From an uncultured archaeon (lineage in GTDB: Archaea > Iainarchaeota > Iainarchaeia > Iainarchaeales > DTGL01), in NCBI GenBank assembly GCA_964551725.1, contig CAZKED010000001.1, positions 42,119-106,118 on the forward strand: a stretch of 64,000 bases of DNA, given 5' to 3'. Within the stretch, counting starts at the first letter, position 1. Each line of letters opens with the position of its first letter. A program made the translations under genes and the position numbers. This document shows, piece by piece, positions 1 through 64,000 of this stretch. The notes under the pieces were generated by a model. The model was given only the letters and a program-made list of their open reading frames with translations, was not told where the DNA came from and searched no databases.

Positions 1-2262
1 ACCCAGAGCATAATACCAGAAGAACTTACATATATAATGTTGGACGAAAACCAGCTCTACTGCTTCAACGACTACGTTGAATACGAGGGACTCGGCTCTT
101 GGGAACTGTACCTCGAACTCTGGGAATACGATGGCAATGAAGTAATTTACTCCTACGGTCCGATTTCGGTCGACGTTGTGGCACTCGAGAGCTATATTGA
201 AGACTCAAGCGTAACGGTTATGCTACCAGAACCGAACGGCGAGGGCGAATACAGCGATGTTTATTGGACTAACAGCGACGGCGTGTTCATAAACGCGGTT
301 TTGGGCGATAACACTGAGGCGCAGAGCATTTACTGCAGCGTGAGCTACAGGAAAACCGACGAGCCATTCGCACCAGTGGACAGGTGGGACTTGCCGATTT
401 ACAGCGGAGAAGGAAAATACTGCCAGGGAACAATCCAGACAAGTGAACTGAACAACGGCATTGAGGGAATATACGAAATGGCCGTGAAAGCGGACTTTAT
501 CGGAGCACACGAAGTTGAAGACCAGTTCTATCTCGGCATCGACAACACTCCGCCTGTTGTGACCGAAATCGTTGACCCGGGATACATTTCAGGAACAGTG
601 ACACTGCAGGCAAAAGTGGAGGACGAAGCCTCAGGCGTGAACTTGGTCTGGATTGCCATACAGGATAAGGTAACGGGTGACCCACTACCAGGAGAATGGC
701 TGGCAACATACAATCCAGGAACAGGCTATTATGAGGTAATTTTTGATTCCACACTAGTTCCAATCGACGGACCGTACAACATTTACGTCGAGGCAACTGA
801 CATTGCCGGAAACATGGGCTCGGATTTCATTGACCCAGTAATAGACAACACTCCGCCCACGATAGAGGACTGGTCAATGAGCCCCGAGAATCCCGTGAGG
901 GGGGAAACAATTTCCTTCCAGGCAACTGCGAGCGACGACCCTGCGGGAATCAGTTCAGTGAAAGCAAGGATTATTGATTCGCTGGGAAACGAGTATTACT
1001 CTGAATTGGCAATAACAAAAAGGACACAGACAAACTTCAACTGGGAATTCGAGGGAACAATGGACACAAACAACGACTTCGCAGCGGGAAACTGCAACGC
1101 TGCAATCGTAGTAAAAGACAACGCGGGAAACACCGGGACAGCGGACGAAAACTTTGAACTGGGCAACGGGACAAAACGCGAAGGAAACGGCAATGAAACA
1201 ATTGTATGGCCGGAAAGCGCTTCTGTTAAAAAAACTGATTACAATTCGGAGAATGCGTACTTTAATTTCTGGCTCGACGGAAACTCGGAGCAATGGATAA
1301 AGGTTTTGCTCAACGGCGAGTGGGTAACCATAAAGGATTTGAACATTGACGGAAACATGGACGTAAAAGTACTGCCCGGAACCAACATGATTTTCACAAT
1401 ACAGAATGCTTCAGTCACGTCACTCAACTGGAACTCCGGCTCCAAAGAACTGAGCATTACAGCGGACGGAAGCGGAACCCAAGAAGTAGTGGTTTACGTC
1501 AACGGAAACGGAAACCCGGAAAAGATTCTCTTCGACGGACAGGAAATTTCCTCGTGGACTTATGATGCAACAGAGCAGACAGTCACTTTCACGGTTGACC
1601 TGGGCTCGCCGCACGGAATTTTGCTGAGCTGGTATTCTCCCACGCCAACCCCCACCTCGGAACAGCAGCCCGGCGGCGGAGGCCCCGGCGGCGGAGGCAG
1701 CAGCGCCTACAAGTGCGGTGACGGGGAATGCGAAGACGGCGAAAACTACTGCAATTGCCCGGATGACTGTGAGGCACAGGAATGCGGTACCTGCGAGGAA
1801 ATAAGCTGTGAAACAGGCAGTCCCGTCTGCGCTGAATTGAAGCCCTGCGTGGGAAACAACGAATGCGAGGAAGGGGAAAATTGTGCGAATGCCCCGAAAG
1901 ACTGCGCGTGCGCTATTGGAACAGAATGCGTTGCAGGGGAATGCCTGCCAATAGCGTTCTGCGGCGACGGGCTGTGCCAGGAAAACGAAACAACTGAAAG
2001 CTGCCCTGAGGACTGCCGGGGCACAATAGAGGAAACCCCCGCGCCCGAAGAAACCCCAAGAGAAGAGGCTGGAACAGTAGTTGTAGCGGAAACTCCCGAG
2101 GAAGGCGCTGAAGCGCCTGCTGGTCCCACAGGATTCTTCGGACTTGGAGCGATAGGCGACGGCATTGCAACGGTACTGATAGTGATAATAATCGCTGGTG
2201 CAGTGGCATTCATCTACTTCAGCAAATTCAGGAAAACGCCGCTACAGAAAAAATCAAAGTGA
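1..2262 (+). CDS. Cell-surface protein, 5'-truncated by the window edge (the frame is open back to nt 1). It has Ig-like repeats, a Cys-rich module, and a C-terminal PTGFF + TM + basic tail that resembles a sorting signal.
   Basis: The 741-aa ORF has no stop between nt 1 and its first Met and no signal peptide, so the N-terminus lies upstream. It carries repeated 'IDNTPP(V/T)' domain boundaries and a Cys cluster of the form CGDGECEDGENYCNCPDDC...CGDGLCQENETTESCPEDC. The C-terminus has a Pro/Thr/Glu-rich linker, then PTGFFGLGAIGDGIATVLIVIIIAGAVAFIYF, then KFRKTPLQKKSK. Confidence 0.7.
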   Translation, partial: TQSIIPEELTYIMLDENQLYCFNDYVEYEGLGSWELYLELWEYDGNEVIYSYGPISVDVVALESYIEDSSVTVMLPEPNGEGEYSDVYWTNSDGVFINAVLGDNTEAQSIYCSVSYRKTDEPFAPVDRWDLPIYSGEGKYCQGTIQTSELNNGIEGIYEMAVKADFIGAHEVEDQFYLGIDNTPPVVTEIVDPGYISGTVTLQAKVEDEASGVNLVWIAIQDKVTGDPLPGEWLATYNPGTGYYEVIFDSTLVPIDGPYNIYVEATDIAGNMGSDFIDPVIDNTPPTIEDWSMSPENPVRGETISFQATASDDPAGISSVKARIIDSLGNEYYSELAITKRTQTNFNWEFEGTMDTNNDFAAGNCNAAIVVKDNAGNTGTADENFELGNGTKREGNGNETIVWPESASVKKTDYNSENAYFNFWLDGNSEQWIKVLLNGEWVTIKDLNIDGNMDVKVLPGTNMIFTIQNASVTSLNWNSGSKELSITADGSGTQEVVVYVNGNGNPEKILFDGQEISSWTYDATEQTVTFTVDLGSPHGILLSWYSPTPTPTSEQQPGGGGPGGGGSSAYKCGDGECEDGENYCNCPDDCEAQECGTCEEISCETGSPVCAELKPCVGNNECEEGENCANAPKDCACAIGTECVAGECLPIAFCGDGLCQENETTESCPEDCRGTIEETPAPEETPREEAGTVVVAETPEEGAEAPAGPTGFFGLGAIGDGIATVLIVIIIAGAVAFIYFSKFRKTPLQKKSK

Positions 2263-2271
2263 GCAATGAAA

Positions 2272-2303
2272 GAGGCGCTCTCCGGAGCGCCTCGAATACC
2301 TTT
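2272..2303 (+). terminator. Perfect 9-bp stem hairpin GAGGCGCTC-tccg-GAGCGCCTC followed by a T-run. Candidate transcript end or structured element after the surface-protein gene.
   Basis: The inverted repeat was read directly at 2272-2293, with ttttt at 2299-2303. Confidence 0.4.
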
Positions 2304-2384
2304 TTAAAAACTTTCTCTTTCCAATTCTCTTACGTTTCTTTTCAGTGTTTTCCGGCTTGCTCCGGTGATTTGTGAGGGGGTTTA

Positions 2385-3038
2385 ATGGAAATATTTATTG
2401 ATACTGCTGATATAGGGCAGATAAGGGAAGCGGCTTCTTGGGGAATTTTGAGCGGCGTTACAACCAATCCGACGCTAATCGCGCGCGCCGGGCACAAGGA
2501 CTTCAAGTCCGCAGTCAAAGAAATCTGCAAAATAGTGCAGGGACCGATAAGCGCGGAGGTCCTCTCGCTCAAGGCGGAGGAAATGGTGAGGGACGCCGAA
2601 AAGCTGGGCAAAATCCACAAGAACGTAATAATAAAAATTCCCATGTGTCCGGAAGGATTGAAGGCGATTAAAGCGCTGAGCAAAAAGGGAATCAAGGTAA
2701 ACTGCACCCTTGTGTTCAGCGCAAACCAGGCATTGCTTGCAGCGATTGCTGGCGCTGCATATGTGAGCCCTTTTGTGGGCAGGCTCGACGACATTGGGAA
2801 CGATGGAATGAAGGTTGTGGCGGAAATACTGCAGGTTTTCAGGAACTACGGCTTCGGGACAAAGGTGATTGTCGCAAGCGTGAGGCATCCCATGCATGTT
2901 GTTGAAGCGGCGCTACTTGGGGCGGACATTGCAACCGTTCCTTTTGACGTGCTCAAAAAAATGATTTCGCATGCGAAAACAGATGAGGGAATCAAGAGGT
3001 TCATGGAAGACGCAAAAAAAACAAAACAGAAAATCTGA
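2385..3038 (+). CDS. tal: Transaldolase, short archaeal type (fructose-6-phosphate aldolase family)
   Basis: The 217-aa ORF matches the family across its whole length: [49 protein letters not shown]. It is nearly collinear with the M. jannaschii-type transaldolase as I recall it. A GAGGGGG ribosome-binding site precedes the ATG. Confidence 0.9.
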
Positions 3039-3075
3039 ACAACAACCGGGAAAAAACAAAAAAGCGGTTTTGTGG

Positions 3076-3903
3076 ATGGGGAAAACACTTTCAAAAAAGG
3101 AAGAGGGAGAACTGCGGGAAATCGCGAGGAAAATACGCGTAATCTCGCTTAAAATGACAACAAAGAGCGACTCCGGGCATCCCGGCGGATCGCTAAGCGA
3201 AGCGGACATTCTCGCAGTGCTCTACTTTCACAAAATGAATTACAACGCAAAGAATCCGGAGGACCCGAAAAGGGACAGATTCATTTTAAGCAAGGGGCAC
3301 GCCTGCCCCGGGCTGTATGCTGCGCTTCACCTGAAGGGTGTTATTCCCGAAAAGGAACTCTGGAGGTTCAGGGAAATCAATGGAATGCTGCAGGGGCACC
3401 CTGACAGGAAAACCCCGGGAATTGAAACAATTTCCGGCTCGCTGGGGCAGGGCTTCAGCGTTGCGTGCGGAATGGCCCTCGCGGGAAAAATGGACGGAAA
3501 AAAGCACAAGGTGTATGCGCTGCTCGGGGACGGGGAAATACAGGAAGGAATTATATGGGAAGCGGCAATGTTCGCCGGCTTCCACAAACTGAACAATCTC
3601 GTGGCAATAGTGGACAAGAACGGCTGCCAGAATGACGGTTACGTAAAGGACATTCTTGACGTTGCGCCCATTGCGGGCAAGTTCAAAGCCTTCGGCTGGA
3701 ACACGCTGGAAATCAACGGGCATGACGTGCGGGAGATTGCCGCTGCGCTTGACCGCGCGGACAAGTCGGAAAAACCGTTTGTGATTGTTGCAGAAACGGT
3801 AAAAGGGAAAGGCGTTTCTTTCATGGAGAACGACCCGCAATGGCACGGGAAGGCAATCTCAAAGGAGAAACTGGAAAAGGCACTTAAGGAGCTGGGGGAA
3901 TGA
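3076..3903 (+). CDS. tkt: Transketolase, N-terminal (TPP-binding) subunit of a split enzyme
   Basis: Motifs GHPGGSLSEADILAVLYF, SKGHACPGLYA and GDGEIQEGIIWEA. I chose the ATG at 3076 (MGKTL...) over the track start at 2971, because the 2971 start would overlap the tal 3' end by 68 nt. Confidence 0.85.
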   Translation: MGKTLSKKEEGELREIARKIRVISLKMTTKSDSGHPGGSLSEADILAVLYFHKMNYNAKNPEDPKRDRFILSKGHACPGLYAALHLKGVIPEKELWRFREINGMLQGHPDRKTPGIETISGSLGQGFSVACGMALAGKMDGKKHKVYALLGDGEIQEGIIWEAAMFAGFHKLNNLVAIVDKNGCQNDGYVKDILDVAPIAGKFKAFGWNTLEINGHDVREIAAALDRADKSEKPFVIVAETVKGKGVSFMENDPQWHGKAISKEKLEKALKELGE

Positions 3904-4868
3904 ATGCGCTGAGGAAACCGGGAGAATTTGCTGCAACGCGCGACGGCTACGGAAAGGCGCTGAGGGAAATGGGCGCAAGAGACAAGCTCGTTGTGGCCGT
4001 GGATGCCGACCTCGCTTCCTCAACCCGCACTCTCTGGCTACGAGAGACTGCTCCGGAAAGGTTTTTTTACTCGGGAATAAGCGAAATGAACGCCGTTGGC
4101 CTTGCCACTGGACTGGCGCTCGAGGGGAAAAAGGCTTTTGTTTCAAGCTTTGCAATGTTTTTGACGGGAAGGGCATTCGAAATAATAAGGCAGAGCGTCT
4201 GCTATGGCAATGTTCCTGTAAAAATCGTGGGGTCGCATGCGGGAATTTTTACAGGCAAGGATGGACCGACAGCGCAGGCAGCCGAGGATATTTCGTTGAT
4301 GCGGACTGTGCCGAGAATGAACGTGATAGTGCCAGCGGATGCAATTGAAGCGGAGAAGGCAACGTGGTTTATGAAGGATTTTAATGAACCATGCTATCTG
4401 AGAACGAACAGGGAGAAAAGCGCTTTGATTTTCAATGATGATTACAAATTTGAATTCGGAAAAAGCGTGCTGCTCAGAAAGGGAAGCGATGCAGCAATAA
4501 TTGCCTGCGGCGCCCTTGTTCCCGTTGCACTGCAGGCATCGCTCCTGCTCGAAAAGGAGGGCATTTCATTGAGGGTGATAAACATGCACACAATAAAGCC
4601 CACAGACAAAAATGCAATTCTTAAGGCTGCAGGGGAAACGCGCGCAATTGTTACAGCGGAAGACCACCAGGTGAACGGCGGTCTTGGGAGCGCTGTGGCA
4701 GAAGTGCTCGCGGAGAACAACTGCATCATTCCTTTCAGGAGGCTGGGGCTCGAGGACATATTCGCGCAAAGCGGTTCCTCCGCGGATTTGTTCCAGAAAT
4801 ACGGCTTCACAAAGGAAAACATCGCGGCAAAAGTGAGGGAACTCCTCGGAAAAAAGGGCAAAAAATAA
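3900..4868 (+). CDS. tkt: Transketolase, C-terminal (pyrimidine-binding plus C-terminal domain) subunit
   Basis: The 322-aa ORF carries DGYGKALREMG, VVAVDADLASST, TGLALEGKKAFVSSFAMFL and GSHAGIFTGKDGPTAQAAEDI. Its start codon overlaps the upstream stop (ATGA), indicating translational coupling. Confidence 0.85.
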   Translation: MNALRKPGEFAATRDGYGKALREMGARDKLVVAVDADLASSTRTLWLRETAPERFFYSGISEMNAVGLATGLALEGKKAFVSSFAMFLTGRAFEIIRQSVCYGNVPVKIVGSHAGIFTGKDGPTAQAAEDISLMRTVPRMNVIVPADAIEAEKATWFMKDFNEPCYLRTNREKSALIFNDDYKFEFGKSVLLRKGSDAAIIACGALVPVALQASLLLEKEGISLRVINMHTIKPTDKNAILKAAGETRAIVTAEDHQVNGGLGSAVAEVLAENNCIIPFRRLGLEDIFAQSGSSADLFQKYGFTKENIAAKVRELLGKKGKK

Positions 4869-4970
4869 CAAAAAAAGGTCTTATACATAACAGAAATTTC
4901 GGGATTTCCGCGCTTTCCGCAAAAAATCCGAAGAAAAAAGCGGGAAAAAAAGTCTGAAAAAGGTTTTTTC

Positions 4971-5642
4971 ATGGCGGGAAAAAAGGGCAAAAAAATACTG
5001 ATTGCGCCCAGCATTCTGTCCGCGGATTTCGGCAGGCTCGACAGGGAGATAGAAGAAGTGCAGGATGCTGCTGACTTTGTCCATGTGGATGTTATGGACG
5101 GCGTTTTCGTGTCCAACATTACTCTGGGGAACGCTGTTCTCGGGAAAATTAAATCGAAGAAGCCGCTTGATGTTCATTTAATGATTGTTAATCCCGAAAA
5201 GCACGTGGAAAAATTCGCGGAAGCAGGCGCCTCAATTATTTCATTCCACGCGGAATCGACAAGTGATGCAGTTAAAACAATTTCCCTTATCAGCGATGCG
5301 GGCGCAAGACCCGCGCTCGCACTCAAACCGGGAACGCCGCTCTCGCAGGTTGAAGAACTGCTCGAGCTTGTTGATTTTGTCCTGCTCATGACTGTCGAGC
5401 CGGGCTTTCCGGCGCAGGAATTCATGAAGTCTGTACTCTTAAAAATAAGGGCGCTCAGGGAAATGAAGCCCAAAATGGACATTGAAGTTGACGGCGGAAT
5501 CAGCCCTGGAACAGCCGGTCTCGCGGCAAGGGCAGGGGCAAACGTGCTTGTCGCCGGCTCCGCGGTTTTCGGAAAAAAGGACAGGGTTAAGGCGATTGAG
5601 GAAATAAGGAACGCCGCGGAGAGGGCTCTCGCGGGAGAATAG
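4971..5642 (+). CDS. rpe: Ribulose-phosphate 3-epimerase
   Basis: The 223-aa ORF carries ILIAPSILSADFGRL, HVDVMDGVFVSNITLG, VHLMIVNPE, MTVEPGFPAQEF and VDGGI, matching Rpe across its full length. Confidence 0.9.
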   Translation: MAGKKGKKILIAPSILSADFGRLDREIEEVQDAADFVHVDVMDGVFVSNITLGNAVLGKIKSKKPLDVHLMIVNPEKHVEKFAEAGASIISFHAESTSDAVKTISLISDAGARPALALKPGTPLSQVEELLELVDFVLLMTVEPGFPAQEFMKSVLLKIRALREMKPKMDIEVDGGISPGTAGLAARAGANVLVAGSAVFGKKDRVKAIEEIRNAAERALAGE

Positions 5643-5652
5643 CAAAAGGGAA

Positions 5653-5675
5653 AAAGCGCTCTCCGGGAGCGCTTT
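5653..5675 (+). terminator. Hairpin AAAGCGCTC-tccgg-GAGCGCTTT after rpe. It is nearly identical in sequence to the hairpin at 2272-2293.
   Basis: A perfect 9-bp inverted repeat was read directly. It shares the core GCGCTCTCCGG(A/G)GCGC with the element at 2274-2291. Confidence 0.35.
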
Positions 5676-5986
5676 ATACATAAAAAATTCAGGAACTTTT
5701 TTTGCATTTTTTCTATTTCATTCCACAGAGAAACCCAAGTATTCGGCATTCTTTCAAGCGAAAGTATTTTAAATATAAAGACTATAATTTTACAGAGAAA
5801 ATTAAAGTGAAACATTACGAGTTTGTAGATTCTACAACAAAGCAAAGGGGTTAAATTTGAGTTTCACTAAGAGAGGCAAATTTTTAAGTGGACAGAATAG
5901 GCATACGCACAGCCCTGCTTTTTCTCAATCCTATAAGCTTAATAAAATAAAGAAAAATAAAAGAGGAGTTTAGGAGGTAATTTGAA

Positions 5987-8900
5987 ATGAACTGCAAAGG
6001 TGCCGAGAAAAATTCCAAGAACGCGTTAACCAACTTCAAAGGAGAGAGAAGCCCGCCGGGGTTTTCCCAAACAAAACGTTTATTGCTCTTTGCAGTCCTC
6101 TTTACCTCTTTGCTCCTAGCCATCGGCACCGCCTCGGCAACCTTCAGGGTTCGTGGGGACTTCCCGGACACAGGTTTGAACTACAGGGTTGAAGCATATG
6201 ATACGGCACAGGCGAACATGTGCGACGGAACACCCGACAACCCGGGAGTGGATGTAAACTATTTCAGTTCAGTATATGCCGCGGGAGACAGCTCATATGA
6301 TGACGATGACGACTATGACGAAACTTCAGGCAGCGACCTTGGGGGGGCTACTCTCGTATACTTCTACCTCTGCGGTCCCGGCGGAAACGCCGCGGCAAAG
6401 GTTGTTGAATTCACAAAAGTGGTGAACGATGGAGACGACCTGGAAATAGACATTGGTTATGTGAACGGTGGGGGGAACACTCACAACAATCTGACAGGAG
6501 ACTACGTGTTCGTGTGCAGCGCTTACGGCGGCTACCTGCTTAGCAGCGTGAACAAGCAGCCAACCGACGGAGAGGGCTACACCCAGTACTTCTATATTGA
6601 CAAGAACTCTGTCGGCACTGACGCGGACAACCCCATTGATACAGCGTATGTTTTCTTCGACAACGACACAACCAATCCCTGCACATGGGATGATTCAAAA
6701 ATGGCGGGAAGGGCAATTGACTTGAACGCCTCCACTCCGGACAACTTTGGCGTTTATGCAACATACGAGCCGGACCAGTTGTCTTCGGGAGACACCCACA
6801 TGGTTTTGAGGGACGCGAACATTGCCGTTTACAATTCAAGCGGTAAAAACGTCGGACTTGCACACGTTGGCTCTTTCGCCGACGGGGACGGAACGCTTGT
6901 CGACTATAACATGTACTTCGACAACCCGGCTTCCGGGAACCTAACAATAGTTTTAACTCCGGACGGAACCCCTGTCTCCACAGCGCACAAAACAAACGTT
7001 TATAATGTTGACAGGACAATTTTTTCCGGAGGAGACTACGACTTTGTAGTGGACGTCAACGAAGCAACGGGAATTTCAACCGCGCTCAACAAAGTGCGGG
7101 TGAACATGAGCAAGGACACCGACGCTGTTTATTACCAGACAGTTCCCACAACAAGCGGGGCTACTAAAGTATACGACCTGTTTATTGACAACAACGGGAC
7201 TGGATGGGACGACATACAGTACATGATTGGCGACGTGAACGAATTCATTGCCAAAAGAAACCTGAGTTCTGAAACCGACAGGCCAATCGATGTGGCAAGA
7301 GTGTACGGTGAAACGGACGCAAACCTTGAATCGGGAGACGACATGATTGAAATTTACTCCGATTCAAACTGCGCGGATGCAAACATTTTGAATTCACAAA
7401 TAGAATACCCGACCGAAACTGCAGGGGGAAACGACTACAACCAGTTCTTTGATGTCAACGGAAAGGCAACATTTTACATGAAGATTAAAATGAGAGACGG
7501 AGCAAACGACTACAACACGTGCGGGAACGCATTCACACTCACAAGCCAAGAAGCCAACCAGGACATTACCGTTGATGTGACGGGAAAAGTGCCTGACGGA
7601 AACATTTCAGTTATAGCAGTAGACATTGACCAAGATGGAACGGACGATGCAAACACAGTCAATGTACATTCAGGCGTCTACCACGTGTTCAGTGTTACTG
7701 ATGCAACGCTAGATGAAAATGTTATATTTTACAATGGGCCTTATGCAAACGATACAGTAGAACTGACTAGAATAGAAGACCTCTCTACAGCGGGAACAAA
7801 AACAGTCAACGTTGCAATGGTTTCAGGAAGCACGCACACAATTCTCAACGACGGGGATGCAGAGGACATTATAACAATTCACAGCGACGGAGCCTGCACA
7901 ACGCTTTTGAGCAGCAAGAACGAAAACCCGCTTACGGCAAGAACGCCGGACTACAACCAGTACTATGAATCAAACGGGGACATCAACTACTACATTAAAG
8001 TGAACGCAAGGCGCAATGCAACAGACTACGTTTCCTGCATAAGGCTGGCCGGCTCGGGAAACGGCGCAGTTGACAATATCAACATTGACCAGGCAATTGA
8101 CGGAAACGCACCGGTTGACGTGCACAGGGTTGGAATCGACTGGACCACAGCAAATACAATCAACGACGTAAATTCGGATGTTGTTGGCACGGGCTTCCTG
8201 GCATTCACGCCATCGGCAAGCGCGGGGGCAGAAGCAAATATAAGGTTCTTCGACGCGAGCGGAAAACTCCTCCTGAGCAGGCAAAAGGATTTAAGTACAG
8301 GGGGAAAACAAGACATAAACGTTGCAAACGTGGGAGGAGACGCTCACACAGTGCTGGAACAGGGTTCGAGCACTATAGCCGTTTACAGTGGGTTTGACAA
8401 TACGACAGGCGCATTGTCAACGCTCGTGAGTTCCGAAACAGTTAACCCCGCGGATGCAGGAGGCGCTGACTACAACCAGTACTTTGAATACAGCGGCATT
8501 GACCAAAACTATTTCCTTAAAGTAACCGTTGTAAAGAACGGCGTTTCCTACGACACAAACGGAAACGTTTTCATGGTGGACAACACGCACTTTACGGGAA
8601 CAACATTCATTGACCACACCGATATGACAATTGACTTGACGGTCGACAAGGACGGAAATGTTACATCGGACATTCACAACGTGGGAATCGACTACAACCA
8701 GGACGGAGTAATGGAAGCATTCGCCCAAGTGCACGGAGGACAGTACCACTTGGTTGCACAGCCAGACGCTGACGGAGTGGACGTGAACTTCTACGACAGC
8801 GGGAGAAACAGCGTTTTCGGAACGAAAAGAGCAGCGCTTACCGCGGGAAACGTGAAAATCAACGTGAGCAAGGTTTCGGGAGAACTGCCGAGCGGGTTTG

Positions 8901-11900
8901 AGGGAGACAATGCCTACCTGCAGTTTGACACCAACACTTGCACAATTAACGTATACGGGGACTTTAACGCAGTTGCAGCCACCCTGACCGGCACTCCGGA
9001 CTACACGCTTTACTATGACGCAAACGGAACGGACTACAATGTTGTATTCTGCGACGACGATACGGCGGTGGCAAAGACTGAACTCTATGTTCCCTTTACC
9101 TCGGACTCAAACGGAAGCGTGAGCAGGATAATCAGCGCGGGAAAGGTTTCAGGAGAAGCGCACGCAGGCCTTGAGGGAGCAAACGGAAGGGTAAGGATTT
9201 TCTCGGATTCAAGCTGCACTGCGGGCAACGAAATAAGCACGCATATCGCTCCAACTACCGACGGAACCAACGCGGACTACAATATTTTCTTCTACTCTCA
9301 CATTGGCGCAGGCACTTACTATTTGCAGGCGGACAGGGCCTCAACATTCGCAACCTGTCAGTCATTCGACCTTGATGCGAACGGCGGAACAATGCCGTTG
9401 AACATTGATGTTGAAGTGGAAGGAGAGGTTCCCACGGGCGTTGGCAAAATAAGAACTGATGTGAACAGCGCTTTCACAGCCGACATTTCCGCAAACCAGT
9501 ACTACATTTACGCGGGAAAGGGAGATGCAAGCGATATAGTGTACTTCGAGGACGGCGGGGACACAGTCCTTTACAGGACAACGCAGGACATGTCGGGAAA
9601 CGTGGCAAGCCTCGACATTGGAAGGATTGACGGAAACCTGCACGCAAACATTAGCACGGACGACAACGTGCAGGTGTACAACGACGCTCACTGCGTTACA
9701 TTGAGGAGCAGCGAGGACGTGAACGTTGACACAGCGAACTCAAACGTTTACTCGCGCTACTTTTACTCCGATAACGCAGGCAACATTTTCCTCAAAGTGA
9801 GAGAAGGAAACTACAGGGAATGCATTTCTGTGGAAGAAGGAGACCAAAAGGCAACGATAAAAAACTATGATTTGAACTTTTTGGTTTACGGAAACCTCGG
9901 GGGAGACGTTAATGTAATAAAACTGGATTTGGCGCAGGACGGAACGGATGAAATAGACGCAAACATTGACGAAACAGCAACACCTAACACTTATAAAATC
10001 TACTTCGACGGAAAGGACGGAAACGCAACATTTGACATAAACTTTTATAACGTAGGAACCAAAAGGCTGCAATTAGCAGGAAAGGATGCAACAAGCGACC
10101 TGAACGTGCACGTCGGAAGGGTTGCAGGAGAAATGCACGCAAACGCGAGCGCGGGAGCAAACGATGCAGTCACGGTTTACGTTACCTCCGACTGCGAAAC
10201 AACGCTTGTAAGCAGCCAGACAGTCAATGCAACCGCTGCTGCCGGAGTCGACTACAGCCAGTACTTTGAGGGAGACGACACGGGCACATACTACGTGCAG
10301 TTGGCAAAAGACGGAAAGGCGAGAACATGCTCAAGCGGAATAACGCTCTCAAACCAAGAGAACACAAGCGTTGACTTCAACTATGAAATAACCGGAATAA
10401 TCCCGAACAGGGCATCGCTCGCAACAAAAGACATTAATGCAATAAAAGTCGCCAATTATATAGGAAGGGCGGTACAGCACGACTACAATATGTACGTTGA
10501 AGGGGAAGGCCTTACTGCAACTGAAACAATCGCGTTCTATGACGACAACGCGGCAACTGCAACACTGCTGCTTACGAGGACAAAGGACCTTTCAAGCGGA
10601 AACACTATTGACGTGAACGTTGCATACGTGAGCGGTCCGACTCACGCAATCCTGACCGCAACGGACGACATCAACGTGTGCAACATGGTTCCGGCGAGAA
10701 CCACCACAGCGCCGGGATACTTCGGCAACTGCGACGTGCCCGGATTCAAGGTAAGCAGCGAGGACAGCACGAATGCGAACGACTTCAATGTCTACTTTGA
10801 ATACGACGGCAACTCGACATACTTCCTTGAAATCGTGGACACCAACGTAAGCACAGACTACAATTCATACCATAAAATAAAGAATGCAACAAAGGGCGCA
10901 ATACTCTATGTTCCCTTGGACGGGGTGTTCAACGGAAAAGTAACGGAGGAATACGACACAAGCATTGGAATCGCGGATGCAAACGTTGAATTGAGGACAG
11001 GCGCTGACGGAACGGACTGGAACGCATACACTTTCACCGTGAGCGACGGAAACTATGCGGCATTCGGCAACACCCTTGCAGGCGAACAGGACTTCAGGTT
11101 CTCCAAAGCAGGATACATTACAAGGGACTGGTCAACGAACGCGGGACAAATGAAAGACCAGCAATTGTCAGCCACACTGGACACAAACCTGCCGTCAGGC
11201 GTATACGTAACAGTGGTGGATTCCGGAGGACAGCCCATTACGGACGCGAACGTTGCACTGCTGAGCGATGTTACAACCACGCCGCACACCGTGCTGACCG
11301 GCTGCGTAAAGCCATCAGGACGCTGTCAGAGGGACAGCAACAACTATGCAGGCGGAGTTTACACATTCTCGGGATTCACGCTGCCCGACGACATTGTAAT
11401 CAAGGTTTCAAAGCCGGGATACGAAACAGTGCTTGTCCCGGACTACAACGGAGGAACAGCAGTATACCACACCGTCACAAGTTCGAGCCAGTGGGCTCCA
11501 ACAATAACGTTCACTAACGTTGCCCCAGGCGCTGTTTCATTGAGAACTCCGCTGGACAACACATACGAGTCAACTACTACGCCCACACTTAAATGGTTCG
11601 ACTTAAACGTGGACGAAATAAACTACAAAGTGCAGGTGGACGACGACTTCAACTTCGGCTCAATGGCGGTGAACACCTACACCGGGGGAGGAAACATTGT
11701 CGCATACACCGTGCCTGCTGCAACGCTGGCCAACGGCTCAACCTACTACTGGAGGGTAAGAGCCTACGATGGAGTTAGCGATGGCGACTGGTCGGATATT
11801 AGGAGCTTCACGATTGACGGCACTGCCCCGGCTGCACCCACAATAGGAATCAACACAAACGAGGTATACGTAAACACAGTGTCAATAACGGTAACTGTTA

Positions 11901-14900
11901 CAAGCAACGGGGCATATTACTGCAGGTTAAGCAATGACGGAACAAGCTGGGCGGGCTGGCAGGACTACAATGGAGCGGACAAAAACTATCCCTGGACGCT
12001 CACAGCGGGAGACGGAACAAAAACGGTTTACGTTGCCTGCAAAAACAATGCGGGACTTGAAGCAAGCAATTCAGAAAACGTGGTACTCGACACAACCGCG
12101 CCGGACGGCGTGAGCATTGCAATAAACGACGGAAACCAGTTCACTACAAGCAGGGACATAACAATTGACGTTAACGCACTGAACGCAAAAACATGCGAGT
12201 ACAGCGTTGACGGAACAACCTGGGACACGGTGACAGACTGCAACACCGAAAACTTCAACACGCCGAACGACCTGCCGGCAGGAGACGGATTGAAAACGGT
12301 GTGGTTAAAGGCAACGGATGCCGTGGGAAACTTCACAACCGCAAGCGCTACAATAACACTGGACACTACAGCGCCTGACACAGCGCCAACGGCAACCGCA
12401 ACAGAGAGCGGCAACCAGATTGTTGTAACATGGACAGCCGGCTCTGACGCAACAAGCGGCGTTGACTATTACAACCTTTACAGGAAAACAAGCGACGGAG
12501 TCGCAAAAACGGACACATTCGTGGCAGGCGGACTGAAAGGGCAGTCATATGTTGACTCGCCGGGAGTCAGCGGAAACTTCTGGTATGCCCTGACTGCGGT
12601 GGACTACGCGGGAAACGAGTCGGCAATCGGCACGGATTATGAAGCAGCGGTCGACTTCAATGCGCCGACGGGAACAGTAATAGTAATAAACGACGGGAAC
12701 GATTACACTAGGAGCAGGAACGTCACAATTGACACCAACGCTTCGGGCGCAGACATCTGCGAATATTCAACAGACGGATGGGCAACCGTGGTAGCAATAA
12801 CCTGTGATTCAGTGAACACCGCGGTAACGCTGCCCGACGGCGAGGGAGTGAAGACTGTATCCTTCAAGGCAACCGATGCGAATGCAAACGTGACGAATGC
12901 CGCGGACACAATAATCTACGATGCTACTGCACCAAACACCGAGCCGGTTGCAACCGCAGCATTATTGAACAACACTATAAGGCTCAACTGGACTGCTGCG
13001 GCAGACGCACTGAGCGGAATAAAGGAATACAGGGTTTACAGGAACAGGGGCGCAGCGCCAACACTGCACTCCGATTACATGCTTGTCGGCGGCGTTACAG
13101 GGCTTGTTTACACGGACCAGCCCACTTCAACAGGCACGTATTACTATAAGATAGTCGCAGTGGACAATTCGGACAACAACTCGGACGGAAGCAATACGGT
13201 GAACCAAGCGGTTGACTTTAACGCTCCAGTCGGAGTGAGCATTACAATAAACGACGGAAACCAGTACATTACCGACAGGACAAAAGCAACAATTGACGTT
13301 AACGCATTGGGAGCGGACAACTGCCATTACAGTACCGACGGAGGAGCAACGGAAACACCAATAGCGTGCACCGCTGCTGATACAGCGATAACGCTGCCTG
13401 CGGGAGACGGATTGAAGACAGTAATATTCTACGCAAGGGACTCAAACAACAACGCGACAACGGCAACGGACACAATAAAGCTTGATTCAACAAACCCGGC
13501 GAACGTTACAGGAACGCTTGCAGTTGTTTCAGGACAGCAGATAAAGGTTACATGGAACCAGGGAACGGACGCCACAAGCGGCGTTGACTACTACAAGATT
13601 TACAGGGATACCACAAGCGGGTTCGCTATTGCAGCCAACAAATATCTAGGGGAAACAAAGAACGTGTATTACTGGGACGCGCCGGGAAGCGGAACATACT
13701 ACTACAAGGTCACTGCAGTTGACTACGCCGGAAATGAAGGCACCACAACCGATCAGAATCACGCTGAACTCGACAAGACAGCACCCCAGACATCATTGCT
13801 CAGCATAAACGGGGGAGCATTGTACACTAATTCCGTAAACGTAACGCTGGCTTTGTTCAGTTCGGACAACAATGCTGTAGAACACTGCTGGGCAAGCAAT
13901 GATGGCAATACGTGGACAAGCATTGGAACCGTGGCAAGCTATGCCTGGGCTCTAAGTGCAGGCAATGGAGTAAAGTCAGTGTTCTACGTTTGCGAGGACT
14001 ATTCCGATAACAACTCTGCATTGAGCACCAAAACAATAATGCTTGACGCAACCGCGCCGAGCACCCCGGTTGCAGTGTGGCCGCTGGCTGCCGCGGTGTC
14101 AGGAGAAACATTCATGTGGGACTGGAACGCGTCAGTGGATGCCAATGTACCGGACGGGAACAGCGGAGTGCACCACTATTACGTGCAGTTGACAAGGAAC
14201 GGGACATTCCTGCAGGACGAAAACGTTTACGACACGCACTTGACGCTTGTGGGACGCACTCCCGGAGTTTACGTGCTGACAGTTGCCGGCGTGGACAACG
14301 CAGGAAACCAGTCGGGAACGCTGACGTTCTCCAACGTAACGGTTGATTTGACAATTCCAAGCGCTGCACCCACCAACCCGTTGCTCAATACGGGAGAGAG
14401 ATTCAAGTGGACAAACAGCACAAGCGTTGACTTCAACTTTACTGCAACGGACGACACGGCTGTTTCAGCATGCCTGATAACACCCTACAAGAACAAAGTA
14501 GCACAGACAGCGGTGGCAGTTGTTCCGGTAGGAGGAGTGTGCGGTTACACTTTAACCAGCCTGTCAAGCGGGGATTCAGCATATGCTACAATTGACGTTA
14601 ACGACAGCGTGGGCAACTGGAGCGGCAGCACAGTGAACACAGCAACCTACATTGTTGACACCACAGCGCCTGGAGTCGCAATAATCTCCCCGACATCAAG
14701 CTCAATACTCAGCGACACAACTCCAACGGTTAGATTCCACGCTTGGGACAGCTACGAGGAAAGCGACGTGAACACGGACTCGTTCGTGATTGACACCAAC
14801 GGAGTGACAAGGGTTGTTACAATAACGTGCGACAACAACGCTCCCAACAGCTGGGACTGCAACTTTGATGTATCGCCGGCATTCGCTGACCCGAGCACGG

Positions 14901-15409
14901 ACCAGAATCTTGAAGTAACAGTGTACGACAGGGCAGGAAACAGTTCCACTGCAACAGTAACGGACCTGAACTTTGACTCAAGCGATTACATAACAGTGGT
15001 AGATGTCAACGCGCACAAGTCAAGGGGAACAAATGCCAATACCTATGCAACTGGATGGCAGTGGGACTTCAACATCATTCTCGGAACAGCTTCGGGCAAC
15101 GACAAGAACAAGATAAGGTTCAAGCTGGCAAACTTCACTACTAGTTCAAACTATGCTGGGCTGAAAACGCTCGCGGTTGACGGAAACGCGAGAATGGTCT
15201 ACGACGCCAACGTCGGCGGAGCACAGTCTACGCAGACGTACAACATACAGACAGACTACAACGCTCAGAGAACAGTATATGCACTTTGGGACCACAACCC
15301 GAATACCGCGGGAATAGACGCAAACTTCTACATACAGGTGAAAATCCCAAGCCCCATGGCTTCGGGAACCTACAGGTCAACCTACGGCATAAGGTCGTAT
15401 AGCAGCTAA
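5987..15409 (+). CDS. Giant secreted surface protein (3140 aa) with Cys-pair modules, Ig-like and fibronectin-III-like repeats. Candidate adhesin or surface-layer component.
   Basis: A single unbroken ORF. A GGAGG ribosome-binding site lies 9 nt upstream. The N-terminal signal/anchor is LLLFAVLFTSLLLAIGTASA|TF. The N-terminal half repeats a module of roughly 170 aa ([IV]Y-S-D..C....DYNQYF....Y.[LK]V....C plus a VPDGN...DLS.G...NVA.VSG.H domain) about seven times. The C-terminal half alternates LDTTAP/NAP-bounded roughly 100-aa domains with FN3-like domains (LNWTA...YYYK.TAVD). There is no C-terminal TM. Confidence 0.8.
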   Translation: MNCKGAEKNSKNALTNFKGERSPPGFSQTKRLLLFAVLFTSLLLAIGTASATFRVRGDFPDTGLNYRVEAYDTAQANMCDGTPDNPGVDVNYFSSVYAAGDSSYDDDDDYDETSGSDLGGATLVYFYLCGPGGNAAAKVVEFTKVVNDGDDLEIDIGYVNGGGNTHNNLTGDYVFVCSAYGGYLLSSVNKQPTDGEGYTQYFYIDKNSVGTDADNPIDTAYVFFDNDTTNPCTWDDSKMAGRAIDLNASTPDNFGVYATYEPDQLSSGDTHMVLRDANIAVYNSSGKNVGLAHVGSFADGDGTLVDYNMYFDNPASGNLTIVLTPDGTPVSTAHKTNVYNVDRTIFSGGDYDFVVDVNEATGISTALNKVRVNMSKDTDAVYYQTVPTTSGATKVYDLFIDNNGTGWDDIQYMIGDVNEFIAKRNLSSETDRPIDVARVYGETDANLESGDDMIEIYSDSNCADANILNSQIEYPTETAGGNDYNQFFDVNGKATFYMKIKMRDGANDYNTCGNAFTLTSQEANQDITVDVTGKVPDGNISVIAVDIDQDGTDDANTVNVHSGVYHVFSVTDATLDENVIFYNGPYANDTVELTRIEDLSTAGTKTVNVAMVSGSTHTILNDGDAEDIITIHSDGACTTLLSSKNENPLTARTPDYNQYYESNGDINYYIKVNARRNATDYVSCIRLAGSGNGAVDNINIDQAIDGNAPVDVHRVGIDWTTANTINDVNSDVVGTGFLAFTPSASAGAEANIRFFDASGKLLLSRQKDLSTGGKQDINVANVGGDAHTVLEQGSSTIAVYSGFDNTTGALSTLVSSETVNPADAGGADYNQYFEYSGIDQNYFLKVTVVKNGVSYDTNGNVFMVDNTHFTGTTFIDHTDMTIDLTVDKDGNVTSDIHNVGIDYNQDGVMEAFAQVHGGQYHLVAQPDADGVDVNFYDSGRNSVFGTKRAALTAGNVKINVSKVSGELPSGFEGDNAYLQFDTNTCTINVYGDFNAVAATLTGTPDYTLYYDANGTDYNVVFCDDDTAVAKTELYVPFTSDSNGSVSRIISAGKVSGEAHAGLEGANGRVRIFSDSSCTAGNEISTHIAPTTDGTNADYNIFFYSHIGAGTYYLQADRASTFATCQSFDLDANGGTMPLNIDVEVEGEVPTGVGKIRTDVNSAFTADISANQYYIYAGKGDASDIVYFEDGGDTVLYRTTQDMSGNVASLDIGRIDGNLHANISTDDNVQVYNDAHCVTLRSSEDVNVDTANSNVYSRYFYSDNAGNIFLKVREGNYRECISVEEGDQKATIKNYDLNFLVYGNLGGDVNVIKLDLAQDGTDEIDANIDETATPNTYKIYFDGKDGNATFDINFYNVGTKRLQLAGKDATSDLNVHVGRVAGEMHANASAGANDAVTVYVTSDCETTLVSSQTVNATAAAGVDYSQYFEGDDTGTYYVQLAKDGKARTCSSGITLSNQENTSVDFNYEITGIIPNRASLATKDINAIKVANYIGRAVQHDYNMYVEGEGLTATETIAFYDDNAATATLLLTRTKDLSSGNTIDVNVAYVSGPTHAILTATDDINVCNMVPARTTTAPGYFGNCDVPGFKVSSEDSTNANDFNVYFEYDGNSTYFLEIVDTNVSTDYNSYHKIKNATKGAILYVPLDGVFNGKVTEEYDTSIGIADANVELRTGADGTDWNAYTFTVSDGNYAAFGNTLAGEQDFRFSKAGYITRDWSTNAGQMKDQQLSATLDTNLPSGVYVTVVDSGGQPITDANVALLSDVTTTPHTVLTGCVKPSGRCQRDSNNYAGGVYTFSGFTLPDDIVIKVSKPGYETVLVPDYNGGTAVYHTVTSSSQWAPTITFTNVAPGAVSLRTPLDNTYESTTTPTLKWFDLNVDEINYKVQVDDDFNFGSMAVNTYTGGGNIVAYTVPAATLANGSTYYWRVRAYDGVSDGDWSDIRSFTIDGTAPAAPTIGINTNEVYVNTVSITVTVTSNGAYYCRLSNDGTSWAGWQDYNGADKNYPWTLTAGDGTKTVYVACKNNAGLEASNSENVVLDTTAPDGVSIAINDGNQFTTSRDITIDVNALNAKTCEYSVDGTTWDTVTDCNTENFNTPNDLPAGDGLKTVWLKATDAVGNFTTASATITLDTTAPDTAPTATATESGNQIVVTWTAGSDATSGVDYYNLYRKTSDGVAKTDTFVAGGLKGQSYVDSPGVSGNFWYALTAVDYAGNESAIGTDYEAAVDFNAPTGTVIVINDGNDYTRSRNVTIDTNASGADICEYSTDGWATVVAITCDSVNTAVTLPDGEGVKTVSFKATDANANVTNAADTIIYDATAPNTEPVATAALLNNTIRLNWTAAADALSGIKEYRVYRNRGAAPTLHSDYMLVGGVTGLVYTDQPTSTGTYYYKIVAVDNSDNNSDGSNTVNQAVDFNAPVGVSITINDGNQYITDRTKATIDVNALGADNCHYSTDGGATETPIACTAADTAITLPAGDGLKTVIFYARDSNNNATTATDTIKLDSTNPANVTGTLAVVSGQQIKVTWNQGTDATSGVDYYKIYRDTTSGFAIAANKYLGETKNVYYWDAPGSGTYYYKVTAVDYAGNEGTTTDQNHAELDKTAPQTSLLSINGGALYTNSVNVTLALFSSDNNAVEHCWASNDGNTWTSIGTVASYAWALSAGNGVKSVFYVCEDYSDNNSALSTKTIMLDATAPSTPVAVWPLAAAVSGETFMWDWNASVDANVPDGNSGVHHYYVQLTRNGTFLQDENVYDTHLTLVGRTPGVYVLTVAGVDNAGNQSGTLTFSNVTVDLTIPSAAPTNPLLNTGERFKWTNSTSVDFNFTATDDTAVSACLITPYKNKVAQTAVAVVPVGGVCGYTLTSLSSGDSAYATIDVNDSVGNWSGSTVNTATYIVDTTAPGVAIISPTSSSILSDTTPTVRFHAWDSYEESDVNTDSFVIDTNGVTRVVTITCDNNAPNSWDCNFDVSPAFADPSTDQNLEVTVYDRAGNSSTATVTDLNFDSSDYITVVDVNAHKSRGTNANTYATGWQWDFNIILGTASGNDKNKIRFKLANFTTSSNYAGLKTLAVDGNARMVYDANVGGAQSTQTYNIQTDYNAQRTVYALWDHNPNTAGIDANFYIQVKIPSPMASGTYRSTYGIRSYSS
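7250..10420 (+). repeat. About seven divergent tandem copies of a two-domain protein module of roughly 170 aa (DYNQYF Cys-pair domain plus VPDGN/DLS domain) inside the 3140-aa gene
   Basis: DYNQ[FY][FY]-type motifs recur near 7434, 7948, 8467, 9000, 9272, 9750 and 10250. The repeat is at the protein level (about 30% identity) and is not a DNA-identical repeat. Confidence 0.55.
11470..14700 (+). repeat. Alternating Ig-like (INDGN.Y...R..TIDVNA.GA..CEYS.DG) and FN3-like domain repeats inside the 3140-aa gene
   Basis: At least four copies of the (L/F)(D/N)(T)TAP...INDGNQ[FY]T.SR..TID.NA...C.YS.DG...LP.GDGLKTV block, interleaved with W..TA..D..SG...Y.VYR...Y.K.TAVD blocks. Confidence 0.55.
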
Positions 15410-15431
15410 AAATGAAAAGGAGTAGAATGCT

Positions 15432-17075
15432 ATGAATAAACTCAGGGCTTCGGCCCTTTTATTTTTTATTTTAATTCTTGGAATAATGTTCATCAACGCA
15501 GCGGAAATAACAGGCACTATTGGCCCTGACGAAAACACGCAGAGCGGCTTTACCGGAGATAGCGGACCGGAAGGGGAAAATTTACTTACAAACGGCACTG
15601 CCTGCGATACAAACTCGCAGTGCAATTCCGGGCACTGTGCTTCGGACTACGATGGAGTGGGAAAATGGTGTGCTGCAGTGAATTACTGCGTGCACAACGG
15701 CACAATCACTTATTCCAACGGGAGTACGCTTTGCTCTAATGCAAGCACGCAGCAGACATGCACTAACGGAACGTGGATTGCGACAATCTGCACCGGAAGC
15801 TGCACAGGAGGAAAATGCGTTGCGGCCACCCCCACACCGACTCCTTCTGCGCCTCCAAGCGGGGGACAGCAACAGGGACCCGGTGGAGGAGCAGCGCCGG
15901 GGGCATCGCCGAGCCCCAGCCCGAGCGCAACCGCCACTCCGTCGCCCACTCCAACGCCGGAAGAGGAAACCGTGCTCGAGACCTCGAAAACGGGAACCGT
16001 GACCGCGGGGGACGTTGACAAGGTCTTGGATGAAGCCGGGGTAACCGATCCCGAGGAGAAGAAAAAGGCGCAGGTTGCAACAGGGCTGGAATACAAAAAA
16101 GAAATGAAGGTTGTGAAGAAAACAGACCCTGAAACAGGCGAGGTAACCTACGAATCGCAGTTCACCATTACGGTCAGGAACCCGACGGACAAAAAACTCA
16201 CCAACTTCTGCGTAATTCAGAGAATTCCCCCCGAAACAGGGGCAACAGCCGAAACATTCAGTTCCCCTTACGAGTATTCAATACTCTCCGAGGAACCACT
16301 GATAGTGCAGTGGTGCATAGGAGAACTCGGACCGCATGAATCCGTGAAAATAAAGTTCACAATAATGGAGCAGTTGACAGAGGAGGAATTCGACCTGTTT
16401 TCCGCCATAGGAACAGGCATAGAGGAAGAAGTGATAGTTGTAGGCAAGGGAAACGTGAAAGTCACGCTTTATGACTCGGAAACCGGCGCAGTCCTCGCGG
16501 TGCCGGTGAACGTAAAAATTTTCAGTGAAGACGGAGAGCTTGCGGCGGAAAAAATCGCCGCTCAGGGAAGCGTTGAATTCTTAGCCCTCAGCCCAGGAAA
16601 TTATTGGATTGAAACAGAGAAAACAGAAGAATACGAGGCGGGAGAATCAAGCACTTTTAAAGTGAAAGCGGACGAAACCGCGGAAGTGTCAATAAGCCTA
16701 GAGCCAGTGGAAGAGGTAATAATCCCGCCCGAGGCGGACTTGAGCGGCTTGATGTGGCTTATCATTATAGTGGCGGTGCTCGGTTTGCTGTACTATTTCA
16801 GGAAGCCGATTCTCGGAATGTTCGCGGCAAAGCCGGCTGCAAGGAAGGCGAAGACGCCGCTCGAAGAAGCCGCTGAGGAAGCGGAAAAGGCGGCTCCGGC
16901 AGCGCCTGCAGTAGAAGCCGAAAAACCAGCCAAACCGCCCAAAAAGAAGAAGAAAAAGAAAAGGAAGAAGCGAAAGAAGCGCAAGAAGAAAAAGAAGAAA
17001 AAGCCGAAGAAAGAGGAAAAGCCGGCCGAGCCCGCTCCCGTCATAGGCGGCGAGGGCACGGAATTCGGGGAATGA
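15432..17075 (+). CDS. Secreted Cys-rich type-I membrane protein with a roughly 100-aa polylysine cytoplasmic tail
   Basis: An AAGGAG ribosome-binding site precedes the start. The Sec-type signal is LLFFILILGIMFINA|AE. The Cys-rich N-terminal domain reads CDTNSQCNSGHCA...CTGSCTGGKC. This is followed by a Pro/Thr/Ser linker, a TM (LMWLIIIVAVLGLLYYF), and the tail ...KPPKKKKKKKRKKRKKRKKKKKKKPKKEEK. Confidence 0.7.
   Translation: MNKLRASALLFFILILGIMFINAAEITGTIGPDENTQSGFTGDSGPEGENLLTNGTACDTNSQCNSGHCASDYDGVGKWCAAVNYCVHNGTITYSNGSTLCSNASTQQTCTNGTWIATICTGSCTGGKCVAATPTPTPSAPPSGGQQQGPGGGAAPGASPSPSPSATATPSPTPTPEEETVLETSKTGTVTAGDVDKVLDEAGVTDPEEKKKAQVATGLEYKKEMKVVKKTDPETGEVTYESQFTITVRNPTDKKLTNFCVIQRIPPETGATAETFSSPYEYSILSEEPLIVQWCIGELGPHESVKIKFTIMEQLTEEEFDLFSAIGTGIEEEVIVVGKGNVKVTLYDSETGAVLAVPVNVKIFSEDGELAAEKIAAQGSVEFLALSPGNYWIETEKTEEYEAGESSTFKVKADETAEVSISLEPVEEVIIPPEADLSGLMWLIIIVAVLGLLYYFRKPILGMFAAKPAARKAKTPLEEAAEEAEKAAPAAPAVEAEKPAKPPKKKKKKKRKKRKKRKKKKKKKPKKEEKPAEPAPVIGGEGTEFGE
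16941..17015 (+). repeat. Imperfect AAG/AAA/AGG low-complexity tract encoding the polylysine tail
   Basis: The sequence aaaaagaagaagaaaaagaaaaggaagaagcgaaagaagcgcaagaagaaaaagaagaaaaagccgaagaaagagg was read directly. Confidence 0.6.
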
Positions 17076-17194
17076 GCAAATTCCCTGCTTCTTTTTTTAT
17101 TTTCTGTTTTTTTAAGTAGTTGGCGCTTTGCTGAACTGGCATTAGCGTTAAAAGAATTTTCTTTCCCTATTTTTCCGCTGAGAGAGTTGATTGA

Positions 17195-18988
17195 ATGCGG
17201 TTAAAGATTGAGAGGGAAAAGTGCGATTTATGCGAGTCAGCGCAGTGCATGAATTCGTGCCCGCTTTTTTTGGAAAAGAATGCGCTGAACTGCATCCACT
17301 GTAACCCGGAAGAAGCGGAGTGCAGGAATGCCTGCAGACGGAATGCCTTTTTTGAAATTGCCGAGGGCATTCTTTCAATCGACGAGGAAAAGTGCGATGG
17401 ATGCGGGGAATGCGTTAAAGCCTGCCCCTACAATGCAATTGTGCTGGTGAACGGAAAGGCGAGGAAGTGCAATCTCTGCGCCGAAAACGATTTCCTTGTT
17501 TCCTGCGCGGAGGGATGCGCGCGCGGGGCAATTTCAATCCGCTGGGAGAGGAAGGAAACCAGGGCAGCGGAAAAGGCATTCGGGTGGAGGGTTTTTCCGG
17601 TCAAGGAAAGGAACATGCGGGTTCTGAGGCATGGAAACAATGCGAGGATTGTCAAGTGCAACGGGAAAAAATGGTACTTGCTGGATTCAATGCCCGCGCT
17701 GACAAAGCAGGAAGCCGTGCTCCTCAGGAAAATACTGCGGGAATTCCAGGAAGGCAAATGGGAAAAGGGAAATCTGGAAGAGGCGGTGGAAAGGCATTGT
17801 TCCACGAATTCGATTGAACTGGGCGAGGAGCAGAAGGACTATTTTCTCGGTGTTCTGGGTTCTTCGGTGTACGGCTTCGGGCCTGTTTCCGTGCTCTTGG
17901 AGGACGAGGAACTCGAGGAGATTGCTCTCGCTGGATTGGGAAAATCGAATCCGTTGAGGGCATTCCACCGCGATTTCGGGTGGCTTGACTGCAATGCATA
18001 CTTTTCAAGCGGCAAAGCCGTGAGGAACCTGGTAAATAAAATGATTGGAAAGATGGAGAGACGGCTTTCCACTGCAAACCCGAGGGTGAACGGAATGCTC
18101 TCCGACGGAAGCAGGCTGAATGCAACACTGCCGCCTGTTTCGGTGGGAATGCCTTCTTTTACTATAAGAAAGTTCCACACTCAAAAAATGACTCCACTGG
18201 AGCTTGTGGGCAACAAAACATTCAGCGCGGAATTAATGGCTTTCCTTTGGCTTTCAATGCTCAGCGAGTGCTCCGTTCTCATAGCGGGAAACACGGGAAG
18301 CGGCAAAACAACCACGCTCAATGCCCTGTTTTCTTTTGTTCCAAGGGATGAAAGGATTGTCGTGGTGGAGGAAACCCCTGAAATGCATTTCCCGCACGCG
18401 CACTGCGTGAGGCTTAACACTCTCGAAAGCAGGAACATTAAAATGCAGGACCTCATCGCGGATTCGCTGAGAATGCGCCCGGACAGGATAGTAATAGGCG
18501 AGGTAAGGGAAAGGGGGGAAATAAAGGCGTTCGTTGACACGCTGCTGGCAGGGCAGGGAAAGGGCAGCTATGCGACAATGCACGCCCTGAGCGCAAGGGA
18601 AGCAGTTACAAGAATGAAGGCTTTCGGGGCAAGGGACGATGATTTGAAGGGAGTGGACCTTTTCATCGTGCAGAAAAGGTGGACTGAAACAGACCTGGAA
18701 AGGAACGAGCGGAGGGAAAAGAGGAGAATCACCGAAGTGGCTGAACTCGGGGAAAAAGGCAGGGCAAAGCGCCTTTTTTCACTTGACTTCCGAAGGGACA
18801 GAATAAAGAGGCATTCTTTTGGAAAAAAGCCCGTGGAAAAAATGAAAATCGCCTTCGGGCTTTCAAAGGGGGAAATAGAGGGGAAAATAAAGAAAAGGAC
18901 GCTTGCACTGGAGGAATGGAAATCCGAGAGACTTTGCCTTAAAGAGTTCTTTGAGAGGGCGTGTGCTTTCAGGGAGGATGGAAAATGA
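17195..18988 (+). CDS. FlaI/TadA/VirB11-family secretion ATPase with an N-terminal poly-ferredoxin-like (4x Cys-cluster) domain
   Basis: The N-terminal 110 aa carry CDLCESAQCMNSCP, CIHCNPEEAECRNAC, CDGCGECVKACP (CxxCxxCxxxCP) and CNLCAENDFLVSCAEGC. The ATPase core carries FTIRKF, Walker A LIAGNTGSGKTTTLNAL, Walker B RIVVVEETPE, and His-box RPDRIVIGEVRERGEIKAFVDTLLAGQGKGSYATMHA. Confidence 0.85.
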   Translation: MRLKIEREKCDLCESAQCMNSCPLFLEKNALNCIHCNPEEAECRNACRRNAFFEIAEGILSIDEEKCDGCGECVKACPYNAIVLVNGKARKCNLCAENDFLVSCAEGCARGAISIRWERKETRAAEKAFGWRVFPVKERNMRVLRHGNNARIVKCNGKKWYLLDSMPALTKQEAVLLRKILREFQEGKWEKGNLEEAVERHCSTNSIELGEEQKDYFLGVLGSSVYGFGPVSVLLEDEELEEIALAGLGKSNPLRAFHRDFGWLDCNAYFSSGKAVRNLVNKMIGKMERRLSTANPRVNGMLSDGSRLNATLPPVSVGMPSFTIRKFHTQKMTPLELVGNKTFSAELMAFLWLSMLSECSVLIAGNTGSGKTTTLNALFSFVPRDERIVVVEETPEMHFPHAHCVRLNTLESRNIKMQDLIADSLRMRPDRIVIGEVRERGEIKAFVDTLLAGQGKGSYATMHALSAREAVTRMKAFGARDDDLKGVDLFIVQKRWTETDLERNERREKRRITEVAELGEKGRAKRLFSLDFRRDRIKRHSFGKKPVEKMKIAFGLSKGEIEGKIKKRTLALEEWKSERLCLKEFFERACAFREDGK

Positions 18989-19755
18989 TTCATTTTCCTT
19001 TTTCCGCGGGGAAATTTTTCGGGGGGAAAATGGGACTGCTTCGCGCTGTTCTTGCCTCGCTTTTCCTCTGGTTTCTTTTCTCCCTTGTTTTTCCCGGAAT
19101 TGTAGAAGGAATCCTGTTTTTTCTTTTCTCCCTTTCCGGAATCTGCCTGTTCTCATTTTACGCTGCGGGGAGAGCGCGCAGGAGGCATGCCGAGAGAGTG
19201 AATGGAAGCATTCCCTTCTTTCTCCTGGGGCTCAGGGTAAAGCTTTTGCTTGGGAAAAGCATGGAGGAATGCCTCAGGGAACTGGGTGTTAAAGGAAAGG
19301 GCGCTTTTTATTCGGAGCTCGGGAAAACCGTGAGGGAATTCGAATGCCTGGGCGCGAGCGTTGAGGATGCTTTGCTGCATCTCGCGGAGAGGGTTGATTC
19401 CATTCCACTGAAGCGCGCTGTTTCCTGCATAGTGCAGCTGAGCGAGCAGGGCTTCTCTGCCGGGGAACTTAACTCGCTGGGCATACTTGCAAGGGAACTG
19501 CTCGCCGAGGAAAAGGCGAAAATAAGGGAATTCTCTGGGAAAATCGTTGTTTTTTCCCTTATGTTTGTGGCTGTTTCCGCTGTTTTTCCGGCACTGTTTC
19601 TCGCGTTTGTTGCCGTGGGCTCTCTTTTTCTCGAAATAGGGTTGAGCCCGCTGCAGGCGGTCGTTGTTCCTGTCGTGCTCTTTCCGCTCATTGACCTGGG
19701 GGCAATGCTTTTCATTCGGGAAAAAATTCCTCTCATCGAAGCGGGCGGGGCGTGA
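18985..19755 (+). CDS. T2SS-F-domain membrane protein (TadB-like half-platform)
   Basis: Its ATG overlaps the ATPase stop (ATGA), and an AGGGAGGA ribosome-binding site lies upstream. The topology is N-terminal TM helices, a cytoplasmic helical domain (LGASVEDALLHLAERV...GELNSLGILAREL), then two C-terminal TM helices. Confidence 0.6.
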   Translation: MIHFPFSAGKFFGGKMGLLRAVLASLFLWFLFSLVFPGIVEGILFFLFSLSGICLFSFYAAGRARRRHAERVNGSIPFFLLGLRVKLLLGKSMEECLRELGVKGKGAFYSELGKTVREFECLGASVEDALLHLAERVDSIPLKRAVSCIVQLSEQGFSAGELNSLGILARELLAEEKAKIREFSGKIVVFSLMFVAVSAVFPALFLAFVAVGSLFLEIGLSPLQAVVVPVVLFPLIDLGAMLFIREKIPLIEAGGA

Positions 19756-19760
19756 ATTAA

Positions 19761-20702
19761 ATGAATGCACAGGTTTTTGGAATGGCGTCCGGAATGCTGC
19801 GGGCTTTTCTTTCAGGAAAAAAATACCTGGGACTGGAAAAGGAATTCAGGGAAGAGAGAGGCGAATCACTTCAGAAATTTCTTTCGCGGTGGTTTGCGCG
19901 GGGCGTTGTTTCCGCGCTTGTTTCTTGCGCTGCATTTCTTTTTTTTGAAATGCCTTTTTTATTTTTTGCGCTTGCCGCTGTCCTGCCTGTTGCCCTGCCT
20001 TTAGGCGCGCTTTCCCTGCAATTGTTTCTCTTTGAAAGGGAAAGGGGAAAAAAGGAGGAAGCCGTGCCCGCACTGCTTCTCCAGGCTTCCATTTTTCCAC
20101 CGAAAACGCCTGTATCGAAAATGATGGAATGTTTTGCGCTTGGGGAAAAAAATGCCTTTGGAAAGGAGTTCAAGAAAGCGGTAAGGGAAGTAAAGCGCGG
20201 GGCAAGCGCTGCGGAAGCGCTGGAAGGAATGAAAGCCAGGAACAGGGGAAGGTTTTTCCGCGAGGCAGTTGAAATGCTTTTGCTCGCGGAGGAAACGGGA
20301 ATTGAAATGAATTCTGTGCTGAGGGAGAAAGCGGAGGAAATAATCGAAGTGCAGGCCATTCTGAGAGAGCGTCTCTCGCTTCTTTCAATACAAAAAGCGA
20401 CGCTTTTGCTCGGCGGGGGAGTAATAGTGCCTTTTATTCTAGGTCTCCTGAGCGGGATGGTGCGCTCCTTTGACTTGGGGGAGTTTTCGCAAATGCTTTC
20501 AGGCAGCGTTGCGTGCAGGCAGGAAATGCTTAATGCAGCGGTTTTTGCAAACCAGGTGTTTGTTGTGGAATACGCGCTCGTTTCCTCCCTCTTCCTTTCC
20601 TTTCTGGAGGGAAAGCCCAGGAAAATTTTTCCTTACGCTTTGGTTCTTGTTCCTTTGGGTTTTGTTGTTTTTTCCCTTGCAGCGCGGGCTCCCGTAATCT
20701 GA
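19761..20702 (+). CDS. T2SS-F-domain membrane protein (TadC-like half-platform)
   Basis: The ORF lies 5 nt after the previous gene. It carries AEALEGMKARN..FFREAVEMLLLAEETGIEMNSVLREKAEEI between TM segments, which is typical of the GspF/TadC cytoplasmic domain. Confidence 0.6.
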   Translation: MNAQVFGMASGMLRAFLSGKKYLGLEKEFREERGESLQKFLSRWFARGVVSALVSCAAFLFFEMPFLFFALAAVLPVALPLGALSLQLFLFERERGKKEEAVPALLLQASIFPPKTPVSKMMECFALGEKNAFGKEFKKAVREVKRGASAAEALEGMKARNRGRFFREAVEMLLLAEETGIEMNSVLREKAEEIIEVQAILRERLSLLSIQKATLLLGGGVIVPFILGLLSGMVRSFDLGEFSQMLSGSVACRQEMLNAAVFANQVFVVEYALVSSLFLSFLEGKPRKIFPYALVLVPLGFVVFSLAARAPVI

Positions 20703-20765
20703 TTCTTGCAGGGAACAGCCGTGCCGGCGGCAGTCGGAAAACTATTTTAAATCCTTTGATGTTAT

Positions 20766-21560
20766 ATGTGTGCAATTGAATTGTTTGCGCGGAGAGGTGT
20801 TTTTTTGGAAGGAAAAGTGGAATTTGTGGAGCACGGAAAGGTTGACTTGAAGGGTTATACTTTAATAGAGGGCTTTCCCGGGCTGGGCTTGGTCGGAACG
20901 ATTGGAGTGAAATACATTGTGGAGAGGCTCAAGTTCAGGTCTGTCGGGCACATTGAGAGCGATTTCTTTGTTCCCATTATAAGGGTGCACGAAGGCCTGC
21001 CTGTGTATCCCTCGCGCATTTACGTTAACAAGCAGAAGAAGCTCGCGGCGCTTGTGTCCGAGCAGATAATTCCGAGGAATATGACGGCGACCATTGCCAG
21101 AAATGTGGTGGAGTGGGCTGCAAAAAAGGGAATAAAAAAGGTAATTTCAATAGAGGGAATTCGGACAAAGGGCGCAAAGAACGGGGCGGAAATGAAGATT
21201 TACGGGATTGCCTGCAACGAGAAATCCAAGGCGGACCTCAAAAAATTCAAGGTTCCGATTGTAGGGGAGGGAATCACCACAGGCGTTACTTCAATGATTT
21301 TGCTTGAAATGTCGAAGCAGGACAAAATCGAAGCGTACTCTCTGCTGGGGAACGTGAAAATCGCGGCAGACTACAAGGCTGCCGCGGAATGCCTCAAAAA
21401 ACTGGACGAAATTTTGGGGAACCAGTTCAAAATAAACGTGCAGCCGCTGCTCAAGGAAGCAAAGGAAACAGAAAAAGCGCTCCTCTCGCACCTGGGAAAA
21501 TTAAAGCAGACCGAAGCCACGGTTAAAAAGTTCGAGAAAGGCGTGCCCATGTACACCTGA
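20766..21560 (+). CDS. PAC2-family (proteasome assembly chaperone-like, COG1938) protein
   Basis: The 264-aa ORF has the N-terminal LIEGFPGLGLVGTIGVKYIVERL motif that I associate with the PAC2 family. The length fits. The TATA-like ctattttaaat sits close to the ATG, so the transcript may be leaderless. Confidence 0.45.
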   Translation: MCAIELFARRGVFLEGKVEFVEHGKVDLKGYTLIEGFPGLGLVGTIGVKYIVERLKFRSVGHIESDFFVPIIRVHEGLPVYPSRIYVNKQKKLAALVSEQIIPRNMTATIARNVVEWAAKKGIKKVISIEGIRTKGAKNGAEMKIYGIACNEKSKADLKKFKVPIVGEGITTGVTSMILLEMSKQDKIEAYSLLGNVKIAADYKAAAECLKKLDEILGNQFKINVQPLLKEAKETEKALLSHLGKLKQTEATVKKFEKGVPMYT

Positions 21561-21576
21561 ATTGCCATTCGCTCAA

Positions 21577-21984
21577 TCAGATTTCGAGGGAAAGCATTCT
21601 TGCCGCGCTTTCCACTGCGTGCTCGCTGTACTGCTGCAGTCTTTCCCTTGCCTGTTCTTCGGAAACCCGCGGTCCAATCATTCCGCTGAGCACGGGCTTG
21701 TTGTATTGTAAAGCGAGGTCGGACATTTTTCTCGCGGCGTTCTCCGCCACTATTTTGTCGTGCCCTGTGCCGCCCTGCAGTACGACGGCAAGGCATATTA
21801 CTGCTGCAATTTCCTTTTTTTCAAGCATTTTTTTAACCGCGAGGGGCATGTCGAATGCTCCCGGCACGCGGACAACGGGAGCGATTTCAATGCCTAGTTC
21901 TGCGGCTTTTTTCTCAGCGAAAGAGAGCATTTTCTCTGCCATTTCTTTCCTGTAGTCCGCAACAACAACCCCTATTTTTGCCAT
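21577..21984 (-). CDS. ribH: 6,7-dimethyl-8-ribityllumazine synthase
   Basis: The 135-aa ORF carries MAKIGVVVADY...VPGAFDMPLAVKKML...LQGGTGHDKIVAENAARKMSDLALQYNKPV, which closely parallels the archaeal (M. jannaschii-type) RibH as I recall it. Confidence 0.85.
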   Translation of the reverse strand: MAKIGVVVADYRKEMAEKMLSFAEKKAAELGIEIAPVVRVPGAFDMPLAVKKMLEKKEIAAVICLAVVLQGGTGHDKIVAENAARKMSDLALQYNKPVLSGMIGPRVSEEQARERLQQYSEHAVESAARMLSLEI

Positions 21985-21998
21985 TTTACCGCCTTTTT

Positions 21999-22481
21999 TT
22001 ACACTTTAAGCCCTGGGGCGTTCTCCGAGCCCTGCCTCTGCCCTGTTCCGGCTTTTTCGGTGAGGGATTCCGGCTTGAATAGGATGGCTAGAGCGTTCAG
22101 CCCGTGCTTTTCGCAGCGGTCCTTTAAAATTTCCGCAAGTCGGGCATCGTTTTCTGCCTCACTGGAGTGCACAAATACCTTTAAAATGTGATTTCCTGTC
22201 AAAATTTCGACGTTTATGAGGCTCAGCGATGCCTCGTGCGCGCACGTTTCGTCTATTGCCGCATCGCCAACAAAGCCGAATGCGAGTACCAAATCGCATC
22301 CCTTCTCGCGGAAAAGCTTGATGCAGGCGACAGGCAAATCCTTTATTCCGGGAACAGTATAGTGCTGGAATTTTACGCTGTAGCCCTGCTTTTTTATCTC
22401 CTTTTCCATTGCCTTAATCGCTATTCCCGCCATGTCGGCGCGCGCAAACATTGTGTCCGCTATTCCAATTGTTTTCATCAT
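21999..22481 (-). CDS. ribC: Archaeal-type riboflavin synthase
   Basis: The 160-aa ORF carries IGIADTMFARADMAGIAIKAM...TVPGIKDLPVACIKL...CAHEASLSLIN...LFKPESLTEKAGTGQRQG, which matches the archaeal RibC (lumazine-synthase-like riboflavin synthase) family. Confidence 0.85.
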   Translation of the reverse strand: MMKTIGIADTMFARADMAGIAIKAMEKEIKKQGYSVKFQHYTVPGIKDLPVACIKLFREKGCDLVLAFGFVGDAAIDETCAHEASLSLINVEILTGNHILKVFVHSSEAENDARLAEILKDRCEKHGLNALAILFKPESLTEKAGTGQRQGSENAPGLKV

Positions 22482-22867
22482 CCCAGCCTCTGCATTCTGA
22501 CAACGTCGCCGTTTTCCAGGGCGAGCTTCTCTCTGAGGTTTTTTTCCGAAATCACTTCAACAACATTCTCCGGGTGCCTGTTTTTTTCAGGCACAACGAT
22601 TGCGGAATCAAACGAGGCAATCCACACCCTGTAGGCGGTAAGCGGATTGAACCTGCTCCCGCTCCTTTCAAATCCCTCCAGTTCAATCGGCTCTGATTCC
22701 TTCAGGAATTCTTTCATTTTTCCAACGTCCACTTCCAGGTTCAGCGTGCCGGGAAAGGGAAAAAAGCCCAGTTTCTCTCTCACCTCGTGCCTGTACTCGT
22801 GCAGTGAGAGGAAACGCTGTCCTTCGCCGAGACCGGATACCACCCTGCCAGCCAAAAATTCCGCCAT
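22478..22867 (-). CDS. ribK: CTP-dependent archaeal riboflavin kinase
   Basis: The 129-aa ORF carries GRVVSGLGEGQRFLSL.EY...LGFFPFPGTLNLEV...AIVVPEKNRHPENVVEVISEKNLREKLALENGDVV, matching the MJ0056-type RibK. It overlaps ribC by 4 nt. Confidence 0.8.
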   Translation of the reverse strand: MAEFLAGRVVSGLGEGQRFLSLHEYRHEVREKLGFFPFPGTLNLEVDVGKMKEFLKESEPIELEGFERSGSRFNPLTAYRVWIASFDSAIVVPEKNRHPENVVEVISEKNLREKLALENGDVVRMQRLG

Positions 22868-23059
22868 AGAAAAAACTCCTGGGAAAGGAAATTAAAACAT
22901 AACGCTCTTTCGCCGAGACGCGGAAGAAATGTGGAAAGGTTTAAATACTTGGGGAGAGATAAGAATATTTAAACAACGCACATTAAATTCATTTAATAAA
23001 ATTAATAAATAAATAAGGAATAAATAGGCGGTTGCCGGAGAAAAAAAGGATGGTCTGAA
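22868..23059. promoter_or_regulatory. AT-rich divergent promoter region between ribK (-) and the Arg-rich ORF (+)
   Basis: The interval contains taaatactt, aagaatatttaaac and aattaataaataaataagga TATA-like stretches. Confidence 0.3.
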
Positions 23060-24214
23060 ATGGCGCCAGTAAGAAATGCCAGTGCTGCCGCGAGGAGAGC
23101 GGCCCTCATAGAAAGGATGAAGAGAAAGGGCGGCGTGGAAATCGAAAGAAGACCCGGCAGAGAAAGAAGGCCAGCGCGCAGGCCCGGGCCAAGCGAAAGG
23201 CGCGTTCCCGAGTGGGAGAGACCCCTGCTCGAGGGGCTCAATGCCTCAATAAGGAGCCTTGAGAGGATTGAGGCAGAGCAGGCGGCAAGAAGAGTCCCTG
23301 AACAGCAGGCTGAACGGGAAAAGGAAGCGATAAGCGGGCAGGTCTGGGAGATTATGAGAAAGGCAGGGCATCTGCCTCCGGGCGAAATTGCGATGAGTTC
23401 AAGGGTCGCATGGCAGAACAGGGAAGTGATAAGGGACAGGGAAGGAAGACCCTATCACACGGGAATAGACGCTTTCTGCAGGGCGTGGAGGGAGAGAATG
23501 CTTTCCTCTCATTACGCACACCGCATGTCGATTGAGTCGGCGCAGAGGACTATTGAAAAATACAGCGCTCCCCAGGGATTGAGGTGGTTCAATCCAAGGA
23601 GATGGATAAGGGGGGCGAGCAACAGGGTTGCGGTGAGGCGGCTAAGGAAAGACCTTGCATTCCTTAAAGGCAATGTGGAAAAATTTGAGAGGGAAACGCT
23701 GGTTCCATCGCTTGCCGCTATTAACAGGGCATTCGGGGAATACATGAGGACGAGGTCAGCCGAGCAATTCTGGCTCACAATGGACAGCTTCCATTTTAAC
23801 GGCAGGAAGTGGCCCGGCATAACCAGGGAATTCGACAGGGCGAACCGGGAACTCGCACTCCGTGTAATGGGAAAAGGCAGGGCGAAAAGAACAGCGTGGG
23901 TGCTCAGGCACCTCGGCCAGCCGCCCAACCCCATTGCGGTAAGCCTTTTCGGCTCGATGAGGTTAAACCCTTTCACCAAGAGGCGGGGGAAAATCGCTGC
24001 AAGACTTGAAAATGAAGTGAAGAGATATGCAAGCGGCGGCACAGCACTAAGCGATGCACTGAATGAAATGGTCGGGCGCGGAAGGGAAAGACTGGCTGAA
24101 AGAGGGCAGGAAGCACTGCAAAGATGGGCCGCGGGCGAAGGGGGAGCCGAAGAAGGAGCCACAAGGGAAGCAGGCGAAAGAGAAGAAGTCGGCGCAGGCG
24201 CGGAAGCCGGCTGA
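23060..24214 (+). CDS. Hypothetical protein (384 aa), highly basic, Arg/Glu/Ala-rich and low-complexity
   Basis: The coding strand is purine-rich, an AT-rich promoter lies upstream, and the ORF is long. I recognised no domain. The composition (RRPGRERRPARRPGPSERR) suggests nucleic-acid binding or a disordered protein. Confidence 0.5.
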   Translation: MAPVRNASAAARRAALIERMKRKGGVEIERRPGRERRPARRPGPSERRVPEWERPLLEGLNASIRSLERIEAEQAARRVPEQQAEREKEAISGQVWEIMRKAGHLPPGEIAMSSRVAWQNREVIRDREGRPYHTGIDAFCRAWRERMLSSHYAHRMSIESAQRTIEKYSAPQGLRWFNPRRWIRGASNRVAVRRLRKDLAFLKGNVEKFERETLVPSLAAINRAFGEYMRTRSAEQFWLTMDSFHFNGRKWPGITREFDRANRELALRVMGKGRAKRTAWVLRHLGQPPNPIAVSLFGSMRLNPFTKRRGKIAARLENEVKRYASGGTALSDALNEMVGRGRERLAERGQEALQRWAAGEGGAEEGATREAGEREEVGAGAEAG

Positions 24215-24223
24215 AAGGGAACG

Positions 24224-27200
24224 CTAATTCTTTTTCCTTACAATCAGGATTCTTCTTCTCACCAAAAGCACTGCTCCAATGAGCAGTGAAAGGAAGAAAA
24301 GCAATTCGAGAGCGTTTTCCGGCAGGGAAGGCAGGTTCCAGAGCCCTGGCTGCTGTGGTCCTGTCTGCACGTTGAGAATGTTGTCGCCTGGCTTCGACAC
24401 CACTTCGCCGTCCTTTCCGACCTGCGTGAGCGACCCGCGGCGGAATGCCTCAATCAGGGGTATCAGCTGACCGTTCTCGGAATACCACATTCCTGTTTCG
24501 GGGTCGTACCAGAACGCTCCGTTTCTTCCCTGCGCCATTGTAAGCGTTTCCGGGGGGTAGGTATTGTAGGTTATCGTGGGAATGCCGTTTTCCGCTGAAA
24601 ACTTGAGGTCGTGGTCGTTTCCTTCGGCATCCTCTATGTGAATTCCGTCGGCTGTCTGCTGAATGCTTTCAATGGGCGCCTCGTATACCTCGCCTGTTTC
24701 CTTGTTTATTATTTTAATGAAATCAATGCATTCGTCGCCGACAAGCTTCGAGTAAATAATGAACCTGCGCGTTGGCGTTTCAAATATCTGGAAGGGCCCC
24801 ATCTCCGTAAGGGACTGGTTGAATTGCTCCACTTTCTCTTCCTTGAGGTCGGAGCCCGGAACAGCAATCGCTTCAATTTCCACAGCCGGCTCAGGGCACT
24901 CTGTTTCGGGATTAACTGTTTCAGCGAGGTGCGTTTTCATTCCTGAAACGTCTTCCTGCGAAATTGCCGCCTGGGCATTCCTCTTGAGCCATATTATCAA
25001 TTCGTTGGTGTAGGGCTTGTAGAGAATGAGACCGTTTTCGAATATTATGGACTGCAAGAGCCCGGCTTCCTTTGTGCTGTTGTTGCTCAGCAGGGTGTTC
25101 CTGTCGGAGTAAATTTCCACTCTCGCTGTTGCGCCTTCAACCATTAGTCTCGGAGCGCCCTCGGCAACAATCCTCTGCTTTTCCTCCCACGCTTTTATGG
25201 TGGGATGCGTTGTGGTGACAATGTTCACAACCTTTCCGAAAGCGCTTGTGAGGTTGCCGCTTTCCTTTCCATAGGAAGTGAATTCCAGTCCCGTTTGGTC
25301 CAGAATGCCCTGCCTTATGCAGTCGAGCACTTCCCGGCTTGTTGCTATGAGTTCCGAATCGGTGCCCATTTTGAAAATGAGCTCTTTTTTTGCGGGCAGT
25401 CCCAGCACCGTGAGTCTTTTGGGGAATTCTTCCGCGGGAATGCTGAGGTTTGTGGATTCAAGCGCGGTGACAATGTTGTTGTCTATTAATGTGGTTTTTT
25501 TCCTGACGCCGTTTTCGTCCACGACATAGTAAACCTTTCCTTCGCCGAAATTTATTTCCAAAAACCTGTTGGAATCCGGGTCGCCGACAACCTTTTTCCC
25601 GCTTGATTTGAACGCGCTCGGGTTGGTTTCGCCCTTGAACCAGAAGGAGTAAAGTCTCTCGGATTCAAGAATGCCTGAGGAAAACTGCTCTGTGTCAATG
25701 CGCGCCTGCACGAGGTCATCGCTCTCAGAGCCCTCAATGAAGTTTTTCACGGTTTCATCCAGTTTTTCCGCGGCCTGCGAGGTGTACGTGTTCTCGTCGG
25801 AGCGGAACAATCCCATAAGCGTGTCAAATCCCTGCTGGGTCATTTCCGCAACTTTTTCAGTGGAAAGCTGTGCAGGTGCTTCCGAGCCCTGCTTTTCCTC
25901 TTCCGCGGGAGCGAAAATGTGCACGTAATAGCCCTCGTCAACGTCCACGCAGTCCTGTATCTGCGGGGCGTAATAGAGCTGCTGGAATGCGGTAGCGAAC
26001 ACAGCACTCCAGCCGAAAATCATGTAGGAAAGGGATTCCCCGAAAGCCATCCAGCCCCCGACAGAGGAGGGATTGCATTCCCTTCCAAACAAATTGCAGG
26101 CAGCGTTCATTATCTTGCCAGGCAGGATGTCCTGCACTTTCTGCCTGCACGAATTGCCTGCGCGCATTTCTTGCACGAGGTCTATTTTTCCCTCTTCCGA
26201 GGAACCCTCCTCTGTTCCCGACAAATTCATGTGCCTTGAGAAGGTTATAATCGTGGAGCCCTTCTTCTTTGCCTTTTCTGACACGGTGTCCTCGAGAACA
26301 TAGGAAGTGGTGCCGCGCATTGCGTAAAAGTTGGGCATGAACGCGAGTATGTTTTCCGCTGACAGATTGATGCCGCATTCCTCGCAGTCCGGTTCGGAGT
26401 TGGAGTAGAACGCCAGGTTTTCGACCCTGTCGCGCACCTCCTCGCTCTTGAAACTTTCATACATGTCGTTCAACGGCTTGAAGTTCGCGAACACGTTCCT
26501 TGCCAAAAACTCCCAGGGCAGGTACTGGAGCATTTTATTGAAGAGGTCGCCTTGGTCGCTGCCCTCGTTGGCGAAAAAGTCAATGAAGGCGTCATTGTAA
26601 AGCTCGTGCTCTCCTGTGTACCATTTGACCTCGCGCCATACGTCCGGCAGCATGTAGCCCGAAGCCCAGTCCTGTCCGCCGCCGCGCTTTGCGAACCAGT
26701 ATGCGTTGGTGTAAGCGCTCCATTTCAACCCGCCTTTTAGGGAAAAGTAGTCTTTGAATAGTTGGTTCTGGCGCTGCACCGCCATGTCCAAAATGCTTGT
26801 GAACCTGCGGCCCATGAAGCCGCGGTGCACCATTGTGTCCACGAGTCTTTCGCTGTTTTTTACGGGGTATTCCGCTGTCATTAACTGCAGCCTTCCGTGG
26901 GTAAGTCTTTTTGCGAATTCTTCGGGCGTCAATTCCATTGCTTTTGCCATTTCCGCGCCGTGCCCTGGCTTTGTTCCTGTTAAAGTGTAGCGCAGTTTTG
27001 GCACTGACCAGTCCTTTATGGGCAGGGCTTCCCCGGAATCGATTGCCACGGACCAGTCCGCGTAATGGGAGAAATGCCTTTCGATGTCGGGCATGCTCAC
27101 CTCGCCCCACTGGGGGGAAGTCGGGCTGACCTTGTAAAGGTTCAGGTTTCTGCCTGTTGTCTCGAATGCGCTCATTCCCGCCCAGTCGCCGTCCCTTGCG

Positions 27201-28741
27201 AACTTATGCATTACCTGGTATATGTCGATTGAGTCGTCGGGCAGCCAGTGGTATGCCTGCGTTTCGGGGTTTCTCACAGCGTACTGGAAGAAGTGCAATG
27301 GCTCGAAGCGGGAAACGTATTCAGGCATGTCCATGTGGATTAAGTCCTCGTAGCCCATCAATACTTTTGACATTTTCCTGCCGTAGTCCACCCTTGCAAC
27401 CTTTTCCATTTCAGAGTTGAAGCCGAACCTCCTCACTATGTCGTCATAGCTTCTTCTCGCTTCCCTTACGAATGCGTCGTTGGTTCTCGCAACTCCGCGT
27501 ATGTCCCTCATCATTTTGTACATTGATTCCTGTGTTTTTTTGTCAGTAATCTGGTCAATCCAGCCCTCCTTGCCGAACCATTCCTTTTCGAACTTGCTCC
27601 TGAACGCGCGCGATTGCCCCAGATAACATGCATCCGTCCAGCCGTCGTCAAGTACTTCGGTTAACTCGTATCGCAGTCTTCCCGCTGATTCTGGGTGCTG
27701 TGCCGCCTGCCTCCACACCCTGTGAGCGCGCCATTTCCCGAGCCTCGTGTCGGGTCCGAAAAACTTCATTCTTATTTTGTCCGCGAGAGCCGACTTGCTG
27801 AAGCGCCACGGGAATCTGCCTGGTCTTCCGTACTGCAGGAAGAGCTTTTTGGCGCGGAACCAGAGCGCCGGCGCTGCCAGCGATAGAACCATGTCCCCGG
27901 AGAACCACTTGTTGTACAGCTTGTCGAAGAGGGAATACACTGAAATTACTCCCTGCGAGGTGTTTGTCTGCGATGATGCGCTGAAGTTTTCGGCGAGAAT
28001 GGAATTGGGAATCATTTTCTGGTTTAAGCGCACGTATGCTTCAATATTGGAATCGTTTAAGTCCGAGAGAACGAGGTTGTCCATGAACTGCTGTTGCTGC
28101 TCCTCGGGAATTCCCGTTTCTTCGGCTATGCGTGCGAGGTCTTCCTCGTCCATTTCCTCAATCCTGCTCTTTCCCTCGCTCTTGAGCTTTTCTATGAGCG
28201 GTAGGCTCGTGAAGAAGTCCGCGACCTTGCCTGCTTCCTTGTTGAATGCTGTTCCGGAGTTCCTGTAGTTGAGGCTTTTTTCGGTCAGCGGGCATGTCAG
28301 GTTTTTGTCCTCCAGGTCGTTGCACCTGCCGACTCTCAGCGTGTCATCCAGGACAACGCCGAAGGAATACGCTCCATGAATGTTGTCGTTGAGGAGGTGC
28401 TGTATTTCCGCCACGTCGAATTTTTCATCCGCCACTTCCACCTTTGTCGCGTTTTCCTGGTCCAGGGGGATTACGAGCGTGGAGTTGGGAGATTCCTCCC
28501 TGTCGGGGTTCGGCACAGTACCTGAACCTATCTGGCTCCCGAGCAAGCCGTCCGCCAGAGCGTCCAGAATGCGCTGGGATTCCAGGTCGGACATTCCCTC
28601 AATGCTGCAGGTATAGTTTGCCCTTTCAACCTTTTCGGCTTCTGCGCTGTTGTCCTGCAGTGCGGCTGTGAGGGCTGACGCATGCGTTGTGTTCAGTATG
28701 AGGAAAACCGCAATCCAGAGCAATGCATTCCTGTAATCCAT
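24224..28741 (-). CDS. Large secreted protein (1505 aa) with an N-terminal Sec signal and a C-terminal TM plus RRR anchor. Function unknown.
   Basis: The signal is ALLWIAVFLILNTTHASA|LT. The C-terminus is ...NLPSLPENALELLFFLSLLIGAVLLVRRRILIVRKKN. The central region is rich in W/Y/F and has no motif I can name. Confidence 0.75.
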   Translation of the reverse strand: MDYRNALLWIAVFLILNTTHASALTAALQDNSAEAEKVERANYTCSIEGMSDLESQRILDALADGLLGSQIGSGTVPNPDREESPNSTLVIPLDQENATKVEVADEKFDVAEIQHLLNDNIHGAYSFGVVLDDTLRVGRCNDLEDKNLTCPLTEKSLNYRNSGTAFNKEAGKVADFFTSLPLIEKLKSEGKSRIEEMDEEDLARIAEETGIPEEQQQQFMDNLVLSDLNDSNIEAYVRLNQKMIPNSILAENFSASSQTNTSQGVISVYSLFDKLYNKWFSGDMVLSLAAPALWFRAKKLFLQYGRPGRFPWRFSKSALADKIRMKFFGPDTRLGKWRAHRVWRQAAQHPESAGRLRYELTEVLDDGWTDACYLGQSRAFRSKFEKEWFGKEGWIDQITDKKTQESMYKMMRDIRGVARTNDAFVREARRSYDDIVRRFGFNSEMEKVARVDYGRKMSKVLMGYEDLIHMDMPEYVSRFEPLHFFQYAVRNPETQAYHWLPDDSIDIYQVMHKFARDGDWAGMSAFETTGRNLNLYKVSPTSPQWGEVSMPDIERHFSHYADWSVAIDSGEALPIKDWSVPKLRYTLTGTKPGHGAEMAKAMELTPEEFAKRLTHGRLQLMTAEYPVKNSERLVDTMVHRGFMGRRFTSILDMAVQRQNQLFKDYFSLKGGLKWSAYTNAYWFAKRGGGQDWASGYMLPDVWREVKWYTGEHELYNDAFIDFFANEGSDQGDLFNKMLQYLPWEFLARNVFANFKPLNDMYESFKSEEVRDRVENLAFYSNSEPDCEECGINLSAENILAFMPNFYAMRGTTSYVLEDTVSEKAKKKGSTIITFSRHMNLSGTEEGSSEEGKIDLVQEMRAGNSCRQKVQDILPGKIMNAACNLFGRECNPSSVGGWMAFGESLSYMIFGWSAVFATAFQQLYYAPQIQDCVDVDEGYYVHIFAPAEEEKQGSEAPAQLSTEKVAEMTQQGFDTLMGLFRSDENTYTSQAAEKLDETVKNFIEGSESDDLVQARIDTEQFSSGILESERLYSFWFKGETNPSAFKSSGKKVVGDPDSNRFLEINFGEGKVYYVVDENGVRKKTTLIDNNIVTALESTNLSIPAEEFPKRLTVLGLPAKKELIFKMGTDSELIATSREVLDCIRQGILDQTGLEFTSYGKESGNLTSAFGKVVNIVTTTHPTIKAWEEKQRIVAEGAPRLMVEGATARVEIYSDRNTLLSNNSTKEAGLLQSIIFENGLILYKPYTNELIIWLKRNAQAAISQEDVSGMKTHLAETVNPETECPEPAVEIEAIAVPGSDLKEEKVEQFNQSLTEMGPFQIFETPTRRFIIYSKLVGDECIDFIKIINKETGEVYEAPIESIQQTADGIHIEDAEGNDHDLKFSAENGIPTITYNTYPPETLTMAQGRNGAFWYDPETGMWYSENGQLIPLIEAFRRGSLTQVGKDGEVVSKPGDNILNVQTGPQQPGLWNLPSLPENALELLFFLSLLIGAVLLVRRRILIVRKKN

Positions 28742-28745
28742 TTTT

Positions 28746-29285
28746 TCACCCGTGATAGAGGTAGAAAATCAACCCCATTGGAATCCAGTTGAACGCGAAC
28801 AGCAACAGAAAGCTGCCTGTTAAAGTGCAGGCAAATACCGCGAGGAAGTTTTTGGCATGCGGGTTCCATTTTTTTTCCTTCAATTTGTCCGCGAGCATCG
28901 AGCCGAGCAGTAAAAACGGGGAGAAGAGAACCGCGACGGCGAATGCAACCATGAGAATTTTGAATACTGCGTAAAACCACAAGCCCGCTGTTTCCAGGGG
29001 CGTGGCATACAGTTGTTCGGGCACTTCGCCCAAATTCCATTCCCCTGAAACAAGCGCGAGAGGGTAAACGTATGCAAGCGCGGTGAGCGCGAGGGAGAAA
29101 ACGAAAAGCGAAATGAACGCTGAAGAGAACCATTTCATTTTGAATTTTTCCGCGAGCCTTTTGCGCAGGAAAGCCGCGGGAAAGACGAGAATGAAAAACG
29201 GGATGGAAAGGACCAGCGAACCCCAGAGCAGCTGCGCAAGGGAAAGTAATAAATTCATGCCAGTGTTAATACTTATGAAGAACAT
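28746..29285 (-). CDS. Polytopic membrane protein (about 5 TM), co-oriented with and 4 nt upstream of the 1505-aa gene
   Basis: The ATG is at 29285 (MFFISINTGMNLL...). A TATA-like gtatatatta lies about 20 nt upstream. Hydrophobic helices run throughout. There is no second-Asp GxGD-type peptidase signature. Confidence 0.55.
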   Translation of the reverse strand: MFFISINTGMNLLLSLAQLLWGSLVLSIPFFILVFPAAFLRKRLAEKFKMKWFSSAFISLFVFSLALTALAYVYPLALVSGEWNLGEVPEQLYATPLETAGLWFYAVFKILMVAFAVAVLFSPFLLLGSMLADKLKEKKWNPHAKNFLAVFACTLTGSFLLLFAFNWIPMGLIFYLYHG

Positions 29286-29362
29286 TCGGCTCAATTAAAT
29301 GTATATATTAACACATTTAAATAACTTAAGGTATTAATTTAGGGGAAGAATTGAGTGGTTTT
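29286..29362. promoter_or_regulatory. Bidirectional AT-rich promoter region (aaatgtatatattaac / catttaaataac / ggtattaattta)
   Basis: The TATA-like elements were read directly between the divergent genes. Confidence 0.35.
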
Positions 29363-30049
29363 ATGGCTGAAAGAACGATAAAGGAAATGGACAGCATTTC
29401 AAGAAAGGACAAGCGCTTTTACAGGCGCAACGCCGAACTGTTCGACAAAATAAAGGAGCAGATTTTGAGAGCGGAGGGCCTGCGCGAGAGGGAGAAGAGA
29501 AAAATACTCATGCGCCTGAGATTCCAGATAGGGGAAATGCAGGAAAAAGAGGGGATTGAAATGTCCTCTGCTCTTTACGACCAGGTGAAGAAAGGCGGCA
29601 CGGATGTCGGGGAACTTGCCTCGAGGGAAGCCCGCCGGAGGGGAAGAGGAAGGGCAAAAAAATTCGGCGAGAACGATTTGAACTTTATCGCCGACAACAT
29701 TTTTTCTCAGTTAAAGGACGAAGGGCTGCCCCGCAGGAGGCGGGGTAAAAGGGCTTCCGGCAGGGAAACGCGCGGGAGAAAATACGCTTCCTGGCGGGAC
29801 AGGAAGGGAATTCCGAGCGAGAAGGAAGCCGAAGTGGAAAAAATAAAGCAGGATCTCGCGGAAAAGCTTTCGGGAAGGAGACCGCTGGAATCCCTGGAAA
29901 AGGGCGGCGAAGCGCCGTCGCTCGGGGAACTCGAAGACCTGAAGAACCTTGATGTCGAGGACATCGTGGGCGGAAAAAAGGGAAAAGCAAAAAAGAAAAA
30001 GAAGAAAGGCGAATTTGACTTGGAAGGGCTTGAAACCGATTTGGGCTGA
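29363..30049 (+). CDS. Hypothetical highly charged (K/R/E-rich) protein
   Basis: The ATG is at 29363 (MAERTIKEMD...), and the track start at 29351 is a TTG. The C-terminus carries KKGKAKKKKKKGEFDLEGL. No domain was recognised. Confidence 0.5.
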   Translation: MAERTIKEMDSISRKDKRFYRRNAELFDKIKEQILRAEGLREREKRKILMRLRFQIGEMQEKEGIEMSSALYDQVKKGGTDVGELASREARRRGRGRAKKFGENDLNFIADNIFSQLKDEGLPRRRRGKRASGRETRGRKYASWRDRKGIPSEKEAEVEKIKQDLAEKLSGRRPLESLEKGGEAPSLGELEDLKNLDVEDIVGGKKGKAKKKKKKGEFDLEGLETDLG

Positions 30050-30050
30050 T

Positions 30051-30821
30051 TTAAGGTGCAGCGGAACAGTTGAGGTATTCCTCTGATGTCAATTTACTGC
30101 CGTCAGGAGCCTGGGGCAAGGGCTTTGCGGGCCAGAACAAAAGGTCAACATATGCTTGGAAGTTGTGCTGCGTGAATTCTTCCGGTCCTTCCTCTTTGAG
30201 CTTTCTGAAGTTCACCAGAACGCTCGGGGGCTTGTTTATTTCGCCGACTTTAAGGAATAGAAGGCGGTCCAGGTCGTTGTCCGTCTTGATTTCCCCGCTT
30301 TGCTTGGGAAAGCAGTAATAGGTTTTTCTTTCCCCGGAAAATTCGTGCTCGCCTGTCTGCGTGTACTCGGCTGTGTAAAGCAGCACGAAAACGAAGGCAT
30401 TCTTCTCGTCGGCGGGAATCCAGTCCTCGTTGTCGAACTGCTGCGGCGGGATGTAAATGTAAAAGAAGTAATCGTATGCCTGCTTCAGGGGATCCATTAC
30501 CGTGCCCACTGAATCCCTGAGCCTGTCCTGCAGTCCCCCGCTCAAAGCGGAGTCGCTCGCGTAATCCTCCTTTATCATGGCAAGGAGGTAGTCGACTTCG
30601 CTTGTGTCCTCTATATTCTCGCCTGGAACTCTCGGAACGCTGGAGTAAAGAATGGTTTGAAGCGCGGAAGCGGCGTAGTCAGCACCGTAAAGGCTTTCGA
30701 GGTTCTTGTTGACGTTTATGCCGAAAGTGCCGCTTATTGAAAACATGAATGCTGAAAGCCCTGCAACAATGAGCAATAGGAACAATGCGTCTGTTATCGC
30801 CGCCTGCCCCCTGCAGTTCAT
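30051..30821 (-). CDS. Type IV pilin-like protein with a class-III signal peptide (MNCRG|QAAITDALFLLLIVAGLSAFMF)
   Basis: The internal ATG at 30821 is preceded by GGGGGA. A basic residue plus Gly is followed by a hydrophobic stretch of more than 20 aa. This is the last gene of the pilin array. Confidence 0.55.
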   Translation of the reverse strand: MNCRGQAAITDALFLLLIVAGLSAFMFSISGTFGINVNKNLESLYGADYAASALQTILYSSVPRVPGENIEDTSEVDYLLAMIKEDYASDSALSGGLQDRLRDSVGTVMDPLKQAYDYFFYIYIPPQQFDNEDWIPADEKNAFVFVLLYTAEYTQTGEHEFSGERKTYYCFPKQSGEIKTDNDLDRLLFLKVGEINKPPSVLVNFRKLKEEGPEEFTQHNFQAYVDLLFWPAKPLPQAPDGSKLTSEEYLNCSAAP

Positions 30822-30868
30822 TCCCCCACTGTGCCTGAATTCTGGCACCGCTGTTCTGCGGAATGCCT

Positions 30869-31366
30869 TCAGTCCCACAGCACCACCACCAAAAGCAGGG
30901 GTCTTATGGCAAACCCGCTTCTGACGCTTGAGTCCTGGAAAGCGAAGGGAAACTTTTTCACCATAACTTCTGTGTCGTGGCTTATTTCCCTCTCCATATT
31001 GGAGCATTCCAGGAGTTCGCCGTCTATTTCGAAAATGCCCTCGTCCTCGTTCACGAATTCCATGACGTCAAAGGTCTGCTCCAGGGGTAGTTTTACTGCC
31101 CCGACCTTGTAGTAAACGCTTATGACCTCGCTTATGCCGCCGCACAATTCGAAGAATTCGTCCGGCGTATCCATGTAGCGGTCGCCGCGCAGCCTGTCGC
31201 TTATTTCAAGGAGGCTTATCGCGTTGCTGAACTCGCGCTGCCCGCTGTCAAGTCTCTGGAAAGTTGTCGTGAATGTTGCGAAAAAAATTACAAGAGCGAA
31301 AAGTATGGGAATGAGGCTCGGCAGGTCGTCTCCTATCGGTCCAATGAATCCTTTCCTGCTTTTCAT
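30869..31366 (-). CDS. Pilin-array protein with leader MKSRKG followed by FIGPIGDDLPSLIPILFALVIFFATF. Possible atypical class-III signal.
   Basis: The ATG at 31366 is preceded by GGAGAGAAGG. A KG motif precedes the hydrophobic segment, but Asp-Asp intervenes, so the assignment is tentative. Confidence 0.4.
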   Translation of the reverse strand: MKSRKGFIGPIGDDLPSLIPILFALVIFFATFTTTFQRLDSGQREFSNAISLLEISDRLRGDRYMDTPDEFFELCGGISEVISVYYKVGAVKLPLEQTFDVMEFVNEDEGIFEIDGELLECSNMEREISHDTEVMVKKFPFAFQDSSVRSGFAIRPLLLVVVLWD

Positions 31367-31404
31367 TCTTCCGCCTTCTCTCCTTTTTTCCCGTTTTGAT
31401 TCTT

Positions 31405-32028
31405 TCAGGTTTCGGATAAAATGCAAGTGCTCGGCATGCCTCTTTCCGCTTTGACCATGTTTCCCACTGTTTGCTCGTTGTCGAGGCACGACCCCTCATA
31501 GTGGGAAGTGCACGGAATCAGGTAAAGCTTTTTTTCGCCGTGGTAGATTTCTTTTATTATTATGAGGCTGTCCATTACGGGCTCCCTTGACTGGGGGTCA
31601 AGCGTGGTTTTATCCGCATCTTCAAGGGAATTGGTCACCCTGTCAAAATCGAAAATCAAGAATTCCGCATCGGAATCGATTCTCTGGGAAGCCATCACCG
31701 GCTTTTTTTCACCGCGCGCCGGCCTCCTCGTTACTTCAACGACAAGCGTTGATTCTTCCGCGGACTCTATTTTTCGCAGGTTCATTATGTAATAAACCTG
31801 CCCTGCGTAAAGGCTTCTTATGTAGGGCTGCAGAGAGATCTCCCTTTTAATGCACAACTGGTCGCTTTCAAGCACTTCGACCATTGTCCTGCCGTTCTTC
31901 CTCACTATCCTGCTTGCCTCGCTTCCTATTGAAATCCCGTCCAGGTTATAGGTGAAAAAAATTACTATCGCAAAAAGCGCTGTTACGAGAATGAGGAGGT
32001 TGAGCTTGCTCAGGGCAAAGCCGATCAT
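31405..32028 (-). CDS. Pilin-array protein with an N-terminal hydrophobic anchor (MIGFALSKLNLLILVTALFAIVIFF)
   Basis: Its ATG overlaps the upstream stop (TGATG). There is no K/R-G site, so it could be a very short-leader pilin (MIG|F...) or simply a membrane-anchored accessory protein. Confidence 0.4.
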   Translation of the reverse strand: MIGFALSKLNLLILVTALFAIVIFFTYNLDGISIGSEASRIVRKNGRTMVEVLESDQLCIKREISLQPYIRSLYAGQVYYIMNLRKIESAEESTLVVEVTRRPARGEKKPVMASQRIDSDAEFLIFDFDRVTNSLEDADKTTLDPQSREPVMDSLIIIKEIYHGEKKLYLIPCTSHYEGSCLDNEQTVGNMVKAERGMPSTCILSET

Positions 32029-32585
32029 CAGAGTCCCTTCCTGTAAGCGCATATCACGGGAAAAGCGTGGTTCGGCGGCGTTACATTGAACAGTTCATAG
32101 CTGCCTGCCGGAATTCCCTCGAAGAAATCGTGCAATACGTATTTCGGGTCGTCCGCAGAGCGGTCCGTGCATTCTCCCGGGGAAGACTGCCCCTTGAAAT
32201 TGGTGACCAAAGGAATGTTAACGCACACCTTTCTAGCATAGCCCTGGCTGTAGTATTCCAGCGCAACGCATGAATCCCCGCCCTCACCGCAGAGCGTCGA
32301 GCACAGGCGCTTGTCGCTGTGCGCTTTCAGCTGCACTTCCGCATCCTCAAAACAGCCCGAAGGAATGCTGAACTTGAACCTCGTGGGGAAGCCGTCCCTC
32401 GTGGTTATCTGTATGTGGGATTTCAGGTCCTGGAGCGCGCTTTCAATCTCGCCCTTGCACCTCTCCTCTTGGAACACTTCTATTGCCTTATAGCCGACAA
32501 TGAGCACGAAGCCCATTACTATTATTGCCACGAGCAGTTCAAAGGGCGCCGATTCCTGCCCTTTTCTTCCCAAAAAGCCAGCCAT
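32028..32585 (-). CDS. Type IV pilin-like protein (class-III signal MAGFLGRKG|QESAPFELLVAIIVMGFVLIVG)
   Basis: This is the canonical archaeal pilin N-terminus. The track ORF extends to a GTG at 32723, and the true start is uncertain. A TATA-like tttaaatatt lies near 32795. Confidence 0.6.
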   Translation of the reverse strand: MAGFLGRKGQESAPFELLVAIIVMGFVLIVGYKAIEVFQEERCKGEIESALQDLKSHIQITTRDGFPTRFKFSIPSGCFEDAEVQLKAHSDKRLCSTLCGEGGDSCVALEYYSQGYARKVCVNIPLVTNFKGQSSPGECTDRSADDPKYVLHDFFEGIPAGSYELFNVTPPNHAFPVICAYRKGL

Positions 32586-32821
32586 AAAGAAAACCGTTAC
32601 TTCCCTATATTGCCCGCGGTCCGCGTCACTATTTCCTGCGAGCCCTGGAACATCGGCTTGATGAAGGCAATGAGCACCAGTGCGACAATCACGAGCACCA
32701 AGAGGAAATAAACCGAGGACCACTCCCCTTGCGCTTTCTCTTCACGAAAAAATCCAACCGCGCCGAGCATAGGCATCCATTAAAAGAAAGGGAAAAGGAA
32801 TATTTAAATGTTACTCGCCCG

Positions 32822-33376
32822 TCATTTTGAGTATCTCAACGCGACAAGGCAGCATGTTGCCTCGTCCTCGGTGCAGGGGCAGCCCTCAATCCATTCCGCC
32901 TTGAGGCCCTCGTTGCTGTAGTCCTCTATCGCCTGTTCCAGGAGAGTGCCTGAATCGCATAGAACGGAAAGGGTTGCCTCCCTTTTTCCCGTTACGTCGA
33001 GCGCGATTTTTTCAGGCGAACCGTTTTCCTGCCCCTCCGCGAAATCGCCGCTGTCGGCGAAATCACCCAGGCTGAGGCAGACTTTGTCGTTTGCCACTCC
33101 CCATTGCGCAATCGAAATCACTTCCTTGGAAAGCATTGTGCTTTTTTTTGAGCTGTCGAATGTTACCTTGCTCGACCTTTCGTAGCCACCCCTGTCGCTC
33201 AGCTTTTGCACGAGCTCGCCCGCTTTCTGGGCGGGTTCGTCCTTGGGGAAAAAATCCCACCATGGACCATAGATCAAGGTTAAAAGTATTCCCAGGATTG
33301 CAAGTGCAACTATTGCCGAAATCAAAAGCTTGAAAACGGAAAAGGACTGTCCTTTTTCATTGCGGAAAAAATTCAT
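32822..33376 (-). CDS. Type IV pilin-like protein (class-III signal MNFFRNEKG|QSFSVFKLLISAIVALAILGILLT)
   Basis: A GAGGTGA ribosome-binding site lies 5 nt upstream of the ATG at 33376. The C-terminus is Cys-rich (CPCTEDEATCCLVALRYSK). It is a paralogue of the next gene. Confidence 0.7.
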   Translation of the reverse strand: MNFFRNEKGQSFSVFKLLISAIVALAILGILLTLIYGPWWDFFPKDEPAQKAGELVQKLSDRGGYERSSKVTFDSSKKSTMLSKEVISIAQWGVANDKVCLSLGDFADSGDFAEGQENGSPEKIALDVTGKREATLSVLCDSGTLLEQAIEDYSNEGLKAEWIEGCPCTEDEATCCLVALRYSK

Positions 33377-33406
33377 CAGTTTCACCTCAGCATAAAAAGC
33401 AAAAAC

Positions 33407-33420
33407 GCAAAAGCGTTTGC
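33407..33420. promoter_or_regulatory. Near-palindrome GCAAAAGCGTTTGC between the TATA-like box and the pilin start codon. Candidate operator or leader hairpin.
   Basis: The dyad symmetry was read directly. The element was duplicated together with the gene (compare 34101-34114). Confidence 0.35.
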
Positions 33421-33515
33421 CAGAAGAATAGAAGGATTTCTCCTATTTAATGGTTTCTATGGGGGGTTTCGGCTGAAAAAAAACAGGCGGAATAAAAAGG
33501 GGAAAAAGGAAGCTT

Positions 33516-34064
33516 TCAGCGCTTCCTTAACGCTATGAGGCAGCACATTTCGTCCCTGCCCTCAAAATCGCAGTCGTCCGTCCACTCTTCCTCGAGCCCT
33601 TCGTATTCTCCTATTTCCTCTATGTCCGCTTCTATGAGGTCGCCCGCGTTGCAGAGCACCGAAAGTTCGACGTCCCTGCTGCCGCCCCTGTTGAAGGCTA
33701 TGAGCTGCGGAGAACCGTTCTCTTGTCCTGCTTCAAAGTCGTCTGTTTCTGAGAAATCGCCCAGGCTGAGGCATATCTGGTCGGGTGCCATTCCAACTTC
33801 CGCGGCAGCGATTATTTCACTGCTCCTCATTGTCTTTTTGTCAGCGCCAAATGTTACCACGTCTGACTTTTCATAGCCGCCCCTGTCTCTCAGTTCTCCT
33901 ACAAGCTCTGCCGCCTGCTCTGTCGGGTCTGCTTCCGTTCCAATCTGACCTATCGAGTTGATTACTGTCATCAGTATTCCGAGGATTGCCATTGCAATAA
34001 TCGCCGCAATGAGAAGCTTGAATGCTGAAAACGCCTGACCTCTTTCGTTTCGCAAAAAAACCAT
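33516..34064 (-). CDS. Type IV pilin-like protein (class-III signal MVFLRNERG|QAFSAFKLLIAAIIAMAILGILMT), tandem paralogue of 32822-33376
   Basis: The two paralogues share RDRGGYE, ICLSLGDF...DFAEGQENGSP, LSVLC and CCL[IV]ALR. A GAGGTGA ribosome-binding site lies before the ATG at 34064. Confidence 0.7.
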   Translation of the reverse strand: MVFLRNERGQAFSAFKLLIAAIIAMAILGILMTVINSIGQIGTEADPTEQAAELVGELRDRGGYEKSDVVTFGADKKTMRSSEIIAAAEVGMAPDQICLSLGDFSETDDFEAGQENGSPQLIAFNRGGSRDVELSVLCNAGDLIEADIEEIGEYEGLEEEWTDDCDFEGRDEMCCLIALRKR

Positions 34065-34100
34065 CCACATTCACCTCTGAATTCAGCGCATAAGCACAGC

Positions 34101-34114
34101 GCAAAACGTTTTGC
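34101..34114. promoter_or_regulatory. Perfect 14-bp palindrome GCAAAACGTTTTGC upstream of the pilin gene. Candidate operator.
   Basis: Read directly. The flanking roughly 50 bp (tgccag(g)aagaata(a)gga..tt(c)(t)cctatttaat(g/t)gtttc) are also conserved with the copy near 33400-33460. Confidence 0.4.
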
Positions 34115-34187
34115 CAGGAAGAATAAGGAAATTCACCTATTTAATTGTTTCTTTTTTGCGCGGCGCTTCCTGGGCGCTTCCGATTCG

Positions 34188-34640
34188 CTATATGCGGGGT
34201 TTTTTGCCGAAGGAAACATAGCATTCCGTGTTGCATTCGCTTCCCGAAGGCTGCTTGATGCACTGGTAGTAAACGTCAATCTGCATTCTCTGCCTCAATT
34301 CAATGCCCGCGCCGTCGCCCTTTATTTCCGCGTTCGCCATTTCCGTTGCCTGGAATTCAACGCACTCGCTGTCGAAATGGAACTGCCTCTCAAGGTCCAG
34401 GGCATAGTAGGACCCCTCCTTGAACATGAGGTTTTTCCTTTCCACTAATCCCTCGGAGCCGTCTTCCGAGGGCGCGCTCAGCGCATATTTGAAGCCCTCG
34501 TAGTAGCGCTCCATGCTTATAACGTACTGCATTTCGCTGAAGTACGTTATCGCGCCGAGGATTATGACGAAAATCATTGCCGCCATTATTACCGCCACCA
34601 GCAACCTGAAAGGAAGGAACTGCCCTTTTTCCCCGGGCAA
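34188..34640 (-). CDS. Type IV pilin-like protein (class-III signal MPGEKG|QFLPFRLLVAVIMAAMIFVIILG), first gene of the pilin array
   Basis: It starts with a TTG abutting the stop of the upstream platform gene. A KG-Q site is followed by a long hydrophobic helix. The rest of the protein contains Cys (ECNTECY). Confidence 0.6.
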   Translation of the reverse strand: MPGEKGQFLPFRLLVAVIMAAMIFVIILGAITYFSEMQYVISMERYYEGFKYALSAPSEDGSEGLVERKNLMFKEGSYYALDLERQFHFDSECVEFQATEMANAEIKGDGAGIELRQRMQIDVYYQCIKQPSGSECNTECYVSFGKKPRI

Positions 34641-37190
34641 TCAGAATCCTCCTCCGAAAGAACTCACAACAATATTGGTTACAAAGAAGGAAACAGTGAA
34701 AACAATCATTGAAATGGGCACGTACTTTGCGAGGTTGACTTTAACTAACAGGTTGTTGTCCTCCTCTATTTTCGTGGTGTAATAAATCACAATCACCGCT
34801 ATTTCGACGATGTAAACAAGCATTATCGCAAGGAACATGGGCGCGGAAACCATTGAAAGAAGCGCCTCGGGGTTAATCAACTGCTCGAAGGTTGTAACGT
34901 TGAACGTGCCGAGCCCCGCGCCGGCTGCCGCTTCGCTACTCTCGAAAAGGTCGTCCCCTGCAAAGGAGGCGAACAGCCGCACGATTACCTTGAACAATGA
35001 AGTGGTGATTCCGAGCACTACCGGTGCAATGAAAACAATCATTGTGCGCATTAACTGGGAGATGTCCATCACGAGGTTCTTCAGCATTTTTGAAACCTTT
35101 TCAGAATTCTCAAGCTGCAGGGACATTGAAACAAGGGTTCTGGCGGCAACATTCACTCCGAGTTTTACCGAGTCAACGAGCACTTTCATTCCCACTTTTA
35201 TTGTTTTTGACGGAATGTTCACCAGCGCGCCGTAGCGCGGGTCGAAAACCGCGGACTCCAATGGCATGCCCATCAGGTGGATGTTGTCGAGTGCTCTCCC
35301 AAAAATTCTGTCGGAGATTTTGTAGTTGGGTAGGAATTCCTTCACGTGCCTCAGCGCTTCCTCCATTGGCTTGTTTTCCCCCAAGCGCGAGGCGATAATG
35401 TACAGTGAGTCCTTGAATTCGGATTCGAGCTGCATTATTTCAACCTGCACCTTGCGCCTGTAAATGTTGGAGTAGTATACGAAAAAGTAAATGCATACTG
35501 CTGTGGTCAGCATCAGCCCGAAGATTAAATTGTTGGGCGTGGTGTCGTTTTCCTTCTGCATGAAGAAAACGGTTTTCCTGTAATAAAGGGCTTTTTCTGC
35601 CGCAATTCTTGCAAGCTCTGATTTGAGTCTCGCGGTCGACCAGCCGGGGTTCTGCTGCTCAAGTGCTTTTGCGTAATCCTCGCCCACGTATTTTCTCAGT
35701 TCCGAGAGCTCGGTGGCGTTGGAGGAGTACTCCCTGAAAAATTCGTTGTAGACATCCCCGCCTTCAGTGCTTCCGGCGGGCGGCAGTGCAAAGTAGTCCT
35801 CGTTGTAACCGCCTTCTCGGAGCACGTCGGCTTCCCGCCTGTCCGCGGGAAGCAATTGCTCGTCGGGAAGCAGCGGTTCGTTCCTTCCTTCAATCCCGTA
35901 GCCCGTGGACTTCGGGGGAATTCCTTCAACGTGCAGGAACCATGAAACGCTGACTCCGGCAATTAAAATTATTGCAATGGGAATCCATACGCTCATTTCC
36001 CTCCTGCCCAAAACCATTCTCCCCTTTTTGGGCAGTCCCGGATAGTTTTCCGGAATTTCCGGCGGCTCGTAAGTGGGTGGTCTCTGCCTCACCACCTGCA
36101 CTGCAAAAAAGAAGACGCCCAGCGGAATGCCAACATTGTACAAGAGCACCAGCACGACGGGATTTGCGAGAGGCGAACCCGTGACGAACGCGCCTATGGG
36201 AAGCACGATGAATAAGATTATTGGCAGCAGGACGCCGAGGTAGAACAGTATGGCGGAAGGCATTGAAAGGTCGCGGGCGTACTGCTCCATTTTTTCCTTT
36301 ACCGCGGAAAGAAGCCCTTCAGTGGTTTTGTCGAGGAGGGCATACCTCTTTGCTTCGGTGTCCTCGAGCACTGAAGCGCGGATGCGCATTAGTGCGAGCT
36401 TGAATTCCTTGCTGTACTTTCCCCACTTGTAGGCGAGTTCGTCCAGCCCTTCGGAGAGTGTTGGGTAAACGCCGATCTCAACGCTCCAGAGCAATGACCT
36501 GAAATCCGCGGAAATTTTTCCGCGTCCGTGTTCGGCTGCAAACTCAACCGCTTTTTCGAGGTTGGGGGTCAGCTTGAGGGACATTACCATGTACCCAATC
36601 ATTTCCGGAATATAGCCAAGAGCGCGCCTTTGCTCTGTTTTTATAACGCTCACGGGATAGCGCTGCACGAGCCTCGGCAGGAAAAAGACGAGAAGGAACA
36701 CCGGCATGAGTATGTAGATTATCCACATGGGTCCCGCGAGGGAAGAGAGCATTCCCGAAAGAGGAGTGAACCAGACAAGCATTACAAAGGCAAAGCTCAG
36801 CACTAGAGAGAGGAGCATTGTGAATTTGACAGCGGCGGAGAACTCCTCGGGTTTTATGTCCCAGCCGAGGAAATCAACGGCATTCCTGAATTCTTCCGTG
36901 AATTTTGCCCCTTTTCCCAGCGAGGGCATTGTCCTGTAAGCGCGCTTGCAGAAGCGAACGAAGCGGGGCTCTTTCTTCTTGAAGAGCTTTTTTTCCCCTT
37001 TTTCGAATTCCTCCGAGCTGAACTCTATTTCCTTGTAAAGCCTGCCCGGGGAAACCCTTCTCTTCGGCTTGGGTCTGGTGTGCAAAGGTCTTGCCTCGCG
37101 CCTGCTTTCCCTTTCAGGCGCTTTGTCAATCTTCCTGCGCCTTTCGTACCTTCGAGGCATTAAAAATTCCTCACTTGGAAAACCGGCCAA
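34641..37190 (-). CDS. FlaJ/TadC-like polytopic platform protein (T2SS-F domains), 849 aa
   Basis: A basic N-terminus is followed by multiple TM helices flanking cytoplasmic helical domains (LEKAVEFAAEHGRGKISADFRSLLWSVEIGV...LSEGLDELAYKW, and later a second similar domain). It overlaps the ATPase gene by 20 nt. Confidence 0.75.
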   Translation of the reverse strand: MAGFPSEEFLMPRRYERRRKIDKAPERESRREARPLHTRPKPKRRVSPGRLYKEIEFSSEEFEKGEKKLFKKKEPRFVRFCKRAYRTMPSLGKGAKFTEEFRNAVDFLGWDIKPEEFSAAVKFTMLLSLVLSFAFVMLVWFTPLSGMLSSLAGPMWIIYILMPVFLLVFFLPRLVQRYPVSVIKTEQRRALGYIPEMIGYMVMSLKLTPNLEKAVEFAAEHGRGKISADFRSLLWSVEIGVYPTLSEGLDELAYKWGKYSKEFKLALMRIRASVLEDTEAKRYALLDKTTEGLLSAVKEKMEQYARDLSMPSAILFYLGVLLPIILFIVLPIGAFVTGSPLANPVVLVLLYNVGIPLGVFFFAVQVVRQRPPTYEPPEIPENYPGLPKKGRMVLGRREMSVWIPIAIILIAGVSVSWFLHVEGIPPKSTGYGIEGRNEPLLPDEQLLPADRREADVLREGGYNEDYFALPPAGSTEGGDVYNEFFREYSSNATELSELRKYVGEDYAKALEQQNPGWSTARLKSELARIAAEKALYYRKTVFFMQKENDTTPNNLIFGLMLTTAVCIYFFVYYSNIYRRKVQVEIMQLESEFKDSLYIIASRLGENKPMEEALRHVKEFLPNYKISDRIFGRALDNIHLMGMPLESAVFDPRYGALVNIPSKTIKVGMKVLVDSVKLGVNVAARTLVSMSLQLENSEKVSKMLKNLVMDISQLMRTMIVFIAPVVLGITTSLFKVIVRLFASFAGDDLFESSEAAAGAGLGTFNVTTFEQLINPEALLSMVSAPMFLAIMLVYIVEIAVIVIYYTTKIEEDNNLLVKVNLAKYVPISMIVFTVSFFVTNIVVSSFGGGF

Positions 37191-39441
37191 CCATTGATTC
37201 CCGCACCCAGTCCTTCCATTCTTTCAGCACTTCCCTGTAGTTGACCTTTCCTTTTTCCTCGATTTCCTTTTCCTTCAAGAGCATTAATTTGTCGTGCGCC
37301 AGCGCGGAGTTTTCCGCTTCAAGAATCTCGGGCAGGGAATGCTCTTCTTTCAGTTTCACCAGGAATTCCTTGGACTCGCCGCGCATTCTAATCTCCTCCC
37401 ACATCTGCTGCATTGAGAGACCGGAAACCCTGCTTATTTTTTCGAAAATGTCCGATTCCTTCAAGTTGTCTTCCAGCAGTTCGAGCCTGTCCTTTTTGGC
37501 ATCATAGCGCATTAAGTCCAGCAACCCGCCTTCTCTTTCCGGGTCCTCAACCCAGTGCTTTTTTATTTCGGTTACTTCAACAACCCTGCGGTGGCTTTTT
37601 AGGGAACCGCCGAACCTTATGGGGCGGGCGGTAACAACAATGTCCGTTGCCTTGAAGGAGGTTGTCGGAACATCCAAGTCATTCACGACGCGGTCCCAGA
37701 CAGCGTAAGCGGAATCGCCGTGAATCGTTCCCATTACAACGTTGCCTGCAGCCCCAATGCGCATTGCCTCGTACAAAGTGCGCGCTTCCGTGGAGCGCAC
37801 TTCACCGAGCACCAGAGCGCTGTCGCCCAGGCGCAGGGCGGTGCGAAGTGCCTCTTCTGGGGCAACCTCTGTCTCGGTTTTTGAGACTCCTATGGGCGAG
37901 CGTGTTTTGAGCCTCTGTATGTTGAAGCCGATTCTCTTCATGTACTCCGCGGGAATTTCAAGCGTGTCCTCCTGGAGTATTATTCTCGAGTTCTTGGGAA
38001 TTTCGAGAATGTTCGCTGCCATCAGCGAGGTCTTGCCCGAGCCCCTGGAACCTGTAACGAGCATTGTTGTCTTGTTGTCGATGAAAAAGGAAATGAGCCC
38101 GGCTGCCATCGGATTCAAAAATTTCACGTCAATAAACTGTGCCAAAGTCCAGGGCGTGACCTTGTGCAGGCGGAAAGCGAATGCGACTCCGTCCGGCGCC
38201 AAAGGCGGCCCTATGGTTGCAATTCTTGTCTCCAGTTCCGGCAAATCGAAGTCGAGCACCGGGTGCGCTTCGTCGAATGGTCTTCCTGACATTGCGCGCA
38301 TTTTTGTTATGAGCGTCTGGGCTTCCTTTTCCGTGTAAAGAATGTTCGTGGAGCACTGCCCGAAATCCGAGTGCACCAAGTAAACCGGATTCTGCCCTAT
38401 TGGTGAATCCAAAAAAACATCCGTGAGCCTGCGGTCGGAGAGAATTATTTCAAGTATTCCGTAGCCCACGGTATAGCGCGCGACGATTTCGCTCAGTTCC
38501 TCCGCCTCTCTCTTCGTGATTTTTATTCCGTTTGTTTTCGCGACATCGAGGATTGTGCTCTGGTAAATGCGTTCGAAGTAATCCCGGGATTTTGCCACGG
38601 TGCTCAGCGACGCCTTTCCGGGAGTGTAGGCTGCAACGATTTCCTTTGTCTTGCTGAGAACGAAATATTTTTCGGGGGAAAGGGTGTATTCGGGCGGATT
38701 GATGAAGTATAGGTTCATTGTTTTGTTTGGGTGGTTGAATATCTGCACTGTGGTGTTCTTTACAGTATATTCGTCCAATAGCTCCAACTCTTCCTCGTCC
38801 TTGAACATTAACATCGAGCCTATGAAAGACGGCTTTATCTGGGCTTCGAAGAACACCCTGTATAAATCCTTTGTGTCCGGTATTTCCTCGAGTTCTGTCA
38901 AAAAGCGCTTTACTTTCTGTATGAGCGCGGTTTTTTCGAATTCGTCTTTCATGTATGCGAGGGTGCGCAGGTAAACCTTGCTTCCCTGCTTGTACTGTTC
39001 GCTGCCTTCCTTGTACCTGGCTTTTTCTTTCTGGAGTTCGAGCACGCAGGTGAAGTAGGCTTTTATGGGATCGTATGCGATGAGGTCGTGCGCTATCGTT
39101 ACCGCCATTTTGTGCCTGGGACCCAAAAACATTTCGTCCGCGCCTGGCTCGCCCAGATTCTTCGACGCCCAGACGGTTTCCGCGTCAAATTTCTGCATCA
39201 GTTCTACTATTTCCTTGAGGAGTGCAGTCTGCGCCTGGTCGTAAACGCGCTCGTAGGCTTCCGCCAGCACTATCAGGTCCGCTTCCATTTCGGACATCGC
39301 TTTTATTACGTGGTAACGGCATGCTTGGTCGTCCGCTATCGAGGTGCCGTAAACGCATTCCCTGCAGTCGAATAGCAGGTGGCGCTTGTTGGCTTCCTCT
39401 TTAACGGTGTAATCCCCTACCTTGAACCCGCCTATTTTCAT
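37171..39441 (-). CDS. FlaI/PilB-like type IV pilus/secretion ATPase with a long N-terminal extension
   Basis: The core carries Walker A LVTGSRGSGKTSLMAANI, Walker B RIILQEDTLEIP and His-box GDSALVLGEVRSTEARTLYEAMRIGAAGNVVMGTIHG. The N-terminal roughly 330 aa carry CRECVYGTSIADDQACRYH. The ATG at 39441 is preceded by AGGTG, and the track GTG is at 39459. Confidence 0.85.
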   Translation of the reverse strand: MKIGGFKVGDYTVKEEANKRHLLFDCRECVYGTSIADDQACRYHVIKAMSEMEADLIVLAEAYERVYDQAQTALLKEIVELMQKFDAETVWASKNLGEPGADEMFLGPRHKMAVTIAHDLIAYDPIKAYFTCVLELQKEKARYKEGSEQYKQGSKVYLRTLAYMKDEFEKTALIQKVKRFLTELEEIPDTKDLYRVFFEAQIKPSFIGSMLMFKDEEELELLDEYTVKNTTVQIFNHPNKTMNLYFINPPEYTLSPEKYFVLSKTKEIVAAYTPGKASLSTVAKSRDYFERIYQSTILDVAKTNGIKITKREAEELSEIVARYTVGYGILEIILSDRRLTDVFLDSPIGQNPVYLVHSDFGQCSTNILYTEKEAQTLITKMRAMSGRPFDEAHPVLDFDLPELETRIATIGPPLAPDGVAFAFRLHKVTPWTLAQFIDVKFLNPMAAGLISFFIDNKTTMLVTGSRGSGKTSLMAANILEIPKNSRIILQEDTLEIPAEYMKRIGFNIQRLKTRSPIGVSKTETEVAPEEALRTALRLGDSALVLGEVRSTEARTLYEAMRIGAAGNVVMGTIHGDSAYAVWDRVVNDLDVPTTSFKATDIVVTARPIRFGGSLKSHRRVVEVTEIKKHWVEDPEREGGLLDLMRYDAKKDRLELLEDNLKESDIFEKISRVSGLSMQQMWEEIRMRGESKEFLVKLKEEHSLPEILEAENSALAHDKLMLLKEKEIEEKGKVNYREVLKEWKDWVRESMVGRFSK

Positions 39442-39459
39442 TTCCGCACCTTTTTGCAC

Positions 39460-39584
39460 CCTTTGCGCGTTTTCCGCGTGCTGCAGAAAAAAGGGCTTAA
39501 GTCATTATTAAACCTATCTCTCCCCGCCGCGGGAGCGCAAAAAAAAGGGTTAAATTGCTTTTCGTTTTTAATTTCACTGGTAGA
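39460..39584. promoter_or_regulatory. Divergent promoter region between the ATPase operon (-) and the sortase-like gene (+)
   Basis: It contains tttaataatgac (minus-strand TATA-like) and two AAAAAAGGG(C/T)TTAA motifs at about 39487 and 39540. Confidence 0.3.
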
Positions 39585-40217
39585 ATGGCGCGCAGGAAAA
39601 ATAATGCAGATGCTTTCGCCGCCGCGCGCGCGGCGGCGGAAAAATGGCTGGCATTCGAGAGAAAGAATGCAAAAAGCGAGGCGTTCAAGGCAGCAAAATT
39701 TCTGGCGGCATTCGCCCTCGTTTTTTTCGGGCTGAATTTTTTTCTCTCTTTTGTGCCGCTGCAGTTTTTCGAGGTGCCGGTGGCAGTGGCAATAAAGGGA
39801 TTCCTTGCAACGCAGAGCGTTGGGGCAAGAATCATTGCAACGGAGCCCGTTATAGTGGCGGCGGAAACAGGGCTTGATGTGTCAGTATCATACCTCTGCA
39901 CAGGGCTGCTCGAAAGCGTTGTGTGGATTGGAATAATCGCCGCTTCCCTGGGCGTGGAGTGGAAGAAGCGCTTGGCAGGCGCGTTCCTCGGTTTGGCTGG
40001 ACTGGCGGCATTCAATCTTTTGAGAATTTTCACAACGCTCTATTTCGTGCTCAACTCGGATGTCAGCACGGTGACTTTTATACATAACACATTTTTCAGA
40101 GCCGCATTATTCGCTGTATTGGTCGGATTTTACGGAATATGGTTCTGGCTTTCGGTCAGGAGCGAAATGACCAGAGGGAGGGAAAAGGGAAAAAGGCAAA
40201 AGAAACAAAAAAACTAA
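39585..40217 (+). CDS. Polytopic membrane protein with exosortase/archaeosortase-like features (small ArtE-like variant?)
   Basis: The 210-aa ORF has a cytoplasmic Ala-rich N-terminus, at least 5 TM helices, Cys115 in SYLCTGL, Arg157 in FNLLRIF (an N-x-x-R-I context, C-to-R spacing 42), and a basic tail. It sits immediately upstream of the giant-protein array. The assignment is by motif only. Confidence 0.4.
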   Translation: MARRKNNADAFAAARAAAEKWLAFERKNAKSEAFKAAKFLAAFALVFFGLNFFLSFVPLQFFEVPVAVAIKGFLATQSVGARIIATEPVIVAAETGLDVSVSYLCTGLLESVVWIGIIAASLGVEWKKRLAGAFLGLAGLAAFNLLRIFTTLYFVLNSDVSTVTFIHNTFFRAALFAVLVGFYGIWFWLSVRSEMTRGREKGKRQKKQKN

Positions 40218-40293
40218 AGGTATATTAATTACTTATATACCCAAGAATAAATAAATCAACATATGAAGCAGAAAGGGCGCGCGCGGTGTATTT

Positions 40294-43200
40294 ATGTTCG
40301 GAAACTCACTTGGCTCCTTTTACACAAAGATTGAGGACAAATGGTATTCCGCCATAGACTGGCTTGACCGGAAAGGAATTCCTTTTTACGTTTTCACGGA
40401 TTTTCTCGAAAAGCGCGGAATTCCCTCGCTTCCTTTTTCAATCGCCGTCTTGTTTTTGCTCGTGCTATTGCTTTCCACTGTTTCTTTCGGAACAGCCGTG
40501 AATGCAACGCTTTCATTCAACATTTCAGATGCACACGGAGACCCGCTGCAGGGCGTTACAGTAACAATAACCGATGCAGCAGGAAAGCAGGTGGAAAAGA
40601 AAGCGGTAAGCGACGGCGGGAAAATTTTACTGCAGGGCGCCCCGGTCGGAGCGGTTTACGAAATAAGCGCCGCAAAGCCGGGCTATGTTCAGGATGACAC
40701 CACTGCAAAAATTGATTCTGCTTCGGTGAATGTTTACCTCACGCTCAGGGCGGACTTGCAGCTTGCAGAGGGAATGCTTTCCCTCGTGGACGAAAGAAGC
40801 GGCACGGCAGTTAGGAATCCCGTGTGCATTGTGAAATACGAGGGGCTGGACATTGACGGCAGCGTGGACAGCAAGCAGGTGATTCATTTCAGCGGCATTC
40901 CCGCGGGAGAGGAAGTGATAGTGCAGTGCACGGCGAACGGATACGAGGACCTTTCAATCCCAATCGCGTTCAGGGAAGGCGAAACAATGCAGCAGGTCAT
41001 GACACCGCTTACCGCGGCGCTGACCGGCGACTCTTTTGTTCTCGTTTCATTGTACGAGTGGACTGACGGCGAGGCAAAGCCGCTGAGCGGGGTTCGCCTT
41101 ATAATAAAGAACGCGGAAACAGGAAATACGATAAGCGACGTCAATCTCGGGGAAGACGCGGAATACGCTGAAACGCTTAAAAAGGGCACGGTCATAACAA
41201 TCACAGCGGAAAAAGAGGGCTTTATTACTGCGGTGTGGCCTGAAACCACTCTCAGGGAGGAGGAAACGCCAATTGAAATCGTGATGAGGAAAGGCGGCGA
41301 AAAGCTCGTTGTGAGGGTGAATGCCGAGGACACGGGACCTTTAAGCGGTGCAATAGTGCAGTTGTACGATGCCGCGGCTGAACTGATAAAGGAGGAAACC
41401 ACAGACTTCAGCGGCTTCGTTGAGCTTGTGGGCATGGACCCTAACGCGACGTATTACATTACGGCGTACAAGGACCTGTACGTCGCGCAGAGGAAAAAAA
41501 TAATTCCCGGGGAACTCGAGGAACTTGTTTTCACTCTTGAGTACGCGAGCCCGCAGAATTCCTCCACGCTTTCAATAAAAGTGCTCGATTCTGCTGGATT
41601 CTATGCGAACGGCGCATCGCTTTATTTTTATGAAAGAAGCGGGGAAGAAGTGCTGCCTTTGGGCATTCCAGTAAAGTACGCTGACCTGAGGGGGGAAGCG
41701 ATAGCACAGGTTGAAAAGGAAAAGCTCGTTGTTGTCGTCGCCAAGAAGGATTTGGAAGAGGGAGAGGGCGAAGCGGAAATAACGCAGAGCTCGCACGAAA
41801 TGGAAATACAGATGGAAAAACCCGTCAATTTCGTCGAGCTGAAGCTCGTGGACGAATTCGGCAATCCGGTTCCTGGAACGGCGAACATTTCAACGCAGTC
41901 CGGCGAAGAGCTTTACAGCGGGGAAATTTCAGATGCAATATGGTTCGATTCGCAGGGAAACGAAAAAGTTGTGCTCGCGGTTGAACAGGAAGGGGAAAAA
42001 ATTTACGAGGAAGAAGTGGAAGTCGACAGCAAGACGGAAATAGAAATAGAAATTCCTTTGGGAGAAGAGGCAAGAATTCCTGCAATTGAATTCCTGGGCG
42101 TGTTCAACGCAATGGACGAGGAAGTCGAGGGAATCACGCGCGGTGAATATTACTGGCTGAAATTCAGCGCCAGTCTGCCGCAGTCGGAGAAAAGCGGGGT
42201 TCATGTCAGGGTGGGAAACGACTCGCAGAAGTTCGCGGACGAACAGCGCGTGGGAATCTACGGCTTTGATTCCGCACCTGGAGACTTTTTCTTCGGGCGC
42301 AGCTACCAGCCCCCCTCGGGACAGGCAATCGACTACAAGAACCGCGGGAAAGCGGGAGAGAAAAACAAATGGGTTGAAATCTATTTCGACAACCCGGCGG
42401 ACACAGAAATAATAAGGGTGAAAGTAAAAACAGAGGAAACCTTTTCAAGGGAAGAATTCGAAGTGCACTTCAGGGCGTTCGCGAAATTCAGGGGAAAATT
42501 CTACAATTCTCCGCAGAGCACCGGGGAAATGCAGCTTTATTCCGAGACGTACAGCGAGAGCGTGAGGGTTTTCACCACACGCACGCTGTGCAGCGAGGGA
42601 CTGTGCGCCGGCTACCTGTTCAGGGACGCGGAGGGAATGGAATTCAGGGAAAACGAATTCAAGCCCATACTGGAAAGACCCTACGCGCTTGAAATAACGC
42701 TGAGCGCGAAAGAAGGGGAAAAGGTGAATCTCACAGCGAGCACGAGAGCGAATGCCGCGGCAATGGCATTCTGGGGGATTTCACTGGACGAGTTTGCAGT
42801 CGTTCCCGAGCAGGGCTACGAGCTCGCGAGCGCGGACATAGCGGACGTGCAGGTAGAGCGCGGCGAGGAAGTCAAAGCGGTTGTTTATTTCATGCCAAAG
42901 GAAACAGGGCAGGGCTATCTGGAGATATCCGTGCAGGGAACGGAGAACGAGATAAGGAAGAAATTCTACTTCGACGTGGCGGAGGAAAGAAACATAAGCA
43001 TTGAAATGCCCGGAAAAGGAAAGCTCACCCTCGGGGAAAACCTTTTCCTGCGCCTGACCGACGCGGAAACAAGCGAATTTTTGACAAACGCGAAACTCAG
43101 GCTTGAAAACATCGACACAGAGAAGATTGAAGTCTCAACCGTAGGAACGAACACGAGAAACAACGGCTTGAACGGGGAATATTCCCTTGAAACCTCGCAC

Positions 43201-46200
43201 CTCGAGCCCGGCTTCTACAAAATCGTTGCATCGTTGTACGGTTACGTGGAGGCGGAAAAGCCAGTTATCATTCTCACCGATGAAGTGCTCGAGATTGAAT
43301 CGCCCGTTGAGATAAGCATGGAGCGCTGTGCTTTGGAGGGAAAATGCGAAACCTCCGGGGAAGCGACAGCAAAAATAACCAATAACTTGGGACTGCCCGT
43401 GGAAGTAAAGGGCTTCAGGTTCGAGCACATAAGAATGCCCAACGAATTCACGCTGAGCGCGGATGTTTCCGACATACTGGAGGGAGAGAGCGCTGTCTAT
43501 ATTACCGCGGTTTTCTCGGGAATGTACGACAAGCACCTGCACGGCGAATCCGACCTGGTGATAGAGGGAAGCGTGGGAAACGTTTCCGTGGAAGCGACGG
43601 CAAGAGTGAAAGTCAGCTACAACAAGGAACTGCCGAGCGACTGCCTCACAATAGACAAGGATTCGCTGCAGGTTTTAATGCTAGGAAATGAGGGGTCTAC
43701 TGAAACCGTTTCATTCGAAGTGGAGTACTCGAGAAGGGAGGAATGCTACAGGGATTCGGCGCTGGAATTCAGCGTTTACTCCGAGGCACTGCGGTCGGAC
43801 GAGGACATCACAGTGGAGGAAACCACTTTTTCCCTTTCCCCGGGGGAAAAGAGGGACGTGAGGCTTTCAATAACAAACAATATAAAGCGCTTTTATTCCG
43901 CTTCACTGAAAAGGGAATTTGAAATATTCATTGAGTCGGCTGACATCACTAAAAGCATTCCCTTAACCGTGCTCTTAAAAGACCCGGTGTTTTTCCTTGA
44001 GACAAATGACAACATCACGCTCTGGATGAGCAAGGACGAGGAATCCGGGGAAATAAGCGGCATTGCGCCGCTGTACATGAGGAACACGGGCGAACTGCCC
44101 ATTGAAAGCCTTTCGTTTTCCATAGCGGAAAGCCCGGCGTCAATCAACATCACCGTACTGCAGGACGGGGGCAATCTCACCTATTTGACACAGCCCGCGC
44201 TGCAGGCTTATTCAGCCCGTATTCCAATGGGGGACGGAATGGCACTCTACGGGGCGCCGCTCCAGCCCGGGGAACAAGCGTCGCCGCCAAAAACAATCTA
44301 TGCGAGCACTACTTCGACAGGCATTGACAAGGGACCGCACAGGGCAATAATCGAAATACGCGGCGTGGTGAAGGGCGAGGAGCATTTCCTCAGGAACGTT
44401 GCGGTATGGATTCACGTTTCCACGCCGAAATGCCTCAAACTGTACATGACGGACACGGATTTCAGGAGCGCGGAGAGCGAGCAGGGAACGATTTCAAAAA
44501 CAGCAACGATTGAAAACAACTGCGGGGAAACCGTGAGGGAAATAACGCTCGACCCCAAAAAGTTCGGGGAGAACACTCTCAACCTAAACCCCCTGAGAAA
44601 GGCATTCCTGAGCCCGGGGGAAAAGACGGAATGGAAAGTGATAATGGAGAAAAGGGAGGATTACTCCGCGGAAACGGAATTGAGGGCTAAAGGATTCCTT
44701 GTTTCAACGCAGAGGTATATTTACTCCGACCCCATTCCCATAACAATTGCAATAGGAACGGAAGCCGAAACAAGTGCTGGACCTTCGCTTGAAGCCTTCA
44801 CAATGCCTGTGTGCGAAACGGACGAGGAAAAGGAAATACATTACCCGGACATCGCTTCCTACGAGGACAAGGACTGCGCGCAGGGATACTGCGATGCGGT
44901 GCAGTTGAGCGAATTCCTGCTGAAAAAAGCGGAGGAAAAAATACAGGCAGTGAAGCGCAGGCTTCAGGACGGCAGCTATGATGTGAGCAATTTCGACAAC
45001 TGCCAGGATTCCGCTGGACTTTGCAGTTTCACTTCCCTGGACGTAACGCCCACAGTGCTCACCGTTTACATGAACAACGACAACCTCAGCGCTGAAGTCG
45101 CGGAGCACGTGAAGGACACCGGCTCTTTCCCGGAACTCAAAGGGTTTGTTGTCGATTACTTCGATGGCACGATATCCGACCTCGTTTCAAGGGAGGGCTT
45201 TTTCGCGCCGTTCCATTTGTACATGCCGACAAACGTCACCGGCTGCGGGAAATACGTTTTCTCAGTGAAGGGCGCAGTGCAGAACATACAGGGAAAGCTC
45301 GAGGAAGACAAAATATTGATACTCATTGAGTTCACGGAGGAAAGGAAAATCACTCCAGAATGCACGAACGAAGTGCAGAACGTAATGAATTTCCTGCCCG
45401 TGGACAAAGGGTTAACGCATAGAAACAACAAGAGCGCCTGGCCCGCTACAGTGGAAGCCACAAGCGAATTGGAGGAATTGGGCAAAAAAATTGCCGATGA
45501 ATTGTTTGACGACGAGAAGCGCAGCACCACCGGCTCAGTGTCACTGAACAAGCTGAGGTTGAAATATGGTGATGAAGAACAGGGGGGCATTCTCGTAATA
45601 AAGCTCATGCGCGTTTCGAGCACCGAAGCAAGACCCAAGACTGTCGAGGCACTCATTACGCCAATGCACAGGGACAGCGCGGATGACGTAAAGGAAACGC
45701 TTGAGGAAAGCATTGTTGAGGCATTTGGCAAGCTTGCGCAGAGCTCGCAGGACCTAGACATGTGCATTGATGCACAGGGCGAGTCATTCACCCTTCTCGG
45801 GCTGGAATCCAGGGGGGAAATCTCGATTTCCGGAGAGGAAAGAATTGAACTGTACTACGAGGAGGAGGGATGCGCGGACCTGAATGTTTTCAGTTCCGTG
45901 ATGGAAAAAGTTTCGCTTAAAACAAACTGGAAGGAAATGCGCGAGGCGGGAGAGAACGCGGGCTTGAGCGACGTTTACATTAAAGTAGCGGGGGAAAGGG
46001 TGAAGGAGTATTCCAACGAGGAGCGCGTGCTCGGCGATTCCTTCAGGCTTGAAAGGAATCCCGCGGGAAACAATTACTACATGGAATTCCAGGTCTGCGC
46101 GAAAGGAGACATTGACGCGATTGACGAAGCATTCGGCAAGGAAGTGAAGGTGAGAGCGAAAAGCGCTTCCTTTGCGGGAAGGGAAATGAAAGACTGGCAT

Positions 46201-48624
46201 TCGGTGAGCATTGAATTGTGCTGGATTCACCCCTACAGCTTGCTGGACAAATTGGAGGGAGTTCACGTTGACCCGGGTGAAACAAAAACGTTTTATGCAA
46301 CGCTCAACTGGGAAGGCGACCCAGACAAAATCACCACTGCAGCGCTTGACAAGGCAAGGGCGGCAATGGAAACACTGGAAGAGGGCGACATTCCCGCTGG
46401 CGAAGCACAGGAAGGAAGCACACTGCTGCCTGCAAGCTCGGGTCCCGGAATACTCGCGGGAATGGCAGCATGCACCATAACGGATTTCGGAATAGGCGTG
46501 TTCATGTACACTCCCCTGGGCTCACTCGTTAATTCCGTGTTTGACTGCATTGTTCCCGGGCTGTGGAATTATTTGAAGACCACCACCTGGGGGACCCCCA
46601 TTGTTAAAGCGCTTACAACAGCGTGGCAAACAGTGAAAAAGATTCCCGTAATAGGACACATAATAAGCGGAGTGCAGACAGCGCTTGGATGGGTTGCCCG
46701 CGGCATAAGCAAGGCGGTAAGCGGTATTTACGGAGTAATGCTGGGCGAGCCCGGCGCTTCGGCGGAGGAAGCTACGGAAAACCTGCTTGCCTCTGGCGTA
46801 ACCGGCGTGCAGATTAATTCCGTGCGAAGGTATCTGACAAGTGAAATGGCCGGCACAAAACTGCTGGACCTTGTTTCAATAAGACCCGGGCACGAGGGAC
46901 AGCTGACGACAGCCGGCAGAGCAATCGCGAAGGAAACCGCGGACAGGGTGGCAGCGGATTATGTCGACGTAATATTCACCGGTGCTTCCTCAAGCGCCGA
47001 TGACATTATTAAAGGGGTTAGGACGGAGCTAGCTAAAGCCCTACAGTCCGAAATGGAAACCGAGTTGAGGAGAGTGGGCAACACTGTGCACAGCAACCAT
47101 GCAGCCGCAAAGCTTTTCGGCGGAGACGAACTGGGAAGAGGTTACAGAACAGCAAGCGTTTCAAGCATTATTGACGATGCCTCCAAGGGTCCCTGGTCTA
47201 AAGCGTACGAAAAGCTCTGGTCCTCAAAGTTCGCGGCAAGAGGCACTACAAAAAAGAGCATGATGGACTGGGTGCAGCACGCGGACGTGAAGGGCGCGGA
47301 GATTGCCAACAGGATTTTGCAGGCAAAGGCGAGCGTTTTGGATGACCTGGCAGGACCGGCTTTGGTTGAAGGCGTGACATTCCCAGATTTTGGAATTGAT
47401 GATATTCACGCAACAGGCGCTCGCGACAAGGTCGTCGATGCTGTGACAAACAGCATTTCTGGCAAGCTTAAAAGCAAGGGAATAAACCTGACCAGCACCA
47501 TGCAAACGAATCTGAGGGAATCTGTTGAAACGGCAGTAGGTGCTGTGTACGCAGAAACTCCCCATATACCAGGCAACAGACCACTGGTTCCAAACCCAGA
47601 AGCCGGAGTAATACGGGGCAACAACGCCAAGGTCGCCGCGCAGATGGCGCTTGATGATTTCGTTTCAAAGTACGGGGACAACCTGCTCAGAGCTTCACCC
47701 GAAGCGCTGAAGGCAATGGCCCAGAAACTTGGAATAACGGTGGATGAATTGTTAGAGCTTGGCGCGAAAAAGACTTTCTGGCAGAAATGGTTCACAGCAA
47801 AAGGATGGGCTGAAAGGGGGCGCAGGCTCGTGAACTGGAGGAACCTGAAGGAATTCGGAAAAGCCGCTGGATTGGGAATGCTTGCCAACTGGGTCGGCGG
47901 CTTCGTGGCGGAAGCGGTTAACGCGGAAGCACCCGAGGAAGCCGAGGCGGGGATTGCAGCGCCGACTATTGAGGGCGAACCCGAATTCCTGGAAGGATAT
48001 ATTGTGAGCTCGCCCGAATACGTGTACAAGCACCGCACTTACAGGGTGGATGTTACCGGCGGCAGGGATGGAAAGCCGCGGTATTCTCTCAACATGGTTG
48101 ACACTCCGGAAGAAAGGGAGGAAATGCGCGAGGCAATTGCTGAGAATCCTGACATTGTGCTGACCGACTCGTGCAGTGAATCTCCCACCAGAGACATGGG
48201 CGGGGTGTTTATCGCAAGGCTTGTTCCGGACTTCGAAAAAGAAGGGGATTACGCGCGCGCCTATTACCTGTACGGGGACGCTTTCAGCAGCACCGCCACT
48301 TACTATCAGCTGGACGATTCACTGCTGATGGCTGTTTTGATGGTTTCGCCGGAGAAAATAAGGGATTGTGGCATACCGAATGACTGGTTCAAGCAGGCAG
48401 ACGAAATACAGAAGCAGTCCATTGACTGCGCGGGCAAAAAACTGTGGGAGAACAGCGCAAGCAACCTGAGAAGCCAGCCCGGCGATTACCACGAGAACCT
48501 TGAAGGAGTGCTCGAGGGAATGGTCGGCAGTTCTGCCTTTGAAAGCACGGAAGACTGGACCAATTATATTGACATGGTTTACGGGAACGACGAGCGCTGG
48601 AATGAAAATTACCAGCCCGATTGA
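40294..48624 (+). CDS. Giant surface protein paralogue 1 (2776 aa). It has a conserved N-terminal leader plus TM, CarboxypepD_reg/Ig-like repeats, a YCDAVQ domain, and a C-terminal roughly 730-aa extension with hydrophobic glycine-zipper-like segments.
   Basis: The N-terminus reads MFGNSLGSFYTKIEDKWYSAIDWLDRKGIPFYVFTDFLEKRGIPSLPFSIAVLFLLVLLL. Transthyretin-like repeats recur (LSFNISDAHGDPLQGVTVTITDAAGK...). The hydrophobic segments are GPGILAGMAACTITDFGIGVFMYTPLGSLV and IPVIGHIISGVQTALGWVARGISKAVSGIYGVMLG. Confidence 0.8.
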   Translation: MFGNSLGSFYTKIEDKWYSAIDWLDRKGIPFYVFTDFLEKRGIPSLPFSIAVLFLLVLLLSTVSFGTAVNATLSFNISDAHGDPLQGVTVTITDAAGKQVEKKAVSDGGKILLQGAPVGAVYEISAAKPGYVQDDTTAKIDSASVNVYLTLRADLQLAEGMLSLVDERSGTAVRNPVCIVKYEGLDIDGSVDSKQVIHFSGIPAGEEVIVQCTANGYEDLSIPIAFREGETMQQVMTPLTAALTGDSFVLVSLYEWTDGEAKPLSGVRLIIKNAETGNTISDVNLGEDAEYAETLKKGTVITITAEKEGFITAVWPETTLREEETPIEIVMRKGGEKLVVRVNAEDTGPLSGAIVQLYDAAAELIKEETTDFSGFVELVGMDPNATYYITAYKDLYVAQRKKIIPGELEELVFTLEYASPQNSSTLSIKVLDSAGFYANGASLYFYERSGEEVLPLGIPVKYADLRGEAIAQVEKEKLVVVVAKKDLEEGEGEAEITQSSHEMEIQMEKPVNFVELKLVDEFGNPVPGTANISTQSGEELYSGEISDAIWFDSQGNEKVVLAVEQEGEKIYEEEVEVDSKTEIEIEIPLGEEARIPAIEFLGVFNAMDEEVEGITRGEYYWLKFSASLPQSEKSGVHVRVGNDSQKFADEQRVGIYGFDSAPGDFFFGRSYQPPSGQAIDYKNRGKAGEKNKWVEIYFDNPADTEIIRVKVKTEETFSREEFEVHFRAFAKFRGKFYNSPQSTGEMQLYSETYSESVRVFTTRTLCSEGLCAGYLFRDAEGMEFRENEFKPILERPYALEITLSAKEGEKVNLTASTRANAAAMAFWGISLDEFAVVPEQGYELASADIADVQVERGEEVKAVVYFMPKETGQGYLEISVQGTENEIRKKFYFDVAEERNISIEMPGKGKLTLGENLFLRLTDAETSEFLTNAKLRLENIDTEKIEVSTVGTNTRNNGLNGEYSLETSHLEPGFYKIVASLYGYVEAEKPVIILTDEVLEIESPVEISMERCALEGKCETSGEATAKITNNLGLPVEVKGFRFEHIRMPNEFTLSADVSDILEGESAVYITAVFSGMYDKHLHGESDLVIEGSVGNVSVEATARVKVSYNKELPSDCLTIDKDSLQVLMLGNEGSTETVSFEVEYSRREECYRDSALEFSVYSEALRSDEDITVEETTFSLSPGEKRDVRLSITNNIKRFYSASLKREFEIFIESADITKSIPLTVLLKDPVFFLETNDNITLWMSKDEESGEISGIAPLYMRNTGELPIESLSFSIAESPASINITVLQDGGNLTYLTQPALQAYSARIPMGDGMALYGAPLQPGEQASPPKTIYASTTSTGIDKGPHRAIIEIRGVVKGEEHFLRNVAVWIHVSTPKCLKLYMTDTDFRSAESEQGTISKTATIENNCGETVREITLDPKKFGENTLNLNPLRKAFLSPGEKTEWKVIMEKREDYSAETELRAKGFLVSTQRYIYSDPIPITIAIGTEAETSAGPSLEAFTMPVCETDEEKEIHYPDIASYEDKDCAQGYCDAVQLSEFLLKKAEEKIQAVKRRLQDGSYDVSNFDNCQDSAGLCSFTSLDVTPTVLTVYMNNDNLSAEVAEHVKDTGSFPELKGFVVDYFDGTISDLVSREGFFAPFHLYMPTNVTGCGKYVFSVKGAVQNIQGKLEEDKILILIEFTEERKITPECTNEVQNVMNFLPVDKGLTHRNNKSAWPATVEATSELEELGKKIADELFDDEKRSTTGSVSLNKLRLKYGDEEQGGILVIKLMRVSSTEARPKTVEALITPMHRDSADDVKETLEESIVEAFGKLAQSSQDLDMCIDAQGESFTLLGLESRGEISISGEERIELYYEEEGCADLNVFSSVMEKVSLKTNWKEMREAGENAGLSDVYIKVAGERVKEYSNEERVLGDSFRLERNPAGNNYYMEFQVCAKGDIDAIDEAFGKEVKVRAKSASFAGREMKDWHSVSIELCWIHPYSLLDKLEGVHVDPGETKTFYATLNWEGDPDKITTAALDKARAAMETLEEGDIPAGEAQEGSTLLPASSGPGILAGMAACTITDFGIGVFMYTPLGSLVNSVFDCIVPGLWNYLKTTTWGTPIVKALTTAWQTVKKIPVIGHIISGVQTALGWVARGISKAVSGIYGVMLGEPGASAEEATENLLASGVTGVQINSVRRYLTSEMAGTKLLDLVSIRPGHEGQLTTAGRAIAKETADRVAADYVDVIFTGASSSADDIIKGVRTELAKALQSEMETELRRVGNTVHSNHAAAKLFGGDELGRGYRTASVSSIIDDASKGPWSKAYEKLWSSKFAARGTTKKSMMDWVQHADVKGAEIANRILQAKASVLDDLAGPALVEGVTFPDFGIDDIHATGARDKVVDAVTNSISGKLKSKGINLTSTMQTNLRESVETAVGAVYAETPHIPGNRPLVPNPEAGVIRGNNAKVAAQMALDDFVSKYGDNLLRASPEALKAMAQKLGITVDELLELGAKKTFWQKWFTAKGWAERGRRLVNWRNLKEFGKAAGLGMLANWVGGFVAEAVNAEAPEEAEAGIAAPTIEGEPEFLEGYIVSSPEYVYKHRTYRVDVTGGRDGKPRYSLNMVDTPEEREEMREAIAENPDIVLTDSCSESPTRDMGGVFIARLVPDFEKEGDYARAYYLYGDAFSSTATYYQLDDSLLMAVLMVSPEKIRDCGIPNDWFKQADEIQKQSIDCAGKKLWENSASNLRSQPGDYHENLEGVLEGMVGSSAFESTEDWTNYIDMVYGNDERWNENYQPD

Positions 48625-48636
48625 AGGGGGAAAAAC

Positions 48637-50357
48637 TGGTGAATGAGCGCGCTTTCAATCTGTTCACTGCTCTCCTGGGATTCGTGCTCATTATTCTGAC
48701 CTCGCTGCTTGTAACAAGCATGATTTCAACCGAGGAATCAGCAACAAGCCTCATAAACGACTTGCAGGACCAGGCGAGAATTGAATCCGTTTCAAGGCTT
48801 GCACGCGCAGATGCAATACAGATAGTGAACTACGGAATGCGTATGAAAATAGACGAATGGCTGAGGGACAGTTCCTTTTCGCCGAGCGACCCGGACACGT
48901 GGGAGGACTGGGATGCCATAGTGGACGAATTCGAGAGGAAATTCGGGAGAGCCGAGGAGGGGAGCACGCAGCCGCTCATCAATAAAATAACGGGGCATCT
49001 CACGGGGCTGTTTGAATCATACGAGTTCGCGTTCGAGGGTTATAGGGTGAGGGTTATAAACAAGGGCAATTTTTCAAAAGTGCTGAATCCTTTGCTTGAA
49101 AAAGAGGTAGCGGAAGGCAGGTTGCTCGAGGTGATTGAGTGCAATGGAACGCCTGAAGACTGCGAAAGGGGAACTTTTTACGTTAACCTGAACATTGCGG
49201 AATTGAGCGACGAGGAATACGAGCAACTGCCTTTGCTGCAGGTCGAATACAGGAAGGGAAGCAAGACAATTACGGTGAGCGACCCGCTGCTTCCGAGGAA
49301 CAACATGCGCTTTTATTTTCCCTTCAGGTTTTTCAAGGCATTGAGCTATGCAAGGCAGTTCACGCACAGCGGGAGCGACGGGAAACTTGATTCCGCATTG
49401 CTTATAAACGGGGGACAGGATTACGGCTTTCTTTCCCCGAGAATCCACAACGAATTCGATGCTTACGCGCTGGGCATATGCGATTACGGGTACTGCTATC
49501 CGAGGACAAATCCATTGTATCCCCCGGAAAAAAAGAGCATACAGAAGGGCTGCCCGTTGGGAGCAGGCGCCGGCTCGAACCAGCTGGACAGCGTGCAGCT
49601 TTCGTTCAGCACCCCCAAGCACAGCATAAGCGAAACCTATAACCCGGGAAGCGCGGACGACATGAAGGAAAAACTCAAAAAAATCGCAAGCATAAGGCTC
49701 TGCGAAATTGCCGAAAACACGCTCGGCGGGGTGAGCGATTCCGACTTCGAGGTTGTTTCCTCCGCTGTTCAGGGAACAAGCTGTTATATCGCGGAAATTG
49801 ACAGGATGCACATTTATGAAACGCCCTCCAAGGAAATCGTGACAAAAAAGCGCGGCGACACGAGCGACGGCTGCGACGGCCAGCCCACGCATCCGCCGGG
49901 AACAACGGTTTCAGCGCAAGTGGTCAACGCGCCCAGCACAGGGGTGTGCCCTTACAATTTCACCCTGCCGGTGAACAGGAGAGTCGGAGTCTACTACTCC
50001 GGCGGTGAATGGGAGTTTCCTGTTCTCCGTACAGAAAAATGTGCGGGGGTTTCCGCCGGCTCAAGCGGTTCGGTGAAGTGCATGGAATTATCGGAGATAA
50101 AAATCACCCTCGGCTTCAGGGAAAACAACGAGAACTATAAAGTGATAAACGATTTGGACCTGCAGTACAATATAGGGGTTATAACGAACCGCCTGACAGG
50201 ATTCAATCCCAATTACGACCAGGGCGCAGTGGGAGCGGACTGCGCTTTTAACCAAGCACCCCAGGGAGGCAAGTGCAATTCTTCGGCTGGCTGGGTTTGC
50301 GAGAACTGGGTGGACTGCTATTACGGCGGAAAGGCTGTGGCATGCGTTCCCGCATAA
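48637..50357 (+). CDS. Cys-rich secreted or anchored protein (about 573 aa) with a possible class-III-type N-terminus (MNERA|FNLFTALLGFVLIILTSLLV)
   Basis: A GTG at 48637 is preceded by GAAGGGGGA. The track TTG at 48621 overlaps the upstream stop. There are more than 20 Cys in the extracellular part (CNGTPEDCERGTFY, CDYGYCYP, CNSSAGWVCENWVDCYYGGKAVACVPA). Confidence 0.55.
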
Positions 50358-50628
50358 CTGCGTTACGGAATTTTGGCGAAAAATTCGGGCGCAAAACATT
50401 TAAATAAGAAGTCAGTCATAATAATGTCATTATTGATATAAAGAATATAAAAAGAAAAAATAAAAGAGAGCTAAACAGGCATAAAAGCAGGGAAAACAGC
50501 GGTAAAAAAGAGGGAAACTCCTCAAATGGCGGGAATTGCACCGGAAAGTGAAAACAGGGGAAAACATATAATTAAATACACAATTCGGAAGAAATTATTT
50601 AATTGGTAAAGGTTATTAAGTGAATAAA

Positions 50629-53600
50629 ATGGGTGTGGTGGATTCAATCAAGGATTTCTACTTCCGCCTTGAGGAAAAATACTATAAATTCGTTGACTGG
50701 CTCGACACAAAGCATTTCCCCTACTACAAATTCGTTGACTTTGTCGAAAGCCGCGGCATTCCGAGTTTTCCGCTTTCCATAGCTGGAATTGCTGTCATTG
50801 CACTGCTTTTGTTTTTCTTTGCGGTTCCCCTGCTGGGAATCGAATTTCCCATTGCAAGAGTGCCTCTTTCAGTTGAGGTAATGGACGGGAAAGGAAACGG
50901 GATATACAACGCCTTGGTGGAAATAAAGGGAGCAGATTTTTCGGAGCAGGGAAGGACAGACGGAGCGGGAATTGCGGAATTCAACGTTCCGATGGAAACC
51001 CAGTTAACGGTAAGCGTTGAAAAGAGCGGGTTTGAAAAATACGCGGACTCGTTTTCCGTCAGCAGGGAGGAAACGAAAACAATCGAGTTAAGCGCGGAGG
51101 AAATCTCGAGGGAAATACTGTTCAAGAAAAAGGGGACAGAGGAGCTCGTGGAAGAGACAATAAACGTTTCATTCGAGTGCTCCAATATTGAGGCGGATTT
51201 CGAAGAGCAGAGAACAGTGCAAAACGGAAGGGTGGAACTGGATGGAATCCCCGCAAACTGCGGTCTGCTGGAAGTGAAGGTTGAGGGCTTTGCAGTGGAC
51301 AAAGACATTGATTTGGATGAAACGCTGCCCGAAGTTTTCCTGGCCGGGGAAGAAGCCGGAAAGGGAAGAGTGTACGTTCTCGTGAAGGAAGAGGAAACAA
51401 AAAAACCCCTTGAGGGAATGCGCGTAGTGCTTGTCGGAGCGGTGGAGCGCTCCGATCTGAGCGATGAATCGGGAAGCGTGGTATTCGAGGGCGTTCCGGC
51501 GGGAGATTACTACGTAAAAGTAATGGATGCGCTCGAATACGAGGACCATGTTTCGGACACAAAAACGCTGCAGGAGGAAGACAGCGTTACTTTCAGCATA
51601 GAACTCGGAAAAGCGGCAAGGGCGCAAATAAACCTCAAAGTGGTTGATGCTACAGGGGAGCCAGTGGAAAAGGCAGCACTCAAGCTCTACAGGCAGGGGG
51701 GAACAAGCGTTGAGTACTCCGGGGAAACCGACCCGATAGGGCAGTACACTTTTAATGTTCCCACTGAAACAAAATACACGCTCGTGGTGGACAAGGCGGG
51801 ATACTTCAAGGCGCAGCTTTCAGTCGAGGCACAGGAAGAATTTTTTGAGGTAACGCTGAAGGAACAGACCTCGGAGAACGGCGGGTCAATTGCAGTGAGC
51901 GCAAAGGACCAGAAAGGGAATGCTGTTGAAAACGTGAAGGTAGAATTAAAACTTGCCGACGGGGAATTCACGGGATACAGCGCTTTCACGGGAGCGGACG
52001 GAAGGGCTGAATTTACAGCAATAGAACCGGGCAATTACTACGTGTACGGCTCGAAGCAGGGCTTTGAAGGGTATGCAAGCAACGAGTTCCAGGTAAGAGA
52101 AAGGGAAATAACAAGCGTGCAGCTGGTGTTCGTAATAGGAGAGGGCGAGTTCCTGGTAAAAGTGCTCGACGATGCGGGAAACGCGCTGGCTGGTGCAAGC
52201 GTTGAAGCAATTGACGTTTTCACTGACAGGATGATGTCCCAAAAAACAACCGATTTAGAGGGCATCGCGCATTTCAGGGAGAGAGTGGACAGGAAGGTTT
52301 TTTTCGTGACGGAAGCCGACGGCTTTTTGCCTTTTGTGTCACTGCCCTTTGTACCGGTGCAGGACTCGCAGAGAGAAGTGGAAATCCGCATGATAAAAGG
52401 AACGGGAAAAATTAAAACAAGCATGACACTGCTGCTCAATGACATGGAAGTCAGGGAATTTGTCTCGGCAGGCGAAAGCTATAAGGCATTGGTGCAGCTG
52501 GTGCTGCCGAGCGAATACAATAAAGCGGGAATTCATTTGCGCGCGGGAGAAGATACTGAAGGAAAAGTGAATTCCGCCGAAGAAGACATCATTTTCATAA
52601 GGGAAATCGAAGCGGCGAACGCCAATATCAGGACAGGTTCAACTTATACCCCGCCTTTCGGGAGCGGGCAGGATTACGCAAGCAATGGGAGCACCAAGTG
52701 GGCGAACATAGAATTCGAGCCCGGGAAAAAGGGGCTGCCGAGCAGGGGCGTGTTCAACGCAATCGCGGAAGTGCAGGTAAGGGACGAAGCGGCAATGGGC
52801 GAGGATACAAAAATAAGCTACCGCGGTTATGGAGTAAGTGCAACGTATTCAAGGGACCCGATTGACGCGGCGCTTGGGAGCGCCGAATCCTCGGCAAGAA
52901 AGCATGGACTGTACGCGCAGGCATACGACAGGCATTTTTCCGTCGGACAGAGCAATGTGTGCAGCGGGGGCTACTGCAGGATTATCTTTATCGAGGACGT
53001 TGAAAGCGGAATGAAGAGCGCGGTAATTGATTCGTTTCCCGCGAACATTTCAAGCATGTATGAGTTAAACGTGAAACTCAACAAGGCAGGCGCGGGAAGT
53101 GTGAGGAATGCCTTCCTCGAAGTGCGCAACCCGGAACAGGGACTGGAATTCGGGGAATACTCAATCTCCGACGCGGCGGGAAGGAAGTTCGAGGGAAACG
53201 CGAACGGAAGCGAACTCTCAAAAGCCGTGGGAGACCTGGCGCAGGATTTAAGCGTGAGCGCGAGCATTGAATTCCAAACCCTCAAGGAGGGAACAAACCA
53301 GATTGAAATCTCGCTTGCATCGGAATCCGGAAAGGTGTTCGGGCAAACAATAAAGGTGAACGTGAGGGCGGGAGAAGAACTCCAGCTTGAAATCGTTCCC
53401 AAGGACATTGTGCCCTTCATCGACAACCAGCTGCTTTTCAGGGTTTCCACTCTGGAGGATGCACCAGTCCCAAACGCTTTTATCGAGCTTTCCCTTGACG
53501 GATACGACCTTGCAAGCGGGGAAACCGATAGCGCGGGAATATTCGCATTCGAACTCGAAGCGCCCAGCGCGGGCTCCGAGCTCCTGGCGAGAGTGAAAAA

Positions 53601-56600
53601 GAACGGATACGCGAGCCTGGAAAAAACAATGAAAATCGACGAGAGCATAATTGAAATAAGACCCGGGGAAGTGCGCTTTGACCTGGAGCCAAAACTCAAG
53701 GAATTCGAGAACATTGACCTGGAGCTTATTAATTCAACCGCGGTTGAACTGGAGGTCGCCGGCGTAACAGTAAGCGATTCGCTTTCAGGACTCGTTTCAG
53801 TAAAGGGAGCGGAAAAACTCGTTGGGCTGGAGCTTCCCCTGGACGGAACCGTGCCTGTGGCATTAACCGCCGTGCTCACAGAGCAGGGAAAAAGAGCGAA
53901 GGAAACGCAGGTATTGGAGGGGAGCATCGGCTTGCTGCTGAAGAGCGGGGAGTTCCCGAGCACGTGGTTCAGTAAAGTGCCCGTGAGGGCGAGGATTTTG
54001 CTGGGCGGAGAGCTTGATTCAAGCGACTGCCTGGTCATAGAACCTAACGGCTGGGAAATCGTTTCAGGCGGAGAGCAGGAAAAACTGAGCGCGAGGGTCA
54101 GGAATGCATGCACTGTCGACGGGAAAAAGGTTTCGCTGGAAGAATTCAGCGCGAGAGTGAACTGGGGAAGTGACGGCGCGATTGGAACATTCTATGTTTC
54201 AAGCGGCGATTTGGGCGATACGGAAATCGCGCTTAACCCGGAATTCACCCTGTTTGCACCCGAACTGGAGAAAAACTTTGACGGCACGCTTTTGGTGTCT
54301 TTTTCGCCGAATGCGGGTGTGAAGAGTGCGGACGCAATGCCCGCAATTGTTTTCAGGGGAAGGCACACTTCGTTCAACGGGGAGGAAAGCGTGGAGGAAA
54401 GAATTTCCGTGGACATTTCCCTGAGCAATCTTTCAAAATGCGTCGTGGTTGAAGCAGACGAGCCCCTGAAGATTAAAACCGCGCCTTCAAACCTCGGCTG
54501 GGGCTTGGGGCAGAGTTACTTCTATTCCTCGCAGTCATACCAGCCCTATGGGTTCTATCCCACCGGAACCGGCGATTACTCAATGTACGGAAGCGCGCCT
54601 CAGAATTTTTACGGCTCTTACGGCTGGAGTTCCGAGGAAAGCGGCGCTGAAAGCAGCTGGGGCTCGGAATACGCAACGTTCAGGATAAAAAACGAGTGCA
54701 AGGATTCGGTGGAAGTCAATATGGAGGCAAGCGAGGGGATCTCGCTGGACAAGGAGAACATAGAGCTTGCACCGAGAAAGAGCAGTAGCGTGAAGGTTGA
54801 ATCCGGAGCGAAAAGCGGAACCTATTCCGTGGACGTTGAGGCACGGCTTATCTCATCGGACGACGATTACGAGCTTGCCGAAGTGATAGATGTGGAAGTG
54901 CTTAACATGGACGAACTGATGCAGCAGTGCATGCCCTCCATTGAGCCGAGCGTGTTCAAGCCCAACTGGTTCGGGATTTTCAGGACCCGCGGCAGGATTT
55001 ACAACCGCTGCTATGACTACGGGTTCAGGCTTGAAATGCTGATGCCACAGCACTTCATGTGCTATACCCCGAAGAGTTCCGGCGAACAGTTGAGCGCGGA
55101 AAGCTGCCCTCTCATGAGCAATTTCTATTCAATGCCCCCGAGAACAATCGATGCTGGGGAAAACCAGACAATTGAAGTCGTTGAATTTTCCTTCAACCTC
55201 AACGAAAGCGTGAAAGAGGAATTCGACGACTTTGACAGCATTGAGAGCATAGGACGGCTGGGAAACATTGTAATAAACAATTTTTCTGTTACTTCGCCGG
55301 GCATTGCCGCAATTCCTTTCAGGCTGCCCGATTCCTCAGTGCAGCAGTTCTCGCAGAGACAGGTATTCTTCCAGGTTCCCTATGACCTAAGCGCCTGGCT
55401 CGGATGGCTTTCAGGGCGCAGACCGGAGGACAACGTGCCGCCGAGCGCGCCGGATATTACCATAACCCCGAAAAAGCCGCTTACAGAGGATGACATCTTG
55501 TGCACGGTGCAGAGCTCTGACGCGGACGGGGATGAAATAGATTACAACATTAACTGGCTGCAGGGCGACCGCGTATTGGCGCACCAGAAAGGTTCATCTA
55601 ACTCGCTCACCCTGCGCAGCGACCTCACGAGAACAGGGCAGGAATACACCTGCGAGGCAACAGCCTGCGACAAGTGGGCGTGCTCCGAGAAAAACTATTC
55701 AAGCGTCAAGGTTCTGAGGGCTGAAGGACCGGGCACTTTCGCCGGCTTCAGTGCATGCTCTTCCGAGGAAACGGGCGAGGATGCTTACAGGGATTACGGC
55801 TTCAACAGACTGGCGTTCAGCTGGAAGGAATCCGATTTCGGCGAGAGTTCCTGTTCCGGAAGTTCGGGCTATTTCTGTGATGCCGTGCAGTTCATGCTCT
55901 CTCTGAGGGAAAAATTCCGCAAAGTGGAGAGGACAGCGGAAAAGCTCGGCAATTCGCCCTACAACGAGAACGCGTTAAACCTCGCCGCGCAGAGCGGCGC
56001 TGACTCGTTTGTTCCAGAGGCGGGAAACCTTTACAGGTTCTCGAAAATGCAGACAGTTATACCTGAAAAAACGGGAAACAGGGAAATACTCTTCTTCCTG
56101 GAAAACAGCCGCACTTTCCTTTCCCCTGAGAAAAAGGACTGCGCTCCGGACATTGTTTCAACTGTGAGGAACAATCTTTCGGAAATAATTGCCGGCAGCG
56201 GGGGAAGCAATCTTGACACGCTTCTCTCAAACATGGAAAGCGAGGTAACGGACTGCTATGGTCTGGATTTCAGGGGGGAGAATATTGTGGGAGTGGTGAA
56301 TGACAGAACGATTTCCTCCGACACGATATGGAAAGACCTCAAGGAAAAGGGAATAGTGAACGCGACAGTGAATGCAAGGTATGCAATTGCATTCAACGAT
56401 TTCAAGAAACTGCACTCGGTGCTTCTGGAAAACGCGGGCAGGGACCCGGAATACGAATTCTCAATTTCCTTCGGGGGCACTGAAACGGATGACCACAACG
56501 TGCAGGACTGGACTACATTCATTCAAAAGTTCTACGAGGCGCTTGACTCGCGCGAGCCCTTCAAGCTCGGCGTTGTGAACAGGAACGGATTGAGCGAGGA

Positions 56601-57831
56601 GACAAGGGAGTATGTGAGAGGGAACGCTGCCGAAATTTCCGGGCTGGAAGGAGGCAATTACGTGGACGGAAAAACCACTGCGGTAAACGAGGCATTCCTT
56701 ATAGGGGACAATTATTCCCGTGAATTCCTCGGGGATTTCTTCGAGCACGGCGGATACACTTTTTCGGGAATTGACCAGGGCAAGGTTTCTTTCATGGAAT
56801 ATTCATCGCTCGCGGATTCGCGCTTTGAGGGAGAGGAAAGCATGCCGATTGAATCCGGCAAATACTATTACAAGTTAACGCCGACCGTTGACATTGCCGG
56901 CGGCGGGGTTGAAGTTGTTGACTACGAGGTCAGCCTCGCGTTGAAGAAAAGCCTGCTGGAGCTGGACCAGGATTCGGGCAAGAATTACGCAATGAATCCC
57001 TTCCTCAGACTGCCGTTTGATGCTGGCGGGGAAATACTGGAGAACGCTTCCCTGGAAGGGGGCTATGGTGTTGCGTTCACCGAAAAGCCGGAAGTGGACG
57101 TTTATTATTTCTTCGATTCAGCCGAAGAAACAGGGCATAAAGCGCTGGCTGGGAACAGCGCGGGAGTGAGAACTCTGGAGATTGATTTTTCCAACAAATT
57201 CGGGGAACTGCAGGGTTCGGAGGAAGTGCCGGGGAAAATAATGGAACTGGACCTTTCCCAGGGAATGCTTGAATACGCTCCTTCATGGCCTGTTGCACTG
57301 GAACTTGAATGGGGCGAGGGAATGCAGAACACAGTGTTCTACCGCTTTGAACGCGAGTACGACGAATATTACGGGAACGCGCGCCGGTTGTTCACTTGGT
57401 GGATTGGCGAGGACAGGAAAGCCGGGGACTCGCTGCAGAACTATGACGGCGGAGACTATGATTTCTGCACTGAATGGGCAGGCACAAGGAAGCTTGCCAG
57501 AGTGGAGATGGAAGAGCCAGGTACATGGACGGCGTTTGCATTCGTGCCGGCAGAGCAGGGCGCCGAGGAAATGTCCCTTGAACTGCTGTGCGCTGAGGAA
57601 ATCACCCAGATTAGCGCGAGAACCTACGATATGAGAGTGGGCAGCACTGACAGCGTTAAGGGGATTTCAGGAGGCGCGGTGCACATCAATGTAGAGCGCA
57701 GCGAGAAGCCGCCGTCTTTCAAGCGCTATATTGAGGCAATCGAGCGCGGAGAGGTATGCGTGAGAAATGCGGGCGAGGAAAAAATGGTTCTTTCGTGGAA
57801 TCCGCAAATACTGGAGGATTTGAGGCCTTAA
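50629..57831 (+). CDS. Giant surface protein paralogue 2 (about 2400 aa)
   Basis: The N-terminus MGVVDSIKDFYFRLEEKYYKFVDWLDTKHFPYYKFVDFVESRGIPSFPLSIAGIAVIALLLFFFA is homologous to paralogues 1 and 3. CarboxypepD_reg-like repeats recur (VEVMDGKGNGIYNALVEIKG...). It carries the SGYFCDAVQFMLSLREKF domain and has no C-terminal TM. The ATG at 50629 is chosen by alignment with paralogue 3; the track GTG is at 50620. Confidence 0.8.
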   Translation: MGVVDSIKDFYFRLEEKYYKFVDWLDTKHFPYYKFVDFVESRGIPSFPLSIAGIAVIALLLFFFAVPLLGIEFPIARVPLSVEVMDGKGNGIYNALVEIKGADFSEQGRTDGAGIAEFNVPMETQLTVSVEKSGFEKYADSFSVSREETKTIELSAEEISREILFKKKGTEELVEETINVSFECSNIEADFEEQRTVQNGRVELDGIPANCGLLEVKVEGFAVDKDIDLDETLPEVFLAGEEAGKGRVYVLVKEEETKKPLEGMRVVLVGAVERSDLSDESGSVVFEGVPAGDYYVKVMDALEYEDHVSDTKTLQEEDSVTFSIELGKAARAQINLKVVDATGEPVEKAALKLYRQGGTSVEYSGETDPIGQYTFNVPTETKYTLVVDKAGYFKAQLSVEAQEEFFEVTLKEQTSENGGSIAVSAKDQKGNAVENVKVELKLADGEFTGYSAFTGADGRAEFTAIEPGNYYVYGSKQGFEGYASNEFQVREREITSVQLVFVIGEGEFLVKVLDDAGNALAGASVEAIDVFTDRMMSQKTTDLEGIAHFRERVDRKVFFVTEADGFLPFVSLPFVPVQDSQREVEIRMIKGTGKIKTSMTLLLNDMEVREFVSAGESYKALVQLVLPSEYNKAGIHLRAGEDTEGKVNSAEEDIIFIREIEAANANIRTGSTYTPPFGSGQDYASNGSTKWANIEFEPGKKGLPSRGVFNAIAEVQVRDEAAMGEDTKISYRGYGVSATYSRDPIDAALGSAESSARKHGLYAQAYDRHFSVGQSNVCSGGYCRIIFIEDVESGMKSAVIDSFPANISSMYELNVKLNKAGAGSVRNAFLEVRNPEQGLEFGEYSISDAAGRKFEGNANGSELSKAVGDLAQDLSVSASIEFQTLKEGTNQIEISLASESGKVFGQTIKVNVRAGEELQLEIVPKDIVPFIDNQLLFRVSTLEDAPVPNAFIELSLDGYDLASGETDSAGIFAFELEAPSAGSELLARVKKNGYASLEKTMKIDESIIEIRPGEVRFDLEPKLKEFENIDLELINSTAVELEVAGVTVSDSLSGLVSVKGAEKLVGLELPLDGTVPVALTAVLTEQGKRAKETQVLEGSIGLLLKSGEFPSTWFSKVPVRARILLGGELDSSDCLVIEPNGWEIVSGGEQEKLSARVRNACTVDGKKVSLEEFSARVNWGSDGAIGTFYVSSGDLGDTEIALNPEFTLFAPELEKNFDGTLLVSFSPNAGVKSADAMPAIVFRGRHTSFNGEESVEERISVDISLSNLSKCVVVEADEPLKIKTAPSNLGWGLGQSYFYSSQSYQPYGFYPTGTGDYSMYGSAPQNFYGSYGWSSEESGAESSWGSEYATFRIKNECKDSVEVNMEASEGISLDKENIELAPRKSSSVKVESGAKSGTYSVDVEARLISSDDDYELAEVIDVEVLNMDELMQQCMPSIEPSVFKPNWFGIFRTRGRIYNRCYDYGFRLEMLMPQHFMCYTPKSSGEQLSAESCPLMSNFYSMPPRTIDAGENQTIEVVEFSFNLNESVKEEFDDFDSIESIGRLGNIVINNFSVTSPGIAAIPFRLPDSSVQQFSQRQVFFQVPYDLSAWLGWLSGRRPEDNVPPSAPDITITPKKPLTEDDILCTVQSSDADGDEIDYNINWLQGDRVLAHQKGSSNSLTLRSDLTRTGQEYTCEATACDKWACSEKNYSSVKVLRAEGPGTFAGFSACSSEETGEDAYRDYGFNRLAFSWKESDFGESSCSGSSGYFCDAVQFMLSLREKFRKVERTAEKLGNSPYNENALNLAAQSGADSFVPEAGNLYRFSKMQTVIPEKTGNREILFFLENSRTFLSPEKKDCAPDIVSTVRNNLSEIIAGSGGSNLDTLLSNMESEVTDCYGLDFRGENIVGVVNDRTISSDTIWKDLKEKGIVNATVNARYAIAFNDFKKLHSVLLENAGRDPEYEFSISFGGTETDDHNVQDWTTFIQKFYEALDSREPFKLGVVNRNGLSEETREYVRGNAAEISGLEGGNYVDGKTTAVNEAFLIGDNYSREFLGDFFEHGGYTFSGIDQGKVSFMEYSSLADSRFEGEESMPIESGKYYYKLTPTVDIAGGGVEVVDYEVSLALKKSLLELDQDSGKNYAMNPFLRLPFDAGGEILENASLEGGYGVAFTEKPEVDVYYFFDSAEETGHKALAGNSAGVRTLEIDFSNKFGELQGSEEVPGKIMELDLSQGMLEYAPSWPVALELEWGEGMQNTVFYRFEREYDEYYGNARRLFTWWIGEDRKAGDSLQNYDGGDYDFCTEWAGTRKLARVEMEEPGTWTAFAFVPAEQGAEEMSLELLCAEEITQISARTYDMRVGSTDSVKGISGGAVHINVERSEKPPSFKRYIEAIERGEVCVRNAGEEKMVLSWNPQILEDLRP

Positions 57832-57923
57832 GGGCAAAACAGCGATTGAAAACGTTTAATAATGTAAGGAGACATTAAAATAAATTGGAGGAATAACCAG
57901 GAAAAGGATTTGGGGTAATTTGT

Positions 57924-60900
57924 ATGGGTGTTGTTGATTCTGCTAAGGATTTGTACTTCCATCTGGAGGACCGCTATTATAGGCTGATTGACAGGATTAA
58001 TTCCCGCGTGCTGTACAAAATAGTCGACAAAGTAGACAGCGTTGTGCCGTCGTTTGCCCTGGTTTTGCTCGTGATTTTTGTTTTAATCGCGCTGGGGATA
58101 ATGTTCGTGCTCACGCAGGGCATTTCCCTGCCTGTTGCAACCTCTGAGCTTGTCGTGAAAGTACAGGACGAAAAAGGCAATCCGTTGAAAGGCGTGGGAG
58201 TGGAATTCACTGCGGCTGATGGAACGGAGCACTACAAGACCACTGATGCAGAGGGAAAAACCCCTGCATTGGGGTTTGCGACGGGAAGCGAGGTGGAAAT
58301 AACGCTGAGCAAGGACGGCTATGCCCCAAAACCGTATTCCGCGAAATTCAAAGTGAGCGAGCCTTTTGTGGAAAAACTCGTTGAACTCGAGGAAGAAAAG
58401 GCATTCGATTACATTAAGTTCAAAATAATGGATGAATTGTTCCAGCCCGTGGACAAGGTATGGGTTGAATTCGACTGCTCGGAAAGCAGTGCCGAGGATC
58501 CGGCGGGAATGTTTTCAAGCCAGGGAATCGTCGAAGTGGCTGTTCCCAAAAACTGCGGGGAACTGAGGGTGGATGCTTCCGCTCCTGGCTATGAGGAGCT
58601 GACAGCCGAGGAAGTGGTTGACAACGCCACCATATTCCTGCAGGAAAAGGAGGATGAAAGAGGCACTATTGTTGTCTCGCTTACATCGCACGGAGAGCTT
58701 GCCGCGGACGAGCAGATAACCGTCAGCCTTTACAAGGACACCGGGGCAGCGGACGGAATAAATGTTGAATCAAAGGAAACAACCACAGGACAGGCAGAGT
58801 TTTCCGCTGCACCAGGAACCTATTACGTGAAAAGCCTTTCAACAGCAAAGTACACCGTGAAAGAATCCCTGCCCTTCGAACTCGAAGCGCGGGCAAGGAA
58901 GGATGTTACGCTTGAACTCGAGGAAAGGGTTATAGGAAAAATAAAGGTCAAAGTGCTTGACGAGAAAACAGGAAAAGCGGTGGAAAACGCCGGCGTTACA
59001 TTCAAGAAAGGAACACAGCAAGTATTCTACCAGGAAACAAACGAGCAGGGGATAGTGGAATTCAACCTGCACGAGGACATCGGCTATACGCTTATAGTCA
59101 ACCACGAGGATTACTGCATTGTGCGCAGGGAAAACGTGAGGAAAAGCAACGATACGCTGGAAATAGAAATAGAGAAGTACACGGGACAGTGCGGCGGCGT
59201 ACTCCTTGCAAGGGTGCTCGACGACGAAACCGGCAAGGGAATGGAGCACGCTACAGTAGGACTTTACGATGAGCAGGGCTACTCTGCGGGATTCAAGCCG
59301 CTTTTGACGGACATCAACGGGGAAGCGGAATTCGCTGGGGTTGAAACCGGAGACTACCAGGTGTTCGCGTACAAGGGAAGCGCGAGCGGCTGGAGCGATA
59401 TAAAGAAATTCGTGAGGAGGGAGGCACAAAAGACCGTTTACACTGTGAGCCTTACCATTCCTCTCGGGGCAATAAGGGTGAGGGTGCTCGACGACGAACT
59501 TGAACCGCTGCCCTTTGCGGACGTTGCACTGAAGAGAGCATTCGACAACAAATTACTGCAGGGACCAATGCCGGTGGAGGACGCGAACGGCTGGATTGAA
59601 TTCTTGGAGAAATCAGGCGAGGACGTGTTTGCCGTTGTTTCAATGGAAGGATACACCGATTTTACTTCAAGTTCGGTCAGGGTGCTGCCCAATTCAACGC
59701 GGGAAATTGTCGCAGAACTCGAACCCGAAATAATTTCCGGGGAAATCGAGGCGGAATTCCTGGGATTGTACAAGAACGGGAGGAAGGCAACAATTCTGGG
59801 CGCGGGACAGGAGTACGATGCGAGATTCCAGCTGAGGATTCCCAAAAACCAGGACTACGAATTCATAGGAATGCATATCAGGACTGGCAAGGAAAACACA
59901 ATGGAAAAGGACATGGTGTTCATTAAGGAGCACAGCGCTCCGGCAGCGCCCATAATCTCAAAGGGCACTTCCTTCAATCCGGAGGAGGGCTTCGATTACG
60001 ATTCACAGTTCAAGACCGCTGACGGGGCAAAATGGATGAATTTCAAGTGGGGCAAGTTTTCATCGGGAAAATTCAACGTTGAAGTTACAGTAAAAGTAAA
60101 GGACTTGGCAAAACAGGGCGAGCAGGTGCCCGTTTACTGGCGCGCGTGGGCGAAAAAGGAAGACGACGGCGTGGTAAGGGACCCTGAAGACCAAACGCTG
60201 GGCTCAACAATGTCGCAGAACGAGCTGTACGCCAACACCGACAGCAAATTATTCCAGGTCGGAATTGAAACGCTGTGCGCAGACAAGTGGTGCTTTGCCG
60301 GCAGCATTCTTGACGTCGAGGACGAAATAATCCAGTCCGTTTCCGACTCCTACGGCGCAATAGTGGGAAAACAGTACAGGCTCTCGTTCAAAATATTGAA
60401 CGACAGTCCTTTTGAAACGGACATTTTCGACAACGCAAAAATGCGCGTTGTGACAAGGAATTCCGCAATTCTGCTCCAAGACTACCAAATAATAGGCCCG
60501 CAGGGGAGCAAAACAGAGGGAAGCGCTAATGCTTCCTCCCTAGACTGGATTGAAATCGGCGACCTCACGCCAAGCAAGGACGTTTCCGGCACGATTTATT
60601 TCACTCCCAAGTCCGCGGTGAGTTCATCGCTATTGCTGCAGGTGCACTCGCGTTACAGGATTGTTTTCGAGAAGGAAATAACAGTCGACAGCGCTGCAGC
60701 GAACGAAATGGACGTGAAGTTCAAGAAAGAGGGCGAATACGTTTCGGACTACGGCTTGCTCCCGAGCGGAGTGGAGCAGACGCTGACGGTGAAGGTGTTC
60801 GACAAAGCAAGCGAACTGGAACTGGAGGGTGCGACGGTAAAAATAATTGACCGCTTCGGGTCAGTGCTCGGGGAGGAAAAGACCACGTTCTTCGGAATCG

Positions 60901-63900
60901 CGGACGTCGTAATGCCGGTGCTCAAGCCAGGGGAAAAGCTCACAATGAGCGTGCAGAAAGCTAATTACATGCCGCTGGAGAAGGCGCTTTCCGTTGACGA
61001 CAGAGTGCTTGAAGTCGAGCCCGCTGCGTTAAACGTTACGCTTAACGCGCAGACCGCGCCGGAAAAAAGCATTAACGTAACGCTCAAAAACAAGACAAGC
61101 CTGGAGCTTGAAATCGAATGGCTCGAGGTCACCGGCGACTTCCAGGACCTGGTGGACAAGGAAAAAACAGGGCAGTGGCTTTACTCGCAGTATTCAGGGG
61201 AAAAAATATCGGGAAAGGAATCAAGGAACATAGTGCTCAAAATGTTTTTGACCGACCTGGGGAAATCCGTAAAGGAAACCAGGACACTGAAGGGAAAGTT
61301 CAATGCAAGGGTATTCTCCTCGGGGCAGACATGGGAGGTTTCAAAGGACCTCACAGTAGTAATAGGACTCGGGGGGGAAGTGGATGATACAGCGTGCTTT
61401 TCACTCAGCACGCATTCATGGAAAGCCGCAACTGAAATTTCCCCCAGAAACAAGGACGTAATGATAGTGAACAACTGCTCGGTGGACGGAAAGCCGGTTG
61501 AACTCCAAAACCTTAGCGCGAAAATAGTGTGGGAAAGCAATCACTTGGGCGAATTCAAATTCGGAATTGACGGAGAAAACAGCATTGAAATCAGACCCGG
61601 GTTTTTCAAAATATTCAGGAAGAGCATGGGAAAAGAGGAAACCCTGCCGGGCATTCTTTCGTTCATTCCCGACGGCGGAAACCTCGGAACGGCAAAGGCG
61701 ACAGTGATAGTGCAGGCAAAGAATCCCACGCAGTCAGGCGAACAACTGCTGGAGGACTCAATTGAAGTGGAAATAACCGTTGTTTCTCTGGATTCCTGCC
61801 TGAGGGTGAGCAGGGATTTGCTTAAACTGGCACCCAACGACGAGGGAACATTTGAAATAAGCACGGGAGACTGCGGTGGAAATGTGGACATAAGGCTTAT
61901 TTCCGAGCTCACCGTGGGCAACAAGGAGATAACAATGGGAAGCAACGACTCGCATACAGTCACAGTGCTTTCAGAGGAAAGGATTCCGGGACAGTATCCG
62001 ATCTACATTAAATTCAGGGCCGCCGGCAAAAACGAGTACGAAGTAGGAAAACTCGTAAGAGTGCTCATCGAGCCGACGGAGGGATGCATCAGATTGAACC
62101 GCTATGAGTACGATATTTACGATAGCCCGGACAACCCCTACGACGGGTTTGACGTGGGAAAAATAATCAATTCCTGCCCGAGCCAGAGGGTTGCGGGCGT
62201 GGTGAGATTCAACGAAAAGAATTTGTGCAAGGCGGTAAGGAACGGCTTTGTAGGCGGACTGATTGGAATGATTTACGGTGGACTGCAAGCCAGCAACATG
62301 GGCAGGGGCTTTTTCGGAATCGGACCGACATGCAGCGAACAGGGCGGCGTAATATGCGGCACCGGAACAAAATGCTCCGTGGGAACAAAAATTGTTTACG
62401 GAAAGGAATGCTGCATTGACGGCGAATGCGTGAAAGTTGAAACCGCCGCAACGCAGCCCGCGGAAGAACCTGAAGCAGAACCAGAGGAACCAGCGGAAGA
62501 AGCGGAAGAACCCGGAGAAGCGCCCGCCGGAGAGCCGGCGGAAGGGCCTGCTTTCGGCACATGCGCTGAAATGGGCGGCGAAGAATGCGAACCTAACCAG
62601 GACTGCATGGACGGCGAAACCAAGCTTCCGTTTACCGTTGCGTCTGACATAATAAACTGTTGCATTGGAGGCACTTGCACTGACAGGGAAGAGGAACAGG
62701 GAGAAGAGCCAACACTCCAGTCATGCGCTGAATTGGGCGGAGAGCCCTGCAACGGCGGAACATGCGCTCCGCCTTTGACCGGGATAACTGACGCTTCATA
62801 CCCCCAGATGGTTGATTCACTGGACGGCGAATGCTGTGTCGGGGGCAGGTGCATTACTGCAGGGGAAGAATTAACCTGTGAGGAGCAGGGCGGAAGCCTT
62901 TGCCCCGGCGGAATATGCCAGGTTTATCAGTGCGACGGGGAGGGCTGCAATCCGGTAAACGTTGAGCCAACAATTGTAGCAGGAGAAGAATGCTGCCTTG
63001 AGGGAGCATGCGTGTATGAGGCGCAGGGAAAAGAGGAATCCGGCTCCGCGGCAGGAATGGTTGCTCTCGGGGCAATCGATGTAAGCTCGGTGCTGGGACC
63101 GCTGGCTGAAGGATTAGGCGGGCTTCTGGACATTGACAACTTTTTGGAAGGATTGTTCGTCGGATGGGTAGCGAACTCGGCGTACAATTACCTCATGGTG
63201 CAGCAGGAAGGCAAGGTCGCATTCGACGTTGTCGCGGACGACCTCGCAATCACTGCGCTGCGCGTGCTCTATCCGAGCGGGCGCGAGGACAACGACGCGC
63301 CAGGAATTAGTGCAGAGCTGGGCGCGGAGAAAACCGAAAGGTCAACGGAACTCGAACTCGGGAGAAGGGAAACAGAAATAATATTCGAAAATTCCGATGG
63401 AATAACTCAGGAAAATCCCGTAAGCCCGATTTACAGGATTTTGAAAGTGGAGGGAGAGAAAAGGGAGTACGAAACGGATTACGGGGGAGATGCAGGAGAA
63501 GAGGGATTTTTCACCTCGCTCTGGAACGCTATAAGGTTTTGGACGGAATGTCCGGAAACGGAATTCAGCGAGGAGGACGCAGAACAATTCATAGTGGACG
63601 GCGGCGACCTCGAGGTAAAGGAATCCGAGGAATACTTCCAGAAATTCCACTTACAGTTCAATTCATACGAGCCCGAAGAGCCTACTCCGACACCTGTTCC
63701 CGGGGAAAGCTGCAAGATAGGAACGAGGGTCGGAAAAACCGGCGAGGAAGCAATGCCCAGCATTCTGCTCAAGTGGAACTGGAGCGACATACAGGAGAAT
63801 ACCTGCGACGAAGGCGGCGGGGAAACTTACTGTGATGCAACGCAGTTCAGCATTGAATTGCTGAAAAGGATTCACGGGATTGAGGAACTGCTGGCAGGGC

Positions 63901-64000
63901 AGACTTTCACCTGCCCTTCCGAGAGCGGGGTGCTTGAGGACGTGTCACAGGCATTGAGCGAGAGCGAGGAGGACGTTGCAATCACGCGAGTGAAAGTGGA
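57924..64000 (+). CDS. Giant surface protein paralogue 3, 3'-truncated by the window end (more than 2025 aa). It is absent from the ORF track because no stop codon falls in the window.
   Basis: The frame stays open from the ATG at 57924 to nt 64000; I checked this by hand translation at several points. The N-terminus is MGVVDSAKDLYFHLEDRYYRLIDRINSRVLYKIVDKVDSVVPSFALVLLVIFVLIALG. It has CarboxypepD_reg-like repeats (RVLDDETGKGMEHATVGLYDEQG...), four six-Cys modules, and GETYCDATQFSIELL near 63820. Only short antisense ORFs are listed here. Confidence 0.75.
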   Translation, partial: MGVVDSAKDLYFHLEDRYYRLIDRINSRVLYKIVDKVDSVVPSFALVLLVIFVLIALGIMFVLTQGISLPVATSELVVKVQDEKGNPLKGVGVEFTAADGTEHYKTTDAEGKTPALGFATGSEVEITLSKDGYAPKPYSAKFKVSEPFVEKLVELEEEKAFDYIKFKIMDELFQPVDKVWVEFDCSESSAEDPAGMFSSQGIVEVAVPKNCGELRVDASAPGYEELTAEEVVDNATIFLQEKEDERGTIVVSLTSHGELAADEQITVSLYKDTGAADGINVESKETTTGQAEFSAAPGTYYVKSLSTAKYTVKESLPFELEARARKDVTLELEERVIGKIKVKVLDEKTGKAVENAGVTFKKGTQQVFYQETNEQGIVEFNLHEDIGYTLIVNHEDYCIVRRENVRKSNDTLEIEIEKYTGQCGGVLLARVLDDETGKGMEHATVGLYDEQGYSAGFKPLLTDINGEAEFAGVETGDYQVFAYKGSASGWSDIKKFVRREAQKTVYTVSLTIPLGAIRVRVLDDELEPLPFADVALKRAFDNKLLQGPMPVEDANGWIEFLEKSGEDVFAVVSMEGYTDFTSSSVRVLPNSTREIVAELEPEIISGEIEAEFLGLYKNGRKATILGAGQEYDARFQLRIPKNQDYEFIGMHIRTGKENTMEKDMVFIKEHSAPAAPIISKGTSFNPEEGFDYDSQFKTADGAKWMNFKWGKFSSGKFNVEVTVKVKDLAKQGEQVPVYWRAWAKKEDDGVVRDPEDQTLGSTMSQNELYANTDSKLFQVGIETLCADKWCFAGSILDVEDEIIQSVSDSYGAIVGKQYRLSFKILNDSPFETDIFDNAKMRVVTRNSAILLQDYQIIGPQGSKTEGSANASSLDWIEIGDLTPSKDVSGTIYFTPKSAVSSSLLLQVHSRYRIVFEKEITVDSAAANEMDVKFKKEGEYVSDYGLLPSGVEQTLTVKVFDKASELELEGATVKIIDRFGSVLGEEKTTFFGIADVVMPVLKPGEKLTMSVQKANYMPLEKALSVDDRVLEVEPAALNVTLNAQTAPEKSINVTLKNKTSLELEIEWLEVTGDFQDLVDKEKTGQWLYSQYSGEKISGKESRNIVLKMFLTDLGKSVKETRTLKGKFNARVFSSGQTWEVSKDLTVVIGLGGEVDDTACFSLSTHSWKAATEISPRNKDVMIVNNCSVDGKPVELQNLSAKIVWESNHLGEFKFGIDGENSIEIRPGFFKIFRKSMGKEETLPGILSFIPDGGNLGTAKATVIVQAKNPTQSGEQLLEDSIEVEITVVSLDSCLRVSRDLLKLAPNDEGTFEISTGDCGGNVDIRLISELTVGNKEITMGSNDSHTVTVLSEERIPGQYPIYIKFRAAGKNEYEVGKLVRVLIEPTEGCIRLNRYEYDIYDSPDNPYDGFDVGKIINSCPSQRVAGVVRFNEKNLCKAVRNGFVGGLIGMIYGGLQASNMGRGFFGIGPTCSEQGGVICGTGTKCSVGTKIVYGKECCIDGECVKVETAATQPAEEPEAEPEEPAEEAEEPGEAPAGEPAEGPAFGTCAEMGGEECEPNQDCMDGETKLPFTVASDIINCCIGGTCTDREEEQGEEPTLQSCAELGGEPCNGGTCAPPLTGITDASYPQMVDSLDGECCVGGRCITAGEELTCEEQGGSLCPGGICQVYQCDGEGCNPVNVEPTIVAGEECCLEGACVYEAQGKEESGSAAGMVALGAIDVSSVLGPLAEGLGGLLDIDNFLEGLFVGWVANSAYNYLMVQQEGKVAFDVVADDLAITALRVLYPSGREDNDAPGISAELGAEKTERSTELELGRRETEIIFENSDGITQENPVSPIYRILKVEGEKREYETDYGGDAGEEGFFTSLWNAIRFWTECPETEFSEEDAEQFIVDGGDLEVKESEEYFQKFHLQFNSYEPEEPTPTPVPGESCKIGTRVGKTGEEAMPSILLKWNWSDIQENTCDEGGGETYCDATQFSIELLKRIHGIEELLAGQTFTCPSESGVLEDVSQALSESEEDVAITRVKV
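62331..63010 (+). repeat. Four tandem six-cysteine modules, C[SAE]E.GG..C..G.C...(8-20)...ECC..G.C, separated by acidic Pro/Glu linkers
   Basis: Read directly by translation: CSEQGGVICGTGTKCSVGTKIVYGKECCIDGECV; CAEMGGEECEPNQDCMDGE...NCCIGGTCT; CAELGGEPCNGGTCAPP...DGECCVGGRCI; CEEQGGSLCPGGICQVYQCDGEGCNP...GEECCLEGACV. Confidence 0.6.

Follow-up and report, generated by a model that had tools for sequence, protein, structure and literature searches.

A conserved array of eight pilin-like genes behind a secretion ATPase and a platform gene in an iainarchaeotal archaeon: a probable type IV filament subunit cluster

The host of this locus is a tiny, uncultured DPANN archaeon of the phylum Iainarchaeota (Diapherotrites), and the window, i.e., the whole 64,000-nucleotide stretch of DNA analyzed here, carries a run of small genes immediately behind a secretion ATPase and a platform gene. 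What do these genes encode, and which of their products would build the filament? As a whole, the region is best explained, with good confidence, as that half of an archaeal type IV filament (pilus) gene cluster which encodes the subunits. Such machines are already known and the present example is an ordinary one, for which there was no earlier annotation.

Organization and conservation of the cluster

Eight pilin-like genes in total follow the ATPase and platform genes. In the list below a slash marks the predicted cleavage site, and positions -1 and +1 flank it.

37171..39459, minus: secretion ATPase of a type IV filament machine, 762 aa (Pfam T2SSE, E = 6.7e-17)
34641..37190, minus: PilC/TadC-like platform protein, 849 aa (T2SSF in orthologues)
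34188..34640, minus: g1, pilin-like, 150 aa, MPGEKG/QFLPFRLL ([KR]G/Q conserved)
33516..34064, minus: g2, pilin-like, 182 aa, RG/QAFSAFKLLIAAIIA (orthologues and AF2 model)
32822..33376, minus: g3, paralogue of g2, 184 aa, KG/QSFSVFKLLISAIVA (52% aa identity)
32597..32776, minus: gS, helix-only pilin-like, 57-59 aa, EEKA/QGEWSSVYFLLVLVIVALVLIAFIKPMF... (JGI gene call, conservation)
32028..32585, minus: g4, pilin-like, 185 aa, 8 Cys, RKG/QESAPFELLVAIIV (Q+1 conserved)
31405..32028, minus: g5, 207 aa, M-I-G/FALSKLNLLILV, elsewhere given as M-L-G/F (N-terminal conservation)
30869..31366, minus: g6, pilin-like, 165 aa, MKSRKG/FIGPIGDDLPSLIPILFALVIFF (orthologue conservation)
30051..30821, minus: g7, pilin-like, 256 aa, RG/QAAITDALFLLLIVAG (orthologues and AF2 model)
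28746..29294, minus: conserved multi-pass membrane protein, 182 aa (cassette end in most loci)

The best solved relatives of the ATPase are A. fulgidus GspE 2oap (4.8e-32), CpaF (1e-22) and FlaI (1e-19). The platform protein is apparently a fused double T2SSF protein. Pfam T2SSF is matched by 28 of 32 platform orthologues at 40-52% identity (best E = 2.4e-6), and each half of the platform can be weakly aligned (hhalign E 0.007-0.011) to a T2SSF protein that the window encodes; the window's own platform copy falls below the T2SSF threshold and has no Pfam match. The 182-aa membrane protein matches neither Pfam nor NCBIfam, and it is not an obvious prepilin peptidase since the GxGD motif is absent. 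A crude GxGD[.][KR] motif scan of the window and of ~1.3 Mb of sequence from related loci detected no prepilin peptidase.

Relatives were found in 123 instances in species-representative genomes, most of them titled Ca. Iainarchaeum and the rest mostly archaeal MAGs. Among the ~80 species-level loci of Iainarchaeota with enough length to reveal it, most keep the cassette order (T2SSE ATPase, fused double-T2SSF platform, g1, g2, gS, g4, g5, g6, g7, membrane protein). Seven families (g1, g2, gS, g4, g5, g6 and g7) are conserved throughout the phylum in set, order and N-terminal motifs. The earlier note, which was made from the sequence alone, had described seven tandem pilin-like genes; its seven ORFs behind the platform gene are real, and the small gene gS between g3 and g4 was overlooked.

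N-termini of the subunits

Seven of the eight products, g5 being the exception, start with a short basic leader followed by [KR][GA], then Q or F and ~20 hydrophobic residues. The predicted [KR][GA]/Q or F site and the hydrophobic helix are kept in more than 90% of 53-97 orthologues in six of the seven families. When all six frames were scanned for ORFs of at least 50 aa with [KR][GA][QF] followed by at least 13 strongly hydrophobic residues out of 18, only 8 of the 346 ORFs of the window were class-III-like, and 7 of these 8 are consecutive in the array, a clustering far from chance.

The class-III N-termini previously quoted at 34640, 34064, 33376, 32585 and 30821 are all present. Two further N-termini had been called atypical, of which that of g6 is a canonical KG/F: its motif KG/F[IL]GPIGDDLPS is kept in 55-56 of 56 orthologues, with G-1 in 55 of 56 and G+3, G+6, D+7, D+8 and P+10 in all 56. 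The other is that of g5, the leader of which consists of three residues, none of them basic. Among 54 g5 orthologues S+4 and K+5 are invariant, while position -1 is G in 34 and E in 9; this E in place of G suggests that g5 is possibly unprocessed, and its N-terminus may be either cleaved or an uncleaved anchor. At position -1, g1 orthologues have G in 58 of 62, and all 61 g4 orthologues have Q+1 within a QESAPFELL motif. An alternative GTG start for g7 lies at 30878.

Similarity between the families is limited to the N-terminal 30-60 residues. AF2 models of g2 (pLDDT 83, helix 8-39 of 32 residues) and g7 (pLDDT 82, helix 3-58 of 56 residues) each combine a long N-terminal helix with an alpha/beta head domain. 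The globular head of g2 has 5 near-invariant Cys, and g2 has CC at the C-terminus, C170 and C252 are invariant in g7, and Cys counts are even in g1, g4, g5 and g6. The conserved Cys are compatible with the proposal that the heads are disulfide-stabilized, the disulfides themselves being predicted. As foreseen for genuine pilin-like proteins, inspection by eye reveals no conserved AxA Sec site in the sequences of the window and of loci L004 and L005, and none of the array genes in the window is frameshifted. Motif conservation, adjacency to the ATPase and platform genes, the helix-plus-head models and the lack of a visible AxA site together support the pilin-like reading. A class III signal (prepilin) peptidase from a gene elsewhere would cut after G or A, the platform and the ATPase would lift the subunits out of the membrane, and the subunits would polymerize via their N-terminal helices.

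History of the g2 and g3 paralogues

The paralogy of g2 and g3 is borne out by 52% aa identity over 182 aa (E = 3e-63), and so is the conservation upstream of both, where 53 nt are common at 74% identity and the ribosome-binding site GAGGTGA is identical. The duplication had been described as a recent one that copied promoter and palindrome. Both elements were indeed copied, the palindrome imperfectly, but the event was not recent: nucleotide identity is ~62-73% and uniform through promoter and coding sequence, the same codon is used at 55 of 95 identical residues, and the sister species L006 retains a 26-codon remnant of a g3-type C-terminus. On these comparisons the duplication is old, with g3 as the additional copy. 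The g2 protein is 65% identical to its L006 orthologue. Copy number in related loci, which the earlier note had proposed to check, does vary: g2 is tandemly duplicated in ~10 loci, with copies 32-51% identical. We picture g2 and g3 as exposed, fast-evolving and dispensable head-bearing subunits of variable copy number, a view that the g2 deletion in L086 (see below) also favours.

Proposed transcription units

The intergenic regions contain the following putative signals.

34138..34145, minus: TATA-box-like ATTAAATA with AAACA in front, putative g2 promoter (motif count, conservation)
33444..33451, minus: TATA-box-like ATTAAATA, putative g3 promoter (motif count, repeat family D3)
32801..32808, minus: TATA-box-like TTTAAATA, putative promoter of gS-g4-g5-g6-g7, 24 nt before the ATG at 32776
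33476..33507, minus: three oligo-T runs (T5, T5, T8), archaeal terminator-like, directly after the g2 stop
29974..30000, minus: three oligo-T runs (T5, T6, T6) following the stop of g7, where the subunit operon would end
34101..34114, no strand: perfect 14-nt palindrome GCAAAACGTTTTGC, ~23 nt downstream of the g2 TATA box
33407..33420, no strand: imperfect copy of the palindrome, GCAAA CGCT TTTGC, arms kept and 3 of 4 central bases changed

The motif [AT]TT[AT]AATA occurs only 11 times on both strands of the 64 kb, always in intergenic positions. The TATA-like box of g2 is also kept in front of g3 and, in L006, in front of g2, and loci L004 and L006 have an equivalent TATA box 21-30 nt ahead of the gS start. 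Clusters of T5 or longer follow only g2 and g7; no such run was found after g3. The TTG start of g1 abuts the platform stop codon and, where loci are rearranged, g1 remains attached to the ATPase and platform genes. Beginning with g4, neighbouring genes touch or overlap (the g5 ATG and the g4 stop codon share 1 nt). Between a stop codon and the cleavage site that follows, median distances are 97 nt for g1-g2, 96 nt for g2-gS, 68 nt for gS-g4 and 13-20 nt from g4 to g7. Six rearranged loci (L007, L011, L013, L014, L030 and L058) are broken exactly between g1 and g2 and between g2 and gS. As TATA boxes, oligo-T runs and rearrangement breakpoints agree, we infer three expression units: ATPase-platform-g1; g2 (and g3); and gS-g4-g5-g6-g7. 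The g2 unit would be self-contained, with its own TATA box, a ~50-nt leader, GAGGTGA and three oligo-T runs, and g3 would have the same promoter layout. The gS-g4-g5-g6-g7 transcript is probably leaderless.

A candidate core subunit of the filament

The small gene gS (EEKA/QGEWSSVY...) is kept in 67 loci, with Q+1, Y+8 and KPMF near-invariant, and is the most conserved subunit (62-68% identity vs 30-42% for the others). Its product would be about 43 aa long after the predicted cleavage; some members are labelled 'ComGC' or 'UPF0333 family' by JGI. Its helix-only build, short mature length and highest conservation make gS the leading candidate for the filament's main or core subunit. The remaining products, g1 and g4-g7, would be minor pilins of low abundance with a part in priming or capping the filament.

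Alternatively, g2 could be the fibre-building major pilin with g3 as an alternative or co-polymerizing variant; gS would then be either a minor subunit or a small assembly factor in the membrane. According to Makarova et al. 2016 (PMC4858521), genes of major pilins typically stand alone and have several paralogues, hallmarks that g2 fits: both g2 and g3 come with a TATA box and a ribosome-binding site of their own, g2 ends in a strong oligo-T terminator, it stands by itself in rearranged loci and is duplicated more often than the other genes, and its model is a pilin-like helix with a head. However, the sole copy of g2 in the sister population L086 (2 samples) is frameshifted by a 25-bp deletion, with full-length calls retained for gS and g4-g7, which also weakens the earlier idea of alternative major subunits. 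Additionally, g3 is only a remnant in L006, the first 10 positions of mature g2 include K at +7 and are free of acidic residues, and gS is far more conserved and has its own promoter as well. A major role for g2 is therefore possible but doubtful, and we retain gS as the core candidate.

The palindrome at the predicted g2 and g3 start sites

The perfect palindrome sits near the expected transcription start of g2. GCAAA-N4-TTTGC has only two matches in the 64 kb vs 0.32 expected. A position at or just past the predicted start, together with 5-nt arms kept in both copies around a centre of which 3 of 4 bases differ, is stem-loop-like and could point to a 5'-UTR RNA hairpin acting in mRNA stability or translation. 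Yet the predicted hairpins are weak and no better than shuffled sequences (-3.8 kcal/mol, z = -0.49; -5.2 kcal/mol, z = -1.9), the preferred fold of g3 is a shifted stem, and the corresponding position in L006 holds a 12-nt insertion and another dyad, A4-N4-T4. A dimeric DNA-binding protein would account equally well for half-sites that are kept around a variable centre. We consider the hairpin unlikely; a protein operator is the more likely function of the dyad.

Neighbouring surface proteins and a possible secretion role

39555..40217, plus: exosortase/archaeosortase-family gene (TIGR04178, 29.7 bits, cut-off 23)

This gene is divergent from the ATPase gene and its adjacency to the cluster is conserved; the loci contain 47 ORFs of the family, and orthologues match Pfam Exosortase_EpsH. 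Genes for giant surface proteins (1505-2776 aa) also adjoin the cluster, and both linkages are phylum-wide. These linkages, the many subunit types and the deposition of 2oap, the best solved match of the ATPase, under the name 'type II secretion system protein' would suit a short pseudopilus that exports or displays the giants with the archaeosortase, instead of a long adhesive pilus. This reading is improbable. Archaea have no outer membrane to cross, and the giants carry their own N-terminal signal peptide (1505 aa) or signal anchors (2776 and 2403 aa). Linkage is not function, and large adhesins also accompany the true pili of archaeal clade 1 (PMC4858521).

A last reading, in which these would be ordinary membrane proteins, Sec-exported or anchored at the N-terminus, with an incidental [KR]G/Q, is scarcely credible. 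In its favour, none of the subunits has a match among curated Pfam or NCBIfam families or solved pilin structures, and the motif scan detected no peptidase. Against it, the motif occupies one and the same position in six independent families from ~80 species, the genes lie immediately behind the ATPase and platform genes, 7 of the 8 motif-bearing ORFs of the 64 kb are contiguous, and visual inspection of the window, L004 and L005 shows no conserved AxA.

Comparison with known systems

Flp of Tad pili and, in Methanococcus, the small major pilin of the Epd type would be the analogues of gS. The major pilins of Epd systems are short and devoid of a globular domain (MMP1685 has 74 aa including the leader), clade 1 major pilins have about 70 aa, and Gln at +1 is required by EppA (PMC4187195, PMC4858521, bioRxiv 10.64898/2026.04.22.720090). 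The locus would represent an uncharacterized archaeal type IV filament system, to which the Epd/Tad-like systems are the closest.

Gene content of the locus

The pilin-like array reported in the earlier note is real and its reading as pilins is well supported, short of biochemical proof, but three corrections are needed: the genes number eight, the duplication among them is old, and the N-terminus of one supposedly atypical product is canonical. Together with the ATPase and platform genes in front of it, the array is well supported as a predicted, unannotated archaeal type IV filament system. After the 762-aa and 849-aa ORFs, a series of tightly spaced minus-strand ORFs runs to 30051. Reading the ORFs of the window placed all seven genes of the original description where they had been reported, with the N-termini quoted for them, and revealed a small gene that had been overlooked between the third and the fourth. 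The eight genes are designated g1, g2, g3, gS, g4, g5, g6 and g7 in array order, g3 being an extra copy of g2 and gS the small gene. The latter is called as a gene in the JGI annotation of an identical metagenome contig, the window sequence recurring identically on JGI metagenome contigs.

Core genes and the added small gene (↓, predicted cleavage site)
37171-39459, minus strand: secretion ATPase, 762 aa; Pfam T2SSE, E = 6.7e-17
34641-37190, minus strand: platform, 849 aa; fused double PilC/TadC type by reading of its orthologues
32597-32776, minus strand: gS, ORF of 57-59 aa between g3 and g4; ...FFREEKA↓QGEWSSVYFLLVLVIVALVLIAFIKPMFQGSQEIV...

[quoted passage not shown] The window copy of the platform has no Pfam (below threshold), NCBIfam or PDB sequence match of its own, and an HMMER profile built from 54 platform orthologues missed the T2SSF proteins of the window, only weak hhalign signals being obtained. 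Its family was settled by scanning the orthologues against Pfam one by one: 28 of 32 (40-52% identity) match T2SSF, with a best E-value of 2.4e-6. Since each half also aligns, weakly, with a T2SSF protein encoded in another part of the window (hhalign), we read the 849-aa protein as a fused double PilC/TadC-type platform, and the T2SSF/PilC/TadC component of the TFF superfamily is represented through these orthologues.

A scan for class III signals ([KR][GA][QF] followed by at least 13 strongly hydrophobic residues in 18) gave 8 matches when applied to the six-frame ORFs of 50 aa or more, of which the window has 346. Seven are consecutive, namely g1, g2, g3, gS, g4, g6 and g7, so the pattern is not due to chance; the eighth and sole match outside the array is a 578-aa ORF at 48621-50357. 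Scanning the whole 64 kb detected neither tRNA genes nor Rfam families.

A seven-family cassette conserved across the phylum

Related loci were sought by a pattern scan with an alignment of the g2 family, using one genome per GTDB species. Of 123 relatives found, 80 were kept; most are MAGs whose titles read Candidatus Iainarchaeum or Diapherotrites, and Ca. Iainarchaeum andersonii, Ca. Forterrea and the complete AR10 genome are among the 80. Every ORF of the related loci was then classified with per-gene HMMs derived from three orthologous loci. The resulting gene order is a sortase-family gene in the opposite orientation, then ATPase, platform, g1, g2, gS, g4, g5, g6, g7 and a membrane protein, and it is retained in most loci long enough to display it. 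Consequently, the array is a conserved seven-family cassette and not a local oddity, the window carrying eight genes because g2 is present twice.

Predicted prepilin signals and subunit architecture

Conservation of the putative cleavage sites was judged over 53-97 orthologues per family. The class III motif is kept in more than 90% of the orthologues of g1, g2, gS, g4, g6 and g7, and the short basic leader, G or A at -1 and hydrophobic helix of about 20 residues that make up such a signal were found across the set, g5 being ambiguous.

Conserved N-terminal motifs and Gln at +1 in orthologues
g1: [KR]G↓QF; 48/62
g2: [KR]G↓QAF.AFKLL; 91/97
gS: [RK][AG]↓Q[SG]EWSS.Y; 65/69
g4: [KR][GA]↓QESAPFELL; 61/61
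g6: KG↓F[IL]GPIGDDLPS
g7: [KR][GA]↓QAA.TDAL; 53/53

The g6 product, previously called atypical, has a canonical site, and its hydrophobic stretch merely begins about 11 residues later. The same description does suit g5, whose N-terminus (M-L-G↓F-T-L-S-K-L-N-L-L-I-L-V) is indeed unusual: S+4 and K+5 are invariant, and G stands at -1 in just 34 of 54 orthologues. PibD is reported to cleave leaders of three to four residues (PMC4187195), so g5 is possibly processed; its product may be cleaved by a class III peptidase or else serve as an uncleaved anchor. No conserved AxA Sec site was seen by eye in any family in the sequences of the window and of two orthologous loci, L004 and L005.

Similarity between families is confined to the first 30-60 residues, as expected for predicted pilins that have nothing but the assembly helix in common. 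AlphaFold models of g2 (pLDDT 83) and g7 (pLDDT 82) show long N-terminal helices (residues 8-39 and 3-58, respectively) followed by alpha/beta heads, and neither model matched a solved pilin structure. Five Cys are near-invariant in g2, including a terminal CC, C170 and C252 are invariant in g7, and Cys numbers are even in g1, g4, g5 and g6, a pattern compatible with the disulfide-stabilised heads originally proposed. None of the eight subunits, nor the membrane protein, matched a Pfam or NCBIfam family. Having no Pfam match, the subunits also do not match PF04021/UPF0333, the class III signal-peptide family of Pfam to which the small methanogen pilins belong.

An A24 class III signal peptidase was detected neither by Pfam among the larger ORFs of the window nor by a crude GxGD motif scan of the window and the related loci searched (about 80). 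The 182-aa membrane protein was considered for this role but, lacking a conserved Asp/GxGD motif, was rejected. Likewise, g2 was rejected as an exosortase/archaeosortase substrate: it ends with CC, 4-5 hydrophobic residues and R/K, a tail with too few residues to form a TM helix, which the model shows as a beta-strand in the head, and it does not show the tripartite sorting signal of motif, TM helix of about 20 residues and basic tail.

An old duplication in a variable family

The proposed paralogy of g2 and g3 is borne out by 52% protein identity; the claim that the duplication is recent is not. From the promoter through to the stop codon, nucleotide identity stays level at ~62-73%, and synonymous sites have diverged, the same codon being used in only 55 of 95 identical residues. 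Moreover, the single g2 gene of L006, the orthologous locus of the sister species, is nearer to g2 of the window (65% identity) than g3 is (51%). The decisive evidence comes from L006, the nearest species: downstream of its g2 lies a 26-codon remnant (1330-1407; IKPEWASDCPCIEDEAMCCLIALRYAH, then a stop codon) that is 65% identical to the g3 C-terminus and carries its RY ending. The duplication is thus older than the split of the window and L006 species, and the g3-type copy was lost afterwards by deletion in L006. Uniform divergence that includes the promoter, synonymous divergence and this remnant together led us to reject recent duplication or gene conversion. As a side observation, GC content is ~51% in the window and 39% over the 7-kb L006 contig, a large shift between closest relatives (g2 65% identical) despite the same gene order.

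Pilin copy number does vary among orthologous loci, a check that the earlier note had recommended. About ten further loci carry g2 as a tandem pair whose members are 32-51% identical. In most such pairs, one member closely resembles a relative's single gene and its partner is divergent; in two species (loci L052 and L074) g4 is tandemly duplicated instead. A further locus, L086, is identical to L006 across the ~550 bp of g2 compared, apart from a 25-bp deletion. This deletion frameshifts its only g2 copy (6001-6518) into ORFs of 110 and 77 aa and was seen in 2 samples, while gS and g4-g7 are still called full length. The sister lineage of the window shows g2-family decay. Based on the tandem copies, the L006 remnant and the L086 deletion, the g2 family is the variable, and apparently dispensable, member of the subunit set.

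Predicted transcription units and the upstream dyad

The TATA-like motif [AT]TT[AT]AATA occurs just 11 times in the 64 kb, every time in an intergenic position. Three copies lie in the array, each with AAC[AC] in front, upstream of g2 (34145), g3 (33451) and gS (32808). In g2 and g3 the box is followed by a leader of ~50 nt with an identical GAGGTGA ribosome-binding site, a layout also found in L006. The gS box lies 24 nt before the ATG, a spacing that is 21-30 nt in L004 and L006, and so short a distance suggests a leaderless transcript. On the mRNA strand, runs of T5 or longer cluster only behind g2 (33507-33476) and g7 (30000-29974), with three runs in each cluster, and no such cluster is present behind g1 or g3. 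For the phylum as a whole, the interval separating a stop codon from the cleavage site that follows has a median length of 97 nt between g1 and g2, 96 nt between g2 and gS and 68 nt between gS and g4, but only 13-20 nt within the stretch g4 to g7, and rearranged loci break exactly between g1 and g2 and between g2 and gS. Three independent lines (TATA boxes, oligo-T runs and breakpoints) point to three predicted modules: ATPase-platform-g1, g2, and gS-g4-g5-g6-g7.

Dyad upstream of g2
34101-34114: perfect palindrome GCAAAACGTTTTGC, beginning ~23 nt past the TATA box of g2, close to where transcription is expected to start

The g3 copy of this dyad retains the 5-nt arms and has three of the four central bases changed, while L006 carries a different A4-N4-T4 dyad and a 12-nt insertion at this position. 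An RNA hairpin found no support, the fold being weak and no better than that of shuffled sequence, with g3 preferring a shifted stem. No further copy exists in the window, so that the dyad is confined to two paralogous sites and is not a repeated regulatory motif. With low confidence, we favour a protein operator over an RNA element. Retention of the dyad over a long time argues that the upstream region is under selection and not simply a young copy.

The 5' leaders also contain a conserved TTATGC, in g2 (34085-34095), g3 (33386-33397) and L006 g2 (~700-715). It starts a mini-ORF of 2-4 codons (ATG CGC TGA; ATG CTG AGG TGA; ATG CTA TGC AAC TAA, respectively), which in g3 overlaps the ribosome-binding site and could be either a chance occurrence or a small regulatory uORF.

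Which subunit builds the filament

We give gS roughly an even chance of being the main filament subunit. Its product is helix-only, has ~43 aa after predicted cleavage and lacks Cys. No other subunit approaches its degree of conservation (62-68% identity versus 30-42% for the rest); KPMF, Q+1 and Y+8 are near-invariant in 67 loci, and the gS gene comes first in its predicted operon, behind its own predicted promoter. Reported small major pilins agree with this size and form, which counts as evidence for gS: MMP1685 has 74 aa including a 12-aa leader (PMC4187195), clade 1 major pilins have ~70 aa (PMC4858521), and the Epd pilin has no globular domain, like Flp (bioRxiv 2026.04.22.720090). A main subunit encoded by g2 is distinctly less probable, a tentative alternative: this gene has the gene-level hallmarks of a major pilin, as it stands alone with its own promoter and terminator and has paralogues, but it decays in the sister lineage. 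The remaining probability falls to an undecided or mixed main subunit.

Membership of gS in the Flp or UPF0333 families was rejected. JGI free-text names on a few gS relatives read 'ComGC' or 'UPF0333 family', which speaks for gS as a main subunit, but gS and 10 relatives gave no significant Pfam family; Flp_Fap came up for one distant gS-family member only, at E = 0.044 and 14 bits, below the cut-off of 32. An exhaustive gS profile search returned 94 clusters, all of small proteins, with no bridge to Flp/UPF0333 or to any large family. More distant gS relatives begin MRG↓SEW.P.Y.

Neighbouring genes

Genes around the cassette
17195-20702, plus strand: second type IV filament-like core, a 597-aa T2SSE ATPase followed by two T2SSF genes (264 and 313 aa)
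24224-28741, minus strand: 1505-aa protein at the cassette end; N-terminal signal peptide, C-terminal tail ...LPSLPENALELLFFLSLLIGAVLLVRRRILIVRKKN
29351-30049, plus strand (L004 13488-15221; L005 13238-14164): K/R/E-rich, highly charged protein, convergent gene
39555-40217, plus strand: exosortase/archaeosortase-family gene (TIGR04178, 29.7 bits), also in loci L003-L060
40294-48624 and 50620-57831, plus strand (L003 11294-15403): giant proteins beside the sortase, with a common N-terminus
48621-50357, plus strand: 578-aa ORF overlapping the end of the 2776-aa gene; class-III-like start NERA↓FNLFTALLGFVLIILTS

The archaeosortase-family gene is kept beside the cluster and adjoins g2 directly in ~13 rearranged loci; no sortase substrate signal was identified, and the giants beside it have no C-terminal sorting signal. 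They share an N-terminal cytoplasmic part of ~45 residues with a repeated 'D.L(D/E).(K/R)GIP' that ends 'RGIPS[LF]P' and is followed by one TM helix, which may be a sortase recognition element or a family-specific anchor. The product of the 578-aa ORF may be a large pilin-like adhesin. The 1505-aa protein has no Pfam domain, and its tail is made up of motif, TM helix and basic cluster, like an exosortase/archaeosortase sorting signal. The charged-protein gene lies between g7 and the membrane protein in the three loci examined, and a zinc ribbon ends its L004 and L005 products and is absent from that of the window; it may encode a cytoplasmic regulator. In the second core (17195-20702), a 4Fe-4S ferredoxin domain (Fer4, E = 1.6e-9) forms the N-terminal part of the ATPase, genes for a giant protein of 3140 aa and a protein of 547 aa lie upstream, and no pilin-like ORFs were found after the core.

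Attachment to other cells is thought to be the way of life of most DPANN archaea, with type IV filaments as prime candidates for making the contact. We consider it unlikely, though worth stating, that the cassette, the archaeosortase-like gene and the flanking giants form one conserved Iainarchaeota attachment module, in which a gS-built Tad/Epd-like filament would carry or deploy giant adhesins to make contact with host cells or surfaces. If true, the gS family ([GA]↓Q/S-EW..Y...KPMF) would be a separate DPANN minimal-pilin lineage, bearing on the archaeal origin of Flp/Tad pilins. The locus leaves the understanding of type IV filaments unchanged. DPANN filament subunits have hitherto been unannotated 'dark matter', and for Iainarchaeota a phylum-wide parts list is now available. 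It comprises seven subunit families, each with its cleavage motif, among them a minimal pilin that is helix-only and a variable subunit that bears a head, together with three predicted transcription units. With this list, hundreds of MAG proteins can be annotated and searches of proteomes and cryo-tomograms guided.

Comparison with known systems

The kind of object is known. Makarova, Wolf and Koonin (2019, Fig. 2A) described 'dark-matter' islands of DPANN type IV pili, illustrated by one locus, in which ATPase and TadC genes are followed by signal-peptide proteins unlike known pilins and inferred to be pilins (PMC6393860). The Iainarchaeota locus similarly combines a recognisable ATPase/TadC-type core with unrecognisable inferred pilins. 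In the literature searched, we found no description of the seven-family cassette, the gS family, the three-unit structure or the g2 copy-number variation.

As in the PilA paralogues of Haloferax volcanii and other archaeal major pilins, among which lineage-specific duplications are frequent, the N-terminal helix is conserved while the heads have diverged (PMC4858521; bioRxiv 2026.04.22.720090). Unlike PilA, g2 and g3 are in tandem, each carry a copy of the conserved promoter and dyad and are apparently dispensable in the sister lineage, and the Iainarchaeota subunits have no DUF1628-type N-terminus.

The bacterial Tad/Flp pilus shares with the locus a helix-only subunit (~45 aa) whose mature N-terminus has one acidic and one aromatic residue close by, a CpaF-related ATPase (E = 1e-22) and several pseudopilin-like subunits encoded downstream. 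However, the G↓xxxxEY motif of Flp (Flp_Fap) is absent, gS having [AG]↓Q[SG]EWSS.Y, the locus has no TadV, RcpA or TadZ genes, and both host and promoters are archaeal.

The Epd pilus of Methanococcus maripaludis and its relatives, or archaeal TFF 'system 1' (clade 1), resembles the cassette in its class III signals with Gln at +1, as in EppA substrates; the requirement of EppA for this residue has been described (PMC4187195), and g1, g2, gS, g4 and g7 conform to it. Further likenesses are a very small major-pilin-type subunit with no globular domain, at least five additional class III proteins as minor pilins, and additional membrane proteins and large adhesin-like proteins close by (PMC4858521, PMC4187195, bioRxiv 2026.04.22.720090). 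By contrast, the Iainarchaeota locus has a single fused 849-aa platform gene where Epd has two separate ones, and neither the EppA peptidase nor the FleN/MinD ATPase, the cassette being devoid of a peptidase in all of about 80 loci. Its small subunit leads the predicted minor-pilin operon whereas that of Epd stands alone, and an archaeosortase-like gene is a neighbour. In the literature, the small major pilins of methanogens are assigned to arCOG06620, a curated family to which neither Pfam nor the profile search connected gS. Given the fused platform, the locus without a peptidase and subunits with no family-level match, membership of the cassette in either system is not demonstrable; it works like an archaeal type IV filament system, and by analogy its closest counterparts are the Epd pilus or 'system 1' and the bacterial Tad pilus.

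Follow-up and report, generated by a model that had tools for sequence, protein, structure and literature searches.

A minimal exosortase/archaeosortase-family protein in a conserved surface-apparatus gene cluster of Iainarchaeota, and a candidate substrate with a distinctive C-terminal motif

Gene content and conservation of the cluster

Iainarchaeota are uncultured DPANN archaea and, to our knowledge, the mode by which they make contact with other cells or surfaces has not been established. We analysed a 64,000-nucleotide stretch of DNA from an uncultured member of this lineage (hereafter the window), which contains a short open reading frame for a 210-aa polytopic membrane protein that we designate the mini-archaeosortase or, for brevity, the sortase. 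Translation of the window bore out this reading frame (39585-40217, forward strand) as real. A TTG codon at 39555 provides an alternative start and a 220-aa reading; the 210-aa form is the one used by public gene calls and by homologues, and the ATG at 39585 is favoured by an A/T-rich, TATA-like stretch that lies between the two codons. The product is the sole sortase-family member in the window, the relevant features of which are as follows:

37-2262, forward: end of a beta-helix giant, with the frame open at the window start and a transmembrane helix (TM) plus basic tail at its C-terminus
24224-28741, reverse: 1,505-aa secreted protein (G1505) that begins with a Sec-type signal peptide and is the probable dedicated substrate of the sortase; its gene has a conserved place as the last of the cluster
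24224-24337, reverse: tripartite signal of the 1,505-aa protein, comprising NLPSLPE (24317-24337), TM and basic tail
28746-29294, reverse: p182, a 182-aa polytopic membrane protein encoded directly upstream of the 1,505-aa gene
30051-34640, reverse: eight small pilin-like genes (major/minor), whose N-termini, read by eye, are of class III ([KR]-G|Q-x-F...) and lead into a hydrophobic helix
34641-37190, reverse: 849-aa membrane protein whose gene lies where that of a pilus platform protein (TadC/FlaJ-like) would be expected, a role assigned by position only
37171-39459, reverse: type II/IV secretion-family ATPase (FlaI/TadA-like), matching PF00437 T2SSE above its gathering score (E=6.7e-17)
39585-40217, forward: mini-archaeosortase (210 aa), from ATG 39585 to a stop codon ending at 40217; TIGR04178 match
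40294-48624, forward: giant of 2,776 aa with a conserved N-terminal module (KGIPxY...RGIPSLPF + TM) and Ig-like/CarboxypepD_reg domains; no C-terminal TM
48621-50357, forward: 578-aa protein, pilin-like at its N-terminus, whose position after the giant is conserved in 15 loci
50620-57831, forward: second giant (2,403 aa), paralogous to the first and sharing its N-terminal module
57921-64000, forward: third giant of this paralogous set; its frame, of at least 2,034 codons, runs off the window

Retrieval with a 13-sequence alignment of the sortase yielded 41 loci, nearly all labelled Iainarchaeum or Diapherotrites, and on the evidence of these sampled loci the sortase subfamily is restricted to Iainarchaeota/Diapherotrites (DPANN). 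The gene order around it is conserved in the form of two divergent arms. In one, the T2SSE ATPase gene is followed by the genes for the 849-aa membrane protein, the pilin-like proteins, p182 and, at the far end, the 1,505-aa protein; in the other, the sortase gene is followed by those for a giant of about 2,800 aa and a 578-aa pilin-like protein, after which further giants may be encoded. The earlier note had placed the sortase at the head of a giant-protein array, and this is correct, since it is followed by proteins of 2,776, 578, 2,403 and at least 2,034 aa. A giant of 2,400-2,950 aa is encoded on the same strand within 5 kb downstream in 30 of the 33 informative sortase loci (median gap 365 bp), and 30 of 34 loci contain pilus-like genes. 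The sortase gene has a fixed place in a single, conserved cluster for a surface apparatus.

Within the pilus-like arm, the ATPase gene adjoins the sortase gene in 23 loci, the two being divergently transcribed in the window, and its product also matches the FlaI (E=3e-41) and TadA (E=3e-37) models, in both cases under the equivalog cutoffs. The 849-aa protein is 41-49% identical across 24 sortase loci and recurs in two loci centred on the 1,505-aa family (L056 and L057); it has no Pfam or NCBIfam match. The eight small pilin-like genes are likewise conserved across loci, and pilin and T2SSF HMMs matched neither these nor the 849-aa protein. No prepilin peptidase of the PibD/FlaK type was recognised among the window proteins scanned, and no family match was obtained for the 578-aa protein.

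Family membership and predicted active site of the sortase

The earlier note had suggested, from the presence of SYLCTGL and FNLLRIF in a polytopic protein, that 39585-40217 encodes a member of the exosortase/archaeosortase family. The window protein matches the signature model of this family, TIGR04178, above its curated cutoff (29.9 bits versus 23, E=5e-7), with residues 99-189 of the sortase aligned to positions 1-94 of the 97 in the model. The same model is matched by 74 of the 75 sortase homologues, and relatives of the window protein already carry the title 'exosortase/archaeosortase family protein' at NCBI. The Pfam family PF09721 (Exosortase_EpsH) matches 47 of the 75 homologues but not the window sortase itself. 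Both sequence motifs are present as described; the numbering Cys115/Arg157 given for their catalytic-type residues is ten off the coordinates of the 210-aa protein, in which they are Cys105 and Arg147, and fits the 220-aa TTG reading.

Cys105, Glu110, Gly132, Asn144 and Arg147 are invariant across the 75 sequences. His167 is present in 74 of 74 and Arg172, which like His167 lies in an outer loop, in 70 of 74, with lysine in the other four. Since Cys105 and Arg147 are invariant in all 75 homologues and the HMM match lies above a curated cutoff at an E-value of 5e-7, the resemblance to sortases is more than chance, and the family assignment of the earlier note is supported on both counts. The two residues are separated by 42 positions in the mini-archaeosortase, compared with 41 between Cys173 and Arg214 of ArtA, both of which are experimentally critical (PMC9263693).

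The distribution of charge across the 75 sequences yields a consistent topology. Mean net charge is +4.7 for the N-terminus, +2.6 for loop B and +3.2 for the C-terminus, all assigned to the cytoplasm, and the two outer loops average -2.2 and -0.8, so that positive-inside statistics place Cys105, together with His167, on the predicted outer face of the membrane, the orientation that the earlier note had asked to have confirmed. The secondary structure of an AF2 model (pLDDT 95) agrees with this arrangement. In the predicted layout, a basic cytoplasmic helix leads into TM1, which is followed by an outside helix and a three-stranded sheet; Cys105 is at the start of TM2, Asn144 and Arg147 lie within TM3, His167 and Arg172 occupy an outer loop, and TM4 precedes a basic cytoplasmic tail.

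Could the protein be no enzyme but a structural subunit in the membrane, similar to exosortases in nothing but its hydrophobic composition? The score of 29.9 bits on TIGR04178 is modest, the window protein has no Pfam match and structure searches found no solved exosortase or archaeosortase structure for comparison. However, the signature model recognises all but one of the 75 members, and the invariant polar residues (Cys, Glu, Asn, Arg and His) lie within or at the edge of TM helices in sequences that are only around 25-40% identical, which makes a non-enzymatic role scarcely credible.

None of the cutoffs of the named subfamilies (ArtA-ArtH, XrtH/X/G and pacearchaeosortase) is reached by the window sortase. 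It scores 25.3 bits against a cutoff of 125 with ArtD (TIGR04175), 27.3 against 86 with XrtH (TIGR04177), 26.9 against 170 with XrtX (NF046081), 22.3 against 102.75 with XrtG (TIGR03110) and 9.6 against 80 with pacearchaeosortase (NF033505), scores so far under the cutoffs that they place it outside these subfamilies. The ArtA equivalog model (TIGR04125) does not match it, and finds a weak match in only two of the 75 relatives. In the full-text literature on DPANN archaeosortases and on the pili and surface proteins of Iainarchaeota/Diapherotrites, we found no description of this subfamily, of the cluster or of the tail signal considered below. The 39585-40217 product is therefore a minimal, four-TM exosortase/archaeosortase member of a previously unnamed subfamily, with an enzymatic activity that is predicted from its sequence.

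The tail of the 1,505-aa protein and other candidate substrates

The 1,505-aa protein, which has no Pfam, NCBIfam or PDB sequence match, ends exactly as quoted in the earlier note: NLPSLPE is followed by a TM of about 20 aa (NALELLFFLSLLIGAVLLV) and the basic segment RRRILIVRKKN, after which comes the stop codon. In an alignment of 12 sequences with 31-41% identity, the consensus N-[LI]-P-[SGA]-x-P-E + TM + basic cluster hardly varies, and the motif ranks third of 1,499 windows by conservation, never having been used as a search pattern in assembling the family. A six-frame search for the motif over 946 kb gave 15 matches, of which 11 are tails of the 1,505-aa family in a sample that is biased towards these loci; within the same loci-biased sample, in-frame occurrences are confined to this family, and each has downstream of it a TM, then a basic cluster and finally a stop codon. 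A protein-database search with the 52-aa tail alone gave no usable candidates. Curated CTERM models were compared with 11 tails (nine from the 1,505-aa family, that of a 547-aa protein and that of 37-2262), and the sole match was that of Loki-CTERM (NF033507) to the tail from L057, at 14.1 bits and so below the cutoff of 19.9.

The 1,505-aa gene lies about 10.8 kb from the sortase gene, at the opposite end of the cluster, whereas the sortase gene directly adjoins the giants. In L015, a gene of the 1,505-aa family is 8 kb from that of the sortase. The window and L015 are the loci in which both genes are seen on one contig, the 10-kb flanks retrieved for L056-L062 stopping short of the sortase position. 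In four of these latter loci, which represent distant lineages (L056, L057, L058 and L062), p182 and then the 1,505-aa gene, at 31-34% identity, terminate the same gene order. Conservation of the motif in distant orthologues, together with the location of the gene in the sortase cluster, considerably strengthens the proposal that this tail is a sorting signal.

The pairing of p182 with the 1,505-aa gene is strictly conserved (L051, L056, L057 and L058), with few bases between the two, and this would suit a scheme in which p182 processes the tail and the sortase-family protein has an unrelated role. We nevertheless consider this highly improbable, and reject p182 as a second sortase or protease: the hhalign probability of a relationship to the sortase family is 0.4%, HMM searches gave no matches, and the residues conserved in p182 are limited to W, S, Y, P and G, with no conserved Cys, His, Asp or Glu and no Ser-His pair.

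Taken together with the synteny, the conserved tail makes the 1,505-aa protein the most likely target of the sortase and probably its dedicated substrate. Our preferred reading, to which we assign a probability of roughly 0.6, is that a lineage-restricted minimal archaeosortase, fixed in a surface-apparatus cluster, processes the 1,505-aa protein through its NLPSLPE tail. The protein would be exported by means of its Sec signal peptide and held in the membrane by the C-terminal TM and basic tail, so that the juxtamembrane N-L-P-S-L-P-E could be recognised by the Cys105/Arg147/His167 site in the outer leaflet. Cleavage at this motif would proceed through a thioacyl intermediate, and the 1,505-aa protein would then be either released or transferred to an acceptor, which by analogy with ArtA may be a membrane lipid. 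Both the action of the sortase on this tail and the chemistry and acceptor are what we infer from these features. A more far-reaching version, in which the sortase is a working part of a pilus-like host-attachment machine and, going beyond simple lipid anchoring, forms a covalent link between the 1,505-aa protein and the pilus, the giants or the cell envelope, is in our view a doubtful proposition with slight odds. If true, it would couple type-IV-pilus-like assembly with sortase-type transpeptidation, a combination for which we are aware of no published precedent.

The window and related loci encode several further secreted proteins with tail anchors, and these bear on a different scheme in which the sortase is real, the tail of the 1,505-aa protein is a permanent membrane anchor and the proteins on which the enzyme truly acts are encoded elsewhere in the genome and carry another signal. 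The earlier note regarded the tail of 37-2262 as PGF-CTERM-like. Its quotation of that tail is exact, but the 741-aa protein to which it was ascribed is not complete, since the frame is open at the left edge of the window; on a longer contig of the same organism (L052), 37-2262 proves to be the last part of a protein that is at least 3,338 aa long and has NosD/Beta_helix domains. This giant ends in PTGFFGLG, a TM and KFRK. No PGF-CTERM or other CTERM model matches the tail at E<=10 and it contains no NLPSLPE-type motif, so we do not retain the fragment as a PGF-CTERM substrate. The tail of the 547-aa protein consists of IIPPE, a TM and a Lys-rich segment. In two loci, L011 and L015, a gene for a lineage-specific 205-aa protein with a signal peptide, a C-terminal TM and a basic tail directly precedes and overlaps the start of the sortase gene; an attempt to align the tails of these proteins with that of the 1,505-aa protein as a common signal was unconvincing.

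Any of these (the giant of at least 3,338 aa, the 547-aa protein and the 205-aa proteins) could serve as alternative substrates of the sortase if the 1,505-aa tail were never cleaved. A juxtamembrane motif might be conserved in such an anchor as well as in a sorting signal, the 547-aa and 1,505-aa proteins share 'P-E-x-x-L-x-x-L' before the TM, and the position of the 205-aa gene in two loci is suggestive. Against this, the alternative tails have no common motif among themselves and match no curated CTERM model, and no gene for any of them is conserved in the cluster across lineages; it is only in the 1,505-aa family that a conserved motif is combined with conserved synteny. We therefore judge the permanent anchor to be unlikely, though worth bearing in mind, and continue to prefer processing of the 1,505-aa protein.

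The remaining candidates are the giants whose genes directly follow that of the sortase. In their favour, they are found close to it and on its own strand in 30 of 33 loci, at the median distance of 365 bp, and the most conserved part of the giant is its N-terminal 50 residues (0.64 identity), which carry an 'RGIP[SAF][LF]P' + TM module; the 'IPSLP' of the giants resembles the 'LPSLP' of the 1,505-aa tail and, like it, directly precedes a TM. The sortase might accordingly act on this module, releasing or cross-linking the giants. However, Lys/Arg residues lie N-terminal of the module and the ectodomain lies C-terminal of it, which would put the motif on the cytoplasmic face, opposite the predicted outer active site, and the direction of the helix is the reverse of that in all known sortase signals. 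Furthermore, the RG of the giants resembles the point of class-III cleavage, [KR]-G|, in the pilin-like genes nearby. As to the C-terminus, neither a canonical sorting signal nor a TM was found there in any giant orthologue. A possible internal tripartite signal at around residues 2030-2130 was also discarded, as all that the region holds is a hydrophobic hairpin, rich in Cys and semi-conserved, and it lacks a basic cluster. We consider the giants quite unlikely to be sortase substrates; it is probably the pilus-like machinery that deals with them, by way of their pilin-like N-termini. This leaves the 1,505-aa protein as the substrate that we favour.

Significance and comparison with known systems

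Across the sampled Iainarchaeota, the analysis defines a gene cluster in which pilus-like machinery and giants with pilin-like N-termini are encoded together with a minimal archaeosortase and with a large protein whose C-terminus bears a new candidate sorting tag. For annotators, it provides the definition of an enzyme subfamily as well as a tail signature that falls outside all curated models. Enzyme and candidate substrate would form a compact archaeosortase pair of an apparent one-enzyme-one-substrate kind and, at 210 aa and four TMs, the enzyme may offer a convenient minimal system in which to study the mechanism of a poorly characterised family.

The closest named relatives by score are ArtD, XrtH, XrtX, XrtG and pacearchaeosortase, which share with the mini-archaeosortase a minimal size (the models span 150-190 aa) and align with it over almost their full length; it differs from them in its lineage, that of the Iainarchaeota. 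On the substrate side, Loki-CTERM (NF033507) similarly consists of a short C-terminal motif, a TM and a basic cluster and belongs to one archaeal lineage, but the N-[LI]-P-[SGA]-x-P-E signature of the 1,505-aa tails is absent from the curated models.

A parallel for the genomic setting is found in bacteria, where rhombosortase, a rhomboid serine protease, and its GlyGly-CTERM substrates are linked to type II secretion in Vibrio. There, as here, a C-terminal sorting enzyme is found alongside an export machine related to type IV pili. Rhombosortase nevertheless belongs to an unrelated, bacterial enzyme family, and its linkage is functional rather than through a fixed gene cluster.

The most instructive comparison is with the archaeosortase ArtA of Haloferax volcanii, which cleaves C-terminal signals and attaches lipid to the processed protein (PMC6098224, PMC9263693). 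The mini-archaeosortase and the ArtA/PGF-CTERM system have in common the superfamily signature, a Cys and an Arg about 41-42 residues apart, an active site predicted to face outwards and a substrate (a probable one in the case of the mini-archaeosortase) that ends in a signature motif, a TM and a basic tail. The third conserved position of the mini-archaeosortase is occupied by a histidine (His167, close to Arg172), where ArtA has Arg253 as a conceivable equivalent. Unlike ArtA, the mini-archaeosortase is a much smaller protein, of 210 aa with around four TMs, and its gene is embedded in a pilus-like cluster; the motif that we propose for it is NLPSLPE rather than PGF, and it apparently serves a single dedicated substrate where ArtA has many.

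Family membership, residues and topology of the sortase

39585-40217 (+), sortase, a 210-aa protein of the archaeosortase/exosortase family

The sortase gene runs from an ATG at 39585 to a stop codon ending at 40217 on the + strand and encodes 210 residues, while an alternative TTG start at 39555 would give 220. The 210-aa form is used in public gene calls and by the closest homologues, and we favour the ATG because of an A/T-rich, TATA-like stretch between the two codons. Both strings quoted in the earlier note, SYLCTGL and FNLLRIF, are found in the protein. The Cys and Arg singled out there are real residues, but their numbering (Cys115 and Arg157) follows the TTG start, and they become Cys105 and Arg147 in the 210-aa protein.

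The earlier note had proposed an archaeosortase/exosortase-family protein from sequence features, to be checked with family HMMs. TIGR04178, the NCBIfam exosortase/archaeosortase signature, matches residues 99-189 with 29.9 bits, above its curated cutoff of 23. All models of named subfamilies scored far below their cutoffs (ArtD, 25 bits against 125; XrtH, 27 against 86; XrtX, 27 against 170; XrtG, 22 against 103; pacearchaeosortase, 10 against 80), and a Pfam search with the window sequence gave no match. Close relatives are very rare, forming 3 clusters among 5.8 billion proteins; the wider family, recovered when 1.84 billion representatives were scanned exhaustively with HMMER, comprises 192 proteins, nearly all of 160-220 aa. 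TIGR04178 is matched by 74 of 75 aligned family members and Pfam Exosortase_EpsH by 47, and several relatives already carry the generic NCBI label 'exosortase/archaeosortase family protein'. One family representative (P0132) has 1,102 residues with a sortase-like domain at residues 13-194, and may represent the enzyme naturally fused to a large protein.

Across the 75-sequence alignment C105, E110, G132, N144 and R147 are invariant, so that the Cys and Arg noticed initially are conserved in homologues. H167 is present in 74/74 sequences, and R172 in 70, Lys replacing it in 4 others. In ArtA, Cys173, Arg214 and Arg253 are experimentally required (PMC9263693), and the Cys-to-Arg spacing of 42 residues in the sortase is close to the 41 residues between Cys173 and Arg214. 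The AlphaFold2 model built from the same alignment is confident (pLDDT 95, pTM 0.82) and comprises an N-terminal helix, TM1, a helix with three short strands and three long helices; structure searches with this model found no solved structure resembling it. Positive-inside statistics over the family give mean charges of +4.65 for the N-terminus, +2.55 for loop 125-129 and +3.19 for the C-terminus, the cytoplasmic segments, compared with -2.19 for residues 60-102 and -0.81 for residues 157-172, the outside segments. From this unambiguous charge bias Cys105, His167 and Arg172 are predicted to lie at the outer face, with Asn144 and Arg147 predicted within the outer half of TM3. Such a placement is a requirement of an outward-acting sortase-type enzyme and agrees with the outward Cys anticipated in the earlier note. 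The TIGR04178 match, residue conservation and predicted topology support the initial reading; judged from its sequence, the protein belongs to the exosortase/archaeosortase superfamily and to none of its named subfamilies.

The pilus-like cluster and its giant proteins

40294-48624 (+), first giant downstream of the sortase gene
50620-57831 (+), second giant
57921-64000 (+), further giant of at least 2,034 codons, running past the window's right end

A locus scan across GTDB species, each represented by one genome, found 41 sortase loci, nearly all labelled Candidatus Iainarchaeum or Diapherotrites, which are DPANN archaea. Mapping of the window proteins onto these loci defined a fixed cluster. 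To one side of the sortase lie a T2SSE/FlaI-like ATPase, a membrane protein of 849 aa and about eight small genes encoding products with N-termini that resemble class-III (prepilin) signals; on the other side the sortase gene is followed by a same-strand giant of 2,400-2,950 aa and a pilin-like protein of ~580 aa. The giant lies within 5 kb downstream of the sortase in 30 of 33 informative loci (median gap, 365 bp), pilus-like genes are present in 30/34 sortase loci, and in several loci pilin genes directly adjoin the sortase gene. The gap is larger in locus L015 because two small toxin-antitoxin-like genes are inserted there (10625-11226). A full-text literature search found no paper describing this cluster, and what makes the sortase unusual is its fixed position in a DPANN cluster of pilus-like and giant-protein genes.

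Two major pilin-like proteins (32822-34070, -) and their orthologues in L020 and L033 carry a conserved 'CC[LI][LVI]A[LI]' near the end, with a few variable and mainly basic residues after it, and 'C-A-Y-[RK]-[RK]' ends other cluster proteins. These Cys-containing ends are probably disulfide-stapled last strands.

The giants are probably not canonical sortase substrates, since every orthologue examined lacks a C-terminal TM, and an internal hydrophobic region near residue 2050, considered as a signal and rejected, is a semi-conserved Cys-rich hairpin without a basic cluster. The most conserved part of these ~2,800-aa proteins is instead an N-terminal module of ~45 aa, '..ExKWY..D.L..KGIPxY....LExRGIP[SAF][LF]P', followed by a TM; it is common to all three window paralogues (40294-40500, 50620-50830 and 57921-58130) and to the giants of L010-L047. 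Because Lys/Arg residues precede the motif and the ectodomain follows the TM, the motif is expected to face the cytoplasm. It is similar to the [KR]-G| site in the pilin-like genes nearby, and the module has the look of a class-III (prepilin-type) signal whose leader is unusually long. This suggests that the pilus-like machine takes the giants as substrates; on this orientation and likeness they would be its cargo or tip components.

The last ~700 residues of the first giant (~2100-2776) have column identities of 0.06-0.27, as against 0.35-0.64 in the first 2,000, suggesting a variable 'business end'; the orthologue in L014 ends in a string that, by eye, looks lytic-transglycosylase-like (..AYNGWG..). 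The short minus-strand ORFs at 58-64 kb are shadows of the third giant, which has the same N-terminal module.

Candidate sorting signals

24224-28741 (-), 1,505-aa protein
28746-29294 (-), p182, a 182-aa membrane protein
37-2262 (+), 3' end of a beta-helix giant

Two proteins had been put forward as substrates on the basis of their C-termini, and both quoted tails are exact. For the 1,505-aa protein the proposal is substantially strengthened by motif conservation and synteny. All close homologues, and one relative at 26% identity, have a C-terminus of LPSLPE or LPAWPE followed by a TM and a basic cluster, and a metagenome scan with the family alignment added seven further members of 31-41% identity. 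The 12 aligned tails share N-[LI]-P-[SGA]-[LVIW]-P-E, ~20 hydrophobic residues of free sequence, Arg/Lys and the stop. This seven-residue motif ranks third in conservation among 1,499 windows, only the search-pattern segment ranking above it, and a six-frame reading of 946 kb of DNA, a sample biased towards sortase and 1,505-family loci, found it 15 times: 11 in 1,505-family tails and 4 in short non-coding frames. The alignment, rank and census support the tail as a candidate sorting signal. None of the curated CTERM models matched it at cutoff (best, Loki-CTERM, 14.1 bits against 19.9), and by sequence it lies outside all curated CTERM classes.

Four of the seven further family members have flanks long enough to show the neighbourhood, and in all four the genes run in the order ATPase, 849-aa membrane protein, pilin-like genes, p231, p215, p318, the 182-aa protein and the 1,505-aa orthologue; this cluster is the same one whose opposite end bears the sortase. 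The 10-kb flank of most sortase-centred loci ends ~1 kb before the position of the 1,505-aa gene, and enzyme and candidate substrate were seen on one contig in the window and L015 only. The four-TM p182 forms a strict pair with the 1,505-aa gene in different lineages and has a conserved outer-loop 'hydrophobic-P-E' element; considered as a sortase relative, it proved unrelated to sortases, with no conserved catalytic-type residues. Synteny across distant lineages (L056-L062) extends downstream of the 1,505-aa gene to a second secretion-ATPase module (17195-21560, +), which comprises a 597-aa T2SSE ATPase, which has a homologue with N-terminal 4Fe-4S ferredoxin domains, two membrane proteins (one T2SSF) and a PAC2-family protein.

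The other proposed substrate, 37-2262, was rejected: its supposedly PGF-CTERM-like end matched no curated C-terminal sorting model, PGF-CTERM included, and its tail lacks an N-[LI]-P-[SGA]-x-P-E-type motif. Nor is it a 741-aa protein, as its frame extends beyond the window edge; on L052 (1-9878), a longer contig from this organism, it forms the C-terminal part of a protein of at least 3,338 aa that carries NosD/Beta_helix domains, has its start to the left of the window and terminates in a TM and basic tail (PTGFFGLG...KFRK).

Two further tails were observed. A 547-aa secreted protein (15432-17075, +), encoded directly after a 3,140-aa giant (5987-15409), has 'IIPPE' immediately before its TM, and the ~90-aa tail that follows the TM includes an extreme run of Lys/Arg (KKKKKKKRKKRKKRKKKKKKK). 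A similarity to the 1,505-aa tail lies in the 'P-E-x-x-L-x-x-L' string that precedes the TM. In two related loci (L011, 80-706; L015, 9271-9888) a ~205-aa protein overlapping the sortase gene start carries a signal peptide and, at its C-terminus, 'NP[SI]ILP', a TM and a basic tail, and may be a lineage-specific additional substrate.

Proposed processing and known counterparts

Modelling the mechanism on ArtA (PMC6098224, PMC9263693), we infer that the 1,505-aa protein would be exported via a Sec signal peptide and retained in the membrane by its C-terminal TM, and that the minimal archaeosortase would cleave at or adjacent to NLPSLPE through Cys105. The cleaved protein would next be passed to an acceptor, for which a membrane lipid is the most plausible choice; alternatively, it may be released. 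The arrangement appears to be one enzyme with one putative substrate within one apparatus. Lineage-specific enzymes and sorting signals have already been catalogued in other archaeal groups, namely pacearchaeosortase, heimdallarchaeosortase and Loki-CTERM, and the sortase and its candidate tail are therefore not a new kind of system.

What the first reader, a model, noticed from the sequence alone, without database searches (positions are those of the whole stretch)
40294..64000. Three tandem giant paralogues share a long conserved N-terminal leader ending in RGIPS before a hydrophobic helix, resembling a class-III signal
Seen in sequence. The ORFs starting at 40294, 50629 and 57924 begin with alignable leaders of about 45 aa:
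- MFGNSLGSFYTKIEDKWYSAIDWLDRKGIPFYVFTDFLEKRGIPS|LPFSIAVLFLLVLLL
- MGVVDSIKDFYFRLEEKYYKFVDWLDTKHFPYYKFVDFVESRGIPS|FPLSIAGIAVIALLL
- MGVVDSAKDLYFHLEDRYYRLIDRINSRVLYKIVDKVDSVVPS|FALVLLVIFVL
The ORFs then continue for 2000-2800 aa of extracellular-type repeats.

Established knowledge. Archaeal prepilin peptidases (PibD/FlaK/EppA) cut class-III signals after [K/R]-[G/A/S] immediately before a hydrophobic helix. Known leaders are usually shorter than about 25 aa.

Inference. These giants may be giant pilin-like substrates, or tip adhesins, of the adjacent type IV pilus-like machinery. The conserved leader could serve as a recognition domain. I do not know of giant proteins with this leader architecture. 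Their position next to a full Tad-like operon, seven pilins and a sortase-like gene makes this the most distinctive locus in the window.
Basis: partly seen in the sequence, partly recalled or inferred. Interest (0 to 1): 0.8.

Follow-up and report, generated by a model that had tools for sequence, protein, structure and literature searches.

The report
Conserved N-terminal anchor of giant archaeal proteins
The giant surface proteins of this DPANN archaeon begin with a real, strongly conserved 45-residue module ahead of their single membrane helix. It is an unannotated family-wide structural module, probably cytoplasmic, not a standard pilin-type cleavable signal, and it sits in a conserved gene cluster with a pilus-type motor and a sortase-like enzyme.

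Summary
The three ORFs, their N-termini and their paralogy are as described.

The leader is not unique to this locus. A 3-sequence profile finds 915 protein clusters, always at the N-terminus and mostly on proteins of 1600-3000 aa. Named sources are Iainarchaeota and Micrarchaeota MAGs. No Pfam, NCBIfam or PDB family covers it.

The module is a tandem repeat, Y-x-h-[LV]-D-x-[LI]-[DE]-x-[KR]-G-[IV]-P twice. The second copy ends in the invariant [IV]-P-[ST]-[FL] at the start of the membrane helix. AlphaFold gives helix, turn, helix, turn, a 23-residue TM helix, a linker, then a beta-sandwich. No pilin fold appears.

The class III reading fails for the family:
- A charged -2 plus G/A/S at -1 occurs in only 43% of leaders.
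- It is near-universal in G1-type, rare in G2-type and absent in G3-type.
- The invariant residues lie inside the leader, not at the putative cut site.
- The co-encoded 572-aa pilin-like protein keeps G/A at -1 in 39/39 orthologues.

The link to pilus-type machinery is real. The order ATPase / sortase-like gene / G1 / pilin-like gene / G2 / G3 recurs in dozens of contigs.

Best reading: an uncleaved signal anchor carrying a new cytoplasmic docking or assembly domain. The function is inferred, not shown.

The parts
40294..48624 (+). G1, giant surface protein (2776 aa). Leader is residues 1-45 (40294-40428). Membrane helix is about residues 46-66 (40429-40491).
   Evidence: ORF and translation. 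CarboxypepD_reg and SpaA domains after the TM. Single strong N-terminal TM. Orthologue P0004. Called as a 2776-aa gene on public contigs.
48639..50357 (+). 572-aa pilin-like protein with a canonical short class III signal, MNERA|FNLFTALLGFVLIIL. It starts at GTG 48639, 15 nt after the G1 stop, behind a purine-rich aagggggg stretch.
   Evidence: Sequence. 39 distinct orthologous N-termini have G/A at -1 in 39/39 and a charged -2 in 35/39, and the nearest upstream Met gives a leader of 4-20 aa in the 35 where one is found. A homologue follows 16 of 18 G1-type genes that have enough downstream sequence.
50629..57831 (+). G2, giant surface protein (2400 aa). Leader is residues 1-46 (50629-50766). 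TM helix is residues 46-68 in the model.
   Evidence: AlphaFold2 of residues 1-158 at pLDDT 94.3 gives H3-27, H32-41, H46-68, a linker 69-76 and a beta-sandwich 77-153. Orthologue P0001.
57924..64000 (+). G3, giant surface protein. It runs off the window and is 2570 aa in full. Leader is residues 1-43 (57924-58052) and ends SVVPS, with no Arg-Gly. The TM follows.
   Evidence: Orthologue P0002 is 2502 aa. G3-type leaders in other genomes never have G/A/S at -1 (0/12).
39585..40217 (+). Small exosortase/archaeosortase-family membrane protein (210 aa), immediately upstream of G1.
   Evidence: NCBIfam signature TIGR04178 scores 29.7 bits against a cutoff of 23; all subfamily models score far below their cutoffs. 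C105, R147 and H167 are invariant in 27 homologues. It lies upstream of 16/18 G1-type genes elsewhere.
37171..39441 (-). Secretion/pilus-assembly ATPase (756 aa), divergent from the sortase-like gene.
   Evidence: Pfam T2SSE 6.7e-17. Nearest solved relatives are archaeal GspE 2oap, CpaF and FlaI. NCBIfam FlaI, TadA and BasE models score below cutoff. It is 60-67% identical in most related contigs.
34641..37160 (-). 839-849-aa polytopic membrane protein in the position of a PilC/FlaJ/TadC platform protein. Its identity is not confirmed.
   Evidence: No Pfam T2SSF hit even at E<=10. It co-occurs next to the ATPase in related contigs at 36-57% identity.
30051..34586 (-). Row of seven small pilin-like genes plus a 57-aa ORF. 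Most have short leaders ending [KR]-G directly before Q or F and a hydrophobic helix.
   Evidence: Translations. Gene calls on the public contig. No Pfam or NCBIfam hit.

Best explanation
The roughly 45-residue leader is not a cleavable pilin-type signal. It is a small folded module that stays on the cytoplasmic side of an N-terminal signal anchor.

The module has two amphipathic, acidic and aromatic helices. Each ends in a [KR]-G-[IV]-P turn; together they form a 13-residue motif duplicated in tandem. The second turn runs directly into the invariant [IV]-P-[ST]-[FL] cap of a single 20-23-residue membrane helix. Past that helix, a short Gly/Ser/Pro linker leads into about 2000-2700 residues that begin with beta-sandwich domains and are presumably extracellular.

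Each giant is therefore tethered N-in/C-out.

Inferred function: the module is a family-specific docking or assembly handle. Through it the co-conserved giants G1-G4 would be recognised by a shared partner at the inner face of the membrane, or would associate with each other there. The prime candidate partner is the co-clustered pilus-type ATPase and its large membrane partner. The connection of the giants to any fibre would more plausibly run through the genuine class III pilin-like protein encoded right after G1 than through their own N-termini.

What is shown and what is inferred:
- Shown: the architecture, its conservation and the synteny.
- Predicted: the topology.
- Inferred: the docking role.
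For: Family.
- An exhaustive profile search finds 915 cluster representatives at E<=1e-3 and 190 at <=1e-10.
- The match is at the N-terminus in nearly all of the 150 listed. A few start 15-38 residues in, which probably reflects start codons called too far upstream (inference).
- Complete proteins are mostly 1600-3000 aa.
- Named members are Iainarchaeota and Micrarchaeota MAGs.

Conservation pattern in 152 leaders.
- Y11 98%, E15 99%, D23 98%, P45 100%, Y33 91%, D37 90%.
- The putative -1 position is only 61% G.
- Columns 19-31 and 33-45 share one consensus, Y-x-h-[LV]-D-x-[LI]-[DE]-x-[KR]-G-[IV]-P.
- G and N alternate at the turn position, which fits a helix C-cap (general structural knowledge).

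Structure.
- AlphaFold2 of the leader plus TM (pLDDT 85.7) and of residues 1-158 (pLDDT 94.3) gives H3-27, a turn, H32-41, a turn, H46-68, a linker and a beta-sandwich.
- Foldseek returns transthyretin-like/CarboxypepD_reg and other beta-sandwich folds (some hits, such as catechol dioxygenases, align over longer stretches), and no type IV pilin.

Topology.
- The leader carries 5.2 K+R on average. The 15 residues after the TM carry 0.5.
- Extracellular-type domains follow the TM.

Selection.
- The leader is 50-57% identical between paralogues, against 23-28% for the rest.
- It is 86% identical to the L001 orthologue, against 52% for the first 237 residues.

Internal control.
- The co-encoded pilin-like protein keeps G/A at -1 in 39/39 orthologues behind a short leader, 4-20 residues wherever an upstream Met can be assigned.

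Synteny.
- ATPase, sortase-like gene, G1, pilin-like gene, G2 and G3 recur in that order across dozens of contigs.
Against: - No experiment or dedicated topology/cleavage predictor was available. Cytoplasmic location and lack of cleavage are predictions.
- G1 and G2 of this window, and 24/25 G1-type leaders elsewhere, do satisfy the minimal class III rule of a charged -2 and G at -1. Processing of that subset cannot be excluded.
- The leader is net acidic (-2.6), so 'positive-inside' rests on K+R counts alone.
- Cleavage by signal peptidase I after the helix cannot be excluded.
- Leader-bearing proteins also occur away from any pilus genes within 10 kb (L030 clearly; L024 apparently). That weakens a strictly pilus-specific docking role.
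- No partner was identified.
Confidence: 0.55

Rival explanations
1. Class III (prepilin-type) signal. A PibD/FlaK-type peptidase cuts after [KR]-G. The giants are then handled as pilin-like substrates or tip subunits by the adjacent machinery. This may hold only for the G1 clade.
For: - G1 (KRG|IPS) and G2 (SRG|IPS) have a charged -2 and G at -1 directly before the hydrophobic helix.
- 24/25 G1-type leaders in other genomes keep [KR]-G.
- The cluster encodes a T2SSE ATPase, about seven small class III pilin-like genes and a large class III protein directly after G1, so a prepilin peptidase must exist in the genome.
- Class III signals are known on non-pilin proteins such as sugar-binding proteins (PMC2910488).
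Against: - The site is present in only 43% of 152 leaders, in 3/22 G2-type and in 0/12 G3-type. G3 of this window lacks it.
- Invariant residues lie in the leader body, not at -1.
- The first repeat's KG, which is not next to a TM, is equally conserved in the G1 class at 27/27. A structural reason is therefore sufficient.
- The leader is 42-46 aa and the best-conserved part of the protein. The true class III proteins of the same cluster have leaders of 4-20 aa.
- Pro occupies +2 and usually +5.
- The helix is 23 residues and is followed by a linker and a beta-sandwich. No pilin fold appears.
- A FlaFind-like pattern written from memory rejects all three giants. It accepts four of the seven small pilin-like ORFs (one only at an internal start) and misses the 572-aa class III protein, so it is a weak test.
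Confidence: 0.12
2. Extended Sec signal peptide. The helix is the H-region of a very long signal sequence that signal peptidase I removes. The conserved extension tunes targeting or translocation of very large passengers, as proposed for the long signal sequences of autotransporters and two-partner secretion proteins. The giants would then be released or held by other means.
For: - A conserved N-terminal extension found almost only on very large secreted or surface proteins parallels the long autotransporter/TPS signal sequences (PMC2805444).
- Small residues (G, S, A) are common just after the helix, with column 67 at G 48%.
- The giants have no other membrane anchor at their C-termini.
Against: - The hydrophobic stretch is 20-23 residues, the length of a membrane span. 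That is longer than a typical H-region (general knowledge).
- No conserved small-x-small site follows it.
- The extension is acidic rather than basic.
- There is no Pfam hit to ESPR or any other signal-extension family.
- With no C-terminal anchor, cleavage would leave 2400-2800-aa proteins untethered.
Confidence: 0.2
3. N-terminal sorting signal for the adjacent exosortase/archaeosortase-like enzyme. The [IV]-P-[ST]-[FL]-P motif plus the TM helix would be recognised and cut, as a mirror image of PEP-CTERM or PGF-CTERM.
For: - The sortase-like gene sits directly upstream of G1 in 16/18 informative contigs.
- It keeps an invariant Cys, Arg and His.
- A Pro-containing motif abuts the TM helix and is the most conserved element of the giants.
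Against: - Known substrates carry the motif, a TM helix and a basic cluster at the C-terminus, with the motif on the outer face (PMC6098224).
- Here the motif is on the predicted cytoplasmic face and no basic cluster follows the helix.
- By hydropathy and reading of the sequence only, the enzyme's Cys/Arg/His lie toward the outer face.
- Other proteins encoded in or near the cluster have conventional C-terminal TM-plus-basic tails and are better candidate substrates. One is the 1505-aa protein 24224-28741, which ends ...LLIGAVLLVRRRILIVRKKN.
Confidence: 0.05

Closest known systems
Archaeal class III (prepilin-type) signal peptides of pilins, archaellins and bindosome sugar-binding proteins, cleaved by PibD/FlaK/EppA
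   Same: An N-terminal segment lies on the cytoplasmic side, immediately before a single hydrophobic helix. The genes sit beside a T2SSE-type ATPase and pilin genes. G1 and G2 of this window have [KR]-G at the junction.
   Different: - The leader is 42-46 aa, against 4-20 aa in the true class III proteins of the same cluster.
- It is the most conserved part of the protein.
- G/A/S at -1 is not conserved across the family: 61% overall and 0/12 in G3-type.
- No long alpha1 helix or pilin head domain is predicted.
Long or extended signal sequences (ESPR-type) of autotransporters and two-partner secretion proteins in Proteobacteria
   Same: A conserved N-terminal extension precedes the hydrophobic core and is largely restricted to very large surface proteins.
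   Different: - Different domain of life, with no sequence relationship and no Pfam hit.
- The extension here is acidic and is predicted to form two helices.
- The hydrophobic segment has TM length.
- Cleavage has not been shown.
Type II (N-in/C-out) signal-anchor membrane proteins
   Same: There is a single N-terminal membrane span, more K+R on the N-side, and extracellular-type domains after the span.
   Different: The cytoplasmic stub is a conserved, duplicated helix-turn module shared by hundreds of giant proteins. It is not a short variable tail.
Large or modular minor pilins, such as TadG-like pseudopilins and the modular pilins of Gram-positive type IV pili (from memory)
   Same: This applies to the 572-aa protein after G1, not to the giants. 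It has a short class III signal, G/A|F-[NT]-L-F-T-A-L, followed by a large extra domain.
   Different: Its fold and function were not tested here, and it has no Pfam or NCBIfam hit.
Exosortase/archaeosortase systems (PEP-CTERM, PGF-CTERM and others)
   Same: A small family member with an invariant Cys/Arg/His is encoded next to a dedicated giant surface protein, as is typical for single-target exosortases.
   Different: - The giants have no C-terminal tripartite signal.
- Archaeosortases were described in Euryarchaeota (PMC6098224), whereas this one is in DPANN lineages.
- It fits none of the curated subfamilies.

Membership tests
Class III (prepilin-type) signal peptide | G/A/S at position -1, directly before the hydrophobic domain (PMC4371748) | tested here: not met
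   Window: G1 has G, G2 has G, G3 has V. Family: 93/152 (61%). By class: G1-type 25/25, G2-type 5/22, G3-type 0/12. Control pilin-like protein: 39/39. The feature is met only in a subset, so it does not define the family.
Class III (prepilin-type) signal peptide | Charged residue at -2, critical in archaea (PMC4371748) | tested here: not met
   Window: G1 has R, G2 has R, G3 has S/V. A charged -2 together with G/A/S at -1 occurs in 65/152 (43%).
Class III (prepilin-type) signal peptide | Short leader whose body is poorly conserved (own knowledge; leaders are usually under about 25 aa) | tested here: not met
   The leader is 42-46 aa. Y11, E15, D23 and P45 are 98-100% conserved, and the leader is more conserved than the ectodomain. 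Class III proteins of the same cluster have leaders of 4-20 aa.
Class III (prepilin-type) signal peptide | Actual cleavage by an A24 aspartic prepilin peptidase encoded in the genome | not testable with these tools
   None of the window proteins scanned against Pfam hit Peptidase_A24. The rest of the genome is not available. The canonical class III genes in the cluster imply that a peptidase exists.
Type IV pilin fold | Long N-terminal alpha1 helix whose C-terminal half packs on a beta-sheet head domain (own knowledge) | tested here: not met
   AlphaFold2 at pLDDT 94.3 gives a 23-residue helix (46-68), an 8-residue linker, then an independent transthyretin-like beta-sandwich. Foldseek against the PDB finds no type IV pilin.
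Exosortase/archaeosortase substrate | C-terminal tripartite signal of motif, TM helix and basic cluster (PMC6098224) | tested here: not met
   There is no C-terminal TM in G1, G2, the end of G3 on the public contig, or orthologues P0001, P0002 and P0004.
Exosortase/archaeosortase enzyme family (gene 39585-40217) | Match to the family signature model, with conserved Cys and Arg (plus His) | tested here: met
   TIGR04178 scores 29.7 bits against a cutoff of 23. C105, R147 and H167 are 100% conserved in 27 homologues. The XrtH, XrtX, ArtD and XrtG subfamily models score far below their cutoffs, so the subfamily is unassigned.
ESPR / extended signal peptide region (Pfam) | Sequence match to the curated family | tested here: not met
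   No Pfam hit covers residues 1-70 of any giant at E<=0.01. Scanning 71 leaders at E<=1 gives only sub-threshold motif hits to Ish1.
Type II signal-anchor membrane protein | Single N-terminal span of TM length, more K+R on the N-side, extracellular-type domains on the C-side, no cleavage | tested here: inconclusive
   Span of 20-23 residues. K+R is 5.2 before the span against 0.5 after it. CarboxypepD_reg and Ig-like domains follow. Absence of cleavage could not be tested.

The most novel reading that the evidence does not exclude
The duplicated helix-turn module would be a new kind of archaeal surface-protein signal. It would act as a cytoplasmic docking handle through which a dedicated type IV pilus-like motor recognises giant N-anchored adhesins. 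That motor would be the highly conserved 756-aa ATPase plus the 840-aa membrane protein. It would assemble or mechanically operate the giants together with the co-encoded 572-aa class III pilin-like protein. The G1 clade, the only one that keeps [KR]-G, might additionally be processed by the prepilin peptidase. This would define an undescribed cell-surface apparatus of Iainarchaeota and Micrarchaeota, possibly used for attachment to other cells.
Probability: 0.2. Interest if true: 0.85.

Novelty: new variant of a known kind. Interest (0 to 1): 0.6.

Why it matters
DPANN archaea are thought to live attached to other cells, yet how their surface machinery is built is largely unknown.

This work defines a large family of giant surface proteins that no curated library covers. 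The family has at least 915 clusters at 50% identity. Its members share a distinctive N-terminal module, and in many genomes they sit in one conserved gene cluster with:
- a pilus-type ATPase;
- pilin-like genes, including a large one;
- a sortase-like enzyme from a family so far described in Euryarchaeota.

The module gives a simple sequence handle for finding these proteins and the cluster in metagenomes. It also sets up a sharp, testable question: is the handle cleaved, and what binds it?

The result carries a methodological caution too. A [KR]-G before a hydrophobic helix is not enough to call a class III signal.

Tried and rejected
- The word-indexed protein search with the 3-leader profile found nothing at E<=0.01. 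With 71 leaders it returned only short fragments. The exhaustive search was needed.
It was redone with 10 closer leaders.
- No curated or solved relative of the leader was found in Pfam, NCBIfam, the PDB sequence profile or Foldseek on the 66-residue model.
- Weak Pfam Ish1 hits cover only the 12-14-residue 'LDWLDxKGIPVY' stretch. The best is E 0.0011 at 18 bits, against a cutoff of 26.6. I treat this as a motif resemblance, not homology.
- I tested whether the internal hydrophobic region of G1 (about residues 2040-2110) is an internal sortase-type tripartite signal. It is only moderately hydrophobic, has no basic cluster and shows only a loosely conserved FDC[IL]xP patch, so I rejected it.
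- The search for the sortase-like protein's relatives in the word-indexed database gave 3 hits, which was uninformative.
- Walking upstream of the window to look for a prepilin peptidase found only another giant of 3338 aa with NosD/beta-helix domains.
- Literature searches (DPANN + archaeosortase; Micrarchaeota/Iainarchaeota + pili; DPANN giant proteins) found no description of this leader or cluster.
- The 849-aa membrane protein could not be confirmed as a PilC/FlaJ/TadC homologue. It has no T2SSF hit at E<=10.

Full report
**1. Checking the observation**

The three + strand ORFs exist as stated. G1 is 40294-48624 (2776 aa). G2 is 50629-57831 (2400 aa; the ORF opens three codons earlier at GTG 50620). 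G3 starts at 57924 and runs off the window. The same sequence lies on public metagenome contigs, where G3 is a 2570-aa gene. The N-termini read exactly as quoted.

The proteins are paralogues. BLASTP gives G2/G3 2e-104, G1/G2 5e-28 and G1/G3 4e-16, at 23-28% identity. The leaders are 50-57% identical: G1/G2 4e-15 and G2/G3 6e-16. The G1/G3 leader pair alone is not significant, at E 0.04. No other leader copy occurs in the window.

Each giant has one strong N-terminal hydrophobic segment. G1 also has a weaker internal one near residue 2053. Pfam sees only CarboxypepD_reg, Big_1, SpaA and bMG3-type beta-sandwich domains after the helix. Nothing matches the leader itself. NCBIfam likewise finds nothing on it.

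Corrections to the finding:
- G3 ends in SVVPS, not RGIPS.
- A pilin-like gene lies between G1 and G2.
- A fourth giant of 2325 aa follows G3 beyond the window. Its leader is shorter and degenerate: MSLGENLRELYYSAMDSLLGFFERFGWKK, then a TM.

**2. The leader defines a large family that no curated library covers**

An exhaustive HMM search with the three leaders against 1.84 billion cluster representatives found 915 proteins at E<=1e-3 and 190 at E<=1e-10. In nearly all of the 150 listed the match is at the N-terminus. A few start 15-38 residues in, which probably reflects start codons called too far upstream. Complete proteins are mostly 1600-3000 aa; shorter entries may be contig fragments.

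P0004, P0001 and P0002 are orthologues of G1, G2 and G3. Sources name members only as 'hypothetical protein' or 'carboxypeptidase regulatory-like domain-containing protein', from Candidatus Micrarchaeota, Diapherotrites or 'archaeon'.

A scan of one genome per GTDB species returned 31 loci. Nearly all came from 'Candidatus Iainarchaeum', Micrarchaeota or unclassified archaeal MAGs. The closest, L001, is an Iainarchaeum MAG. The organism is therefore a DPANN archaeon, probably Iainarchaeota.

**3. Anatomy of the module**

I aligned 152 leaders.
- Near-invariant positions: Y11 98%, E15 99%, D23 98%, P45 100%.
- Strongly conserved positions: D16, K17, Y/W18, Y/F19, L25, K28, G29, P31, Y33 (91%), D37 (90%), E40, S46, F47, P48.
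- Columns 19-31 and 33-45 share one consensus with identical spacing: Y-x-h-[LV]-D-x-[LI]-[DE]-x-[KR]-G-[IV]-P.

The module is thus an N-terminal helix extension plus a tandem duplication of a 13-residue helix-turn motif. The second copy runs into [IV]-P-[ST]-[FL]-[PA] and the membrane helix. That junction is present in 149 of 150 database hits.

AlphaFold2 agrees. For the leader plus TM (71 sequences, pLDDT 85.7) and for residues 1-158 of G2 (38 sequences, pLDDT 94.3), the model has these elements:
- helix 3-27;
- turn 28-31;
- helix 32-41;
- turn 42-45;
- helix 46-68;
- linker 69-76;
- beta-sandwich 77-153.

Helices 1 and 2 are amphipathic, with a hydrophobic moment of about 0.5. The leader carries 5.2 K+R and 7.9 D+E on average, while the 15 residues after the TM carry 0.5 K+R. 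Together with the extracellular-type domains that follow, this predicts an N-in/C-out orientation.

**4. Test of the class III reading**

According to PMC4371748, all prepilin-type processing needs G/A/S at -1, and archaeal peptidases also need a charged -2.

| Set | Result |
|---|---|
| 152 leaders, -1 position | G 61%, N 20%, deleted 18% |
| 152 leaders, charged -2 with G/A/S at -1 | 65 (43%) |
| G1-type leaders, 25 distinct, compatible pair | 24/25 |
| G2-type leaders, 22 distinct, compatible pair | 3/22 (mostly x-N) |
| G3-type leaders, 12 distinct, compatible pair | 0/12 |
| G1-type, KG of the first repeat (not next to a TM), second extraction of 27 | 27/27 |

Because the first-repeat KG is kept as strictly as the second, a structural reason explains the conservation. 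The G/N alternation at the turn is what a helix C-cap would show (general structural knowledge).

The cluster supplies its own positive control. The protein encoded right after G1 really starts at GTG 48639, which gives MNERA|FNLFTALLGF. Its 39 distinct orthologous N-termini have leaders of 4-20 residues. G/A occupies -1 in 39/39 and a charged residue occupies -2 in 35/39. Most of the small pilin-like genes at 30051-34586 likewise carry short ...[KR]-G|Q/F signals.

The helix after the junction is only a membrane span followed by an independent beta-sandwich. Foldseek returns transthyretin-like/CarboxypepD_reg and other beta-sandwich folds, and no type IV pilin.

I conclude that the family-defining feature is the folded leader and the IPSF cap, not a peptidase site. 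Processing of the G1 clade, or of G1 and G2 here, cannot be excluded. I put that at about 0.12.

**5. The link to pilus-type machinery is real**

I ran tblastn with the window's proteins against 89 related loci. The order pilin genes / large membrane protein / ATPase (all leftward), then sortase-like gene / G1 / pilin-like gene / G2 / G3 (all rightward), recurs widely.
- Of 18 G1-type starts with at least 4 kb upstream, 16 have the sortase-like gene on the same strand.
- 16 of those 18 have the ATPase, divergently oriented in 15.
- Of 18 G1-type starts with at least 10 kb downstream, 16 have the pilin-like gene 8.3-9.4 kb after the G1 start.
- In most of these contigs the ATPase is 60-67% identical, while the giants are 22-37% identical in nearly all loci (59% in the closest, L001).

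The ATPase is T2SSE-type. Its nearest solved relatives are archaeal GspE 2oap, CpaF and FlaI. The 839-849-aa membrane protein next to it could not be confirmed as a platform protein.

The sortase-like gene passes the exosortase/archaeosortase signature model. It keeps C105, R147 and H167 in all 27 homologues. The giants lack the C-terminal tripartite signal that such enzymes recognise (PMC6098224). The junction motif of the giants is also predicted to lie on the opposite face of the membrane. Other proteins encoded in or near the cluster with C-terminal TM-plus-basic tails are better candidate substrates.

Leader-bearing proteins also occur away from pilus genes: L030 clearly, and L024 apparently. 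The module is therefore not strictly confined to this cluster.

**6. Most likely mechanism**

*Shown:* a conserved, duplicated helix-turn module, an invariant Pro-containing cap, a single TM-length helix, a beta-sandwich ectodomain, stronger selection on the leader than on the rest of the protein, and conserved synteny.

*Predicted:* the leader is cytoplasmic and the giants are N-anchored.

*Inferred:* the module is a docking or assembly handle, used in one of two ways.
- A shared partner at the inner membrane face recognises it. The best candidate is the co-conserved ATPase and its membrane partner.
- It brings the four co-conserved giants together.

Any attachment to a fibre would be mediated by the true class III 572-aa protein that directly follows G1.

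Rivals are an extended Sec signal peptide cleaved by signal peptidase I (0.2), a class III signal (0.12) and an N-terminal sortase signal (0.05).

**7. Comparison with known systems, and novelty**

The module resembles class III signals in position and genomic company, but it fails their defining features as a family. It resembles the long autotransporter/TPS signal sequences (PMC2805444) in being a conserved extension on giant surface proteins, but it shares no sequence and has a TM-length hydrophobic core. It is closest to a type II signal anchor carrying a new cytoplasmic domain.

No Pfam, NCBIfam or PDB relative was found. The only trace is a sub-threshold motif resemblance to Ish1 repeats. 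Literature searches found no description of the leader or the cluster.

I rate it a new variant of a known kind. The object is real and well defined, and no curated library describes it. Interest: 0.6.

Noticed in passing
window 17195-20702 (+): A second, Tad-like locus. Its T2SSE ATPase (597 aa) carries an N-terminal 2x[4Fe-4S] ferredoxin-type domain (residues ~31-114). Two T2SSF-domain membrane proteins follow. A ferredoxin-ATPase fusion in a pilus/secretion ATPase is unusual.
   Followed up: no
beyond the window end; L092 25035-27203: A fourth giant (2325 aa) follows G3. It keeps only the first helix of the leader (MSLGENLRELYYSAMDSLLGFFERFGWKK, then a TM) and lacks both GIP turns and the IPSF cap.
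   Followed up: partly
window 39585-40217 (+): An exosortase/archaeosortase-family protein in a DPANN archaeon. C105, R147 and H167 are invariant in 27 homologues. It fits no curated subfamily and is conserved next to G1-type genes. The family was described for Euryarchaeota and bacteria (PMC6098224).
   Followed up: partly
window 24224-28741 (-), 15432-17075 (+), 1-2262 (+): Three large surface proteins end in a TM helix plus a basic tail. Examples are ...PSLPENALELLFFLSLLIGAVLLVRRRILIVRKKN and a tail with a long poly-Lys run in the 547-aa protein. They are possible substrates of the sortase-like enzyme. The ORF at 37-2262 is the C-terminal part of a 3338-aa NosD/beta-helix giant.
   Followed up: no
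window 48622-48641: The G1 stop (48622-48624) is followed 15 nt later by the GTG start of the 572-aa class III pilin-like gene, behind a purine-rich aagggggg stretch. The two genes are adjacent in most related contigs. This suggests coupled expression and a physical partnership.
   Followed up: partly
window 46400-46650 (G1 residues ~2040-2110): G1-type giants share a moderately hydrophobic, Cys-containing internal region (FDC[IL]xP) about 700 residues from the C-terminus. It is not a TM-plus-basic sorting signal, and its role is unknown.
   Followed up: partly
leader residues 21-34 of many family members (in G2, about 50689-50730): The 'LDWLDxKGIPVY' stretch gives weak, sub-threshold hits to the fungal Ish1 repeat (PF10281) in 8 of 71 leaders. 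The best is E 0.0011 at 18 bits, against a cutoff of 26.6.
   Followed up: partly
window 5987-15409 (+): A further 3140-aa secreted protein has a conventional signal-peptide-like N-terminus and no Pfam hit on record. This 64-kb window therefore encodes at least six proteins longer than 1500 aa.
   Followed up: no
window 34641-37190 (-): The 839-849-aa polytopic membrane protein beside the ATPase is conserved in the cluster at 36-57% identity elsewhere. It has no detectable T2SSF domain even at E<=10, so it may be a very divergent or different platform protein.
   Followed up: partly
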